Source: a virus
Strand: one strand, 5' to 3'
DNA length: 64,000 bases
IMG/VR virus record: IMGVR_UViG_3300025655_000024
Location: 16,180-80,179 of that record
Shown: positions 1 to 64,000 of the stretch, piece after piece
How the letters are laid out: every line of letters begins with the position of its first letter
Position numbering within the stretch: position 1 is the first letter of the stretch
Translations under genes and position numbers: made by a program
The notes under the pieces: generated by a model
Databases searched by the model: none
What the model saw: the letters and a program-made list of their open reading frames with translations, nothing else
Told to the model about the DNA's origin: nothing

Positions 1-1
1 C

Positions 2-574
2 CAAGAAAGAGAACAGGCGGCGATGGAACACGCCTACGATTTGTTTGAGGTATCACCGGGTTATTCGGCAGCGTTGCTCAACGCAACCGATGACTATTAT
101 CAATTGGCTCACGGCATTTCAAGTGACGATGTGCGTGAAACAGCCCTCTCCTTTATCCCCAACATTGAAAATTACACAATGATATTCACTAACCTGATTG
201 CCACTATTATGCGTTCTCCCGTATTGACGGAGGATCATGTGATGATGGCTTCGGAAATGATTTACGACAATTTTCACAACCTCATCATTTGGCTTGAGCA
301 AAAGCAAAATGTGTCCGAGAAGAAGAAAATTGCTTCTCAGCGTGCGGCATGGACAAGTGCATTCAATGCGTGCAAACGCTATACGGATGAAAGCGATGGG
401 GTGGAAAAGGTTATGCAAACCGAATTGTTGGATATGTATGCGACCCAACAATGTATTGCGAACATCACGGCACAAAGGAGGTTTAAGTCATTGAAGGACT
501 CAAGACAAGTCACCATATCAAAGTCGGGTCAGGGTGGTCGTAATTTCGTTGTATTGGCGTGGGGTGGTTCGTGA
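2..574 (+). CDS. C-terminal part of a protein truncated by the window; possibly AAA+ lid plus winged helix (MCM-like)
   Basis: Frame is open to the window edge (QEREQAAM...). SPVLTEDHVMMA resembles the AAA+ lid VTxEDVxxA segment, followed by a small helical domain. Confidence 0.35.
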   Translation, partial: QEREQAAMEHAYDLFEVSPGYSAALLNATDDYYQLAHGISSDDVRETALSFIPNIENYTMIFTNLIATIMRSPVLTEDHVMMASEMIYDNFHNLIIWLEQKQNVSEKKKIASQRAAWTSAFNACKRYTDESDGVEKVMQTELLDMYATQQCIANITAQRRFKSLKDSRQVTISKSGQGGRNFVVLAWGGS

Positions 575-1122
575 TGAAAGTGGTGGGTTTGGCCGTTGTT
601 TTTGATGGCGATATTGAAAGTCAAGGCTATCGGGGCGACTTCACCCCAATCCTCTATGCCACCTTTGACGGCAAACACGAAACGGTCTATACCGACCTTG
701 AATTCATACCACGCTTATCACGATGCGAACAAAAATCACTCGCTGAATTTGACTCCAACGGCGTTTTTGTTGCTCACAATTTACCAAAGGATTTCATTGG
801 TGACAACACCACAGACCTCCTTCGTTTGACACAAACAGCGAGTGCCGAAGTGCTTCAAAATGAAGGCAAACGCTACGCCTTAGCCGATTTGTGTCGGTGG
901 AACAAGGTCAGGGGATTTCATCAAGAAATCGCAACCGCCATCAAAAAATACACAGCCTATCGCAAAGGTGATCACCACAAAATAGCACGATGGTCGCTTG
1001 AAGAAGCAAAGCGATGTCAAGAGTTATTCGTGGTCGTTAGGAAGCGTGGCCGCATTCGTTTCGTTGATGCCAACACAGGAAAATTGGCTTTTGCTGAATT
1101 GGATTTTACGGAGGAAGAATGA
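574..1122 (+). CDS. RNase H-like/DEDD exonuclease-fold protein, probably inactive
   Basis: VAHN, TDLL, GKRYALADLC, YRKG and ARWSLEEA..CQELF follow the RNase_H_2 layout, but the acidic catalytic residues are missing. GTGATG overlap with the upstream stop. Confidence 0.5.
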   Translation: MKVVGLAVVFDGDIESQGYRGDFTPILYATFDGKHETVYTDLEFIPRLSRCEQKSLAEFDSNGVFVAHNLPKDFIGDNTTDLLRLTQTASAEVLQNEGKRYALADLCRWNKVRGFHQEIATAIKKYTAYRKGDHHKIARWSLEEAKRCQELFVVVRKRGRIRFVDANTGKLAFAELDFTEEE

Positions 1123-1352
1123 TGCCTGTCGTTTCCTGTGCAAATTGTGGTAAAAGACACAAGGCTACACCCAAGCGTTTGCGTCGTAGTCAAGAAACAC
1201 CAAGTCTTTGTTGGAAGTGCAATCGTGATTTGCCTGAAGAATACAGGTGCAAAGGAACGCTAAAGCGTAAGGAAAGGCGATGCGAGCAAAGGGCTTTGGA
1301 CAATGGCTATTGTGGTTATCATCAAGACCAATTCGGTGGTGAAGAAGAATGA
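1119..1352 (+). CDS. Small double zinc-finger protein
   Basis: CANC..CWKC plus CKGT..C..GYCGYH. ATGA-coupled on both sides. Confidence 0.7.
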   Translation: MMPVVSCANCGKRHKATPKRLRRSQETPSLCWKCNRDLPEEYRCKGTLKRKERRCEQRALDNGYCGYHQDQFGGEEE

Positions 1353-2506
1353 GTGCTTTCACACGGGGTTGGGAATTGATGAAAGGCATTGTTTGGAATG
1401 GCCGTGAATATGACGACATTGATGAAATTGACCCTATCATTCGTGGCATTTTGGATGATTACACGCAAGGCACGACACTGCCCGCACTGCCTTGGTCGGG
1501 TGGTGGTAAGCGAAAGGGGACACCTTGGACTCGTATGTTTGCCGAAGGAAGCAGTGCGCCCCTTCATCGTTTGAAGGGGTTCACTAATCCCGAACAAGAA
1601 ATGTTGCCTACGGTGGTGAATTGGGAAGGAGGCAAGACTTCAATCATGCCTCAATTCCGAGCCTTAACCAAGCCTTTGGGTGGTCGTTTTATCCCCGCTG
1701 AGTTATTCGGTGGAAGTGGCTCGTTCATTCTTGGCATGAACGACCCACAAGCACGAGGACTGTATGCTGATCTTAACCCTGACATGACGAACCTTATGGC
1801 TCAATTGAAACAGGGGATGGGCGATGTCAATATCGCCCAAGACCAAGACGATCTTGAGCGTATGGTTGCTGAATTGAATGAAATTCGCTATCGCAGGGAT
1901 GTCATGGGGCAAGAATTGGATGATGATGATTTGATGCGTATGGCTCACTTATTGGTTGGTGCAAATTTAGCAAACAGGAATGGGATGTTCACCTACAAGC
2001 CTTGGGACAAAGAACCTCAAACCTACACCGAAGGAAAAATACAACGCCCGTCATTCCGAGTCCAACCAAAGCGTGTGATGCCAAACGATGTTGGGTCAAT
2101 CAACCTTGACCCCTACGCATCACGATTGCGGAATGTGGACATACGCACAGGTGATTTGCGACAAACCTCCGAAGCCTTAACGCCTGAACATTTGCTTTAC
2201 CTTGACCCACCCTACATATCAAGGGACATTTCCTATGGAGGATCAGAACAACAATTGGAGGGCAAAACCTTCGATCAATTGCAGCGTGACACCATTGATA
2301 TAGCAAATGAACACAAAGGCCCAAGCATTGTTTCAAATTACCTGTATAGCAAAGAAACGGGCGAACCTTTGAAGGAATACATCAACGCCTTGCTGAATGC
2401 CGAAATGCAAATTCATCCATGGATCCGAAAGCCAAAGGGCAACAAGCAACCACAGGTGGAATTGATAGCGACAAAGAATTTCCCACAGCAACGCACGCTG
2501 TTCTAA
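1349..2506 (+). CDS. Dam-like (D12 class) N6-adenine DNA methyltransferase
   Basis: WEGGK, ELFGGSGS (SAM binding), DLNPD, LYLDPPY (catalytic). Confidence 0.85.
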   Translation: MSAFTRGWELMKGIVWNGREYDDIDEIDPIIRGILDDYTQGTTLPALPWSGGGKRKGTPWTRMFAEGSSAPLHRLKGFTNPEQEMLPTVVNWEGGKTSIMPQFRALTKPLGGRFIPAELFGGSGSFILGMNDPQARGLYADLNPDMTNLMAQLKQGMGDVNIAQDQDDLERMVAELNEIRYRRDVMGQELDDDDLMRMAHLLVGANLANRNGMFTYKPWDKEPQTYTEGKIQRPSFRVQPKRVMPNDVGSINLDPYASRLRNVDIRTGDLRQTSEALTPEHLLYLDPPYISRDISYGGSEQQLEGKTFDQLQRDTIDIANEHKGPSIVSNYLYSKETGEPLKEYINALLNAEMQIHPWIRKPKGNKQPQVELIATKNFPQQRTLF

Positions 2507-2778
2507 CGGTCACGGCTGATGCGACCACCGCCCGCACCCAAGTCACGCCTCATGCGTGGTCTTGCACCACTCCCTGAGCCACGAACCTTGCTTCGTGCAT
2601 ACCTCGCTCGTGTTCGCTTCTCCTTGTTCTTTCGTGATACGCTATACGCCCTGCGTTTAGCCTGTCGTTCAGCACGACCTTCGGATGGATTGCGAGTGTA
2701 GCCGTGAAATTTGCCTTTCAAGACTCCAAATCCGACAGCGAAGGCATGGGCTTTAGCCTCGGCTTCGCTTTTCGCCAT
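2503..2778 (-). CDS. Small, very basic protein (putative DNA-condensing)
   Basis: Arg/Lys/Gly-rich 91 aa. Carries AFAVGFGVLKG near the N-terminus. Last gene of the minus-strand block. Confidence 0.6.
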   Translation of the reverse strand: MAKSEAEAKAHAFAVGFGVLKGKFHGYTRNPSEGRAERQAKRRAYSVSRKNKEKRTRARYARSKVRGSGSGARPRMRRDLGAGGGRISRDR

Positions 2779-2927
2779 ATATTACCGCAGGTATCGCACT
2801 CCCATAAAAATATCCTATCCCGACTCCCCGCATAAAACCCATTGATTCTCCGAGCAAGCCCTACGGTTTGACACGAATCACATCGTTGTTCCAATTTTGC
2901 TCGGAACATTCGCTTCATGGCAATCAA
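2718..2927 (-). CDS. Zn-ribbon protein
   Basis: CDSC ... WECDTCG; coupled to the upstream stop. Confidence 0.55.
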   Translation of the reverse strand: MIAMKRMFRAKLEQRCDSCQTVGLARRINGFYAGSRDRIFLWECDTCGNIWRKAKPRLKPMPSLSDLES

Positions 2928-4075
2928 TACCCTGCGTGCGTGTAATAGAATTCAACCTCACCCACACCAAGTGGGCCGAGAGGGGAAATGACGGTGAGTG
3001 ACAAGTCACCGAAGGTAATCAATTTGCCCGCCACCGTGAAGTGTGGGCCTTCTTTCAAAGGACACATTTGGCTATCACCCGATCCAAACCAAACGGCTGT
3101 GATGAGTCGTGTTGAACCACCCGTTTCGTCAGCGAGTGGGGTAAAAGAAAGCGAACCCGTTGAACCCGAACCCGTGTAGGAAATGGTTTCCTTTGCTTGT
3201 TTGTGAACAGGAGTCAATTGATATGCACCGCCCGCCCCTGAGCCAATGGCTTGGTCGCTTTGAAAGAACAGGTGCGTTTCACCATCACCGTGAATGCTTG
3301 TTGCACTCACTTGAAAGCCATTGGGGTCACGAGCATAGAGTGTGCCTAAGTCGGTGAGGGGCAAAGCCCCCGCTGACAATGCGGGCGTAGTGCCGTAATC
3401 GTTAGATGGGTCAATGCCGTTCCCCGATGGGTCTTTCATCGCAGTTAAGGGGAATGGCCCACCACGAATGAACACACGCTTATCCTCAACCGCAGCGACA
3501 TTCAGTGGTGTAGCATAAGTGACACGCACAGCACCCAAAATGACCGATTGCTTGATGAGGTGAGAGGAAGGCATCTGTGGGTAAATGCCTGTGCTTGTAT
3601 CAACGACTGTGCCACAGACCAAACCAATGTTGTTCGTGGATGTCAATTCGGGATCGGCAATCACCAAGACCCAACACTCTTCGTTGAGGGCTGATGGCAA
3701 CACCATACCGCCCGCATTGAATCGGCTGTTGTAATAGGATGCTGTATCAATGTCAAACGCTGATGCTGAACCAACGGAATAGAACACACCGTCAAGGCAC
3801 ACCACGCCTGAGTCCACAAATATCTCATTAGCGTCACCACCTGCATTGGGTCGGACACAACAATTACCGCTGATAGGATTGTTCCTATCGCCCGCCCCCG
3901 AATCACTGCTGTAATCCGTCAAGGAAATGGGTATGACACCGTTGCCAATGCCACGCTCAAGGAAACCTGTGAGGGTTGCGGTGGACAGCACATCGGTATC
4001 ACGCAATCCATCGGATTGCCATGTCGCACCTGTGCCTGTCTTTTCGTGTCCTTCTCCGAGTCCTGTTGTTCCCAT
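2924..4075 (-). CDS. Putative minor tail/baseplate protein
   Basis: G/S/T-rich beta-type sequence at the end of the tail module. GAGGTGA SD. Confidence 0.55.
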   Translation of the reverse strand: MGTTGLGEGHEKTGTGATWQSDGLRDTDVLSTATLTGFLERGIGNGVIPISLTDYSSDSGAGDRNNPISGNCCVRPNAGGDANEIFVDSGVVCLDGVFYSVGSASAFDIDTASYYNSRFNAGGMVLPSALNEECWVLVIADPELTSTNNIGLVCGTVVDTSTGIYPQMPSSHLIKQSVILGAVRVTYATPLNVAAVEDKRVFIRGGPFPLTAMKDPSGNGIDPSNDYGTTPALSAGALPLTDLGTLYARDPNGFQVSATSIHGDGETHLFFQSDQAIGSGAGGAYQLTPVHKQAKETISYTGSGSTGSLSFTPLADETGGSTRLITAVWFGSGDSQMCPLKEGPHFTVAGKLITFGDLSLTVISPLGPLGVGEVEFYYTHAGY

Positions 4076-4084
4076 GTTTTCACC

Positions 4085-5200
4085 TCAAAATAATCTCGTC
4101 TGTATATGCCTTGGGTTGTTCAAGTGGTCTAACACACTTTCTGCCAAGGGATTCGTCACAAACGGTGAAAAGACATTCCCAATGACACCCGTTGAGGCAT
4201 CTGTGACGCTCTTACCCGACCTATATTTGTGACCTTCGGTGGGCGACCAATCGTAATTTTTAGGGAAACCCTGCATTACACCCAATTCCGAAGGAGTCAG
4301 CACACGATTGTAAATGTGCGTTGCAGGATTAGAGGACATCAAACCCGGTATTGTTTGCGATGCAGGGGAGGTGTGTTTCCATGTGTAGCCCTTTCTGTTG
4401 TCATTCCATTCCGACCCACCCGTTCCCACATCAACCGAACCCGTGTCATTGATGAACACATCACCCATCAAATACCGAGCAACATCAGGTCTTATAATCC
4501 CGCGCTGAACCAATTGAGCAAGTGTTTCTTCTTTGTGTCCACGAATTTCTTGTTCTTCTTCAAGCAAATGTGGTAAAGCATCTAATGGCGTGGTTGAAGG
4601 TCGTTGGAGTCGTGGGTCAGACAAGTCAAAACCCTGCCCAAGAACCGCCCTTTCACGATATGTCGGTGCGCCAAATTGTGCTGCCGTGACTTTCGGCATT
4701 CGCATTGATTGAAGCGAATCCATCCACCTCCTACGGTGAGGATTCCATGTGGCGTTTTCCATCAAATACGGTATGACTTTTGGGCTATTCTCAAAAGACC
4801 ATGAGTTAGGAGGGTTTTCGCTTGCTTCCAACATATCCAATAGGTTGCCGTAATTGTTGATGTGAGCCATACCGCGCATGGCTCGCTCATGTCCACTATC
4901 ACCAATGTTCAATGGTGATGCTCTTGAGAAATCAGGGCAAGGTGTGGATGCGTTAATGTGATATTTGCGACCACCCACCGCATCCAAGATTTCTTGCATC
5001 AACCTCGCATTGTCAAATTCATCACTCCCAATTGCCGCCCGTATATGTTTGGCTTCGGGGTGATTGGCAGCATGGGTGTCTAAAGCGGGCTTCCAATAAT
5101 CAACGGCTAATGCCGTAGGAATACCCTGCATTTTGAACCCTTGCGATACGCCACCGCCACCCGAATACAAATCAACGAGAGCAATATCGTCACGCATCAT
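4085..5200 (-). CDS. C5-cytosine DNA methyltransferase
   Basis: DLYSGGGG (motif I), TPCPDFS (IV), ENS (VI), RER (VIII), RVLTPSELGVMQGFP (IX), GNV (X). Confidence 0.9.
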   Translation of the reverse strand: MMRDDIALVDLYSGGGGVSQGFKMQGIPTALAVDYWKPALDTHAANHPEAKHIRAAIGSDEFDNARLMQEILDAVGGRKYHINASTPCPDFSRASPLNIGDSGHERAMRGMAHINNYGNLLDMLEASENPPNSWSFENSPKVIPYLMENATWNPHRRRWMDSLQSMRMPKVTAAQFGAPTYRERAVLGQGFDLSDPRLQRPSTTPLDALPHLLEEEQEIRGHKEETLAQLVQRGIIRPDVARYLMGDVFINDTGSVDVGTGGSEWNDNRKGYTWKHTSPASQTIPGLMSSNPATHIYNRVLTPSELGVMQGFPKNYDWSPTEGHKYRSGKSVTDASTGVIGNVFSPFVTNPLAESVLDHLNNPRHIQTRLF

Positions 5201-5538
5201 CTCACTTCCATTACCACATCCACACGGATTTCGGTGGTTTGGTTTTTGCTAATTGGCACAAACGATGCGCGAAATGCGGGGTTGTCAAGGGGGGTTGCCC
5301 CATGCACAACGACCTCTTTCACATCGCTCGCTGCAATCAATTGAGTGTCAAATATGCCTGTCACCGACACGGTGCGATCATCAATGCGTTGAACCGTAGG
5401 TGTGACGGAGAAGGCGACATTACCTGCCCCTCCATCCCTTGTGGTAGCCCGCCCACCCGAAGTGCCAAGACTCATTTGGCTCACAAGTGATTGGAGGTGT
5501 TCGGCTAACTTGGCTTTGATTTGGTCTAAAACGGGCAT
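5197..5538 (-). CDS. Small tail/baseplate protein
   Basis: 113 aa, TAATG-coupled to the giant tail gene. Beta-rich, with an LGTSG..KEV pattern like tail-collar proteins. Confidence 0.5.
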   Translation of the reverse strand: MPVLDQIKAKLAEHLQSLVSQMSLGTSGGRATTRDGGAGNVAFSVTPTVQRIDDRTVSVTGIFDTQLIAASDVKEVVVHGATPLDNPAFRASFVPISKNQTTEIRVDVVMEVR

Positions 5539-8500
5539 TATTTCACCTCATAGAATCGTGATTTGGAGTGTCCGATAGGCAATTGGCGACTTGAAGAAAC
5601 ACGAAGCCTCTCGTTGTCGGACACGGCTACGAGGCTTCCCGCCTTCAAAGTGATGGTGGTTGCGGTGACGGAATTGATATATCCGATGACCTCATGGTTA
5701 GCGTTCAACACCGCATCATGCTGTGCGAACCTCTCCGTAGCATCAACGCCATCAACGGTCATCGTGGTGGTGCTTGTAGCGTAGCCACCGCCATTGTTGA
5801 TTAGAACACCTGTATCACCACCACGCACACCGATGACCCCCAATTGATTCGTTGTTGGTTCGCCACGCCATCGCCCGCCTATAAGCAAACGAGTCCCGTT
5901 CACGAACCGTGTCATCACACGGTGTGCTGAAATCACTTGGATTGGTGCATTCAGGGTAATGTCAATTTGTTCATCGGTTCTTGTGGCATCATCATCGCTC
6001 GTCGTGGATGTTGATGTTTGCAGATCAGCCAACAGCCCTTCAATGCCCTTCTCGTATTGTCCCATCACAATGTCGGTGAGTCCTGTGTTGTAGTCGTTGA
6101 ACACTTCAAAGACAACGAATTCTCCTTTGATTGCTTCCGCTGTGAAATCAACACGGATTATTTCTCCGGGCTTGATGTCACTGCATTTGATGAGTCCTTC
6201 AACACGAATGAGTGCCGAGCCTTGTTCGGTTCTTCGCAATAGTCCCTTTGCCAAACGGAGAGCAACACTTCGTTCCTTTACCCCCAACACCTTCGTCTTG
6301 AGCGTGCGTTCCACGCCTTCGTCATCACCAACCCCGCCCATGCGTTTCATGCGTTCCAAGTCCTTAACAGAAGCCCGAACCGTTTCGTTGATAGCGATTT
6401 CATCACCCTCAACAATCACTTGGTTTGCCATTTCAAGCATTTGACTCACGCTGATATTGCGAGGGCCACTGCTTGTTCCAACCCGCCTCCCCATATCAAT
6501 GAAAATGTTAGGGGAATAAATCAACAACCCTTCTTCACTCAATGATAACTGATAGCCGTCAATTCGTGACAAATCACGCAAAGCATCCATAATACCAATA
6601 CCTCGTGTTTTGCGACTGATGAAGTGATGGCTGTGTAGCATAGCATCACGAAGGTTTGGATGAGCGAATAGAAATGCTTGTCGTGCGACTTCTGTGCTAT
6701 GATGAGCCGATGAATAATCCGCATAAACACCTGCATCGGTGGTTTTTTGTTCAAGGAACACACGGAATTTTTCAAGGTCAATTCCCGGTATGGATTTGAT
6801 GATGTCTTTCATCAACAATAAGGCGGCATCGGTGGTTCGCAACCCAACACCCATAAAGTGTCCAAGTCGCACACTGTTAATCTCCATCCCTGACGCTGAA
6901 AGTGAATTTTCTGTTAGGTTCTTGAATGTCAAGAATGTGTCATAGAAATCACCATCGCCCTCGTTGTTTTGTGCTTTAGCGATCCGCCATTTTTGATTCG
7001 TAGCATCAATGAGGTATGGTGGGAAGCGAGAGGGTATCATTTCAGTCCCATCAACATAGACCTTTGACATTCCCCCTGTTCCTGCGTTCCGTTTGTATGA
7101 AATCAATCCCGTGTTTTGTCCGTCATTCAGCACAAATGTCTGAGCAGATAGCATGAAAAAGTCAGATGGGTTGTAGTGTCCGATTCCACGATAGCCCATG
7201 TTGGTATTGATGATTGCACTATCGTCACTCGTGGTCGCATCCCATTTGTCCGAAAGCAATTTACCAACCGACACAGCGTTATCAACCAAAGAGGGCAACA
7301 CAACCAAGCCGAGTGAAGTGGGTGCTATGTTTTCAATTTTTGACACGGCTGAACCTGTATTTTTGCCCGCACGAACCGTATAGCCTGTGAGATCAGCCGA
7401 GGCACATTGAAATGTCAAAGTCAGTCCGTCAAATGTGTTATGAGTGCGACTTGTATAGGTGATTTGACCCGTCAAACCGATGATGACAAGCACCCCCGAT
7501 TGTGCAAACGAAGTGGCATCATCAACAACGATTTTTGATGGCGAAGCACTCTTTGCATCAAATTTAATCACAGCCTTAGCACCAAGTGCCAACATCGCTG
7601 TGCTTGGTTGCTTGACAACCGCATTAGCGTCTTTGTCGCGCTTGAGGTATGGATTAACCACCACCGTGTCATCCGTTGCATATACCGTTTCTGTTTGTGA
7701 AATGTATTCTCCACCACCTGCATGGGTGCTTTGTGAATATCGGGCTTCCACCAATGGCACAATTCTTCCCTCAGCGTCTTTGCGTGAAGCATCCGCTTTG
7801 AAGTGTTGAAGCATATTTGCTGATGGGATAAGATGCCACACAACATCACGGTTGTTAGCGTCAGGCCACTCAATCGTTGGTGCTGAATCGTAGGGAGAAG
7901 AAATGCCTTGAATGTCGCCAATTTGACTTGTTGTTGTCGTTTCAAACATACCGTAGCGTTTGTCACGGGTGTATGGTTGGTCTTTGCTTCCTGCTTGGGT
8001 GACGGTGCTGTATGGCCCAAGCAACCACCCGTCTTGATTCATGTCGTTGCCGTCACTATCGTTCTTGGTGGTGTAGCCAAACACCTTCAATGGTCGCACC
8101 ATACGAACAATGTAATCCGCATATTTTCGCACAGGTTGTGCCACCTGTGACTTGATTGCCGCATTCTTCCCCCCTTGCTTTGACCGCAAAGCGTCTGTGT
8201 TTTCAGGGCGTTCAAGCCATGTTTTGCGGAGGATAAACACCCCGCCCCATGCGGGCAAATCAGCCGACCCACGAACAGCCCAATGATCACGGACACCGAC
8301 ACCGTTTGCTTGGAGAATGTCATCACTAAACGGATTGCTCACCGCCGCCAAGTCCATGTCCTCATTCAACGACCATTTTGGTTTGGCAACCTTTTGATTT
8401 GGATTGGATTGACCCCCGTATGTTTCATCGGGGCGAGATGCGTCTGTTGTGATGCTTCCTTCCGAACCCCCGTATTTTGTCCATCGTGTGTCCTGCACCC

Positions 8501-11500
8501 ATGATGGAGTGATTGGGAACACTTGACCCACAGCCAAGTCGGAGTGTAGTGATACAGCCTTTGTGCTTGTCACCACATAATCGCTGTTTTCCCCTGTTAA
8601 ATACTCGCTATGCGTTTCAACACTCAAGCCCAAACGAGGTGCAACATCGGATTGCACTTGTCGGTGGTCGGCAATTTCGTGAAGTGGGATGGGGAGTGTT
8701 CCACGCTCGGCTTCGCCTTTGTCTTTCATGTTGAGGTTTGTTCCCCAACCAACCGCAGGGAAGTGTTGGTTGTCGGTATCACCGTTAATTTTGACATCAA
8801 CAGGGTGAGCGTTAAGGTGCAGGTTGTTCCCTTTGTGATGGTAAAATTCACTCCCCACACTCGCCCCAAATTCACTCGCTTGATATACGGCTTCAACAGA
8901 ATTCGCCGCCTTTGTTCTGTCGCCTGAGTGATGGTTCAAGCCGATGATAGGGTCTAACCCCGTGTTCATTGATTTGGCTTGTAAAAATTTAGCCGATGAG
9001 CCTGTGATTGTGGCAAATTCTGTTCGGTGTGCATCCACTACACCCGATGGCATAGCCCTGTGTGATACCATGCCGAGTGTTTCATCTTGAAGCACTCGCC
9101 CCATACCGACCCGTGTTTCAGCCTCAGTCCAAGGCGTGTTGGACAAGCGGTTGAAACCCTCACGCCCAATACCTTCGTTGGTGTGTTGGCTGATAACCAT
9201 GCCAATAGGCACAGTGCGTTCAATCCCTGTGTATGTGCTGTCACCCCATGCCCAATCACCGCCTGTCGGCAAATCGTTCATGCTGTCGTGCTTCCCGCCA
9301 TCAAAACGGGCTGACCGCAATATAGCATCCATTGAGGATGAGGTTTCAGCGGGGTCGCCCGCTAACATATTGAGAGCATCCGAAGCACCCTTGAAACCAA
9401 AGGCTCGCACAGGTAATCGTCGTGACAAATCCACAGCGACCATTGGATTTTGCACCACCGTCATTTCATTCCACTCATACGAATTGGTGGTGTCCTTATC
9501 CAATACCCATTTCGTGATGGCTTTGCGTGGGTTGAGTCCGTCACCAATGCCTTCTCCACGAGAATAGCGGGTGCTTGCACCCCTCAGCACAAAATGCTGA
9601 CGCAATTCAAGCGTGCCGTGTGGCTCACGCAATCCTGTGTGTCCCATCAACACCGCACTCGCTGAACGCTGACCCCAATTTGTGCCGTGTCCACCTGCGT
9701 TAAGTCCGTTGTAGCCGTATTGTTGTAGCCATTGAAATGCGTAAATGCGTTCAAAAGCCATTCCCTTATCCACAGAACCCGTGTCGGTGGCGGGGGCATT
9801 ACGCAAATACAATCCTCGCACTGATGGTTGATACACAGCGTTAGGCATACCTGCTTCACGGTATCGGAATGTCATGTATTGTTCTCGGCTTGTTCCGAGC
9901 AAAGCGGGGTGACTGTATTCAGCAAGCCATGTGCATAGGAACGCATCGGGGATGGCGTTTGAATTGGTGTCACTTGATGAAACTAACGCCAAGTCAGCGT
10001 GCGAGTCCTCCGCATCAAAATCCCCACTGCTTGATGGGGACTCCACATTGGCGACAGGCACAGCCGACATATTCACCATTTCAGGATCGTGAGCAATAAG
10101 TGGGGGAACGGTGGCTAACTCCGTTCCCACACGGGCTGTTCGCCAACCCGCAGGATGACCTGTCAAGGAATAATAGGTGTGTAGCCCATCGGATGCCTCA
10201 AAGCCATTTTGAATCCATGCGGGATTTGGTCGCCCTCCCATGAGCATATATTGCGAAAGCATGAAACCGTTCATGGCAAATTCTTCACCTGCGTTGTGCC
10301 TGTTATTGACGGTTCGTGAGCCAACAGTGAGGGCAATTGGCCCGGATGTTGCCGCACTTCCATACGGCCCAAAAGCCGCAGAATTTTGACTGTAATAAGC
10401 CGAAACCCACTGTGCTTGTTCCGTAGCACCCTCAACCTTCGTATGCAATTGACCGGGTGCAAATAGCAAATCAATTTGGTCGTGGGGCGTAGCACCGTCA
10501 TACCTTCTCCAATTCGGCAACCCTGCGTTTTTGATTTCGCTCATTGGGAAGCCATCGGATGCAAACGACCCTGTATTGTAGGCTTCGCTCTTGACCTCCA
10601 AAGTGTCAAGGTAATAGACGGTGGCTGACGGTGGGTCTATGCCTCCATTGTAGGCTGATTGAAAGCCCCAATGCTTGTGTTCTGTTTCAGCCTCAAAGAG
10701 CAACGAATATGCCGAACCGTGTGAGCGATGCAATTGCCTTCGCAACGCCATAGGTGTGCCTCTTGTGGTTAATGGTGCAACAAAGGAGTGGCCTTGACGA
10801 CCAAAACGGATGCGGTGGTGAGGGTGGAGGTATGAACCGTCAGCCCCGTTATTTGTGTCCAATAGCACCGAACCACGCTCAACATGGTCGCTAAGGCGGT
10901 GTGCCGCAAATAAGCGAGTCGTTCCGCTTGGCACGCCACCTGCGGTGGTGTTGAGCGTGAGTCCAAATTGACTCTCCATTTTGTCGTGAATAATACGCAC
11001 AGCGTGAAAGTGCAAAACCCTGTCGTGTGTGTCAAACGCTGTGACTTGCACATCCTTTGTTGAAGATTCAGCATCACCCGCTAAGCCCGAAGTCGGTGCT
11101 GACAACCCACCCATGCCCCATGTCAAATTATTCCATGCTTGAACACGATCATGCCCGGAACGCACGATGATATTGCCGGGTATTTCGTCTTGTGATGGGA
11201 GGTTGATTTCCAAATTGGGTTCAATTCCGCTTCCAACCGTTGAAGGAAGAGGTGTTTCTGTTCCCGTGTTAGGATTGAGGCGGGTCTGTTTGTAGGTGAA
11301 GTCTTTGATGACCGTTCCGAAAGGCGACCCCCCTTCTAAAATCAATTCCTGTCCTTTGTCATCAACGACTGAAATGCTGTCCCAAACCCGTTCTTCGTTA
11401 GGCACATATAGCCCACGAACACGCTCGGTGCTAACGGTTCTCGTGACACGATAAGGCCGACTCACATAGCCCAAAGAACCCACGAAGGGGCTTGTGCTTG

Positions 11501-14381
11501 TGCTAATTGTCGTGTTTTCGGATTTCAACCCGTTTTTGACAACAGCCTTTGCTTTGTCTGTGGTGCTTTGTCGCATATTGTTGAGTGTCGCATAATCACT
11601 TTCGGTGGCGTTTGTCATTGAACCGTATTTGCTCGCTATTTCATAGCCATTCTCCAATGCAACCGACCAATCACCCGTCTTTTTGATTTTGTAAAGGGGC
11701 TGAGAATCCACTAAATCAATGGTAGTGGGAGAGGATAGGGTGATTGTGGGACAAGCCCGATAAAGCAGGGTATCTGTGGCTATGTCTTTGTCCAAATTGA
11801 GCAAAAACATTCGTGAAAATCTGTATGAACCAAGTGTTGAAGGGGCATAAGCACCACGCCACAAACGACCAAAAATTTCCGACACACTGTTCATCAACAC
11901 ATTGGGGTTGGGGGCATAGGTGTAGTCGCCAATCGTTCCACTGACCGCACCCAACGCTTCAGGAGAAACGGTTGTCACGCCATCAGCATTTGCGTCATAA
12001 ACCTCAAGGTCAATGCCCGCATCAAAATCACTGCTCGTGTAATCAACACCCGTTGGTTTGCCATTATAGCGAATATCGCCACCAATTCCACCACTCACCG
12101 TAATTATGTCGCCCGCTAAATAGCCCGAACCTGCTGATGCTAAATTTACGGTTGCCTTGACGATAGCACCATTGAAGGTCACAATGTCCACCGTCATACC
12201 GACTCCCGATCCCGAAGTCGTTGTAGCCACACCTATACCGTCGCTATACCCCGTTCCTCCGATGAGCAATTCAATAACCTCATAATTCACTTTGCGAATA
12301 AAAATGATAGTCCCCGCATAAAGAGCAATTGTTTGATTATCCACCAATTCAATGGATGACCCATTGATATAACCAACCGTTCCAATTTCAACATTGGTTG
12401 AAGTGACAACAACATCACCAACCGCAAATTCTCCACTCAATGCCGAGAACACCAAGTGATTGTGAGTCGTAGTTAATCCAAGTGAAGCCCTGTGCAATTC
12501 ATCGGTTGCGGTGAGTGCCACCAATGGATCTTCCTGCAATTTTATCGTCGTTGCATTCGGAACATTGTCAATAAGGCCGACGAATTCACCACTTGGACTC
12601 CACACTTCTTGTCCCGCCGCAAATTTGGTGGTGGCATCCGTTCCTGTGACGGTTAAGGTTCTCCCTGATCGGCTTACGAAATCAACACCCGTATTTTGAA
12701 TTGCACCCAACAATTCCAATCCTGTGGTTCGGTGGGTTGGCCCTAATGCCCGCAACCCCATAGAGTGAATACCGCTAACACCATCAACAACACCAACACT
12801 TTGTCCGTCTTTGGTGTAAATCGTATCACCAATTTCAAAGTGGTCGCCAAACGCTGTGTTTGGAGTCATGGCGTTGAATTGGGACACACCCGCACTCAAT
12901 GTTGCGTTGGTGCTGACATAGCACTCCGTTTCTTTCAAAACAAATTCATCCAATTCTGTTCCGAATTCAACATCGTCAAGCAATAATTCATCATCGGCTA
13001 AAGCCGTTCTTTGATCGTTTAGCCCTGTCCATTGAAATGGGTCGGATGCCACTTCACCCATGATAACCGGGCCGTCAAAGGGCATATCAGGCGGTGGTAA
13101 ATCGGGCAATACGCACGAATTCAATCCTTCAATGGAGAATCGGCTATACCCGTGTCCACTCAAAGCGGATGGTTGTGCGCCCCGTGATTCGTGCGTAATG
13201 TCGGGCAACCCCATGTTCCCACCATCCATCGGCTTAGCGGTGAGATACCACACAGGAAGTGGCGCACCAAGACCTTGAACGATTGGGCCACCGTTTGCTG
13301 TTCCCCAATACCCACCGCCTGTCGGCGTGTCACTTTCCCATGACACCACGACAGTGTGCTGTTGTTCTGTTTCATTGTGGATTGTCCATGTTGGTTCGGA
13401 TCCCAACACGCCATCAAAATCATAGGCGGTGTTGTAGGCATACACATTGAAAGCGATTTGACCTGTTTGATTTAATGAGCCAAAATTTGAATCGGCAATC
13501 ACTTCCCACGAATCGTAATAGAGGATGTATTCATTGGATGAAATAGTCGTTGTCAATTTGCCCTTTTGTGGTATGTCGGTTGGCAAACGCACCGTAGGTG
13601 CATTGTTGAGGGCTTCGCCAATATACAATTCATCAAATGACATCAGCACTTTTCCAAGCCGAATTGGGTCACTGTCACTTAGGTCAGTCGCCAAATCCTC
13701 TTTCAAATACACCTTTGTGCCTCTCACTTCAAGGACTGTTCCAACAAAACGACTGTTTGCACCTGCGGTGTATAACTTGTCACCGGGATGGATAGTGCTG
13801 AGAACCAAGTCGTTGCCCGACGATTCTTTCAAGGTGATGTAATTTGCTGAACCCTTTGCTTGATTACCATTGGCTTCCCACTGCAAAGAACCCCCTTCGC
13901 CCCCTGTCAAAAAGCCGAGAGGATTCCAATTTACACCTTCGTAATTGGCTCGCCCTGACATTGATTGGTATTTGGCTCGCAAATATCGCCCCCGTGAATG
14001 CGACCCTGTTTGATTCGCACGAGATGAATTGATAGCGGATGCAATCATCATCGCCGCCTCTTTTGACCCTAAATCATAGGTCAATGACGACGAGGCGGCA
14101 CTCGCCGCATCACTCGCACGCTTCAAATCAATCACATAGAAATTGTCACCGTTGCTATATGTGCCAACGGAGTCATTCGCCAAATTTGTTCGCACCAAAA
14201 AGTGCATACCGAGAGCGTTGCCACCACCCGCCCAAGTGAAAGTGGTCGCATCTGTATATTCGGTGTCAGGATAAGTGAAATGGAGGCTGAAATAGCCACT
14301 TGGGGGTCGTGCGTCATCACTCCCCATAGTGCGTGTGTCGGCAGGGTAGTCCTGTCGCTTGAACGCACTCACCTCAGCCAT
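5538..14381 (-). CDS. Giant tail-tip/baseplate hub protein (2947 aa)
   Basis: Uninterrupted ORF in the tail module. C-terminal hub-like segment (ANQVIVEG..IKPGEIIRV) and repeated beta modules. Confidence 0.7.
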   Translation of the reverse strand: MAEVSAFKRQDYPADTRTMGSDDARPPSGYFSLHFTYPDTEYTDATTFTWAGGGNALGMHFLVRTNLANDSVGTYSNGDNFYVIDLKRASDAASAASSSLTYDLGSKEAAMMIASAINSSRANQTGSHSRGRYLRAKYQSMSGRANYEGVNWNPLGFLTGGEGGSLQWEANGNQAKGSANYITLKESSGNDLVLSTIHPGDKLYTAGANSRFVGTVLEVRGTKVYLKEDLATDLSDSDPIRLGKVLMSFDELYIGEALNNAPTVRLPTDIPQKGKLTTTISSNEYILYYDSWEVIADSNFGSLNQTGQIAFNVYAYNTAYDFDGVLGSEPTWTIHNETEQQHTVVVSWESDTPTGGGYWGTANGGPIVQGLGAPLPVWYLTAKPMDGGNMGLPDITHESRGAQPSALSGHGYSRFSIEGLNSCVLPDLPPPDMPFDGPVIMGEVASDPFQWTGLNDQRTALADDELLLDDVEFGTELDEFVLKETECYVSTNATLSAGVSQFNAMTPNTAFGDHFEIGDTIYTKDGQSVGVVDGVSGIHSMGLRALGPTHRTTGLELLGAIQNTGVDFVSRSGRTLTVTGTDATTKFAAGQEVWSPSGEFVGLIDNVPNATTIKLQEDPLVALTATDELHRASLGLTTTHNHLVFSALSGEFAVGDVVVTSTNVEIGTVGYINGSSIELVDNQTIALYAGTIIFIRKVNYEVIELLIGGTGYSDGIGVATTTSGSGVGMTVDIVTFNGAIVKATVNLASAGSGYLAGDIITVSGGIGGDIRYNGKPTGVDYTSSDFDAGIDLEVYDANADGVTTVSPEALGAVSGTIGDYTYAPNPNVLMNSVSEIFGRLWRGAYAPSTLGSYRFSRMFLLNLDKDIATDTLLYRACPTITLSSPTTIDLVDSQPLYKIKKTGDWSVALENGYEIASKYGSMTNATESDYATLNNMRQSTTDKAKAVVKNGLKSENTTISTSTSPFVGSLGYVSRPYRVTRTVSTERVRGLYVPNEERVWDSISVVDDKGQELILEGGSPFGTVIKDFTYKQTRLNPNTGTETPLPSTVGSGIEPNLEINLPSQDEIPGNIIVRSGHDRVQAWNNLTWGMGGLSAPTSGLAGDAESSTKDVQVTAFDTHDRVLHFHAVRIIHDKMESQFGLTLNTTAGGVPSGTTRLFAAHRLSDHVERGSVLLDTNNGADGSYLHPHHRIRFGRQGHSFVAPLTTRGTPMALRRQLHRSHGSAYSLLFEAETEHKHWGFQSAYNGGIDPPSATVYYLDTLEVKSEAYNTGSFASDGFPMSEIKNAGLPNWRRYDGATPHDQIDLLFAPGQLHTKVEGATEQAQWVSAYYSQNSAAFGPYGSAATSGPIALTVGSRTVNNRHNAGEEFAMNGFMLSQYMLMGGRPNPAWIQNGFEASDGLHTYYSLTGHPAGWRTARVGTELATVPPLIAHDPEMVNMSAVPVANVESPSSSGDFDAEDSHADLALVSSSDTNSNAIPDAFLCTWLAEYSHPALLGTSREQYMTFRYREAGMPNAVYQPSVRGLYLRNAPATDTGSVDKGMAFERIYAFQWLQQYGYNGLNAGGHGTNWGQRSASAVLMGHTGLREPHGTLELRQHFVLRGASTRYSRGEGIGDGLNPRKAITKWVLDKDTTNSYEWNEMTVVQNPMVAVDLSRRLPVRAFGFKGASDALNMLAGDPAETSSSMDAILRSARFDGGKHDSMNDLPTGGDWAWGDSTYTGIERTVPIGMVISQHTNEGIGREGFNRLSNTPWTEAETRVGMGRVLQDETLGMVSHRAMPSGVVDAHRTEFATITGSSAKFLQAKSMNTGLDPIIGLNHHSGDRTKAANSVEAVYQASEFGASVGSEFYHHKGNNLHLNAHPVDVKINGDTDNQHFPAVGWGTNLNMKDKGEAERGTLPIPLHEIADHRQVQSDVAPRLGLSVETHSEYLTGENSDYVVTSTKAVSLHSDLAVGQVFPITPSWVQDTRWTKYGGSEGSITTDASRPDETYGGQSNPNQKVAKPKWSLNEDMDLAAVSNPFSDDILQANGVGVRDHWAVRGSADLPAWGGVFILRKTWLERPENTDALRSKQGGKNAAIKSQVAQPVRKYADYIVRMVRPLKVFGYTTKNDSDGNDMNQDGWLLGPYSTVTQAGSKDQPYTRDKRYGMFETTTTSQIGDIQGISSPYDSAPTIEWPDANNRDVVWHLIPSANMLQHFKADASRKDAEGRIVPLVEARYSQSTHAGGGEYISQTETVYATDDTVVVNPYLKRDKDANAVVKQPSTAMLALGAKAVIKFDAKSASPSKIVVDDATSFAQSGVLVIIGLTGQITYTSRTHNTFDGLTLTFQCASADLTGYTVRAGKNTGSAVSKIENIAPTSLGLVVLPSLVDNAVSVGKLLSDKWDATTSDDSAIINTNMGYRGIGHYNPSDFFMLSAQTFVLNDGQNTGLISYKRNAGTGGMSKVYVDGTEMIPSRFPPYLIDATNQKWRIAKAQNNEGDGDFYDTFLTFKNLTENSLSASGMEINSVRLGHFMGVGLRTTDAALLLMKDIIKSIPGIDLEKFRVFLEQKTTDAGVYADYSSAHHSTEVARQAFLFAHPNLRDAMLHSHHFISRKTRGIGIMDALRDLSRIDGYQLSLSEEGLLIYSPNIFIDMGRRVGTSSGPRNISVSQMLEMANQVIVEGDEIAINETVRASVKDLERMKRMGGVGDDEGVERTLKTKVLGVKERSVALRLAKGLLRRTEQGSALIRVEGLIKCSDIKPGEIIRVDFTAEAIKGEFVVFEVFNDYNTGLTDIVMGQYEKGIEGLLADLQTSTSTTSDDDATRTDEQIDITLNAPIQVISAHRVMTRFVNGTRLLIGGRWRGEPTTNQLGVIGVRGGDTGVLINNGGGYATSTTTMTVDGVDATERFAQHDAVLNANHEVIGYINSVTATTITLKAGSLVAVSDNERLRVSSSRQLPIGHSKSRFYEVK

Positions 14382-14382
14382 G

Positions 14383-17300
14383 TCAATCCCACACCGTTAG
14401 AGCATTATACAATTCCGTCACTTCGTCAGCGGTAAAAGCCTTTTTCCATAGAGCAATATCAGCAAGACCGCCTTTGAAATAAATGGGGTCTGTGTTATTT
14501 GATGTTCCACTGTGATGTCGCCCGTAAAAATATGTCCCCGATACGCTGTAAGAGTGCAAAGCAGTGCCGATGGTGAGCATATTGGTGTTCCTTCCATAAA
14601 ATCCGCTTGAAAGGGCAACACCCTTCTGTAAATCGTCATTGTTGTTCAAAGCGACTATGTTTTTGGTTGTTAGGGTAATTGCGGTTGCCGTCAAAGAGGC
14701 GACGACCCCAACAACATTCCCACTTGGGTCAAACACTGCATCACCGATGCTAAATTGGGTGGTTGCATCAACCGTATCAACGACAATAGTGACATTTTCG
14801 CCCGCTGTGTAGCCACCTGATTTGTTCACAAGGACACCCGATGCTGTCACATGAGGAACACCAATGGCGGTTGGCAAATGTGGGCTGTTTCCTGCTGTTC
14901 CGTTGCGGTATGATGACGAATCAATGTTCCCCAATTGTGTCACGCTTGACCCCAAACCACTCAATTCTTGAACACCGTTCACGAATACAGAAGCGGTTGG
15001 GTATGTTCCTGTTCTCGCCACCACAACATGATGCCATGCGTCTTTGGGCAAAGGTGCGAGAAGCGTAATCCTGTAATCCGATTGGCTTCCCAAAGCCTGT
15101 GCTGTTCTCACCAAAATAATCACATCCATCATGTTTGGGTCAATTGCATTTTCTTTGGTTTCAATGCCCACGCCAAATGTCCCGTTGTTCGTGTCAATGC
15201 CTTGAATGACAGGCCCATTTCCATAGGCTTCGCTTGTCCACGAACCTGTGTTGGGTTTAGCCGAGAACAAAAATGACACCGACCAATCGTCATTGACGGC
15301 ATCAATGATAGGAACACGCAATTGTGGGCTTTGACCCATCCCTGCGGATTGTTTGTGAAGGGATATGGCGGCGTTATCCGCTGTCGCTAAGTCAATTCCT
15401 TTTGATTCGGGATCAACGCTAATGGGTGCATCCACCCCATCAATAGCCGATGCTGAAAAATTGCCGTAGGCGAGCAATTTGCGACCAAAGAGGGTTTCAA
15501 GAACCAATTCTTTCCCGTCTGTTCCGTGATTTGTGCTGAATAGTCCACCTTCATTCAAGCGTGCATAAAACAAGCAATCGTTGTCCATCGTATGTGCTAA
15601 ATTGTCAGCAACGCCTGATGAAACGAGAGTGTATTTTCCATGCAATCCACGATATGTGTTTTCTTTGACGGTATCGCTATTCTTCAATTTGGTGAAATCC
15701 AATACGGCGGCGGATGTTTGAACCTCTTGAAGATTTTGAAAGCCACTATACCCCGTTGGGCCTTGAGAATAATGGTGAGTGTAAAAGTCCGAATAATCGT
15801 TGTCTGTTCCATCGCTGATGTCAAAGACCGTTCCTGTGTGTCCACCACCAAAGAACAGAATACCGTGTGCATCAGGCAAAGGATAGACGATTTTGATGAC
15901 CGCCTCTTTGCTATTGCCTTCGCGATCCACAAACAATTCAGTCCACTTCTTTGTTAGGTCGTCATCAAGGGGTCTTACCGTTCCCAAAAAACAGCACGCA
16001 CCGACTCCATTTACACGGCACTGCGTTGCCCCAATGTTCGCTACGATATTTTCAAAAGTCCCTATCAAAGCATCATCAACGACAATATAACCGAGATTTG
16101 AAGATGAGGTGTTTTGTGATAAACGGCTGATAACATCCAATGCCTTTCTTTCAACGGCAATATGCGGGAATGAATTCGTGTCATAAACGGGCCAAAAGTC
16201 GCCATCCTTTTGACGAGCGTTTTTGACTGATTTGATGATGAATTCGCTTCCGATTCCGTTGTAGGTTCGCAAATTACCACCACCATCCTCCACCCGCCCG
16301 TGAACACCGCCCTGAAATGTGGTAATCGGAATGTGTGTTTCACCATCCATGCCCAATGGCAAAGGGGCGGCAAAGGATGAAGCCTGATATGACCGACTGT
16401 TTGTAGCCAACAAACCACCGTGTCCTATTGCTTGAATAGGGCGATAAGGATAAGGACTGTTGTTGTGAAGCCATAGGGCGAAATTGCGACCTGTTGCACC
16501 CGGAATAGTGCTGTGTATAACAATAGATATGCCCACTTCTCCATCACGGCTCTCCACTTCTTGTCCAATAAATGCACGCACATACCCCATGTGTGTTCCT
16601 GTATCAAGACTTGACACTGTTTCTGTTCCATCGGTTTCGGTGAATAATTGTGGTGGATTGAAGGCACTTCCACCGTTGGTATTTTTTGCATTGGGATGAC
16701 CTGCTTGATTGATGAGTCGGGTGATTTCATTGACACCTTCTTTGAAATTACTGACATTTTTTGAATTGGCAACCGTTCCAAGGTTTATATGGAGTGGGCG
16801 AACATGGTCTAAGGTTTCATCATTACGCTTGCCTTTTAGAGCAAAATGTCCTGTTCGGCATTCAACAGGTGGTTGAAGCGGGAAGTCGTCATCACCAAAC
16901 AAATGGTTGCTCGGATCAAAAGAGAAGCCTTCCATTGTTGGCCCTTTGTTAATTAACAGCCGTGAGTCGTCTGTTGGGTCAATGCAAATCGCTGTTTTGT
17001 TGTCGGATGTTGAACGCCCCAAACACAAAGCATAGCGCATTGGGTCAATGAACGCTTGGGCCATTGTGCTATTGCTCGTTCCAACCGTAGCGGAGAAGCC
17101 CGTGAGTGCCTTGACTGTGCCGTTGTAATGAAAATCATCATCCGATAGCCAACAACCCATCACAACGGGCAAACCGATAATGAATTGGTCTTGCACTTCA
17201 CTCAATGTTGCGTCTTTATCAGCCCAATCGTGCCACGAATCAAAATATAGACGATGGCTCAATCCTTCAATTGACACTTTATACACACGGACACGGATTC

Positions 17301-20205
17301 CGCCCGTGTCGTTTATCACGCCTTCTCCAATCGTGACAGCGAATCCGTTGTCGCCGTTTGGTGTCGCACCCGCCGCCCCAAACGACCAATACGGTGAACC
17401 CAACGGTGTGTTGTTCACCAATGCTTCAGGTATGCCTGTCCTAAGCGTGATGTTTGTTGATGTCACGCTTGACACAACGCCAAGGAGTGAACCTGTGTTG
17501 TGGTTATACACTTCGTCACCGGGTTTGAATTGGGTGGTTGCATCAACCGTATCAACCGTAAGGCTCGTTTGACCGATGGGATGACCACTCAAAGCATTGA
17601 TTAACACACCTGTGCTTGTGGTGTTGTAATTCGGAACATCAATTCCACTTTCTTGAATAAACGGCTGAACATCATCAACCTCAATGTAAGCATCCGTGTA
17701 GGCTGAACCTCCTGTGGCGGTGGTTTCACCGCCTGAATATGTTCCCAATTTCAAATATGACGATGCGTTTTCTCGCATAAAACGAATGATTGTTCGCCCC
17801 GCAACCATGCTATAATTGTGGACTTTGAAGGATGAAACCTCCCCTCGCAACCCCCAATCAATCGCCCACCGATTCTCATAATTTTGCATTTGTGGGCGAT
17901 TAACAGCCGACATGGTGCAATCAACAACGATTTCCATTGACTTATCGCTCGGTAGTGGACTCCTTCGGTATTCACTATCAGGCAAAATTTGCTCAATGTC
18001 ATAGAACATTGAGGGGAACAACGGCAATTCAACCAATGCTCTCGTTGATGCGTAATAGGTGGAGGTTTGCCTGTCGTTTCGCACCGATGGGTTGTTTGTC
18101 CCAATCACCTTATCCTTCCACACAGGCAATTTGCTGTGTTCTGTTCGCACAGGGGCAACATCAATACCGCCTTGCCCCAAACCACCAAGTGTGATGCTCA
18201 CGGTTGGCGATCCCAAATCACCGATTTCTTTGATTGGGAAGCCTTCATTCAAATCAAAATCCCTTTCGCTAATTTTGTCCGTAATGTCAATCAATTGTGA
18301 ACGACCACGAAGGGCTACGCCTCCACTTGACATATCACCACTCACAGGATTGATTTCCTCAACACGCCCTCGCATCAAGGTCATTTCAATTGTGCAATTG
18401 TGATATGAATTGACTCCGTTTTGCTGAGTGTAAATAGTGTTGAGGGTCTTTGTTCTGTTCCTGTTTGACGGATGAATTAACAACAAATGACGGTCTGCCT
18501 CAACGATGTTATCAATGATGTCAAATTGTTCGTAATTGACAGGTTGCATGAATGGGTTGTCATTGTCGTTAAGTGTGTCCTTGTTTTTGTTTGATGATTG
18601 AATGGTGATGGTGTGGTAAATGCTGTCATTTTTGTCAGTGATTGAGCGTGTGTTGCTGATGGCGATTGGAGAACCATACCCATCGTCACGAATGCGGTTG
18701 CCCGCAATTGTTTCTTGAATGACGGTGTGAGCGCAATTTTCAACATTGACGAATGGCGAAATTGCCAAATCCCCCGTGGGATTTGCCCGCAACGAGTGGT
18801 TGGTTAAACCTGATTGAAAATCCTTTGAGGGTATGGCGATGAGTCCACCCGGTGCGTGCAGGGTGAGAGCATCCCATGTGGGCGGTGAACCAAATTGGTC
18901 GGCTGTGTAAGGTCGCCTAATCCAATCCAAAATAGACCGATATACAGGGTAGCCATTGGAGTTATCAACGAACACCGTATTGGTATCGGGCATGGTTTTT
19001 TCAACAATCAACCAACCTTTCTTTGACATGGTGTTGATACCGTCAATGTCGTTTCGGTATGTTTGAGCATGGGATGCGGGTGTGAACCACGAATTGTTGC
19101 CTTTCCACCCCGCAACCAATTCACCTGTTGGATCAATGGCGTTGTAATAGATGAGAATTTGTGGTGGCCCTCCTGCATTACGGAGGGCTTGTGGGGTTTC
19201 CAACACAGCAATTCGGCTCTCCTTCTCAGGAGTGACATGACGAACATAATTTTCGTTTGTTGGCTTGGTTGGGTCAATCATGTCAAACAAAGCATCCTCA
19301 TCGGTGTCCAAGCCTTTTAATGAGAACGGGCGAATGTCCTCCACAGCGATAGCCACCATCGTGTCTTGTGACGACGACACTACATTCCCGTAGGTCGTAT
19401 CAATGAAAGAATTGCCACCTTGAGCAACAATAGCGTGCTTAACGATGCTCGTGCCGACTGTTGTATATGTGCTGACTTGTGATGAGGTTTGCACATTCAA
19501 TGCTTCACCAACAAACACACGCTCGGTCACTTTGACCCTTTCATTTTGAGTCACCAATGTTTTCGCATACGGATCTTCGTATTGGCTTTCAAATTGGTCG
19601 GCTAAACCTTGAACAGTGCGTTTAACAGACTCAATTTTTGGTTGAGGCAATTGCTTCAAAAAGAAGTGACCCTCCACACGATTGTAGGTTGTCAAACCAC
19701 ACATACCTGCAATATCCGTTGTTGGCTCAATGACATTACCTGATACCGATGTGAATTCATCACCCGTCGCAGGTGGGTTGCCACTTCCGAAAATTGTGAT
19801 GGATGGCACACCGTTGAATGCGGCGGTGATGTCACCTGACGAGAGGATGGTTGAACCTCCGTTTGCATGAAGAAAGAAATAATCATCCAAGTCACTAACC
19901 GTGTGTGTTGGAGGTTGAGGCGGGGCGAGCATATTCGCACTGAAATTAGCCAACATAGAAGCCTGTAAAGCCGAACCCGTAGCCAAACCTTTGGTGACAA
20001 GCCAACGGATTGTATGATAAGCCGAAATTGCCGCCTCGTTTTGAAAAATTTCAATCGGTGGGCCTGAATAGCCGGGAAGAATTGGCACAAGCGTAATCGG
20101 CCCACCTTGAGCCAAATTGTTCACGGCATTCGTCAATTCCGTAGTCGCTGTTCCCGAATCGGTAGCGATAGCCGTGAGGATGAGTGTTTCTGTCAATTCA
20201 GTCAT
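14383..20205 (-). CDS. Large tail protein with C-terminal LamG/ConA-like domain (1940 aa)
   Basis: WHHVVVAR..VFVNG..FKGGLADIALWKKAFTADEVTELY; located in the tail module. Confidence 0.75.
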   Translation of the reverse strand: MTELTETLILTAIATDSGTATTELTNAVNNLAQGGPITLVPILPGYSGPPIEIFQNEAAISAYHTIRWLVTKGLATGSALQASMLANFSANMLAPPQPPTHTVSDLDDYFFLHANGGSTILSSGDITAAFNGVPSITIFGSGNPPATGDEFTSVSGNVIEPTTDIAGMCGLTTYNRVEGHFFLKQLPQPKIESVKRTVQGLADQFESQYEDPYAKTLVTQNERVKVTERVFVGEALNVQTSSQVSTYTTVGTSIVKHAIVAQGGNSFIDTTYGNVVSSSQDTMVAIAVEDIRPFSLKGLDTDEDALFDMIDPTKPTNENYVRHVTPEKESRIAVLETPQALRNAGGPPQILIYYNAIDPTGELVAGWKGNNSWFTPASHAQTYRNDIDGINTMSKKGWLIVEKTMPDTNTVFVDNSNGYPVYRSILDWIRRPYTADQFGSPPTWDALTLHAPGGLIAIPSKDFQSGLTNHSLRANPTGDLAISPFVNVENCAHTVIQETIAGNRIRDDGYGSPIAISNTRSITDKNDSIYHTITIQSSNKNKDTLNDNDNPFMQPVNYEQFDIIDNIVEADRHLLLIHPSNRNRTKTLNTIYTQQNGVNSYHNCTIEMTLMRGRVEEINPVSGDMSSGGVALRGRSQLIDITDKISERDFDLNEGFPIKEIGDLGSPTVSITLGGLGQGGIDVAPVRTEHSKLPVWKDKVIGTNNPSVRNDRQTSTYYASTRALVELPLFPSMFYDIEQILPDSEYRRSPLPSDKSMEIVVDCTMSAVNRPQMQNYENRWAIDWGLRGEVSSFKVHNYSMVAGRTIIRFMRENASSYLKLGTYSGGETTATGGSAYTDAYIEVDDVQPFIQESGIDVPNYNTTSTGVLINALSGHPIGQTSLTVDTVDATTQFKPGDEVYNHNTGSLLGVVSSVTSTNITLRTGIPEALVNNTPLGSPYWSFGAAGATPNGDNGFAVTIGEGVINDTGGIRVRVYKVSIEGLSHRLYFDSWHDWADKDATLSEVQDQFIIGLPVVMGCWLSDDDFHYNGTVKALTGFSATVGTSNSTMAQAFIDPMRYALCLGRSTSDNKTAICIDPTDDSRLLINKGPTMEGFSFDPSNHLFGDDDFPLQPPVECRTGHFALKGKRNDETLDHVRPLHINLGTVANSKNVSNFKEGVNEITRLINQAGHPNAKNTNGGSAFNPPQLFTETDGTETVSSLDTGTHMGYVRAFIGQEVESRDGEVGISIVIHSTIPGATGRNFALWLHNNSPYPYRPIQAIGHGGLLATNSRSYQASSFAAPLPLGMDGETHIPITTFQGGVHGRVEDGGGNLRTYNGIGSEFIIKSVKNARQKDGDFWPVYDTNSFPHIAVERKALDVISRLSQNTSSSNLGYIVVDDALIGTFENIVANIGATQCRVNGVGACCFLGTVRPLDDDLTKKWTELFVDREGNSKEAVIKIVYPLPDAHGILFFGGGHTGTVFDISDGTDNDYSDFYTHHYSQGPTGYSGFQNLQEVQTSAAVLDFTKLKNSDTVKENTYRGLHGKYTLVSSGVADNLAHTMDNDCLFYARLNEGGLFSTNHGTDGKELVLETLFGRKLLAYGNFSASAIDGVDAPISVDPESKGIDLATADNAAISLHKQSAGMGQSPQLRVPIIDAVNDDWSVSFLFSAKPNTGSWTSEAYGNGPVIQGIDTNNGTFGVGIETKENAIDPNMMDVIILVRTAQALGSQSDYRITLLAPLPKDAWHHVVVARTGTYPTASVFVNGVQELSGLGSSVTQLGNIDSSSYRNGTAGNSPHLPTAIGVPHVTASGVLVNKSGGYTAGENVTIVVDTVDATTQFSIGDAVFDPSGNVVGVVASLTATAITLTTKNIVALNNNDDLQKGVALSSGFYGRNTNMLTIGTALHSYSVSGTYFYGRHHSGTSNNTDPIYFKGGLADIALWKKAFTADEVTELYNALTVWD

Positions 20206-20208
20206 TCA

Positions 20209-22857
20209 TCACACCCCATACCTGTCCTCAAACCACTGCACAACATCGTCATGCTCGGAGGTGCTTAGGTGCTTTGGATAGATAAGCACTTCATGGACAA
20301 TGAAGCCGTTTTGAGCCATATTGTCAATGGCGTTTGTTCCCGCACCGCTTGAAGTCATTTCACCAAACAATTCAATCCCACCCGTTTGTGCGGTAGTGTC
20401 ATCAAAAATGATAGCGGGCGTTGGATTCCAATAGGCATTGGATGTGTCGCTTGAAGCACCACGATTTGACCGCACAAGCATATCAATCGTCAATGATGCT
20501 GATTGCTTTGTCCTAACGGCAACCAAAACAGGTGTTCCTGCGGTTGGCGACGAACCATGAGTGACGAGAGGTGCAGTGTCGCTTTCGGCGGTCATTTGTG
20601 ATGAACCATTGTTCAAGCGGATAACAAGTCCGTCATTTGATTCGGAATGAATCAAGCCCAACGGGTCACTTCCGTATGCCGATGGTGTCACTACAAAATA
20701 GAATGAATGGTCGCCATTAGTCATGCTTGGCCCTCCTGAATAGAGAACACTTGGATGATCAGCACCAATCGCTTTTGAGGTGATTGATGCGTGATGGTTG
20801 ATTCTTGAAGTCCCCGTGTTTCCAAAACCGTTCACCCACGATGACCCCTTGTAATATGTCACGCCTGTTGGATAGTCGGGGATAATAACACCCGATTGGA
20901 TGGTTGGCGTTCCACCCGGCCACATATACGGGCCACTTGGGTTTTGAACGACTTCGGTGATGCTCACAGCGACCAAGCCTGAACGGTTGTTCGCACTCCC
21001 GCAATTCTCTTTCCAACGCCACCCGTTGCCCCACGAATAAAAGTGATAATTCGTTCCTGCACTCGTGGTTGGGCCACCTCGTGCTTTGTTTTTCCACCAA
21101 AATACAAATTCATCGTTGGTGACAACAGCCGTTGCGTCATCACGCAACAATTGGCTTTTGTCATTGGCATCAAGCCAAACCAACAAATCGTTGCCGTGGG
21201 GCGGTTCAATGTCAGCCTGTGTCCCCGAAACCGTATGCAATTTGTTTTTCATTTCATCAGTCAAACGAGCCTTGCGTGAAATCCAATAGGCATCGTTGCC
21301 CAAACCTGTGCGGTCTGTAAAGCGTTGATTTTGGCTAAATCGCGCACGAGTCATTTGTCCTTTGGGTCGGCTTCCCTGTTTGCCGGGATCAACCACCAAA
21401 TCACCGTTGCCGAGTGTGAACCAAACAGGCGTATTGTCCGAATGCTCAAACAAAAATCCCTGTGTGGTTGGTTCAGCCGTATCACCCGACAGCATGGTGG
21501 ATTGCACTACAACACAAGGGGGTCGGCCCAACGAATTGTTGCCCTGAAAGTCAATAGCAACGATACGCACACGCTCAATTGGATTTGCCATCGGGTCAAG
21601 GTTAATTCCGCCTTCGGGTGAATAAGGGGCGGTATCACTCTCACGATAATACGAGAATGGCGAAACACTCCCACCCGTCACAGGATTCGTGCCTGACGCA
21701 TTGACGATGGCGTTGAGGTTTGATACGGGGATGCCATCGGAGTGATAGGTGGCGTTGGTGATGGTTGATGAAATGTCCAACAGCCCACTATCCCACCATG
21801 ATTGAAACGGCAATTCATTGATTGGGACAGAAAGAATGTGCGATGCGAGCATTTCCAAAGCCGTAGCCCTGTCCTCAACGCCCGCAATAACGCTGTCAGG
21901 GAAGTCACGGATGCGAAAATATCCGTATTTGTAGCCACTCGCCAAGTTAAGCGGATGCCCACTCGCTGTGGTGACAGCACCACCCGGATCAATGTTCGTA
22001 AAATCGTAGCCAATGCACACCATCGGTATGGGCATCAATCCATCTGTGTGTTTGCCCACACCGTCTTTACCTTGATGCGGATGGGCGGGGTTCTTGTTGT
22101 TGAAGAAATACAATTGTGGTATGTCATCCTCATCCTCAAAATCCCAAAGCCCCACCGTGTCGGGCGTTGCTGTCAAGGGCTTCACGATTGGGTCAATTGC
22201 ACCCCTGCTTATTCGCACGCTTTCAATAACCCCCCGATATTCGCCTCCTTCACCACCAATGAACAAGTCGGATGAACCTGTTTTGATGAGCCGTTCATCA
22301 CCACCAAAGTCCTGTTCGGCAGCGAGGTTGCCGTTGATGAAAATTGACATTTTCTTTGAGGTGAATTGAGCATTGACATAAATCAATTCACGAGAGGGCA
22401 GTGCTAAATCGTGGGGCTTTGATTGCCCATCGGTATATGTCCCCCACGATACCTGTTCTGTTGGGACATTGAAATCGGTGCTGAGTCTTTCGCTCGTTGT
22501 CCGTGTTTCAACATCAAACACCACAGGTGCGGGTTGAAATGGCTCGCCCACCTTGAGTGTGAATGCGTTTGGTTTGTGAACAATCACCCCACCGTGATCG
22601 GGAATAACGAATGCCTCAATGGTGAATGCACCGATGAGGTTGTTGAGTCCGTTGTTTTCCATTGGGAAGTGCCGTCTGCCTATTTTCGGCTCATCGCTTT
22701 CATAGACCGACACTTTGTTGGTTGCCCCTGTCTTTTCACTATGGCTGTTTGGGAATAAATCAACACCGCTTTCACGGAATGCACCCGTAGGCACAACCAT
22801 CCCATCGGTATAGCCATTTAGCCTCACGGCTTTTGAATAGACCTTGTGGAGAGGCAT
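20209..22857 (-). CDS. Tail protein with N- and C-terminal LamG-like domains
   Basis: FTIEAFV..IFING..LFIGG..YRGVIESVRISR; LLVWLDAND..HEVLIYPKHLS. Likely start is ATG 22857. Confidence 0.75.
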   Translation of the reverse strand: MPLHKVYSKAVRLNGYTDGMVVPTGAFRESGVDLFPNSHSEKTGATNKVSVYESDEPKIGRRHFPMENNGLNNLIGAFTIEAFVIPDHGGVIVHKPNAFTLKVGEPFQPAPVVFDVETRTTSERLSTDFNVPTEQVSWGTYTDGQSKPHDLALPSRELIYVNAQFTSKKMSIFINGNLAAEQDFGGDERLIKTGSSDLFIGGEGGEYRGVIESVRISRGAIDPIVKPLTATPDTVGLWDFEDEDDIPQLYFFNNKNPAHPHQGKDGVGKHTDGLMPIPMVCIGYDFTNIDPGGAVTTASGHPLNLASGYKYGYFRIRDFPDSVIAGVEDRATALEMLASHILSVPINELPFQSWWDSGLLDISSTITNATYHSDGIPVSNLNAIVNASGTNPVTGGSVSPFSYYRESDTAPYSPEGGINLDPMANPIERVRIVAIDFQGNNSLGRPPCVVVQSTMLSGDTAEPTTQGFLFEHSDNTPVWFTLGNGDLVVDPGKQGSRPKGQMTRARFSQNQRFTDRTGLGNDAYWISRKARLTDEMKNKLHTVSGTQADIEPPHGNDLLVWLDANDKSQLLRDDATAVVTNDEFVFWWKNKARGGPTTSAGTNYHFYSWGNGWRWKENCGSANNRSGLVAVSITEVVQNPSGPYMWPGGTPTIQSGVIIPDYPTGVTYYKGSSWVNGFGNTGTSRINHHASITSKAIGADHPSVLYSGGPSMTNGDHSFYFVVTPSAYGSDPLGLIHSESNDGLVIRLNNGSSQMTAESDTAPLVTHGSSPTAGTPVLVAVRTKQSASLTIDMLVRSNRGASSDTSNAYWNPTPAIIFDDTTAQTGGIELFGEMTSSGAGTNAIDNMAQNGFIVHEVLIYPKHLSTSEHDDVVQWFEDRYGV

Positions 22858-22858
22858 A

Positions 22859-24115
22859 TCAAATCCCCAACAATTGTTCCGCTGCCGCAAATTCCAAGTC
22901 GTAATTCCAAACAGAATCGCCCGCTTCGTAGGTTGCCGTGAATTTTTGAACGACACCGCTGATGGCGACACCTTGACGAAGATACGGGTTGGGGCGAACA
23001 ATTTCCCCTGAAATGTTATCAACGGGGTCAAATGCACCCGTGTTTTTGACAGCCGAGAAGTCTGTTCCCGGCCCTGTCGGAATGACGAATTGACGCAATT
23101 CTCGTATATCCAAATTGGATGAAATCAGCGATTCGTATGGGATTCGCAAACCAACAATGTATTTCTTCACGGACTCCGCTTGATCAATGCGAAGCAATTT
23201 GCCCACATCAAACGAAGCGAGCGAATCAGGCATTTCAATCAAATCACCTGTAAATGACTGTGGGTTGATAAGGCCACCACCCGCTGATGCGTTCACGGTC
23301 ATGTTGAGCAAATCCTGCACCTTGTCACCCCGTGTCATGCGAACACCCGACACCCCATTAACAAACGAGGCGGATGAGAAGAAAGAGTGCGACCAATCAG
23401 CGTTCCCACTAACGACCAAATCACCCTGTTTCGTCAATGGCGTATTGCCGTCAGCACTCTTGATAATGTTGGTTAATGTCACCTTTTCCCCTGTCAAAGT
23501 GCCGACCCCTTGATGTGAACCACTGTTCACCTTATCGCCCGCACTTTGTGATATGGTGAAAATATCCGTGATGGCGGTTGTCACCGTATTGACTTTGACT
23601 GATGCACCGTTTAGTGCTGTGACAATCGCATCAGCGATTTCTTCTGTGTTGGCGAGGCTCGCAGGAACATAAACCGGGATGATGCTTTTCGTGGCAACCG
23701 TAGCCGAAGGCACACCCGTTTGATAAAACCGCAGGGTGATGTTCTCTCCCAAGGCAGCCGTCACTTGACCTGACGATTTGAAAACGAATTCTTTGCCATG
23801 CAACGCATCTGTGATGGCATTCATTGTGCTTCTTCCTTGAGCCTGTTGTTGCTTGAACCAAGAGTCGTAAAGCCCTGTGGCTCGTGATAAATCAAGGACA
23901 GCCGTAGCACCAACCGCACTTGATGCCACATTATCATCGGTGAGAATGCCTTTGATGCCAATGCTGAATCGGTTGTCATTCATGTCAAACGCTGCACGCA
24001 CACCTGCAATCGGAATGGGCCACACTTGAACACCACGAAGCACATCAAAGGCAACGGAGGTGGCTTCTAATTCAATGATTTTACCGTCACGCCTAATCAA
24101 TTGAATCATTGGCAT
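22859..24115 (-). CDS. Distal tail (Dit-like) protein
   Basis: Directly after the tape measure gene. C-terminal ISGVVQKFTATYEAG..WNYDLEF. Confidence 0.55.
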   Translation of the reverse strand: MPMIQLIRRDGKIIELEATSVAFDVLRGVQVWPIPIAGVRAAFDMNDNRFSIGIKGILTDDNVASSAVGATAVLDLSRATGLYDSWFKQQQAQGRSTMNAITDALHGKEFVFKSSGQVTAALGENITLRFYQTGVPSATVATKSIIPVYVPASLANTEEIADAIVTALNGASVKVNTVTTAITDIFTISQSAGDKVNSGSHQGVGTLTGEKVTLTNIIKSADGNTPLTKQGDLVVSGNADWSHSFFSSASFVNGVSGVRMTRGDKVQDLLNMTVNASAGGGLINPQSFTGDLIEMPDSLASFDVGKLLRIDQAESVKKYIVGLRIPYESLISSNLDIRELRQFVIPTGPGTDFSAVKNTGAFDPVDNISGEIVRPNPYLRQGVAISGVVQKFTATYEAGDSVWNYDLEFAAAEQLLGI

Positions 24116-24117
24116 AA

Positions 24118-25695
24118 TCAAACACCCCTGCTAAATCCACCACTACGGCTTCGGCTTCTAAACGCCTTTGATACCTCATCACTTATGGCTCTCGCCAATT
24201 TTTGAGGATCGCCACTCGCACCATTGACGGTGATATTGACATTGTTCGTGCCTCCACCACCACCCATGCCTTCAATGGTGACAGGGATTGAACGCCCATC
24301 AGGGAGAGGCACAACGGCTTCTGTTCCGTGTAGGGCTACGGGATAGCCTGATGTCGGCCCTTTGACGACACCGCCATCGGAGAAGCCAAGCAAACCGCCA
24401 ACAGCACCACCGATGCCACTCGCAACACTGCTGATGCCACCGACCACAACATCAATGGCATCAATGATTGGTTGAAGATAGTCCATGATGGCTTCAACAA
24501 TGTTTGCGAAATGTCCTTTGATGCCTTCCCAAACGCCTTTCCATGTGTCACCTATGGACTTGAAAATTTTCGCTGCGCCATCCAAATCCCCTCGCAAAAG
24601 AGCCAATGCAGCACGAATAACCTTGATGACGGTGTTCACCACGCCCATGACAACACCAAGAATGATACCCCACCACGAAATCACCATTTTCGCATATGGT
24701 GCGATGAAGGGCCATAGCACTTGGATAATTTTCATCACTACGGCAATAATCACGCCCGTCACAACAATGATGGTTGAAACAATTTCAAACACAAGTGCGA
24801 TGATGTTTCCTATGAATTCAAAAATCCCCGAATTCTGCAACCAATCCACCAAGAATTGCCACAAATCACGGATGCTTTGAAAGAAATCGCTGATTGCTGA
24901 ATCCCCAAATAGTGCGGTGATAAAACCCCATAGTGTTCCAAGTGCCGTAAAAATAGATGAAATGCCATCAATGACGGTTTGAATTGCACCTGATTCAGCC
25001 AAAGCCGTGTAAAGCGATGTCACGAGTGTCACGCTCGTCAATACGCCTTCGGATATGATGGTGAATAGGATGCCCAATGTTGTCATTATCCCGCCAAAAA
25101 TTTCCTCAGCATTGAAGGGAATAGAAACGCTCGTAGTCAGCGTTTCCCATAGAGCCAACAATTCGTCAATGATTTTCTGTCCGTTTTCAAACACAGGTGC
25201 AAACAAGCCCCCTCCGCCTTCACCACTCAACACACCCTTTAGGACATCAACAGCGGTTTGGATAGCACCAAATACGGTGCTGATGATCGGCATTTCCTCC
25301 AACCAAGCACGAAGTGAACCGCCTCCTTGATCCAACGCAGCGGTAAAGAGCATCATCACCCCAAGAATCGCCATCACCATGCCGACAATGGGAAAAATCG
25401 CCATCGTTAAGCCCTTGAATAATCCAAGAACCATTGTCAGCGGTATAGCCAAACCCTTGAGGGATTTGGTGAGAATACCTCCCGTTTTCGTTTGTTGCTT
25501 AAACGAACCTGTCACGCTATCCGTCGCCATTTGGACTTTGGTGTAGGTTTTGTAAATCGGCCCTAAAGTCTTGAGAAGCATTTGGTGTTGATTGGGCAAA
25601 CGGATGATTTGGTCTTGGTATTTGTTGAGGGTTTGAATGACATCAAGAAGGGCAGCATCCATGCCCATGATTTGCTTGTTTCCCCCCGCCATCAC
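24118..25695 (-). CDS. Tail tape measure protein
   Basis: Long amphipathic/hydrophobic helices with periodic W/F. C-terminal FSDGGVV..LHGTEAVVPL. Follows the chaperone pair. Confidence 0.85.
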   Translation of the reverse strand: MMAGGNKQIMGMDAALLDVIQTLNKYQDQIIRLPNQHQMLLKTLGPIYKTYTKVQMATDSVTGSFKQQTKTGGILTKSLKGLAIPLTMVLGLFKGLTMAIFPIVGMVMAILGVMMLFTAALDQGGGSLRAWLEEMPIISTVFGAIQTAVDVLKGVLSGEGGGGLFAPVFENGQKIIDELLALWETLTTSVSIPFNAEEIFGGIMTTLGILFTIISEGVLTSVTLVTSLYTALAESGAIQTVIDGISSIFTALGTLWGFITALFGDSAISDFFQSIRDLWQFLVDWLQNSGIFEFIGNIIALVFEIVSTIIVVTGVIIAVVMKIIQVLWPFIAPYAKMVISWWGIILGVVMGVVNTVIKVIRAALALLRGDLDGAAKIFKSIGDTWKGVWEGIKGHFANIVEAIMDYLQPIIDAIDVVVGGISSVASGIGGAVGGLLGFSDGGVVKGPTSGYPVALHGTEAVVPLPDGRSIPVTIEGMGGGGGTNNVNITVNGASGDPQKLARAISDEVSKAFRSRSRSGGFSRGV

Positions 25696-26027
25696 TTCAT
25701 CCCCGCATTCATCCGTTCAAAGAAGTCTATGTCGCTTGTGGTCTTGACAGACCTCCCCTTCGTTTGACCCACAGCGTTCTCACGCTTCAATTTGTCCATT
25801 TCTTTTGCCTCTATTTCCTTGAATGCGACCATCGTGTAATAGTCCAAAATCACACGCTCAGGAGGCAACCCATCCCATTGATGAGGCGAGCAATTGAAGA
25901 AGCGACCCAAAAAGAAAACGGGCATTTGGTTAATCAACACAGGCAATTTGTGCTGAGATACAGGGATTTCACCCTCTCCGTTCCATGTTGTAAAGGCACG
26001 AACATCGTCAAGGGTTATTCCAAAGGG
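25692..26027 (-). CDS. Frameshifted C-terminal extension of the tail assembly chaperone (gpGT-like)
   Basis: The -1 frame is open from the slippery site C_CCT_TTG (26021-26027) to the stop at 25692. Confidence 0.75.
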   Translation of the reverse strand, partial: PFGITLDDVRAFTTWNGEGEIPVSQHKLPVLINQMPVFFLGRFFNCSPHQWDGLPPERVILDYYTMVAFKEIEAKEMDKLKRENAVGQTKGRSVKTTSDIDFFERMNAGMK

Positions 26028-26377
26028 CCTGATGGGTTGCTCATGCTTTCGGTGAGTGAATCAAACGAAGGCAGGATTTTCGCCAATTCTTGACCGACTT
26101 CAGGTCGGATGTTGAGCAATTGGCTCTTTGACAATTCGGGTTCAGTCCTCTCAATGCAATTCACGAGCAAGAATTTCCAAAAACCACCGAAATCAATGCT
26201 TGGCTGAGGCGTGCCATCCTCGCCCTGCTTCAATGAAACGAATTTAGTGAGAGCGTTTTGCCTGTCAATCCACGACAGATCCTTAACCCATACGGTCATT
26301 TCACCGAATGGGGTGTCAATCGTGTGTTCTGTTGCGTCTGTTGATGCGACCAAATCATTGGGGTTGGCTTTCTTCAT
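26015..26377 (-). CDS. Tail assembly chaperone (gpG-like)
   Basis: Between tail tube and tape measure genes. GGTGA SD, ATG 26377. Ends ...GPLE* over a slippery heptamer. Confidence 0.8.
   Translation of the reverse strand: MKKANPNDLVASTDATEHTIDTPFGEMTVWVKDLSWIDRQNALTKFVSLKQGEDGTPQPSIDFGGFWKFLLVNCIERTEPELSKSQLLNIRPEVGQELAKILPSFDSLTESMSNPSGPLE
26021..26027 (-). other. -1 programmed frameshift slippery site CCCTTTG
   Basis: X_XXY_YYZ heptamer one codon before the chaperone stop, joining it to the downstream ORF. Confidence 0.75.
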
Positions 26378-26720
26378 CTGTTTCACCTTCACTGACGGCT
26401 TCGGCTTCACCGCTATCGTCAGCCTCAAGGCGAGCGATTAACTCAGCCTTCGTGCCTGTGGTTGAAAGCCCACGCTGACTACAAAGTGTCATCAATTCAG
26501 TCTTGTTCATTGACTCGTAGTCGGTGGGTGTTTCTTCAACAGGTGCGGGCGTGGATAGTGGTTCGGGGACAGGTGGTGCGGGAGGGGTGATATTCACCGT
26601 TGCCTCCACATTTGACGGGGACAAATTCCCTGCGCTGACAATCACACCATCAGGCATGACAGTCCAATCAAGAGAAGTCTTTCGCCCGTCAATAATCACA
26701 TACCCTGTTAGCCTTACCAT
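26355..26720 (-). CDS. SAP-domain protein
   Basis: YESMNKTELMTLCSQRGLSTTGTKAELIARL after a Pro-rich linker. Confidence 0.8.
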   Translation of the reverse strand: MVRLTGYVIIDGRKTSLDWTVMPDGVIVSAGNLSPSNVEATVNITPPAPPVPEPLSTPAPVEETPTDYESMNKTELMTLCSQRGLSTTGTKAELIARLEADDSGEAEAVSEGETDEESQPQ

Positions 26721-26744
26721 CTGTATCAACCCTCACATTTGTCG

Positions 26745-26757
26745 CATATAATCCTTT
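26745..26757 (-). promoter_or_regulatory. Putative BRE/TATA promoter
   Basis: AAAAGGATTATATG in a short intergenic gap about 25 nt upstream of ATG 26720. Confidence 0.5.
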
Positions 26758-28935
26758 TCACAGAATTGGATATGGATTTGTTTCTTCCACTTTAAGATGT
26801 CGCACCGCCAATTCCACATTTGCTGTGACCGGGCCTTTGTCATCAGGGATGGGCATTTCAGCCTTCAATACCGTGTAGTCCTCAATCGTAATGGTCGCTC
26901 TTTGACGGTTGCTTGCCGAACCCGGTTTGCTCAACACAATCGTAATGTCGTTGGTGTTCAAGAAGTGCTTTCGCTGTCGCAATTGCTCAAAGAAGCGATT
27001 GTCCTCCACCAATGCGTTGAATTTGAAGGTGTATTCTCGCTGTGCTTCGGTGATTTCAGTGGCGTAATTGACCGCTGCCTCCGACACTTGATCGGTGGAT
27101 GCGTATGTGCCGTCTGTTCCACGAATGTAATAGCGAGCCGTGTTGGTGTTGTTCACGCTGAATTCCAATTGCGTAGCACGAACCACAGGTGCGCCAAAGG
27201 CACTGAAAATAATGTGTTGAAACAAATATGGCTTCTCACCGTTCACGGCAATACCCGACACCCTTCGCTTGATATTGGTGTTGGCGGTGTTCTCAAACAG
27301 TCGGTGAGGCGTGACAAAGCGTGACTCCGTGTCGGTGAACATACGAGTGGCTTCGTATTCCCCATTCAATTTGACTTCGCCTTCGGTGTCAGCCGAACAG
27401 GTCACGCTGTTCACCTTGCATCCTGAGAACACACGCAATAGGTGTTCCGAGCCGGGTGTAGCATCGCTCTTTCGGAATGATTGCTCAATGGCGAAGGTTG
27501 GGACACTGCTGTTTCCATAGAAGGTGTGAGTGATGCCGTATCGCAATTCATTGGTGGTATCAAGGATAGCGGGGCTTCCTCTTCGTGTTGCGCCTTGTGT
27601 TGAATCGTAGGTGAAAATGATGCGGTCAATTCCACAGGATGTAGCGGTGTGGGTGAGGCAAAATGGTTCTTCAACATATACATATGCACCGTCAATAGCG
27701 ATGACCCTGCGGATTTCATGCTTGTTGATGGTGGGCAATTCATCATCAGCACCGGGAATTTGAATGGTGTCTTTGTCCACGATTTGAATGTATTCGCCCA
27801 CGCTGAATCGCCCTGCAATCGTTGATCCGACATTCACACGAATGTCACCGTGTGCGATGTCGGCCTCCAATTTAGCGAGAAGATAAACAGCCACGCCCGC
27901 TGTTTGAAGGCGGGTTGTAGCACCACTTGTAATGTCGGCAACGGTAATGTTTGTTGTTGAAGCACTGCTATATGACCCATAAAGCATAGCCGTTCCATCG
28001 GCTGAGAGGGTTTTGAACACGCCCGAAGTGCCAACATTTTCATGCCCCGCATCATAATTTGCGGCGAGCGTAATCACAGCACCAACATTTGAAGCGGTTT
28101 TTGCCCCAAGCAAAAAGTCACTGTTTGTTTCAATGTTTGAGCCAAGACCCGTTGCTGTTGTTCCTGACACTTGGGTAATGTCGTCAGCGTTTGCACTGCC
28201 GTATTGTTGTCCACGATATGTGGTTGTTGCGTCTTTGATGTTTAAGGGTGCATCCGTCAAAATAGTGGTGCTTGTGGTTCTGTGAGCCAATTCGCCCCAA
28301 CCAAGAGCCGTGTGTCCACCAAGCCCGTAGCGTAGCCAACGCAGGTTGTGGGCGTTTGTGTCAAACGACCCACCTTGAAGCATCTCACGACCACTCGTTA
28401 GGATGTTCACATCACGACCCATGCCGACAATGTGTTGCTTTCGCACATCCACTTCGGGTTCAGGGAGAGCGAATGAATTGAGCAAACCCAAGAATTGATC
28501 TGCCTTAATTCTGTCATCGGGCGTAGCATAGGTCATTTCAGCATCCATTGTCGGAATGCGTGCCGAATCAATAATGAAATAATCACCCGTGTTTGCGGTG
28601 GTGGCGGCGGTGGCGAGTCGTGGTGAAATGGTGATGGTGGTGTCGGTGTTTGCTGTGATGTAATACGACCTGCGGGTTGAAGCAAAATCATCAGCAGTTA
28701 AGGCGTTTGAACCGCCCGATGAATAAATGCGAAGGGTTGCACCCACAAGCATATTCTTGGGGACTTCTTGATACCAATAGACATTTGACCCAATCGTAAT
28801 GACACTTGAATTGTCGGTTGAGCCGTTTGCGGTAGCCCATCCCGTTGAAGCATTGTCGCCTTGTCCAAAGAAACCTGTTTCCTTAGCCATTGACACCTCA
28901 ACCAAATCACCCTTATACACTTGATTTACTGCCAT
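26758..28935 (-). CDS. Major tail tube protein with inserted domains (725 aa)
   Basis: PTFAIEQSF..RVFSGCKVNSVTCSAD..GEVKL resembles tail tube proteins. No sheath gene nearby. Confidence 0.75.
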   Translation of the reverse strand: MAVNQVYKGDLVEVSMAKETGFFGQGDNASTGWATANGSTDNSSVITIGSNVYWYQEVPKNMLVGATLRIYSSGGSNALTADDFASTRRSYYITANTDTTITISPRLATAATTANTGDYFIIDSARIPTMDAEMTYATPDDRIKADQFLGLLNSFALPEPEVDVRKQHIVGMGRDVNILTSGREMLQGGSFDTNAHNLRWLRYGLGGHTALGWGELAHRTTSTTILTDAPLNIKDATTTYRGQQYGSANADDITQVSGTTATGLGSNIETNSDFLLGAKTASNVGAVITLAANYDAGHENVGTSGVFKTLSADGTAMLYGSYSSASTTNITVADITSGATTRLQTAGVAVYLLAKLEADIAHGDIRVNVGSTIAGRFSVGEYIQIVDKDTIQIPGADDELPTINKHEIRRVIAIDGAYVYVEEPFCLTHTATSCGIDRIIFTYDSTQGATRRGSPAILDTTNELRYGITHTFYGNSSVPTFAIEQSFRKSDATPGSEHLLRVFSGCKVNSVTCSADTEGEVKLNGEYEATRMFTDTESRFVTPHRLFENTANTNIKRRVSGIAVNGEKPYLFQHIIFSAFGAPVVRATQLEFSVNNTNTARYYIRGTDGTYASTDQVSEAAVNYATEITEAQREYTFKFNALVEDNRFFEQLRQRKHFLNTNDITIVLSKPGSASNRQRATITIEDYTVLKAEMPIPDDKGPVTANVELAVRHLKVEETNPYPIL

Positions 28936-28941
28936 TTTTCA

Positions 28942-29376
28942 TCACGCTACTGTCGGTAAGGCTTGGGCGAAGGTGACGACCTCCGCTTGCATTGTGTAGC
29001 GAAACATCCGTTTGCTACGATCTGACAAGTCTGTTCTTGTCTTGAAAATGAGTCGGTCAAAATTAACCCCATCGCCTTTGCGATTTGCGTGAAGAATCCT
29101 CCGCACTTCTTCACGAAGGGCTGACAAACGCTCACGGCTTTTCACGGTGCGAATGTCAATGGTGAGGTTAATGTGTTCATTGACAAAATCAAAGAACAAT
29201 TCAGGTTGGGCTTCGTTGTGAGCCGTTTCAAAAATACGGATAATGTCGTGGTCTTGAAGGCGTGTCCTTTTGCCTTCGCCAACATCCACATTGGCAATAT
29301 CCAAAATGGATGGCTTAGGCGACACATTCCAATTGCGGTCAAGCAACGAAACCACCGTAGCAATTGCGTCACTCAC
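28942..29376 (-). CDS. Putative tail terminator
   Basis: 144 aa just upstream of the tube gene; LTIDIRT..EEVRRIL..FRYTMQAEV pattern. Confidence 0.6.
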   Translation of the reverse strand: MSDAIATVVSLLDRNWNVSPKPSILDIANVDVGEGKRTRLQDHDIIRIFETAHNEAQPELFFDFVNEHINLTIDIRTVKSRERLSALREEVRRILHANRKGDGVNFDRLIFKTRTDLSDRSKRMFRYTMQAEVVTFAQALPTVA

Positions 29377-29641
29377 CCCTCATCGCCTCCGTGAATCGTG
29401 CTAAAGCACTCGCCCTATTTGAAGCGAATGGGTTAGACTCCTTATGCGTTTGCATGATTTTAGCCAAATCCTCATCGGATAACTCAATCCCATCCTCTTG
29501 GTATGTCCTTTTTTCATATTCAACCATGCGTTCAAGGTATGCTTCGCCATTCTCCGCTTCATCCATCAATGCACGCTGCAATTCCTTGCTTGCTTTGTGC
29601 ATTTGCTGAAACATTTTGATGACTCCTTCCAAGCACCTCAC
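29369..29641 (-). CDS. Hypothetical protein (neck region)
   Basis: Coupled 90-aa helical ORF. Confidence 0.5.
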   Translation of the reverse strand: MRCLEGVIKMFQQMHKASKELQRALMDEAENGEAYLERMVEYEKRTYQEDGIELSDEDLAKIMQTHKESNPFASNRASALARFTEAMRGE

Positions 29642-29814
29642 TCCTTCATCGCATTCATTCCTGCATCCGTTGCCTTCGCTTTGACATTACAAGTGCCACA
29701 CAGGTCACGACCCGATGTGTTGCTCTCAATCCTTCCGTATTTGCCACAGTCAGCACAATGATCAATGATTCTTCCTTTTGGTGTCACTTGTCGTTGTGGT
29801 GCTTTTTCAATCAT
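29638..29814 (-). CDS. Small Zn-finger protein
   Basis: CADCG..LCGTC; GGAGG SD before ATG 29814. Confidence 0.5.
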   Translation of the reverse strand: MIEKAPQRQVTPKGRIIDHCADCGKYGRIESNTSGRDLCGTCNVKAKATDAGMNAMKE

Positions 29815-29818
29815 GTTA

Positions 29819-31435
29819 TCAGCCTCCCATTCCCGCAACAATTATGCTTTCTTGAAACGGCACGAGCAATTTGGACACTTCCGCCTCCAATTTTTGATGT
29901 TTCTGCGAAATATCAATGTTTTGTGTGCCTTCGGGGAACATGACGCTGTAATCATCGCTCATCAAAATATCCATGACGACCAATTTGGTGCAAGCCTCCT
30001 TGATGGACTTGTCCACATACCTGTTGCCGTAAATGTAAGCACAGCGTAGTGAGTGGTTCTCAAAGAAGGGATATTCGTTGTTGAAGGCAATCATGCCGTT
30101 CTCTTCAACAGACCACCATGACTTTTGGCGTTCCTCATCGGTAATGTCGCACTTGAATGACACTTGATAGATAACATCACCCTCAGCGATGTTGCCGCCA
30201 AAGTCGTTTTGTTGATCGCTGACAATGGTAAAGGTCGTGCCTGAAAGGGTGCAAAGAGCGATACGGTTGGTTGTTCCGCTTTTGATGAACACCAACGCAT
30301 GGCTCTTGACGAAACCGCCCGCACTATCCACCGTGAACGAAGTGGCAGGTGAACCCGTCACGCTCGTCACCGTAGCGGTATGCTCGTTGTATTTGTTGCT
30401 GTCATAGGTGAGGGCAGTGTTGTGAGTCACGGCAATTGTAGCGTTTGCACCACCTTCGGTGCTACGCATGGATGAAATTTCCACTACACCGTCACCGTTG
30501 TCGCTGTTGGCAATAGCCAAGAATTCGTCATGGACATTCAACGCCGCGCTCGCACTCTCCCTATTCTCAACCGTTAGTGAGCCAATTTGAATTGCCGATT
30601 TATTGAATTCGGGGTCTTTGTTCACAAGCGCACCAATGTTCTCGGCAGCGGATTTGTGATCAAAATCCCCCCTCCATTTCGTCTGTGCATCCGAACCTTC
30701 GGTTAGCGTAGCCACACCGTTAGCACCGGGACACAGGAGGATGGATTCGCCTGACACGAGGGTGTGGTCGCTGACCTGCAACCCAATTCGTGCCGCCGCC
30801 ATTTCACGATAATAGTCGCCCTGCCACGCACCCAATTTGAGAATGCGTTGAATGTTGCCGTTTTGTAGGAAAATAGCACCCACATAATCCGTGTAATATC
30901 GCCTTCGGTATGGCTTGAATGTAGTGAAATTTTGATATTCCTCAGCCACCAAGCGTGGTCGCCATGCGTTTCGTGTCACTTTGTCAATGTAGTCTTGACG
31001 AATGCGAATCAATTCTTCAACATGGCTCTTTTTGATGCCTCGCTCTTTGCTGTTTGTGATAGCCGACTGATGTTGAATGTAGGCGTTGTTGGCTGTGGTG
31101 AATGACTCAGCCCCCTTAGCCGTAGCGATGACATACACTTTGCCACCACTCCCCACCGAAGCGATTGAAGTCACGGTGTAGGTTTTGCCGAGAGCATCAG
31201 CATCGTCATAGACCAACACCGTGTCATTAGCGGAATAACCCCACCTGCGATAATCCACACCGCTGATAGGAAATTTGATGTTTGCACCGTCAATCACCGA
31301 ATCATCGCTAAGTGCGGTTGGATCGGGCAACGGCAATTGAAGAAAGTCAGCGACATGGGCTACGGTGGTATAGACCAAATCATCAGGATAAAGAGGGGCA
31401 TCGGGGCGATGACCGGGTGAAAATGTGCGTGGCAT
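29819..31435 (-). CDS. Head-tail adaptor protein with inserted domains
   Basis: YTTVAHVADFL N-terminus, IDKVTRNAW, and YIYG..VDKSIKEACTKLV C-terminus typical of adaptors. Confidence 0.7.
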   Translation of the reverse strand: MPRTFSPGHRPDAPLYPDDLVYTTVAHVADFLQLPLPDPTALSDDSVIDGANIKFPISGVDYRRWGYSANDTVLVYDDADALGKTYTVTSIASVGSGGKVYVIATAKGAESFTTANNAYIQHQSAITNSKERGIKKSHVEELIRIRQDYIDKVTRNAWRPRLVAEEYQNFTTFKPYRRRYYTDYVGAIFLQNGNIQRILKLGAWQGDYYREMAAARIGLQVSDHTLVSGESILLCPGANGVATLTEGSDAQTKWRGDFDHKSAAENIGALVNKDPEFNKSAIQIGSLTVENRESASAALNVHDEFLAIANSDNGDGVVEISSMRSTEGGANATIAVTHNTALTYDSNKYNEHTATVTSVTGSPATSFTVDSAGGFVKSHALVFIKSGTTNRIALCTLSGTTFTIVSDQQNDFGGNIAEGDVIYQVSFKCDITDEERQKSWWSVEENGMIAFNNEYPFFENHSLRCAYIYGNRYVDKSIKEACTKLVVMDILMSDDYSVMFPEGTQNIDISQKHQKLEAEVSKLLVPFQESIIVAGMGG

Positions 31436-31445
31436 TGACTCTCAC

Positions 31446-31769
31446 CTAACCCATGATGTGACTACCCATGTTAAAGTGCATCGCATCCCCGCACACACCG
31501 CATTTGGGTGTCCAACAGAAATAGAGTGTTCCGCACCCACGACATCGTGTGCCTGAGCCTATGTTTTGAATGTTTTTACGCTCGTTGCGTTTGATTTCCA
31601 CCTTTTTGTTGGTGGAGAATTTCTCCATGTTTTTCTTGGAGAACAGGGATTCGCTTTCATCAAATGACGAACCCGAAGCATTGGCGATTTCAGCCATACG
31701 CAATTTGCGCCTTCGCTGAATATCAATTGAAGTGTCAAGGTCAATTTCTTGGACTTTCATTCGTGCCAT
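31446..31769 (-). CDS. Protein with C-terminal Zn ribbon
   Basis: CRGCG..CGVCG; GGGGTGA SD. Confidence 0.65.
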   Translation of the reverse strand: MARMKVQEIDLDTSIDIQRRRKLRMAEIANASGSSFDESESLFSKKNMEKFSTNKKVEIKRNERKNIQNIGSGTRCRGCGTLYFCWTPKCGVCGDAMHFNMGSHIMG

Positions 31770-31795
31770 TTTGGTTCACCCCCGTTGGGCGAACC

Positions 31796-32158
31796 TCATG
31801 CACGAGTGCCTGTCACCGTAATATACACCGTTTGATCGGACAAATCGGCTGTGTCGGAAACAGCACTAAGAGGGGCAAAAACATCAGCAGGGATAGGGGT
31901 TGATTGGTCGTCAGCGGGAACGGACAATGCCTGATAAGCCAACAATTTTTTGTTGGTTCGGTCATATTTCCACACATAGCCACCACCATCGGAGTCAATG
32001 GTGACGGTTTCAATGACAGGGACATATTGAGTTAGGTCAAGCGATTCGCCCGCAGCGAGCCACGAATCATCAGGAGTGATTTTGAGGGAAGCAGAAATCC
32101 TGCTTCCTGATACTTGATTACGCCCTAATTGCACCACTGTCAAAGCCATGTCGCTCAC
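31796..32158 (-). CDS. Putative structural protein
   Basis: 120-aa beta-rich ORF downstream of the capsid gene. Confidence 0.5.
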   Translation of the reverse strand: MSDMALTVVQLGRNQVSGSRISASLKITPDDSWLAAGESLDLTQYVPVIETVTIDSDGGGYVWKYDRTNKKLLAYQALSVPADDQSTPIPADVFAPLSAVSDTADLSDQTVYITVTGTRA

Positions 32159-32176
32159 CCTTCCGTATTACTATGT

Positions 32177-32190
32177 CATATTTAACGATA
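32177..32190 (-). promoter_or_regulatory. Putative TATA promoter
   Basis: TTAAATATG in an AT-rich gap about 28 nt upstream of ATG 32149. Confidence 0.45.
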
Positions 32191-32193
32191 TTC

Positions 32194-32790
32194 TCAATTA
32201 TAGACGATGACAACAAAAATTGAACCCGTGTCCGAAGCCCACGCTGTTCCTGTCGTCAATTTGATTTGCACTTTACCACAAACCATGCCTGTCCACGGTG
32301 CGACTTCATCAACCAATGTAGCCGTTCCTGCACTGCTGAGAGTCTTGGGGGCTTCGGGGGTGGATGAATGTCCACTCACACCTGCACGCACAACGAGAGC
32401 ATTCGCTTGTTGCGCGGGTGCTGCCTGAATTGCCGCACCCTCAGCCGTTTGAAATTTGTAAGGGCGTGGGGAGGCGGTGGTGTAGTCAAGGTTGCTGATT
32501 TGCTCGTGATAGGATAGGGGTAAAGCCGATCCTGCACCGTCATCTAAATCAGCATAAAGCAATTGAAATGTCCCACCATGCACTTGGGTGTTGGTGTTGG
32601 TTGTCAATTTGCTACGGGTTGCGTCAAGGATAATGTTGTTCACTTGACCGTTGAGCAAAACATCAGCCGTCACCGTAGTGTTGCCTGACAAATCGTCTTG
32701 AGTGAATTCATAGACGAGGCGATTGACACGAATGCGACCTGCGTATCGTGCTTCACCGTCATAGAGCGTGGCTTTGTGTTCAGCCATCAC
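32194..32790 (-). CDS. Putative structural protein
   Basis: 198-aa beta-rich ORF in the head module. Confidence 0.5.
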   Translation of the reverse strand: MMAEHKATLYDGEARYAGRIRVNRLVYEFTQDDLSGNTTVTADVLLNGQVNNIILDATRSKLTTNTNTQVHGGTFQLLYADLDDGAGSALPLSYHEQISNLDYTTASPRPYKFQTAEGAAIQAAPAQQANALVVRAGVSGHSSTPEAPKTLSSAGTATLVDEVAPWTGMVCGKVQIKLTTGTAWASDTGSIFVVIVYN

Positions 32791-33212
32791 TCGTCACCCC
32801 CGCTTGATGCGGAGGCTCTAACGGTTTCAATGATGGTGGATTTGTTTGCACGAGCGTCAATTTCAACGCCATTTGCTTCGCACCATTCAACCATTTTCGC
32901 CTTTGTCCATGTTTCGTCAAAGGACTCCGATTCTTCCGTGATTTGTGGTGCTTCTTCCACGACAGGCTCAGGGGTTGGCTCAATAGCCTCAACCATTTGC
33001 TTTGTCTTTTCAGCAACGACTTCTTCATCAAGACCTTTTACAGACCATTGAGGGAAATTGTCGCCCTTGAATCGTTCAGCCAAGTGGCGAGGGATGTCCT
33101 CACGAGTGCTTTGCCGACTGAAACCGTATGTCACTCCACCTTCGGTGAATTCCACATAGGGTCTGTCGCCCACATATTGAACGGTAATCGTCAAAAGACG
33201 ACCCCCAATCAA
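32787..33212 (-). CDS. Protein with C-terminal HeH/LEM-like domain
   Basis: WTKAKMVEWCEANGVEIDARANKSTIIETV after an acidic Pro linker. Confidence 0.65.
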   Translation of the reverse strand: MIGGRLLTITVQYVGDRPYVEFTEGGVTYGFSRQSTREDIPRHLAERFKGDNFPQWSVKGLDEEVVAEKTKQMVEAIEPTPEPVVEEAPQITEESESFDETWTKAKMVEWCEANGVEIDARANKSTIIETVRASASSGGDE

Positions 33213-33610
33213 GCGTAATACAAAAGGGTCACTCGGTGGGTGTCGCCCGCTGTTCCTGATGCGGTGGTGAAAGCAACAGTGCTTCCTGATGCACGCACAA
33301 GCGTAGGCAATTCGTTGCCACCGCTTCGGTTGGTGACACTCAGCACTTCAAGCACCGTTCCACCGTTTCCAAGACCCGTGATTGCCACAGGCGAGCCTTC
33401 ATCGGAGTCAGCGTCAGCCAAATCCACAACGGTTGCTGTGGATGCTGCCGTCACAACAACATCAACCACCATCAAGTGCAAAGCACCTGCGGCGGCGTTA
33501 GAACCGATTGGGGATTGAAGCCATGCGGTTGAGGTGTTGTCCGACCCCGACCACATTCGCTGATCCAATACTACTGCACTGCCCGTTCCTGTCAAATTCG
33601 TGTTTGCCAT
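33209..33610 (-). CDS. Putative head decoration protein
   Basis: A/T/S/G-rich 133 aa directly after the capsid gene; AGGAG SD. Confidence 0.55.
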   Translation of the reverse strand: MANTNLTGTGSAVVLDQRMWSGSDNTSTAWLQSPIGSNAAAGALHLMVVDVVVTAASTATVVDLADADSDEGSPVAITGLGNGGTVLEVLSVTNRSGGNELPTLVRASGSTVAFTTASGTAGDTHRVTLLYYA

Positions 33611-33641
33611 GTGTATCTCTCCTTGTTTCTCCTATTTAACC

Positions 33642-34808
33642 TCAACTCAAGTCACGGATTTTACCGCTTGCCTTGAAGAAAGCACAAATCAATTCGCCCA
33701 TCGTGTGAAACATTCCCATTTGTCCCAAGCGGTTGATACCGAATGGGTCGCCCGTTTCAATGCCACTCTCGTGGTAAAGGGTAGGCTTGGCGGTGGTGAA
33801 CCACAGGTAGTCGGTGTCAAGGAAATAGAGGCGAGAAGAACCGCCCGTTTCCTTGTGAACATCTTTGGAGGGGATGATTGGGACACCGTTGTAGGTAGCG
33901 ACCATGAAGCCACCCTGAATGCCCGGAACACCCTTCACACCATTGACACCCGGCACGACACGCTTCATTTCAACGAAGCGTTGTTGGGGTTGTAGCAATT
34001 GCTGAATGGTTTCAAGAGTGTCGTAGCCCGTAAGGATGACCTTTGGCTGACCACCTGCTTCCCACACTTGTCGGAACATTCCGTCAAGGATGTTCAGGGA
34101 CAATGCACGCTCGGCACTTGATGCACCTGCATCCACTTGAGCGTCATACCACTGAGCCGACCCTGCGGTTTGACCTGCACGAGTGAGCGAATAGATGTTG
34201 TGATCCGATTCAGCACTCACATCGGAGAAGGTGTTGTAGTCCTCCACATAGGAATTGGAGGTGATACGGTCAAGGGACTCAAAGTCGTTTCCTGCGGTGG
34301 TATCAATGTCACTCAACAGCATTTGGTTGATGTGTTCAGTGTGGTGCTTTGCCATTTCCATTTTGATGACAGCACGAGCATCACCAAGACCGTCATCCTT
34401 GTCAGCAAGGAACATGGCGGTTTCGGTGAGGTCAAAGGTGTGAGCCACAGTCTTTGGCTTGGTGCTGACCTCAGCGAAGGTTGGCTTGGTGGTTTCAGGG
34501 AGGGTTGCGTTCTCAGGAACACCGCCACCCTTCGTGAAGTCGGGCTTGGCGGTGGTGACACGCCATCCACTCTTCTCCCAAGGCTTCTTGGGGAGAATGC
34601 TGAAAGCGTTGAATTCTTGGTTCAATTGCGACCAAACCTTGCGACCAAAAATCGCTTGGTAAGTGCCACTCGTTGAAGAGGCGAGAGGTGAATCGGCTTT
34701 CAAGAGGTCAGTGCCACTGTAAGCCCATGCGTTCTGTCCTGCACCTGCACCGTAATACAGGCGTTCCATGTCCTCAATTGTTCGGATATATCCTTGACTT
34801 CCACTCAT
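33642..34808 (-). CDS. Major capsid protein (HK97 fold)
   Basis: Follows the protease gene. GVPENATLPET..F, YNGVPIIPSKDV, LYFLDTDYL, GKIRDL. GAGGTGA SD. Confidence 0.9.
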   Translation of the reverse strand: MSGSQGYIRTIEDMERLYYGAGAGQNAWAYSGTDLLKADSPLASSTSGTYQAIFGRKVWSQLNQEFNAFSILPKKPWEKSGWRVTTAKPDFTKGGGVPENATLPETTKPTFAEVSTKPKTVAHTFDLTETAMFLADKDDGLGDARAVIKMEMAKHHTEHINQMLLSDIDTTAGNDFESLDRITSNSYVEDYNTFSDVSAESDHNIYSLTRAGQTAGSAQWYDAQVDAGASSAERALSLNILDGMFRQVWEAGGQPKVILTGYDTLETIQQLLQPQQRFVEMKRVVPGVNGVKGVPGIQGGFMVATYNGVPIIPSKDVHKETGGSSRLYFLDTDYLWFTTAKPTLYHESGIETGDPFGINRLGQMGMFHTMGELICAFFKASGKIRDLS

Positions 34809-34819
34809 TTTCAATCACC

Positions 34820-36148
34820 TCAAAGGTTTCCTCCAACCATTGAACGCTGGCCCAATTCTTCCAAAGCACGCCATGCGTCAAGTCCATTTCCAAGTGCTGC
34901 GTATTCCTCATGCGTTGGCACTCGCACAGCGTTCTCGGAAGGCACAGGAACGGCTGACTTTTGGATTTCAGCGTTCTCAGTGCGGAGGGAGTCAATTTCA
35001 GCCTTCAGGGAGGCGATTTGGGAAGTGAAGTCTTTGGACTTGTGGATTTCCAATGCTCGTTGCGTTTCGGCTTCGTAGCGGTCATTCCACTCCTTCTCCA
35101 CAAGGGACTTCACAGCCTCTTCGTCACGGATTGAGGCGTAGGCTCGGTAGCCACGCTCAAGGGACTCAGGGGAGAGGTCAGCACCCTTGATGACATTTCC
35201 ACCCGTTGATTGTGGGTGTCGCATCTGTGGTGCGTTCTTGATGACATACTTGTTGGCACGAGCGTTGCCGAGAGCAGGTCGTGGGGCGAGGGTTGCATCC
35301 TCACCACTGCCGTAAAGGTCGCCTTGTCCTCGGTGGTTGAAACCATGTTCACCATCAACGCCCACCATGTAGGCTTTGCCGAGTCCAAAGTGATCTCGTA
35401 GGCCATCCAAATCAACACCTTGCTCGTGTGCGAATTTTTCAAGGGTGTCAATGTAGGCGACAGCCGATTGCTCGGCTTTGCCCAAGTCATCCTTTTCGCA
35501 CTCGCACTCGGCCATGTTGCATGAACCGCACACCTTTGCGCTCTTTTCCATTTCCAAGCCTTTGCTGATTCGGGCAAGGGCATCTCTTACTTCGGTCAAA
35601 ACATTCGTTTCTTCGCTCATTTCGTTCACATCCATTTTCAATAGGGTGTATCGGGATTCAGGATTGATTCCCTTTTTGCACAGGGTAATTTCGTGCAATT
35701 CCATGTCCGTAATTTCCCTGTGGCTTCCATGTTCGGGAGTCGTCTTGTTCACTCGGAACAAGGCTTGTCCACCAATGGAGAATGCTCGCAATTCGCCGTT
35801 GCGAATTTGCTTTTGGACTTCACGGGCTTTTTCAATGTCGTTTCGGATTTGGCAAACCACGAATAGCCCGTGATCATCCACTTCGGATTTCCAAACCCGC
35901 CCTTCACTATCAGTGTAGGAAGGAAGGACTTGACCCACTTGAATACCGCTGTGGGCCAATTGAACATTACGATAGGATGGGTTGCTCATAAAGCCCCCAA
36001 ATGCCTTCTTCAATGCACTAACGGGGATTCTGTCACCCTGCTTGTCCACCATATCAACGGAGGCATACCCGGCAATAACCAAGTCCCCATTGGAGTCGGA
36101 CTTCAGGATGAAGTCTTGTCCAACAGCCGACCATGTTGCCGTGTTCAT
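34820..36148 (-). CDS. Prohead protease fused to scaffold
   Basis: IAGYASVDMVDKQGD, LAHS, AFSIGG, LHEITL..GINPE; coiled-coil C-terminal half. Confidence 0.9.
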   Translation of the reverse strand: MNTATWSAVGQDFILKSDSNGDLVIAGYASVDMVDKQGDRIPVSALKKAFGGFMSNPSYRNVQLAHSGIQVGQVLPSYTDSEGRVWKSEVDDHGLFVVCQIRNDIEKAREVQKQIRNGELRAFSIGGQALFRVNKTTPEHGSHREITDMELHEITLCKKGINPESRYTLLKMDVNEMSEETNVLTEVRDALARISKGLEMEKSAKVCGSCNMAECECEKDDLGKAEQSAVAYIDTLEKFAHEQGVDLDGLRDHFGLGKAYMVGVDGEHGFNHRGQGDLYGSGEDATLAPRPALGNARANKYVIKNAPQMRHPQSTGGNVIKGADLSPESLERGYRAYASIRDEEAVKSLVEKEWNDRYEAETQRALEIHKSKDFTSQIASLKAEIDSLRTENAEIQKSAVPVPSENAVRVPTHEEYAALGNGLDAWRALEELGQRSMVGGNL

Positions 36149-36172
36149 TAAACAGGGAAAATCGGGTTATCC

Positions 36173-36186
36173 TATATGAAGCGTTT
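36173..36186 (-). promoter_or_regulatory. Putative TATA promoter, leaderless start
   Basis: TTCATATA about 25 nt upstream of ATG 36148, with no SD. Confidence 0.45.
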
Positions 36187-36192
36187 GGTTGC

Positions 36193-39100
36193 TCACATAA
36201 TAGGCATTTGTTCATCATCGCCTTCCTGTTCAACGATTACCTCTTTTTCTTCGGCCTGTTCCACATTCGTTTTGCGTGGCACTCTAAACACGGCACGACC
36301 ACCTTCAATATCCAATTCGCCTTCAATTTCGTTGCCAACCTTATCCGTTCTCTTGACGGATATGTGCTTCGGCATATTCAACGGTGTTTCATCAGCCATT
36401 CCGTTAGGGTCAAACATGGGTATGCCCTCGTCATCAACCAAAGAAGTCGGCCCTCGTGGTGAAGTCATCATATCCATTTCACCATCCCATCCGCCACCTG
36501 ATAGTGAACCGCTAATTCTCGCAAGCGTTGTTCCCTGTTTGGTTTCAATGGTGTCATCATCAATTGCTTCATTGACCGACCATTCGCCTTCTTCTGTTCT
36601 TTCAAGGCCATATTCAGCACCATATTGCTCAAGCATATTCTCCGTCAAGCCCTTGATTTTGTCAATAAGGCTCTCCGCTGAGAATGCTTTGTCAGCACTG
36701 ATAATGTGTGATCGTGCGTGGCTCAATATGCTCGCCACCTTATCCTCTTCACCATTTGGCTCAACCAAAGTGGCTCGTGTGAATGTGAAGGTGTCCTTTG
36801 TCACGAATGGTGGTGGATAGAGGGATAACTCCCGCTGACCCATTTTTAGGAGGTGAACACCAACAGAACCCCAAACCCCAATCTGTTTTTCTGCGTGTCG
36901 TGCCAAAGGACTGTTTGGTTCAATGCTCATTACATTGAATGCGTTGCCATCCCACTCGCCTTTCACCACCAACGGTGAACGATGACCGGGATATTCCAAC
37001 AGAATGTTTTCTCCATCGTTTGACACAAACGGCAGGGTTGTGCCTTTTGTCAAACCGTCTTGACTTGGAGTGTATAGCACCCACAAATGATGAGCCTCTT
37101 TGCCCTTAGCAAAGGTGGACTGTGCATCACGAATCCACAGGTCGCCACCAATCGCCTCACTATTTTTCAACAAACCCTCTTTGTCGGTAAATTTCGTATC
37201 AAGAGGCATAGGGAATGATATGTTGTCATTCGTGTGATACATGGTGCGAAGGATTTGGAGTCTGTCCTCCAATGGATCCATGTGAATATCCTCGCCACGA
37301 TGCACCAACAAATCCATAGCACGCAGGTGCTTGCCCTTCAAGAAAGCATCAAACACAAAGTCGCCCATCTGTTCACGGACACCTTCTTTCACAATGTCAG
37401 GCAATTTGATTTCTTTGCCCTTCTTATCCTTAGCAGTGATTTTGCTGCCCTTCTTTTCAACAAACAAACGCTTCCCTTCGGGCTTCTTTTGAACGACCCA
37501 ATCCCCTGAAAAGCCACGCAATTCCTCAATGTCATCCAATTTATACACCGTGTGAGCAGGAACGAGTGGCGTTTCAAAAACACCTGTTGGTTCATAGTCA
37601 TCGGCTTTGAACAAGTCACCGCTAATGACGGGAATGTGACCCATGTTGTTTGTGACATAAAGTGCAGGTGCATCCTTTTCCTTCGGTGCAATTGGGCGGT
37701 CAGCGTGAGTGGGGTCAATCATCTGCAAATGACCTTCGTGGACTGTTTTTTGCAGGGAATCAAACGGCTTATCCTTGACTTCAAAGCGGATGCCGTTTGC
37801 GTCTTTATCCCACTTCCATGCCAATGTTGCGGGCATTTTGTGACCCCAAGCATCCATGTCACCACTCAAATATACAGGCGGAGTGGTGGCTTCACTTGTT
37901 GGGTGAACAGGCCCAACATTGACTTCTTTTGGTGCTAACCCATCCCCAAGCACCATAGGTGCGAGCGTGCGAGTGTTCGGATTTGACCCACGCATCATGT
38001 AATAATTCGCTGCCTGAGCCAATTGCTGAACATTCCCACGACTGATGGTATTCGCCAACACATTCTCATTTGGTGCATTGGTGCTGAATACATCCGAGCC
38101 ATAGCGTTGCATGACTTCTTTTGCCATTTCTTGCATGACTTGACCCAAATTGGCATCCATTTTTTCATAGTGGTCGTTGTGATAAGTGTGATATTGTTCG
38201 TCACCGGGATGACGCTCTCGTGTTGGGCCGATGCGTGGCATACCCATGTCACTGTGGGATGAAATGATTCGCCCAAGTGGTTGTTGAGTGAGAGCCAACG
38301 AGGGAATAATCATCCGCTTGCCACTCCCTGCCACTTCGCTTGGGTGCAGGTGTTGTTGATTGGCAACGGTATTCCAAAGACCCCTTCGCCTGTTGAATGA
38401 ACGCACACGGGGGTTCTCCGATCCTGCCTCCCAACCACTCCCAATTGCTGATTTATGTGGATGGTTTTGCATAACAGGGTGATTGATGGTCTGTGGGAAA
38501 AATGACGAACCACTTCCGTGAAACGAATCGTCTTGGTCGTTTAGAGGATGGGTTCGGTCTGTCAAATATCCCATTAGTGCTTCACCAAGCCAACCCTCAA
38601 ACGCTGCGGGATAGGATTGAGTGAGAGCCGACACCAACGAATTGGCATCACGCCCAACACCGCCCCAAAATTGATACGGACTCCAATAATGATGGGTGTG
38701 TGATGGTTCAATGCCACCTTCGTCATTCAACACAAACGGTGACTTAAAGTGATTCAAACCTTGACGAACAGGCTCAGGACTCACAGGCCCATGATGGTGT
38801 GAAGCCCGTTCCCACCATTTCGCAAGTGGAGTCATACGCTCAAACCAATTGCGCTTTGCACGATCCCATGATATTCCCGCATCGGCTTTGAAATTGTTGG
38901 CAATACGCCTTGCTTCAGGGCTTTCTTCACCTTCTGTTTGCCCCATTTTCTTGAGCAATTCCATGAAAGCGTGCCGTTGCTCAGGGGTTTGCCACTCAGT
39001 CCCAAACAGGTATGAAAGCAAACCAAGACGGCTTGTGTTTTTCGCCATCATCCCCCCTTTCTGTTGAACATTTGCACCCCATTGGCGTGCCTTCATTTCA

Positions 39101-39702
39101 CGATATTCCTCATCGCTCAAAAACGAATTGCGGTCATTACGGTCTTGTTGATACAAGTCCATCATGCTCTCGCTTGGGCGACCAAGCAAATCCTCGTATT
39201 CAAAGGGAACAATATCACGCCTCTCCATTTCTTGCATGGTGTGAAGCATATTGTGTCCATCCTCATCCTCTTTGATCATTTCAAACAAATGCTCAATGAA
39301 ATGAGGGTCGCCCCATTGTGAACCATGTAGCAAAGGCATTACACAGTTATCCCAAGACAACGGGTGGCGTTTGCCAAATGGATTTTCCTCATGTGCTTTC
39401 GGCCAATCCTCAGCGTAATTCGTGCTAAATCGCCGTTGTCCTGCAACATAATCGTCATACCCATCGGGCAAATTGAGGTTTGAAAGAATGCTTGGTTTAT
39501 CCAAATCCTGCATTCGGTATGGCGGTTGTTCCATAGCCATTGGCATCATAGCCATGAGTGCGGAATCCTCCTTCTCAATGGCTTTACCGTCAGCATAGAA
39601 TTCCTCACACGCTTTGAGGTAAAGCGTGGAGTCAAAATTAGGGTTGGTGTGAAAAGAAACCAAAGCATCGGTTCGGATGCGAATGAATTCTTCACGGTTC
39701 AC
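36193..39702 (-). CDS. Large head-module protein with degenerate ATP-dependent ligase-like domain
   Basis: WVVQKKPEGKR (KxDG-like), FVFDAF, AMDLL..EDR. Motifs IV and V are degenerate. Confidence 0.7.
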   Translation of the reverse strand: MNREEFIRIRTDALVSFHTNPNFDSTLYLKACEEFYADGKAIEKEDSALMAMMPMAMEQPPYRMQDLDKPSILSNLNLPDGYDDYVAGQRRFSTNYAEDWPKAHEENPFGKRHPLSWDNCVMPLLHGSQWGDPHFIEHLFEMIKEDEDGHNMLHTMQEMERRDIVPFEYEDLLGRPSESMMDLYQQDRNDRNSFLSDEEYREMKARQWGANVQQKGGMMAKNTSRLGLLSYLFGTEWQTPEQRHAFMELLKKMGQTEGEESPEARRIANNFKADAGISWDRAKRNWFERMTPLAKWWERASHHHGPVSPEPVRQGLNHFKSPFVLNDEGGIEPSHTHHYWSPYQFWGGVGRDANSLVSALTQSYPAAFEGWLGEALMGYLTDRTHPLNDQDDSFHGSGSSFFPQTINHPVMQNHPHKSAIGSGWEAGSENPRVRSFNRRRGLWNTVANQQHLHPSEVAGSGKRMIIPSLALTQQPLGRIISSHSDMGMPRIGPTRERHPGDEQYHTYHNDHYEKMDANLGQVMQEMAKEVMQRYGSDVFSTNAPNENVLANTISRGNVQQLAQAANYYMMRGSNPNTRTLAPMVLGDGLAPKEVNVGPVHPTSEATTPPVYLSGDMDAWGHKMPATLAWKWDKDANGIRFEVKDKPFDSLQKTVHEGHLQMIDPTHADRPIAPKEKDAPALYVTNNMGHIPVISGDLFKADDYEPTGVFETPLVPAHTVYKLDDIEELRGFSGDWVVQKKPEGKRLFVEKKGSKITAKDKKGKEIKLPDIVKEGVREQMGDFVFDAFLKGKHLRAMDLLVHRGEDIHMDPLEDRLQILRTMYHTNDNISFPMPLDTKFTDKEGLLKNSEAIGGDLWIRDAQSTFAKGKEAHHLWVLYTPSQDGLTKGTTLPFVSNDGENILLEYPGHRSPLVVKGEWDGNAFNVMSIEPNSPLARHAEKQIGVWGSVGVHLLKMGQRELSLYPPPFVTKDTFTFTRATLVEPNGEEDKVASILSHARSHIISADKAFSAESLIDKIKGLTENMLEQYGAEYGLERTEEGEWSVNEAIDDDTIETKQGTTLARISGSLSGGGWDGEMDMMTSPRGPTSLVDDEGIPMFDPNGMADETPLNMPKHISVKRTDKVGNEIEGELDIEGGRAVFRVPRKTNVEQAEEKEVIVEQEGDDEQMPIM

Positions 39703-39711
39703 GGTATCACC

Positions 39712-40497
39712 TCATTGGTGATTACCGATCTTCTCAATGAGGAATGCGATTTCATTGAGCAATCCTGAGTCACCACCCATCTTGTGTAGTGTGGCTAAGG
39801 AATCCTCAATGGGTGCGAGGTTTGGCTCGCCTTTCCTGTCGCCACCATCAACCAAATTCATGTGCAGGGTGCTTCCGTTTTCGTCATAGCCCGTCTTAGC
39901 GAAAGCAAAAATTTTCGCTGTTTCACTGATTGGTGACGAAGCAGGGGCTTTTTCTGTGTAAAACGGAATAGTGCCGTTTGTTTGATACGGTTTTGCTTCA
40001 ACGGGCGTTCCACCCGAATAGTCAATGAATTGTGGTGAAATGTTTTCAACGCCACTTTCTTGTTGATATTTAGCGATGATTTCCGAAGTCAAATCCTCTT
40101 TCTTGACCTTCTTTGAATCGGCTTCTTCCTTATCCTTGATTTTATCCGAAATAAACGGATTTGGTGCTGATGCACCGCCCACATTCATTTGGGTTTTCAT
40201 GCTGTGGCGAGGCTTGTTCGTTCCTCCCGTTGATGACGAAACAGGGGCATCGCCTTTCTTGACTTCTTTGAATGGGATTTTCTTATCGCCACGATCAGAC
40301 TTGTAGTCGCCTGTTTCTTTGCCTTTCTTGGAGGCTTCAATTTTCTTGCCAACAGCCTTTTCCCAACCCGACAATTTGCCGTCTTTGTCACGGTCAGCCA
40401 AATGGGGTTTTTCCAAAGTCGCCTTTTCCAATTCCTTAACCAAAGCCAACAATTCTCCGTGTGGAGTCTTTGCGGGTTCGTGCCATCGTGGTTGCAT
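39712..40497 (-). CDS. Lys-rich hypothetical head-module protein
   Basis: Contains DRDKDGKLSGWEK; GGTGA SD. Confidence 0.6.
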   Translation of the reverse strand: MQPRWHEPAKTPHGELLALVKELEKATLEKPHLADRDKDGKLSGWEKAVGKKIEASKKGKETGDYKSDRGDKKIPFKEVKKGDAPVSSSTGGTNKPRHSMKTQMNVGGASAPNPFISDKIKDKEEADSKKVKKEDLTSEIIAKYQQESGVENISPQFIDYSGGTPVEAKPYQTNGTIPFYTEKAPASSPISETAKIFAFAKTGYDENGSTLHMNLVDGGDRKGEPNLAPIEDSLATLHKMGGDSGLLNEIAFLIEKIGNHQ

Positions 40498-40502
40498 TTT
40501 TA

Positions 40503-40877
40503 TCACCTGTAATTCCTGCTTGAAGGGCTACTTTTTGGAGGCATCGCTGCCTCCATTGATTGCCACATTCGCAATTCCTCATCGGCACTACGCTTTGTAA
40601 TCATAGCACCATCACCTGAATTAAAAGCGGAGGTGAAAGAACCTCCATCGCCCAATTCCCTGTTAAGTGGGTCATAGACTTCATCGGCCATTGGGGTAAT
40701 CGCCCGTAGCCAACCTGCCTTTCGCATCAATGTAGCGGGGTCATCCATAGCCTTCGTGAGCGTGGCGTTTTCGGATTTTAGTGAGGTGACTTCGGCACGA
40801 AGGCTTCTCACCTCAGCGACCAATTCCTTGAGCAAATCAGCGGTTGCTTCTCCAACGGACAATTCCTCACTCATCAC
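40503..40877 (-). CDS. Coiled-coil hypothetical protein
   Basis: LKELVAEVRSLRAEVTSLKSEN heptads; coupled start. Confidence 0.6.
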   Translation of the reverse strand: MMSEELSVGEATADLLKELVAEVRSLRAEVTSLKSENATLTKAMDDPATLMRKAGWLRAITPMADEVYDPLNRELGDGGSFTSAFNSGDGAMITKRSADEELRMWQSMEAAMPPKSSPSSRNYR

Positions 40878-41446
40878 ATACCACCCATCATCGGTCCGGG
40901 CATCGGCATACCGCCCGGTGGCATTCCCGCAGGGCCGGGTGAAGGCATATTCATCAACGAGGATAAGTCAGGCATACCCCCGCCCATTTCAGCACCCGGT
41001 GTGTGTTGAACCATAGCGGAGTCTTTCAAACGAATGACTTCGCACATATTGCGGATGTCCTCAACACGATCTCGCAAAGCCATCATAGAGTTAGCGTGTC
41101 CGAGAACGGTATCACCATCAAGGTTTTCGGAATATCGGGATTGGCCGATTGTTCCAATGTGTGCCGTAATGTCGGTGGCAAGATCGGTGAGGCGTTGCTC
41201 AAAATCGGACAGGGCTTCTTTGCTTGAGGAATACACTTTGCCCGATTGAGTGAGGGCATCCATTTCCTTTGGCGTTGGCGCACCCATTGACTCAGGTGGA
41301 GTCGGTGCGGGTGCGGGAGGTGAAACCTGTGCGGGCATCTGTGCCTGTTGTCCCGTTGGGTCGCCATCCTGTTTTCGCAACATCATGCTCTCACGCAAAG
41401 CGACCACTTTCATGCGGTCAGCAATTGATGGTGAAGCACGATACAT
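40874..41446 (-). CDS. Hypothetical protein with Pro/Met/Gly-rich ends
   Basis: In-operon ORF; likely start ATG 41446. Confidence 0.6.
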   Translation of the reverse strand: MYRASPSIADRMKVVALRESMMLRKQDGDPTGQQAQMPAQVSPPAPAPTPPESMGAPTPKEMDALTQSGKVYSSSKEALSDFEQRLTDLATDITAHIGTIGQSRYSENLDGDTVLGHANSMMALRDRVEDIRNMCEVIRLKDSAMVQHTPGAEMGGGMPDLSSLMNMPSPGPAGMPPGGMPMPGPMMGGM

Positions 41447-41451
41447 TTGAA

Positions 41452-41826
41452 TCAGTCCTGTTGTGGTCGCCAAAAGGTTGAGGAACGGCCATATCGGGAC
41501 ACTCCGAGAACGGTTGCCCCCTCAGTGCCGTCATAGTCGCTGACAGTGTTGCGGTGTTGTGCCACATTACCAAGAACACGCCCATCGCCTTGAACAACAC
41601 TCTCATCGCTCTTGGCAATTTGTGCCGTAGCCATGAAAGACTTGTGCAAATCCAAATCACGCTCAAGAATAGCGAGAGCATTCTTTGCCTCACTAATGTG
41701 CTTGGCAACATCATCGGTATTGTTGTGTGCGATTGCCTGTTGCATGGCTTCCATGCTCGCCAAAGCACGCCTTGCCATAGGATCCATTTTCGTAATCAGT
41801 CCAAAATCAAGAAAGCCTTCCGTCAT
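41452..41826 (-). CDS. Hypothetical protein
   Basis: In-operon ORF after the portal gene; GGAGG SD. Confidence 0.6.
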   Translation of the reverse strand: MTEGFLDFGLITKMDPMARRALASMEAMQQAIAHNNTDDVAKHISEAKNALAILERDLDLHKSFMATAQIAKSDESVVQGDGRVLGNVAQHRNTVSDYDGTEGATVLGVSRYGRSSTFWRPQQD

Positions 41827-41868
41827 CTCAATCAACCCTCCCCACACGCTTCACACAAATGAATGTTT

Positions 41869-43656
41869 TCATAAACCTAACCTCCGATTGAGGTTATTCA
41901 ATTTTTCATCAACATTGGATTCGGCAGGGCTTCTTTCACTTCGCCTGTCTTGAACGGTTTGGCTCATGTGATGCTCTCCGTCAAAGCGATTCACACGGTC
42001 AGGGCTTTTGCCACCACTTCTCCGTGAATGCAAATTCAATTGTGATTTGCCTCGTGTTCTCAATGGTCGCAAATCCGTTCCATGAGTGGTTGTCATAGCC
42101 GAGGGTATGGGGCGAGAGCCATGAATGTCATCCTCAACATTCCGTTTCCAAATTTCATCCATCGTTGGTGGTAAAATGTGGGATTTAGCCATCGCACCCC
42201 CACCTTGTTGCGGTGGCGCACCTTCAGGCGGTGGGCCTGTTTGCGGTGGTGGCGGTGGTGCTTCTTTGTAATCAAAGTGAAGGTAGCCATTGTCATCACG
42301 CAATTGAGCATCATAGCCCGCTTGCTTCATTTGCATCATGTTGCGGATAGCCATTTCATCCCTTCGCATAGCCATGATTTCATCCTCTTCCTCATGTGGA
42401 TTGAGAATGATTTCCCACTCGCTAATTTGAAGGGCTTCAAGCAATAGAGGGAATAGACGATTGTTATACAGGTTTTGACTTGAAGCCAAAGCCCGATTGG
42501 TGACGACAATTTGCATTCCTTCGTTGTTCAAACCACCGCCCGACACATCGTTCATAAACACATTTGATACACCGTAAAACGATGAAATGCGTTGGCGAAT
42601 GTCGTCTTTGATCGGGATGTATTGTAATTCTTCAAGGGTGTCCATCATACGCACATATTCAAGACCACCACGACCCGTTTCTGTTTCAACACCAACCGTA
42701 GGAATGTATTGTGGGTCACGCTCAAGGTGTTCCTGAATGTTGCGTGCGGTTCGCTCAACGGTTTCAAGGTTGGATGATTTAATCACCATCACACCTCTCG
42801 GCATCCGCCTCTTTTGGTAAGCCGAATACACATAATTGTCCATCGCAATCAGCGTGTTCACTTGTCGCCATAGTGTAGCAACGGGCGAGCGACCATACAA
42901 TTTTGAGGGCGACCATTTGCTCAAATGGATGACTTCGCCTTCGGTATAGACCTGTCCTGCACCAACACCTGCGAGGTTCATGTAATGAATGGGAACAACG
43001 GGTAATCCTGTTTTCGGACATTTCTCATCCTTGTCGCTTGTGCGGAATGACCTGTCCAACAGGCTCGTGTATTGCTTGCCCCCACGCACACCACGCTTAT
43101 CGGCAACAATACGCATGAAAATGGGGTCAGCACGAGTGATTTCTTTGATGCGGTAAAATTGTGGTTGTCCTGTGTTGGGATCCACGAAATACTCCTTCGT
43201 GAGAATCAGGTATGCGTCATCAACAATGTTCAAGTCCATTTCCACTTCACGAAGGACTTCAAGGAATGATTGCGACATTCGGTTGTCCTCGTGGAGAAGG
43301 GCGTTTGCATATTCCAATTGTCCCTTATCCGCATCACGAACCTCGCCTCCGCACATACGGCACGAGTCCACTGCCTTGTTGTATTCTTCATCGCACTCTC
43401 GGCACTTTTTCACAAATTTTGGTTTCCATGTCCAACCTTTGCGGAATGTTTCAGTCGCCAAGTGATTGAGAATTGAACGCAACACCAAACACTCGTATGA
43501 GGCAGCGTATAGTGCGGGGATGGTAATACCCTGCAACAATGGAGGCTCTTGGACACCTGTGGTGAACAATGGCATCTGTGGCGTGGGTGTTTCATGGCGT
43601 TCCATGTCCATGCCAAGAGCCGAAAACAAACGGTCAATGCGTTTCTTTTCACTCAT
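41869..43656 (-). CDS. Portal protein
   Basis: DLNIVDDAYL, EVIHLSKW..LYGRSPV, PRGVM, ISSFYGVS; downstream of terminase. Confidence 0.9.
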   Translation of the reverse strand: MSEKKRIDRLFSALGMDMERHETPTPQMPLFTTGVQEPPLLQGITIPALYAASYECLVLRSILNHLATETFRKGWTWKPKFVKKCRECDEEYNKAVDSCRMCGGEVRDADKGQLEYANALLHEDNRMSQSFLEVLREVEMDLNIVDDAYLILTKEYFVDPNTGQPQFYRIKEITRADPIFMRIVADKRGVRGGKQYTSLLDRSFRTSDKDEKCPKTGLPVVPIHYMNLAGVGAGQVYTEGEVIHLSKWSPSKLYGRSPVATLWRQVNTLIAMDNYVYSAYQKRRMPRGVMVIKSSNLETVERTARNIQEHLERDPQYIPTVGVETETGRGGLEYVRMMDTLEELQYIPIKDDIRQRISSFYGVSNVFMNDVSGGGLNNEGMQIVVTNRALASSQNLYNNRLFPLLLEALQISEWEIILNPHEEEDEIMAMRRDEMAIRNMMQMKQAGYDAQLRDDNGYLHFDYKEAPPPPPQTGPPPEGAPPQQGGGAMAKSHILPPTMDEIWKRNVEDDIHGSRPIPSAMTTTHGTDLRPLRTRGKSQLNLHSRRSGGKSPDRVNRFDGEHHMSQTVQDRRSERSPAESNVDEKLNNLNRRLGL

Positions 43657-44896
43657 GGGCAATCACCTCAAACGCTCGCTTCAATTTGTCCTCCGACATC
43701 CCCCACGCCTTAAGCAATTCAACCTGCTCTTTCTTTGAAGCGTAGGTGTAAGTCAAAAGACGCATAGCCGTTTCATCACCTTCATAGGATTTGAGCAAAA
43801 CCGCAGCATTCCTTTTGTTTTCATTCAAATAGGGATAGGCTTTGCGGGCTGCCTTTTGCACTGAAAGGTCGCCTTCAATGACGAATTGGCGATCTTCCCA
43901 CATAATGTTGCCCACGCCAAGACTCTCCTTTAACACAACGGTAAATTCATCACCTCTTTTGCTCGTGAACGGCAAAAACAAACGAGGCGAACCTGATGGC
44001 GTAATTTCCAAGTGTCCACCAACATCCCAAAGGTTAGCGATGAAATTGTCAGCATTTTTGAGCATGATTTTGGGGGACTGTTTGCCGTAAAGCAGTGCCT
44101 TTGAGTCATTATTCCTCGCTTTGCCAACCACTTCAATGTCAAACAAAAAGCCGTGTGATTTGATGAGCATGGCAATTTCAGCCGAAGTCGCTGTGCTATG
44201 TGATGCGAGCATTTGTGAAGTCATCCCACCATAATCGTCTATGTTTTGTGATGCTTTGCTCAATATGTCATATTCTCGTCGGCTCAAACGGCTTTCAGCG
44301 TTGAGTCGGTCAGACCATTCTTTCCATATTGCTTCTCGTGTTTCTTCGTCAGCGTTTCGTGACGAAACAACCGCTTTACGAAACAGGAATTCCAAGCGTT
44401 CACCATGCGTAGCGAGCATATTGAAATCGTTATCACGGACATCAATGTGTCCCCAATCGCTGTCACGCCACCATGAAAATTCTTTGAGCAAAGCATCCTG
44501 TTCCTGCTTCAACAAATTGATTAGGCGAGGGATAATGGCTTCTTCACCATTTTCCTGCATGATTTTGATTATTTGATCGCCACTTGTGCCAAAATTGTCC
44601 ATGAAATAACTGCGTGTTATTCCCACCGTTGGCGTTGCCGTTGTTCCCGGTTGGTCGGTTGGCATACCTTCGTTTTCGTTGCCTGAAAATCCTTGAATCT
44701 GTGAACCCGCTGTTGCTTGAGGTGGCATTTCCTGCTGTTGCTCTTGTTGGATGGTTTTGGCTTCCTCTTGTTTTGCTTCTTCCAATTCTTTGGTCTTTTC
44801 AGCAACCTTCTCCGAAGCCATTTGCTGATTGTTTGGCAACAATTTGAGGATGGCACTATCCATCGTATTCAGCATGGGATTCCATTCAATTTTCAT
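43649..44896 (-). CDS. Protein with C-terminal degenerate LAGLIDADG-like domain
   Basis: FIANLWDVGGHL..PRL..LGVGNI..YPYLNENKRNAAVLL. Confidence 0.55.
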   Translation of the reverse strand: MKIEWNPMLNTMDSAILKLLPNNQQMASEKVAEKTKELEEAKQEEAKTIQQEQQQEMPPQATAGSQIQGFSGNENEGMPTDQPGTTATPTVGITRSYFMDNFGTSGDQIIKIMQENGEEAIIPRLINLLKQEQDALLKEFSWWRDSDWGHIDVRDNDFNMLATHGERLEFLFRKAVVSSRNADEETREAIWKEWSDRLNAESRLSRREYDILSKASQNIDDYGGMTSQMLASHSTATSAEIAMLIKSHGFLFDIEVVGKARNNDSKALLYGKQSPKIMLKNADNFIANLWDVGGHLEITPSGSPRLFLPFTSKRGDEFTVVLKESLGVGNIMWEDRQFVIEGDLSVQKAARKAYPYLNENKRNAAVLLKSYEGDETAMRLLTYTYASKKEQVELLKAWGMSEDKLKRAFEVIAHE

Positions 44897-46329
44897 GCGT
44901 CAGCCCACCCTATTCGTTTTGTCCACGCCTCGCTGTCAAGAATCACGATGCTGTCTTTATACTCCTTCGTAGCCTGAACCGCAAGGGCGAGGGCAATAAC
45001 TGTATCGTCGTGTTTTCCAAGCGACTCCATTTTACCATTCGGCAACATGGTGAACATGGACAATTCGTTTATCAAAATGTCCATCAATCTTCGTGTAGCC
45101 CCATCCTCTTTGTAGGGCAAAATCAAATGCCGTTGTTCAAAGTGCAATTGAAGAGTGTGAATGACCGCTTCTTTTTTCATACGGCTCATGGTGAATGGTT
45201 TGATGGGCAAATCGCTGATTTCTTTCAACACTTGATGAAATGCCTGTGCGAAATTGTTGGTTTCCAATTCCACAATGACGGGATTGTAGCGAGTGTTTAA
45301 TTCTATGATTTTGTCAATTTGGTCGTTGAATGACATTCCTTTTTCACGGTGCATCCAAACCACACGCTTGTGTCGGTTTTCATCCACCGCAATCACGACC
45401 ATGCAGGTGTAGTCGGCTGAACGGTCAGGGCTGATTGCAGGATCCCAACCGATGTAATAATTCACATCCTCTCGGTTGGGGTCGGCATACGGGTCAAATT
45501 CAAACGCATATTCCAAGTCCTTGCATGGTTCAACCATATCTTCGGGGAATAGACTCGCATCGCTCGCAATTGGGCGACACAGGTATTCACGGGTAAATGC
45601 AATTGAAGTCATTTCGCTTCTTCGCCCTTGTAGTGCTTCAAGACTCCAACGCTCAGGCCACAGCGGTTCACCCGTCTGCTCACTAATGGCGGGGTATTCA
45701 CGGACTTGATAGCCACTCAAGCCTTTCAATTCTTGGTAAAGGTCGGTGTAGGAGAACGGAGTGCCGACAATGCACAATTGTGCCGAGTGGTGAAGCACAG
45801 GCAACAAAGCGGTGTAAAACCACGAAGCGATGTGTGCTAATTGTGTTGATGCTTCGCTTGACAGAATATCGTCAAGCACCACGATGTCAGGGTGCGCACC
45901 ACGCACAGCCTTACCGACTGACATAGCCGATATGGATGATTTGTTTGTCATTTTGAATTTCTGTTTCGCCCATCCTCGTGCGGGCTTCAAATGCGAAAGC
46001 ACAGGATTTGACTCAATCAATTCATTCATTTTCGCCATGTGTTCAATGGACTGATGCTGACTGTGTGAAAAGAATAGCACTTCTGTGCCGGGATTGTAAG
46101 CCATTTTCCATAGCAAATAGACTCGGTAAAACACCGATTTGCCGTGATCACGAGAAGCGATTACACAGGTTTTGTTGTGTTCCTCCGACATGGCAAACCA
46201 TTCTTCGTGAAAGTCGGCTAATTGATAGCCTTCTTCTTTGCCACAAATGTCCTCAAAAAAGAATTTGAAATCCCTGCGCCCCATTTCCCAATCCACTTTG
46301 TTGGCGAGGTCAAGGACACCTGCTGACAC
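44893..46329 (-). CDS. terL: Terminase large subunit
   Basis: SRDHGKS (Walker A), VVLDD (Walker B), VGTP, IGWDPA, HDDTVIALALA. Confidence 0.95.
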   Translation of the reverse strand: MSAGVLDLANKVDWEMGRRDFKFFFEDICGKEEGYQLADFHEEWFAMSEEHNKTCVIASRDHGKSVFYRVYLLWKMAYNPGTEVLFFSHSQHQSIEHMAKMNELIESNPVLSHLKPARGWAKQKFKMTNKSSISAMSVGKAVRGAHPDIVVLDDILSSEASTQLAHIASWFYTALLPVLHHSAQLCIVGTPFSYTDLYQELKGLSGYQVREYPAISEQTGEPLWPERWSLEALQGRRSEMTSIAFTREYLCRPIASDASLFPEDMVEPCKDLEYAFEFDPYADPNREDVNYYIGWDPAISPDRSADYTCMVVIAVDENRHKRVVWMHREKGMSFNDQIDKIIELNTRYNPVIVELETNNFAQAFHQVLKEISDLPIKPFTMSRMKKEAVIHTLQLHFEQRHLILPYKEDGATRRLMDILINELSMFTMLPNGKMESLGKHDDTVIALALAVQATKEYKDSIVILDSEAWTKRIGWADA

Positions 46330-46339
46330 GGGGCATCAC

Positions 46340-48442
46340 CTAAACCCAACCATTCGGCAAAAGTGAATAATTGACATCCGCATTGTTTTCTTTCAACAGA
46401 CTGTTTCGCATACCGCTTGGCAAAAGGGATAGGTTGGTGTCATGGCTCATTTTGAAGGTTTCACCAAACAATTCTTCCATTTCATCCATGAATTGTGGAT
46501 GCACTCTTTCAACCTCATCCATGTTATTTTTGATGTGGCTCATGGCTTCTTTCTTACCTTCTTGTGCATCAAGAATCAATTCCCCAACCTCTTCGGATGA
46601 CATATTGCGGATTGCTTTCATTGGAGTGGATTTTTCCTTCGCACCACCCTTTTCGCCACCCACTTTCGTGGTCGCTTCTGTGCTTTCACGAGTCGTTTTT
46701 CTTCGCTTGCTGCGTTTTGTGGCTTCGGTTTCAGTGGCCTTTTTGTCCTCAACAGGTGCGGATTCTTCTCCGCCCCCAAACAGTGTCGTTTGGTCTGTCG
46801 TTGGCAATTTAGTGGCTTGTTCCTCAACCTTTGGTTCGGTTTGCTTTACGCTCTCAGTCTGTTCTTGAGGTTGTCCGAAGCCTGAGTCCCTAATTGCTTC
46901 AAGCATAGCCCTTCCCATAGCGGTTTCATTTTCATCCAACGCACCTCTCGTTTCGCCCGGTTCGGGCAAATTGGTTTGTGGCTCAGGCTCTTTTTTCTTT
47001 GGCGTTCTCTTTCGCTTAGGGCGTTTGAAATTATCAATTATGTTTGGATTTTGGCGTTCCAATTTTTGCCCTGCTTTTGCTTGAGAAGTCCTTTGTGTTC
47101 CATCGCCTTCGGTCAATTTCAATGGAGAACGACCTTGCCCTAATTGTAGGGGATTCCGAATCGGCCCTGACCCTAACCGTTTTACCGAACCATCCTGCAT
47201 TGGTATTTCATCCAAAGGTTCAATTTTTTCTTCTCCCCTTGTTGAAAGTGCGGTGTTGCTTGGTTTTGGTGTAGGGACAGGCAAATGGTTGGGGTTAATT
47301 GGGCGTTTGTATTCCTGCGTGGTTGTTTTTTGTCGTGTCGGTGCAACCGCTTCACGCTTTTGATTTGGACTCAGTGTTTCACCACCAAGCCTTCGGTTCG
47401 CTTCGTTGAGAGTCGGTGTTGGTGTTTCTTCTAAAGTCGGCAATTCGGGGTATTTGCCCGCTTGACGAATGCGCTTCAATTCTCTAATTGCTTCGCCCGA
47501 AGTCATTTTACCACTGTTAATGGCGTTAATCCTTCGTTGTTCAATTTTCTTTCGCTTTGCTTCTATGTCTTTGTAGTTTTGGTTGCGAATTGGGTCTGTC
47601 CTGTCACCCAAATCACCTTGAGTGCGTGGATCCAATTCTTTCTGTTCACTTACCATAGGAATGTCGGTTATATCAAGTGGGCGTGTTGCTTCCTCGGTTG
47701 TTGCACCGACAGTGCGTTTTTCAGGGGCATTGACTCGTAGCATATCTTCCCTTTGATCTCTTTGTCCAAGTGTTTGAAACGCTTCTAACAAGTCTTGACG
47801 AGAAGGTGCTTGCCCTTTCTGTCTGTTTAGCGCGCTTCTCACCGCAGGGTTTTCACCCGGAAATTTGTATTGTCCTCCTTGACTCCACCAAGCAGAAGAA
47901 GGTGGCGAACCACTCACCTGTTCGGTGCTTTCAGTCACAGGTTGTTCAGTGTTGATTTCCTCTCGCCTCGGCACTTGGCTTGGTTCAAGCGGCCTTTCAG
48001 CACCGCCCCCTTGACCGAATCCACCCGGCCCTAAGTCAGCCATCGTTGGTGATTGACCGCTTATTCTTGACGAAGTTGCAGGAACATTAACATTACCTGT
48101 TGCTTGTCCGAATGGGTCATTAAACGCCTGTTCGTTTTGCTGTTGTCGTGTCGGCAAAGGAACACTGTCCGTTAATCTTTGCCCACCCATTTGTTGCAGG
48201 TTGTTTGACACGCTTTGCTGAGGTGTTTTCCTTTCTCCCACCTTATTCTTGATTCGTTGCATAAAACCGGGTCGTTGTTGGCGTGCTTGCATGGCTCGCA
48301 TTTGATCTTCAAAGCCTTTCGTCAAATCCCAAGCCATTGAAAATGCTGTGTCCTTTGTGATGACTTGACGGGGCTGACTCTTCCCCAACATTTCGGCACG
48401 AGCCTTGATGAGCAAATCGTCAAACCTATCCATGTCAATCAC
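46340..48442 (-). CDS. Low-complexity 700-aa protein, putative internal head protein
   Basis: Q/P/E/K/T-rich; AFSMAWDLTKG motif; two SLLPxG copies at the C-terminus. Confidence 0.6.
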   Translation of the reverse strand: MIDMDRFDDLLIKARAEMLGKSQPRQVITKDTAFSMAWDLTKGFEDQMRAMQARQQRPGFMQRIKNKVGERKTPQQSVSNNLQQMGGQRLTDSVPLPTRQQQNEQAFNDPFGQATGNVNVPATSSRISGQSPTMADLGPGGFGQGGGAERPLEPSQVPRREEINTEQPVTESTEQVSGSPPSSAWWSQGGQYKFPGENPAVRSALNRQKGQAPSRQDLLEAFQTLGQRDQREDMLRVNAPEKRTVGATTEEATRPLDITDIPMVSEQKELDPRTQGDLGDRTDPIRNQNYKDIEAKRKKIEQRRINAINSGKMTSGEAIRELKRIRQAGKYPELPTLEETPTPTLNEANRRLGGETLSPNQKREAVAPTRQKTTTQEYKRPINPNHLPVPTPKPSNTALSTRGEEKIEPLDEIPMQDGSVKRLGSGPIRNPLQLGQGRSPLKLTEGDGTQRTSQAKAGQKLERQNPNIIDNFKRPKRKRTPKKKEPEPQTNLPEPGETRGALDENETAMGRAMLEAIRDSGFGQPQEQTESVKQTEPKVEEQATKLPTTDQTTLFGGGEESAPVEDKKATETEATKRSKRRKTTRESTEATTKVGGEKGGAKEKSTPMKAIRNMSSEEVGELILDAQEGKKEAMSHIKNNMDEVERVHPQFMDEMEELFGETFKMSHDTNLSLLPSGMRNSLLKENNADVNYSLLPNGWV

Positions 48443-49338
48443 TTCCTGTATCGCAGGTAATCCATTCCTTTGTAAATGCGGTCAGCGGAGTCAAGCATAC
48501 CGATGTTCCAAAATGGTCGGCTTGCTGTCACAATTGTGGGGTCGGAGTTGGGGTCGGGGTTTTGAGGCACAGGGGGTTTTTCGTTTGCGGCTTCACCGGG
48601 TGCGGGCAAAGGCACACTTGGATTTGGTGCTTGACCGGGCAAAGGCACACTTGGGTTTTCAACGGGTGCAGGTGGTGCGCCCGCAGGTGCAGGGGCTTCA
48701 GGTGCAGGGGCTTCAGGTGCAGGGGCTTGTGGCTGTTGCCCTCCACCCTGCTGTCCCATTCGTGCTAACTGACCCATAGCCTGTTGCTGTTTCTGTTGAT
48801 TTTGGCGGTTTTTGAAATAATTCGTTCCCGCTTGAGCGAGTGCCGATAAACCACCTGTGGCAAGCATAGCCATTGGGTTATAGCCCATGCCACCCTGTGC
48901 TTTGGGCTGACCTTGAGCCTGTTGAGCGAGCAATTGAGCGTGCTGTTGAGCGTAGGCGTTGTCACCCCCACCCTGTTGTCCTCCTTGAGCCTGTTGTCCT
49001 GTCGCCTGTTGTAATTGCCCCATCATTTGATTGGCTCGTGTTTCACTGCGCTGACCTTTTCGCGCAGCCGACATCATATTTTGATAGCCTTGTTTTCCTT
49101 GTGGGATAGCCATTTGTTGATCGGGGGGTAAATTTTGATTTTTTTGTCGCACGATGTCAGCCATTTGTTGATTCATTTCGTTTTGTTGCGTAGGGTCTAA
49201 CCTATTGAATTGACGACCTGCTTGCCAATTGGCAAATTTGTCACCAATCATTTGTCCAAGACCCTTTTCCAAATCCTCACGCTCACGAATCATTCTCGCG
49301 CGTGCGAGTCTGTCAATACCGACGCTTCTGTTATTCAT
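48439..49338 (-). CDS. Gln/Pro-rich protein
   Basis: Coupled ORF with APEAP and NPSVPLP repeats. Confidence 0.6.
   Translation of the reverse strand: MNNRSVGIDRLARARMIREREDLEKGLGQMIGDKFANWQAGRQFNRLDPTQQNEMNQQMADIVRQKNQNLPPDQQMAIPQGKQGYQNMMSAARKGQRSETRANQMMGQLQQATGQQAQGGQQGGGDNAYAQQHAQLLAQQAQGQPKAQGGMGYNPMAMLATGGLSALAQAGTNYFKNRQNQQKQQQAMGQLARMGQQGGGQQPQAPAPEAPAPEAPAPAGAPPAPVENPSVPLPGQAPNPSVPLPAPGEAANEKPPVPQNPDPNSDPTIVTASRPFWNIGMLDSADRIYKGMDYLRYRK
48607..48729. repeat. Short coding tandem repeats
   Basis: CGGGCAAAGGCACACTTGG twice; GGTGCAGGGGCTT three times at 15-nt period. Confidence 0.8.
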
Positions 49339-58829: not shown

Positions 58830-59273
58830 TTATTGGTGTTCGGGTTCTTTTTTGGACTCTTCGGTTTGAACAGGAACGGTAAATGTGGTTGATTGCTGTT
58901 GTCCGTAATTGCCGTTGTAAAAATCTTGGTTGTTTGAATACTTCCGCATTCTTCGTGCTTGAAGGCGAGCCTGTTGCGTTTGCCACTTATCGTAGCGGGA
59001 TTCTTGAGCGAATTCCGCACGCATAGCGAGGCTATCACGAAGCCCACCCACATGAAACAGCACCATTGACAAACATAGGAAACCGAAACAAATCAAACCG
59101 AATTGAAGGCCCAATTCGCCCGCACTCGCATCAGGCAAATACCACCCCAAGTGTGATACTCCAACAGCAGTGCCGACCAACAATGATTGCCACAGCAACA
59201 TGGCAATCAAGTTAATGTCAATTCGGTTTTCATCCATCGCCCAAGGCGGAACAGGTGGTTTCATTTCTTGCAT
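58830..59273 (-). CDS. Two-TM membrane protein with polar tail
   Basis: Two hydrophobic helices; GGAGG SD. Confidence 0.7.
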   Translation of the reverse strand: MQEMKPPVPPWAMDENRIDINLIAMLLWQSLLVGTAVGVSHLGWYLPDASAGELGLQFGLICFGFLCLSMVLFHVGGLRDSLAMRAEFAQESRYDKWQTQQARLQARRMRKYSNNQDFYNGNYGQQQSTTFTVPVQTEESKKEPEHQ

Positions 59274-59275
59274 TG

Positions 59276-59416
59276 TTAATCATCCTCCTTCTTTTGTTTG
59301 TTGAAATACTCGCTAATGATGTGATTGATGAACGAGGATTTTGACTCGCGCCCCCTTGCAGCCTCCATTTTAGCAAATAAATCATCGCTCATCACGACTG
59401 ATACATGACGGCTCAT
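59276..59416 (-). CDS. Ribbon-helix-helix (CopG-like) regulator, absent from the ORF track
   Basis: Hand translation: MSRHVSVVMSDDLFAKMEAARGRESKSSFINHIISEYFNKQKKEDD. Confidence 0.75.
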   Translation of the reverse strand: MSRHVSVVMSDDLFAKMEAARGRESKSSFINHIISEYFNKQKKEDD

Positions 59417-59439
59417 GTGTGCTTGTCAAGAATGAGAAG

Positions 59440-59452
59440 CATATCAAGGTTG
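59440..59452 (-). promoter_or_regulatory. Putative promoter of the RHH/GTPase operon
   Basis: TTGATATG about 24 nt upstream of ATG 59416. Confidence 0.4.
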
Positions 59453-59455
59453 TGA

Positions 59456-60535
59456 TTATTGTGAGCCTTTCAGCACAGCCCACCCATGCTCAAAGGCATC
59501 CTGTGGTTCGGAGAGCGTGAAATCAAGCAAATCACGCTGTTGTCGGCTATTCGGCACAAATCGTGAATGCCCAAAGCGAGCCAATGTTTCCAATGGGTCA
59601 AAGCCCTCAATGTTGGTGGCAACCATTTCAAGCCTATCACCACGACTTTCAGCCTTTGCACCCGATTTGTCGGGGCGAATCATTATTTGAGCGTTTAAGC
59701 CCAAGTCAGCATATTTTGACGCTGCATCAGCGGAGTCAAAGGCAACAATTGGCTGACCCTCATTGATGCGTTCATTCAGGGCTGAAAGGTATCGTTGCAT
59801 ATCGTAATTTTCGGAATATGAAGAAGGTTGGTTTTCATAGGGCGGATCCGAAGCGAGCAAATTGCTTAGGTTAATGTCCCATTCGTTGAGTGCATCCGCA
59901 GCATCACCTTGACGCAATTCCACATTTTCAAAAATAGGTTGATAATCAAGGAAATTTACATCTTCGCCTGTTTTGAAAGGTGTCAAAGTCCCCGAAGGTA
60001 TGTTGTTGTAGCCCGTTGGCATCCGCACCATTCCTTGAAACCCTGTTTTTTTGTTCATGTAATACATTTGAGCCATTTCATATTCTTCTATGGGTGTCAA
60101 AGGAATTCCTTGTTTGATTTTATGCAGGTAATAATTCAAAGAACCCTTTTTGGGCAAATTGCCTTGTTGAATGGCACGCAGGGTTGCACCACGAACATCC
60201 TCACGCCATTTAGCAGGTGTCATGTCACTATCGTATTGACTAAAGGGAATTGTCAAGCCACCTTCGGTATTTTTCAAATGGCGCAGCATATTGACGAGTC
60301 CTGCGTCATATTCGTTCATTCGCACTTGACCCGTTGGCATCAAACCCTGAACAAATCCACCCGGACCACTTGCAGGATCGTCTAAGCCCGTTGTTCCCGC
60401 CATTTGTTCAGCCACACGCATGAGAGTGTTGTAGTGCGGTTGGTTTTTATTGCCGGGATGTTTGATGAATGAGGATATGCTTTTTCCTCGCAACCAATTC
60501 GGATTTCTCCGAAATGCGTTGATGTCCACCATCAC
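59456..60535 (-). CDS. Divergent Dam-like N6-adenine DNA methyltransferase
   Basis: HPGNK, DPASGPGG, NEYD..L, SDPPY. Confidence 0.75.
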   Translation of the reverse strand: MMVDINAFRRNPNWLRGKSISSFIKHPGNKNQPHYNTLMRVAEQMAGTTGLDDPASGPGGFVQGLMPTGQVRMNEYDAGLVNMLRHLKNTEGGLTIPFSQYDSDMTPAKWREDVRGATLRAIQQGNLPKKGSLNYYLHKIKQGIPLTPIEEYEMAQMYYMNKKTGFQGMVRMPTGYNNIPSGTLTPFKTGEDVNFLDYQPIFENVELRQGDAADALNEWDINLSNLLASDPPYENQPSSYSENYDMQRYLSALNERINEGQPIVAFDSADAASKYADLGLNAQIMIRPDKSGAKAESRGDRLEMVATNIEGFDPLETLARFGHSRFVPNSRQQRDLLDFTLSEPQDAFEHGWAVLKGSQ

Positions 60536-62046
60536 AAGCCCTCCAATTCAAAGTCCTCATCAAAAATGCGTGGTTGAATGAAAGGTTGTCCTCTCAAATT
60601 AGGGGGCATAATCGTGTCCCGAATTTGACGGGCATTGATTGCACCCTTTGCCCGTTCCACCAATTCACGCATTTGATCCATGTTGAATTGTTCTATTCCA
60701 TCGTCAGCCATTTCTTGCGTCATGGTGACAGGTCTTGCTCGGTTTGGCATCACGGGATTGATTTGTGTTCCTTTGGGAACGGACATTGACATTTGACCCC
60801 TCACAGGATAACGGGCTTCGGGTGCATAATGCCATTGTTCCGCCCTTTGTTGCTCATTTGGCATCATATTGTTCACAGTGATATTGGTGTTGGGGTTAAT
60901 GCCCATTTCACGCAATCCACGATCCAACGCACGCATAGAAGCCAATCCCGCAGGTGAGGCGAGTGCTTCTTCTATCCGCCCCGTGTTTTCCAAAAGCGAA
61001 GCCATTGTGTTCAAACCAAGCCCCATGCCCCTGAAAAGTGGGTTCACATCAATCATCGGGCCTTGACCCAATGCACTGATTTTTCCCGAAGTGACAGGCA
61101 TAGTGGTTTGTCCTTTTTCCCGCAATTCGTCAGCATACGCCAAATAATTGGGGACACCACCACCGTATTGAACCATTTGCGGATAATAGAACGAATAATT
61201 CTCTAATCGGTTTCGCAATTCATTGGGTAAAGGCATACGCCCTGCATATTGTTTGGCGTTATCAAACAACATTTGCACTACATGGAGAGGAATTTCTTTG
61301 TGTCCAAGAAATTCTTCGGGCGAAGAAGATATGCCTTGTTCCGCCAACGCCTCCCACCATTCATCGTCATCGTCATAATCATCTCTTCGCAACCCAACAC
61401 TCTCAGGTGTTTCATACCCCAAGCGTGTAGCAAATTCTGTTGGGTCTTGTTCCAATTGCTCTAAGTGTTGTATTGCGGATGTGATAGGGATTCTCCCCAA
61501 TGTTTCAATGCCCAATTCAGGTGGTATTTCACGCTGAAATGGCCCTGCATCAGCCATGAGGTGCGGTTGATACCACATATTGTAAGTGAAATCATCCCGC
61601 CCTATTTGTTTTTGAATGGCGTTCCACCCTGCCTCAAAAGCATCCTCCGATGCGGTGAACATACCCCCAAAGGATTCGGATGAACACGCATCCCATTCAT
61701 TTTGAACCCGTGTCAAATCTTCAACCAAGGTAAAACCGTCTGCTGCCCTTGTTCTATCCGCAACCCAAGGTTGAGCGAGCCACTCTTCCAATTCTTTTTG
61801 TAATTTTTCGCATGGTTGTTCAATGATGATTTCAATATCATCCCATGAGGCTTTTCCAAAATGTTTCCTCAACACCTCACGAAATTTCATTCGTGCTTCT
61901 TCACAACATTTGTCGCCACCCATATCGGCTTGAACGGCATCCTCAGCCTCAACGGTGATTTCAGGGTCATACATTGACGGCTCATTCACATTGGCGGGGT
62001 GTGTGAAAATACGGGGTTGCCCCTGTGGTCTTTCAAGTCCGACCAT
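60532..62046 (-). CDS. Modular protein with GNAT acetyltransferase-like domain
   Basis: IDVNPLFRGMGLG (acetyl-CoA motif A), SPAG; internal AFEAGWNAIQK. Confidence 0.6.
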   Translation of the reverse strand: MVGLERPQGQPRIFTHPANVNEPSMYDPEITVEAEDAVQADMGGDKCCEEARMKFREVLRKHFGKASWDDIEIIIEQPCEKLQKELEEWLAQPWVADRTRAADGFTLVEDLTRVQNEWDACSSESFGGMFTASEDAFEAGWNAIQKQIGRDDFTYNMWYQPHLMADAGPFQREIPPELGIETLGRIPITSAIQHLEQLEQDPTEFATRLGYETPESVGLRRDDYDDDDEWWEALAEQGISSSPEEFLGHKEIPLHVVQMLFDNAKQYAGRMPLPNELRNRLENYSFYYPQMVQYGGGVPNYLAYADELREKGQTTMPVTSGKISALGQGPMIDVNPLFRGMGLGLNTMASLLENTGRIEEALASPAGLASMRALDRGLREMGINPNTNITVNNMMPNEQQRAEQWHYAPEARYPVRGQMSMSVPKGTQINPVMPNRARPVTMTQEMADDGIEQFNMDQMRELVERAKGAINARQIRDTIMPPNLRGQPFIQPRIFDEDFELEGL

Positions 62047-62048
62047 GT

Positions 62049-63110
62049 TTATTGCCCCCTATTCAACAATTGCCAAATGATTTCCATTTCCTCGTTTGAT
62101 ATGCTTGGGTTGTCGTGATCCAAATAGGTGATGTTTGACCCTCGCCTAAAGCAATTGCGACACTTTAGGCTGTTGGTGAGTGGGTCAATGACCTTATCAC
62201 ATTTGGCGGGGTTGCCCGGCAAAGAAGCAGGGCAAACAGAAGCACCCTCCACCACATTGTCATAATTGGTGAAATCAATTGCGGGGTGTTTGCCCAATTC
62301 TCTCAAGGGTCGTGACAAATTGTTGAAGTCCGACTTACCGGGTAATGATACCTTGACCGCCAAATTTTCAGGGAAGGCATCATCCTCCCAACCCCTCGCA
62401 TCCAAAAATTGCTGAATAAAGGGTATTTGGCGTGTTGAAAGCCACCCATTGACTGATGGGTTTTCTTCCATGACATTGGATATGAGAGCCAATTCACCCG
62501 CCCCCATCAAGTCGCCCGCTGCCTTGAAACGCACTACGGGTTGGTCTTTTCTTGAACCTCTTTCAAGCATAGCCGATGGAGTCAAATTGTGAGCAACAGC
62601 ACTTCCAAACGCTTCAGGGTTGTTCAACACTTTGTCCAAATTGTTCCAAATTCGTGCTTGGGGACTGTTCAAAGCATATGTTCCTTGACACGCATAACAA
62701 TGTCCACAAGCAGTGTTGGGGTCATTGGGTGTTGAATAAACACAGGCTCTTGGCGGAGTGTCAAAAAATGAAGGGCCGGGCATTTTTCGTGTTTTGCTAT
62801 ACGGGGCGAATTCTCTTGGCTTGAGTCCCGCATCCGCCCCCGTCAAAGAATCCTGCACTTCATCCCATTCGGGTATTGGGACATTGGCTTCAAGTGGGTA
62901 ATCCACCACTCTTGGTTGCCCGTTGCTACGCAAATAGGCATCAACGATTTTTGGGTTGTTGATTATCCATTCGGTAATGTCCATAGACCTATTCGCTTTT
63001 GGGTCAGGCAATTTGCCCCCGTATCGCTTTTCCCACCAAAACATATCGTCGGGATCGCCTAATGCTTTGATGAGCAGATGGCCCAACGACATGGTTAAGG
63101 CATCCGCCAT
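62049..63110 (-). CDS. GP88-like protein (radical-SAM-like Fe-S fold)
   Basis: KMPG..C..CGHCYA..G.Y, VRF..AGD, WLSTR, C-terminal CPA..C..CRNCF. Likely start ATG 63110. Confidence 0.7.
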   Translation of the reverse strand: MADALTMSLGHLLIKALGDPDDMFWWEKRYGGKLPDPKANRSMDITEWIINNPKIVDAYLRSNGQPRVVDYPLEANVPIPEWDEVQDSLTGADAGLKPREFAPYSKTRKMPGPSFFDTPPRACVYSTPNDPNTACGHCYACQGTYALNSPQARIWNNLDKVLNNPEAFGSAVAHNLTPSAMLERGSRKDQPVVRFKAAGDLMGAGELALISNVMEENPSVNGWLSTRQIPFIQQFLDARGWEDDAFPENLAVKVSLPGKSDFNNLSRPLRELGKHPAIDFTNYDNVVEGASVCPASLPGNPAKCDKVIDPLTNSLKCRNCFRRGSNITYLDHDNPSISNEEMEIIWQLLNRGQ

Positions 63111-63171
63111 GTGTTTTGCACGCCTCTTCAATTGAAAATCCTTTTTGTCAAGGTTGTCAATCATCACAGGG

Positions 63172-63199
63172 TTAATATGCTTGGTTTGTGTGGCGGTGA
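63172..63199 (+). promoter_or_regulatory. TATA-like box and SD of the thermosome gene
   Basis: TTAATATG about 23 nt upstream of ATG 63202; GGTGA SD. Confidence 0.5.
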
Positions 63200-63201
63200 A
63201 C

Positions 63202-64000
63202 ATGATGCCCAACGGTCAAGCACCCGTATTCATTTTGCGTGAAGGAACAGAAAGAAGTCATGGTCGTGTAGCCCAATCCAACAATATCGCTGCGGCGCGA
63301 GCCGTTGCCGATGCTGTGCGTTCAACGCTTGGGCCGAAGGGCATGGACAAAATGCTCGTTGATGAGGGCGGTGATGTCATCATCACAAACGATGGGGCTA
63401 CAATCCTTCGTGAAATGGACATTGAACACCCCGCAGCGAAGATGATTATTGAAGTGTCAAAGACTCAAGAGCAGGAGTGTTATGACGGCACTACAACGGC
63501 AGTTATTCTCTCAGGTGAATTGTTGAAGAAGTCGGAGGAATTGATTTCACAAAACATCCACCCAACCACCATTTGCGACACATTCCGTAAAGTCGGAACG
63601 GAATTGAATGCGATGATTGACGACTTGGCGATTGACGGTGATGCCGATGCTCTTTTGAGCGTGGCTCAAACCTCGCTCACGGGTAAATCCGCAGGGTCAA
63701 TCAAGGAATTCTTGGGTCGCATTTGCGTTGATGCTGTCGCACGCCTCTCAGCGAGTGGTCGTGTGGACTTGAATGAAATCATGGTCGTCAAGGCTGTCGG
63801 TGGCGAGGCTATTGACAGTCGCTTGGTTTCGTCAGTGGTTCTTGACAAAGAACGCTGTCACCCCAATATGCCCATTTCAGTCACCTCACCGAAGGTTTTG
63901 CTTTACAACAATTCCTTGATGGTGCAAACCACTGAAATGGATGCCAATATCCAAATCACCGATCCCAATCAAATCACCGCATTCCTTGAGCAAGAAGAGG
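63202..64000 (+). CDS. ths: Thermosome / group II chaperonin subunit (truncated by window; absent from ORF track)
   Basis: Hand translation: [63 protein letters not shown]. Confidence 0.95.

Follow-up and report, generated by a model that had tools for sequence, protein, structure and literature searches.

The magrovirus analyzed here, an ocean archaeal virus, carries a 10-residue motif, AFxx(G/A)WxhhK, on a series of unrelated proteins, and the most likely reading, with about an even chance of being right, is that this tag is a portable label that loads magrovirus proteins into the head. We found no published description of it. The host of magroviruses is an uncultured archaeon. The window, that is, the whole 64,000-nucleotide stretch analyzed, was claimed in an earlier note to contain ten copies on about nine proteins, and all ten were located, on nine proteins:

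1355..1384, + strand: tag AFTRGWELMK (MS-AFTRGWELMK), residues 3-12 of methyltransferase 1 (gene 1349-2506, +)
2716..2745, - strand: degenerate tag AFAVGFGVLK, residues 12-21 of a 91-aa basic protein (gene 2503-2778, -)
48317..48346, - strand: tag AFSMAWDLTK, residue 33 of a 700-aa low-complexity protein (gene 46340-48442, -)
52382..52414, - strand: degenerate internal tag IFESVWGSIIK, residue 145 of a 555-aa protein (gene 51179-52846, -)
53216..53245, - strand: tag AFGVGWKIVK in a zinc-ribbon protein (ORF 52856-53494, -)
53899..53928, - strand: tag AFLVGWEFVK, residues 9-18 of a PCWDGY/DUF6321 protein (gene 53482-53952, -)
55022..55051, - strand: tag AFEKGWAISK near the N-terminus of a 236-aa protein (gene 54371-55081, -)
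54377..54406, - strand: weak C-terminal copy AFDQAWNQEM (AFDQAWNQEMA, then stop) of the same 236-aa protein (gene 54371-55081, -)
59468..59497, - strand: C-terminal tag AFEHGWAVLK-GSQ (AFEHGWAVLKGSQ, then stop) of methyltransferase 2 (gene 59456-60535, -)
61609..61641, - strand: internal tag AFEAGWNAIQK, residue 136 of a 504-aa protein (gene 60532-62046, -)

The motif was more frequent than in shuffled proteins: AF..[GA]W occurred 8 times where 0.16 were expected, and all 300 per-protein shuffles gave fewer than 8. A position matrix built only from the tags of other genomes gave seven of the window copies 15-25 bits, where the top score among 88,572 reversed segments, our null, was 9.2 bits. 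These seven were the tags at 1355 (21.9 bits), 48346 (23.5), 53245 (17.1), 53928 (17.8), 55051 (20.2), 59497 (25.2, the highest in the window) and 61641 (15.0). The copies at 2745, 52414 and 54406 were weak by the matrix. The first two, in which F replaces W (2745) or one residue is inserted (52414), are backed by orthologs with canonical tags: basic-protein orthologs have AFGIGWSVVK or AFDRAWEIIR immediately ahead of the same G(K/E)F(R/K)GY core, and orthologs of the 555-aa protein have FGRS(N/E)D-AFEDAWSLVK in the equivalent position. The copy at 54406 is doubtful as a genuine tag, as it scored 8.6 bits, under the null maximum, has no Lys, and was absent from orthologs at the equivalent place, which reads QYDDAFKEMM. 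The tail region (5538-33610) had zero copies, in agreement with the earlier note.

The nine carriers showed no significant similarity to one another, except for the two methyltransferases (E 0.006). Methyltransferase 1 is of the D12 class (Pfam PF02086, E 6e-14), and its orthologs keep the N-terminal tag, for example as AFDQAWSIMK. Methyltransferase 2, the "second Dam" of the earlier note, has a DPPY motif and weak similarity to methyltransferase 1, but gave no match in a Pfam search; its orthologs keep the C-terminal tag. The basic protein has 24 K+R against 5 D+E in the 70 residues past the tag (pI 12.0). The gene at 46340-48442 lies immediately upstream of the large terminase, and its tag is kept in the equivalent protein of relatives (AFDAAWELLK, AFDMAWDLTK). 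The zinc-ribbon ORF has weak Pfam matches to zinc-ribbon families, and its tag is N-terminal if the ATG of MAK-AF is the start; relatives have a separate 132-aa ORF beginning MAKAFAMGWSLVK. The DUF6321 carrier (PF19846, E 1.6e-18) has 30 listed phage matches, some of them cyanophage records, and in 28 of these it aligns only past its tag, from residue 18 or 19. Orthologs of the 236-aa protein have MDNK-AFDIGWTLLK, and those of the 504-aa protein SSD-AFEAGWDAILK or ASED-AFEAAWDHLAK; the 504-aa protein itself, previously called a GNAT, had no match in Pfam or PHROG. The pattern F-[TG]-x-S-[EN] noted before three copies (FGRSND at 52414, FTLSEPQD at 59497 and FTASED at 61641) was seen again before internal tags in relatives.

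The observation holds, but the window copies are degenerate and scattered, and the earlier reading missed the canonical form. In related magrovirus contigs this is a near-invariant leader at the extreme N-terminus, M-T-A-F-D-T-A-W-x-L-L-K-(A/M)-P, on tandem gene arrays. In the window's virus the canonical array lies immediately past the contig end; a sister contig that runs beyond the window's end (L134) has 11 further tagged genes. The virus clade contained 242 distinct tagged ORFs, 189 of them with the tag at most 8 residues from the start. The N-tagged cargos of at least 40 aa (n = 184) fell into 89 BLAST clusters, which bears out the claimed portability. Copies on the coding strand numbered 4 to 16 in each of G001-G008 and 1 to about 4 in G009, while a reversed-pattern control in the related genomes gave zero. 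The tag is restricted to these viruses: in 596 Gb of cellular genomes the strict form had 14 singleton matches, about the chance level, none of them in an archaeal genome.

All 189 N-terminal tags have F2 and W6, and 187 of them have A or G at position 5. The layout is an N-cap (T, S, N or D) followed by A-F-(D/E)-x-(A/G)-W-x-h-h-K and often (A/M)-P, and the tag is predicted to be a self-contained 10-residue amphipathic helix, in line with the helix proposed earlier; the single model made has a short helix at residues 3-11. The p53 transactivation domain has an F-x-x-x-W-x-x-L helix that is bound by MDM2. The Phe/Trp/Leu spacing on one helix face is identical in the tag, with no evolutionary relation, and by analogy suggests that the tag inserts into a hydrophobic cleft. 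A short, terminal helix with a hydrophobic moment of 0.35-0.55 could also be a membrane-binding or other localization helix, directed to the host membrane or a viral factory, as the short, amphipathic, terminal membrane-targeting sequences of MinD and FtsA are. We regard this as quite improbable: the helix has a net charge near zero and keeps an acidic residue at position 3, the invariant F2/W6 and the A/G-only position 5 speak for a stereospecific protein pocket and against a lipid surface, and the cargo acts on DNA (the methyltransferases and the pI 12 protein).

Placement at termini and module borders also held, including junctions of fused modules in relatives. In contig L289 a single ORF holds methyltransferase, tag and basic module, with the tag of methyltransferase 2 as the joint; other modules precede the tag and basic module in L130 and L310. 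The junction invariably reads K, then G(K/E)F(R/K)GY. Gene modules are shuffled at tag borders. This shuffling, and the near-identical sequence with which the short-gene arrays open, might suggest a mere cassette border that has no address function and is maintained because it favors recombination and module shuffling. Such an origin is the least probable of those considered. The peptide is fixed while synonymous sites vary freely (182 distinct DNA strings in 189 N-terminal tags, with synonymous codons mixed), and it is also retained internally, C-terminally, and across lineages with capsid proteins 60-100% identical. Because codons differ between copies, conservation is at the level of the peptide and not of the DNA, and it is on the peptide that selection acts.

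The Lys that ends the motif was proposed in the earlier note as a cut site. It matches a conserved h-h-K at the N-terminus of the capsid protein and at both edges of the protease domain:

34820..36148, - strand: prohead serine protease (S78) fused to a coiled-coil scaffold (PF04586, E 6.6e-10; PHROG head maturation protease)
36101..36109, - strand: I-L-K (SD next), residues 14-16, immediately ahead of the protease domain
35636..35644, - strand: L-L-K (MD next), residues 169-171, C-terminal edge of the protease domain
33642..34814, - strand: HK97-fold major capsid protein (phrog_24667, E 6e-51; PF17236)
34698..34706, - strand: L-L-K (AD next), residues 37-39 of the capsid protein ORF

The site before the protease domain is DF(I/L)(L/I)K in relatives (SLLK-AG in G009). 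That at its C-terminal edge, where a variable acidic linker comes next, is invariant as Y(T/S)(L/I)LK-M(D/E) in 27 relatives (NILK-QD in G009), and the capsid site is invariant as DLLK(A/S)D in 60 (ELLK-SD in G009). All three are thus retained in G009, whose capsid protein is 60% identical to that of the window's virus but whose protease-scaffold is only 34% identical. The tag-end pattern [LIVF][LVMI]K[AM][PDE], a choice partly made after the sites were seen, has 4 non-tag matches in the genome; three of them fall in the capsid protein or the protease-scaffold, a pair that accounts for 3% of the proteome. One capsid match, VIK-ME at residue 149, lies within the fold, and cleavage there is unlikely. 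The two h-h-K sites that border the protease domain may be structural strands. The capsid N-terminus is conserved over its full length, so conservation is no marker of a disposable propeptide. In the window copies K is followed by G, N, E or R and not by A/M, and cutting at C-terminal tags would take off three residues only; both count against cleavage. The protease-scaffold, whose C-terminal tail (GLDAWRALEEL) is conserved, is a candidate processing enzyme and a possible receptor.

The shared h-h-K end, the position at fused-module junctions and the constant K-G boundary would also fit a removable pro-peptide or linker with no loading role, which would keep toxic enzymes inactive or yield several proteins from fused modules. 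We consider this improbable, since 89 unrelated folds would hardly all be inhibited by a 12-residue N-terminal helix set off by Pro, and cutting at the C-terminal tags would again take off three residues only. Moreover, S78 prohead proteases of HK97-type systems are active inside assembled proheads, so processing would still imply co-location.

The helix might instead dock to a hub outside the virion, most plausibly the virus chaperonin (thermosome/GroEL family) or else another viral or host factor, which would fold or hold the fast-evolving tagged proteins:

63145..63999, + strand: start of a viral chaperonin gene, cut by the contig end (PF00118 at G000:79483-80178, E 6e-77)

The chaperonin co-occurs with the tag too: 9 of the 10 genomes searched have a PF00118 gene, and 8 of those are tag-rich. 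It adjoins the tagged array and is convergent to it in G000/L134 (where the array follows in the sister contig), G002 and G003, and an F/W/L amphipathic helix is a type of peptide that fits hydrophobic grooves. Still, we consider chaperonin docking unlikely. G006 has 9 tags and no chaperonin match, in a genome only 88% complete, and G009 has a chaperonin with few tags. The gene belongs to the replication arm, on the opposite strand, and does not neighbor the array in G004, G005 or G008. Docking of this kind leaves unexplained the h-h-K end common to head proteins and the placement at module junctions, and we know of no tag requirement for chaperonin clients.

Indirect evidence for loading into the head comes, besides the shared h-h-K end and the placement at module junctions, from the strand and nature of the tagged genes. 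In four genomes 43 of 44 were on the strand of the capsid gene, which carries about 63% of all genes. The cargo looks like proteins injected by other phages. An AlphaFold model (pLDDT 77.6) of one cargo family ("YHGT") matches KptA/Tpt1, DarT, cholera toxin A1 and Rhs ADP-ribosyltransferase toxins; the largest cargo cluster has a weak ART-PolyVal lead (0.86); and two N6-adenine methyltransferases and the pI 12 protein are included. Among the polyvalent proteins packaged in virions, ART, N6A methylase and ParB are hub domains (PMC5512222). Polyvalent proteins and MuF-fused polymorphic toxins of phages likewise combine ADP-ribosyltransferase and N6-adenine methylase domains and are predicted to be packaged into the head for injection together with the DNA (PMC5512222), but they join domains in one giant protein that enters by a MuF/portal-binding domain, whereas the magrovirus genes are small and separate, each with its own 10-residue tag. 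The magrovirus head-module proteins scanned contained no MuF domain.

Encapsulin cargo-loading peptides are short and terminal, occur on unrelated enzymes, and dock to the inner face of an HK97-fold shell; they are usually C-terminal, extended and uncleaved, and encapsulins have no packaged DNA. The magrovirus tag is similarly short, terminal and spread over unrelated enzymes, but helical, with docking to the capsid only proposed. The internal proteins and Alt of phage T4 have in common only a short N-terminal capsid targeting sequence, removed by the prohead protease (PMC3012670, PMC7411985), and described for IPI-III and Alt by Mullaney & Black 1996, as cited in PMC9024508 and PMC7411985. 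In both viruses a short N-terminal peptide is the sole common part of diverse, fast-changing proteins (head-packaged in T4), and its end motif recurs in head proteins that are processed by the protease (T4) or are candidates for it (magrovirus). The T4 set includes an ADP-ribosyltransferase, comparable to the ART-fold cargo. The sequences are unrelated, however, and the gp21-type protease of T4 cuts after Glu, whereas magroviruses have the HK97-type S78 enzyme. Magroviruses also differ in their archaeal host, in having 89 cargo clusters instead of a handful, in their internal and C-terminal tags, and in that head loading is a prediction. In phage P1, the N-terminal 30 residues of DarB suffice to load the capsid (PMC9024508). 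This segment sends a DNA-modifying anti-restriction methyltransferase into the capsid, from which it is delivered with the DNA (PMC9024508), but it is about 30 residues long, serves one protein, needs other Dar proteins and has no family-wide consensus.

For the head-loading label, we infer the following steps. F2, W6 and the hydrophobic residues at 8-9, with small residues 1 and 5 on their flanks, would dock in a hydrophobic site in the prohead interior, either the scaffold part of the protease-scaffold or the inner face of the capsid protein, so that tagged proteins would be enclosed in the head. The HK97-type (S78) prohead protease might then cleave past the terminal Lys, releasing an N-terminal tag from its cargo and separating modules joined by an internal one. 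The cargo, comprising DNA methyltransferases, ADP-ribosyltransferase-fold enzymes, the protamine-like basic protein and many unknowns, would be retained in the head and delivered with the DNA into the next host cell.

All ten copies of the motif that the earlier note claimed for the window are present where it had placed them. The motif is a 10-residue tag, AFxx(G/A)WxhhK (h = hydrophobic; numbered A1 to K10). For its core, AF..[GA]W, the expected count in 21,325 residues is 0.16; eight were found, a number reached in none of 300 shuffled proteomes. With a position matrix trained on the tags of other genomes only, seven window matches scored 15–25 bits; no score among 88,572 reversed segments exceeded 9.2. 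Two copies scored low, one at 2745 with F replacing W and one at 52414 with a one-residue insertion; at both places the orthologues have canonical tags. At 54406, the C-terminal copy (8.6 bits) lacks the Lys, is missing in orthologues and is doubtful as a tag.

The carriers had been described as unrelated and the tail genes as free of the motif, and both statements held. The nine window proteins show no significant similarity to one another, save a weak likeness between methyltransferase 1 (1349–2506, plus strand, tag N-terminal) and methyltransferase 2 (59456–60535, minus strand, tag C-terminal). No copy was found in the tail region, nor in a scan of the first 16 kb of the contig. Codons differ between the window copies; therefore, conservation acts on the peptide.

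The window covers bases 16180–80179 of a single 80,179-base contig, estimated to be 76% complete. Its head genes are the following.

44893–46329, minus strand: large terminase
41869–43662, minus strand: portal
34820–36148, minus strand: HK97-type S78 prohead protease fused to a coiled-coil scaffold (Pfam PF04586)
33642–34814, minus strand: HK97-fold major capsid protein (phrog_24667, major head protein, E = 6e-51; PF17236)

At 75–100% terminase identity, the relatives are marine contigs from IMG/VR, the longest about 100 kb, and they bear a chaperonin gene. The order of the predicted genes fits that of magroviruses, tailed viruses infecting Marine Group II archaea (PMC5434244). A Pfam search with the 415- and 1169-amino-acid proteins of the head module gave no match. 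Two tagged proteins, of 555 (51179–52846) and 700 amino acids (46340–48442, both minus strand), are of low complexity, highly charged and encoded just upstream of the terminase, the latter in the position expected of a small terminase subunit. Residues 65–106 of the portal (43345–43470, minus strand) carry a conserved ETFRKGW followed by a CxxC...CxxC zinc ribbon, which is unusual in portals. ETFRKGW matches the tag in a loose pattern only; we excluded it from the tag count because it belongs to a conserved portal segment and has no h-h-K end.

In four near-complete related genomes, a degenerate DNA pattern for AFxx(G/A)Wxxx-K gave 4, 13, 16 and 9 matches. A single match, in G002, was off the coding strand, and a reversed control gave none. 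Five further genomes had 8, 9, 11, 11 and 1. Many of the matches in relatives form tandem arrays of short genes, each starting M-T-A-F-D-T-A-W-x-L-L-K-(A/M)-P. The window copies are scattered and partly degenerate, with G at position 5 and with internal and C-terminal placements among them. The window's contig stops inside a chaperonin gene. The contig of locus L134, with a terminase 100% identical to that of the window, overlaps the end of the window's contig: its first 2,515 bases match the final 2,515 there at 98.3% (window 61486–64000; L134:1-14843), and it runs 12 kb further with 11 more N-terminally tagged genes. Since L134 matches the end and then continues, the assembly is truncated there; thus, the window holds scattered copies only, and the canonical array lies just past its contig's end.

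Across all the sequence analysed, we counted 242 distinct tagged ORFs; the tag lies no more than 8 residues from the start in 189, is internal in 47 and C-terminal in 6. All 189 N-terminal tags have F2 and W6. A fills position 1 in 180 of them and S in 9; position 5 holds A in 164, G in 23 and S in 2, and K10 is present in 179. These 189 tags are encoded by 182 different DNA strings in which synonymous codons are mixed. An element acting at the DNA level, such as a promoter, ribosome site or recombination site, was rejected because synonymous codons vary freely, and this free variation also makes it unlikely that the tag is purely a recombination border. At the Ala codon before the Trp codon, GCC was used in 0% of 164 tags from related loci, compared with 23% in gene bodies. 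As GCC-TGG would create CCTGG, its absence may reflect avoidance of a CCWGG-type site.

Just before the helix stands T, S, N or G, with D in internal copies, and position 3 is D or E, a pattern suggestive of a helix capping box. An AlphaFold model of one cargo family predicts the tag as a helix over residues 3–11. A membrane helix is unlikely, because the net charge of the tag is near zero and F2 and W6 are invariant; the conserved Asp/Glu at position 3 also speaks against it. Helices of the MinD/FtsA type are, unlike the tag, cationic and loosely conserved.

A search of 596 Gb of cellular genomes for the strict form of the tag gave 14 singletons in assorted bacteria, about the number expected by chance on our estimate, and none in archaeal genomes. 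The looser form was found in at least 120 stretches of IMG/VR. In the relative G009 there are about 4 tags, and these are of A-W-x-h-L-K type; an M-x-W-x-x-(I/L)-x-K dialect looked for there gave zero matches. We found no published description of the motif in the magrovirus papers examined or in a full-text search for the peptide strings.

The proteins behind the tag are diverse: the 184 N-terminally tagged cargos of at least 40 amino acids fell into 89 BLAST clusters. The cargos are separate genes of 70–500 amino acids. In the window, methyltransferase 1 is a D12 methyltransferase by Pfam and methyltransferase 2 carries a DPPY motif; a 91-amino-acid basic protein has 24 K+R and 5 D+E over the 70 residues after the tag (pI 12.0), and there are also a zinc-ribbon protein and several proteins without a match. 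For the PCWDGY/DUF6321 protein, the alignment begins just after the tag in 28 of the 30 phage matches listed, cyanophage records included. Its PCWDGYEQVGMK mini-domain plus DUF6321 (53482–53952, minus strand) has homologues in 373 phage records, from cyanophages, pelagiphages and haloarchaeal viruses, and the annotated matches listed are all 'hypothetical protein'.

Two clusters from the relatives are joint largest, with 18 members each. The model of one, the 'YHGT' family (pLDDT 77.6), had as its best Foldseek matches KptA/Tpt1, DarT, cholera toxin A1 and Rhs ADP-ribosyltransferase toxins, which suggests a fold of this class. The other gave a weak language-model lead to ART-PolyVal (score 0.86), taken as a lead only. 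A Pfam search with 20 cargo representatives returned merely sub-threshold matches (GNAT, ASCH and similar); ParB-like and HExxH motifs were recognised by eye alone, with no Pfam match for either. ART, N6A methylase and ParB domains are hubs among the virion-packaged polyvalent proteins of phages (PMC5512222). Set against a repertoire of ART, N6A methylase and ParB-like nuclease, the magrovirus cargo offers a predicted ART fold (Foldseek), a D12 methylase (Pfam) and a candidate ParB-like motif seen by eye. MuF/polyvalent effectors are single polypeptides with a MuF or portal-associated carrier, unlike the separate cargo genes here.

Several observations connect the tag with the head. In four genomes, 43 of 44 tagged genes lie on the strand of the capsid gene, methyltransferase 1 being the exception. 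The tag-end pattern [LIVF][LVMI]K[AM][PDE], which was refined after the sites had been seen, has four non-tag matches in this genome. Of these, three are found in two proteins that jointly account for 3% of the proteome, the capsid protein and the protease-scaffold fusion; G002 and G004 show the same. The sites singled out in these proteins are the following, with a slash at the candidate cut point after Lys.

LLK/AD: capsid residues 37–39
ILK/SD: just before the protease domain
LLK/MD: C-terminal edge of the protease domain, followed by a variable acidic linker; invariant in 27 relatives

G009, where the protease-scaffold is only 34% identical, keeps all three (ELLK/SD, SLLK/AG and NILK/QD). 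The sites at the protease edges could instead be structural. An alignment of the capsid N-terminus, in which we sought a propeptide, was uninformative because the entire N-terminus is invariant, and the literature yielded no usable measurement of how haloarchaeal relatives process their capsid protein. The AlphaFold model of the capsid protein (alignment of 21 close relatives) had a pLDDT of 33, too low to place LLK/AD on the fold. Complex prediction of the capsid protein with the tag peptide scored 0.00 (alignments A2 and A3), which counts neither for nor against binding. The capsid N-terminus (NAWAYSGTDLLK-AD; 34698–34742) resembles the protease N-terminus (ATWSAVGQDFILK-SD; 36101–36139, both minus strand) in a common W-x3-G-x-D-h-h-K-(A/S)-D pattern, and the two may be related leader segments. 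The idea that the tag mimics the scaffold tail was rejected, as the tail, ...GLD(A/G)WRALEEL, has just D-x-W...L in common with it, which is too weak.

The tag is also found at junctions between fused modules. On related contigs, L289:12076-13395 (plus strand) joins methyltransferase 2, the tag and the basic module in one ORF, and other modules precede the tag and basic module in L130:5366-5938 and L310:8372-9142. The basic module (window 2503–2778) begins K/G(K/E)F(R/K)GY in every fusion. These fusions look like a small polyprotein architecture. From the protein sequences, the h-h-K sites and the junctions fit a candidate Lys-directed processing site common to head proteins and cargo.

The tag might instead dock to the viral chaperonin. 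Nine of the ten genomes searched encode a chaperonin, eight of the nine being tag-rich, and the gene adjoins the tagged array, in convergent orientation, in three (G003:29506-30969, G002:90854-92293 and, in the window's own contig, G000:79483-80178). However, the chaperonin gene belongs to the replication arm and is encoded on the opposite strand, and in G004, G005 and G008 it is not adjacent to the array. G006 has 9 tags and no chaperonin, but this genome is only 88% complete.

The earlier note had read the tag as a signal that loads enzymes into the head, with a cut at the Lys. This reading is partly supported, by the portability of a tag placed at termini and domain borders, by the strand shared with the capsid gene and by the h-h-K common to head proteins. 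We regard head loading with Lys-directed processing as evenly poised. We propose tentatively that one helix of 10–12 residues might be a universal loading and release signal for cargo of an HK97-fold capsid, with a changeable set of 10–20 enzymes delivered per virion together with the DNA. In this sample, some ninety families or more would supply that set.

Among known systems, the capsid targeting sequence of T4 comes closest, a short N-terminal peptide that is the sole thing common to diverse head-packaged defence and takeover proteins and that the prohead protease removes (PMC3012670, PMC7411985). The DarB signal of P1 is a second precedent (PMC9024508). As in T4, one short N-terminal peptide is found on otherwise unrelated proteins of one virus. 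The T4 sequence ends at a prohead-protease motif, and the h-h-K in which the magrovirus tag ends, recurring in head proteins, is a candidate counterpart. However, the consensus AFDxAWxLLK is unlike the T4 sequence, and the magrovirus protease is of the HK97 type (Pfam S78) whereas that of T4 is of the gp21 type. Because the two have different sequences, protease families and host domains, and the magrovirus cargo is far more diverse, the tag is best described as a putative analogue of the T4 sequence and not a member of its class. The shell protein is HK97-fold, as in encapsulins, in which a cargo-loading peptide fits a pocket at the inner face of the protomer.

Magroviruses are among the most abundant viruses of ocean archaea, and their host is uncultured. 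To our knowledge, the only demonstrations of short capsid-targeting peptides come from a few laboratory phages (T4, P1), with a handful of cargos each; the same principle seems to run at a much larger scale in these uncultured archaeal viruses. If the tag docks to the viral chaperonin instead, this would be the first chaperonin with tagged clients. If it loads the head, it would provide a ready-made 10-residue label with which foreign proteins could be packed into capsids of the HK97 type. The protein set injected by an uncultured virus would then be readable straight from its genome, and the tag would single out those unknown genes that act at the very start of infection. ADP-ribosylation and DNA methylation would then be implicated as tools for takeover or anti-defence against marine archaea.
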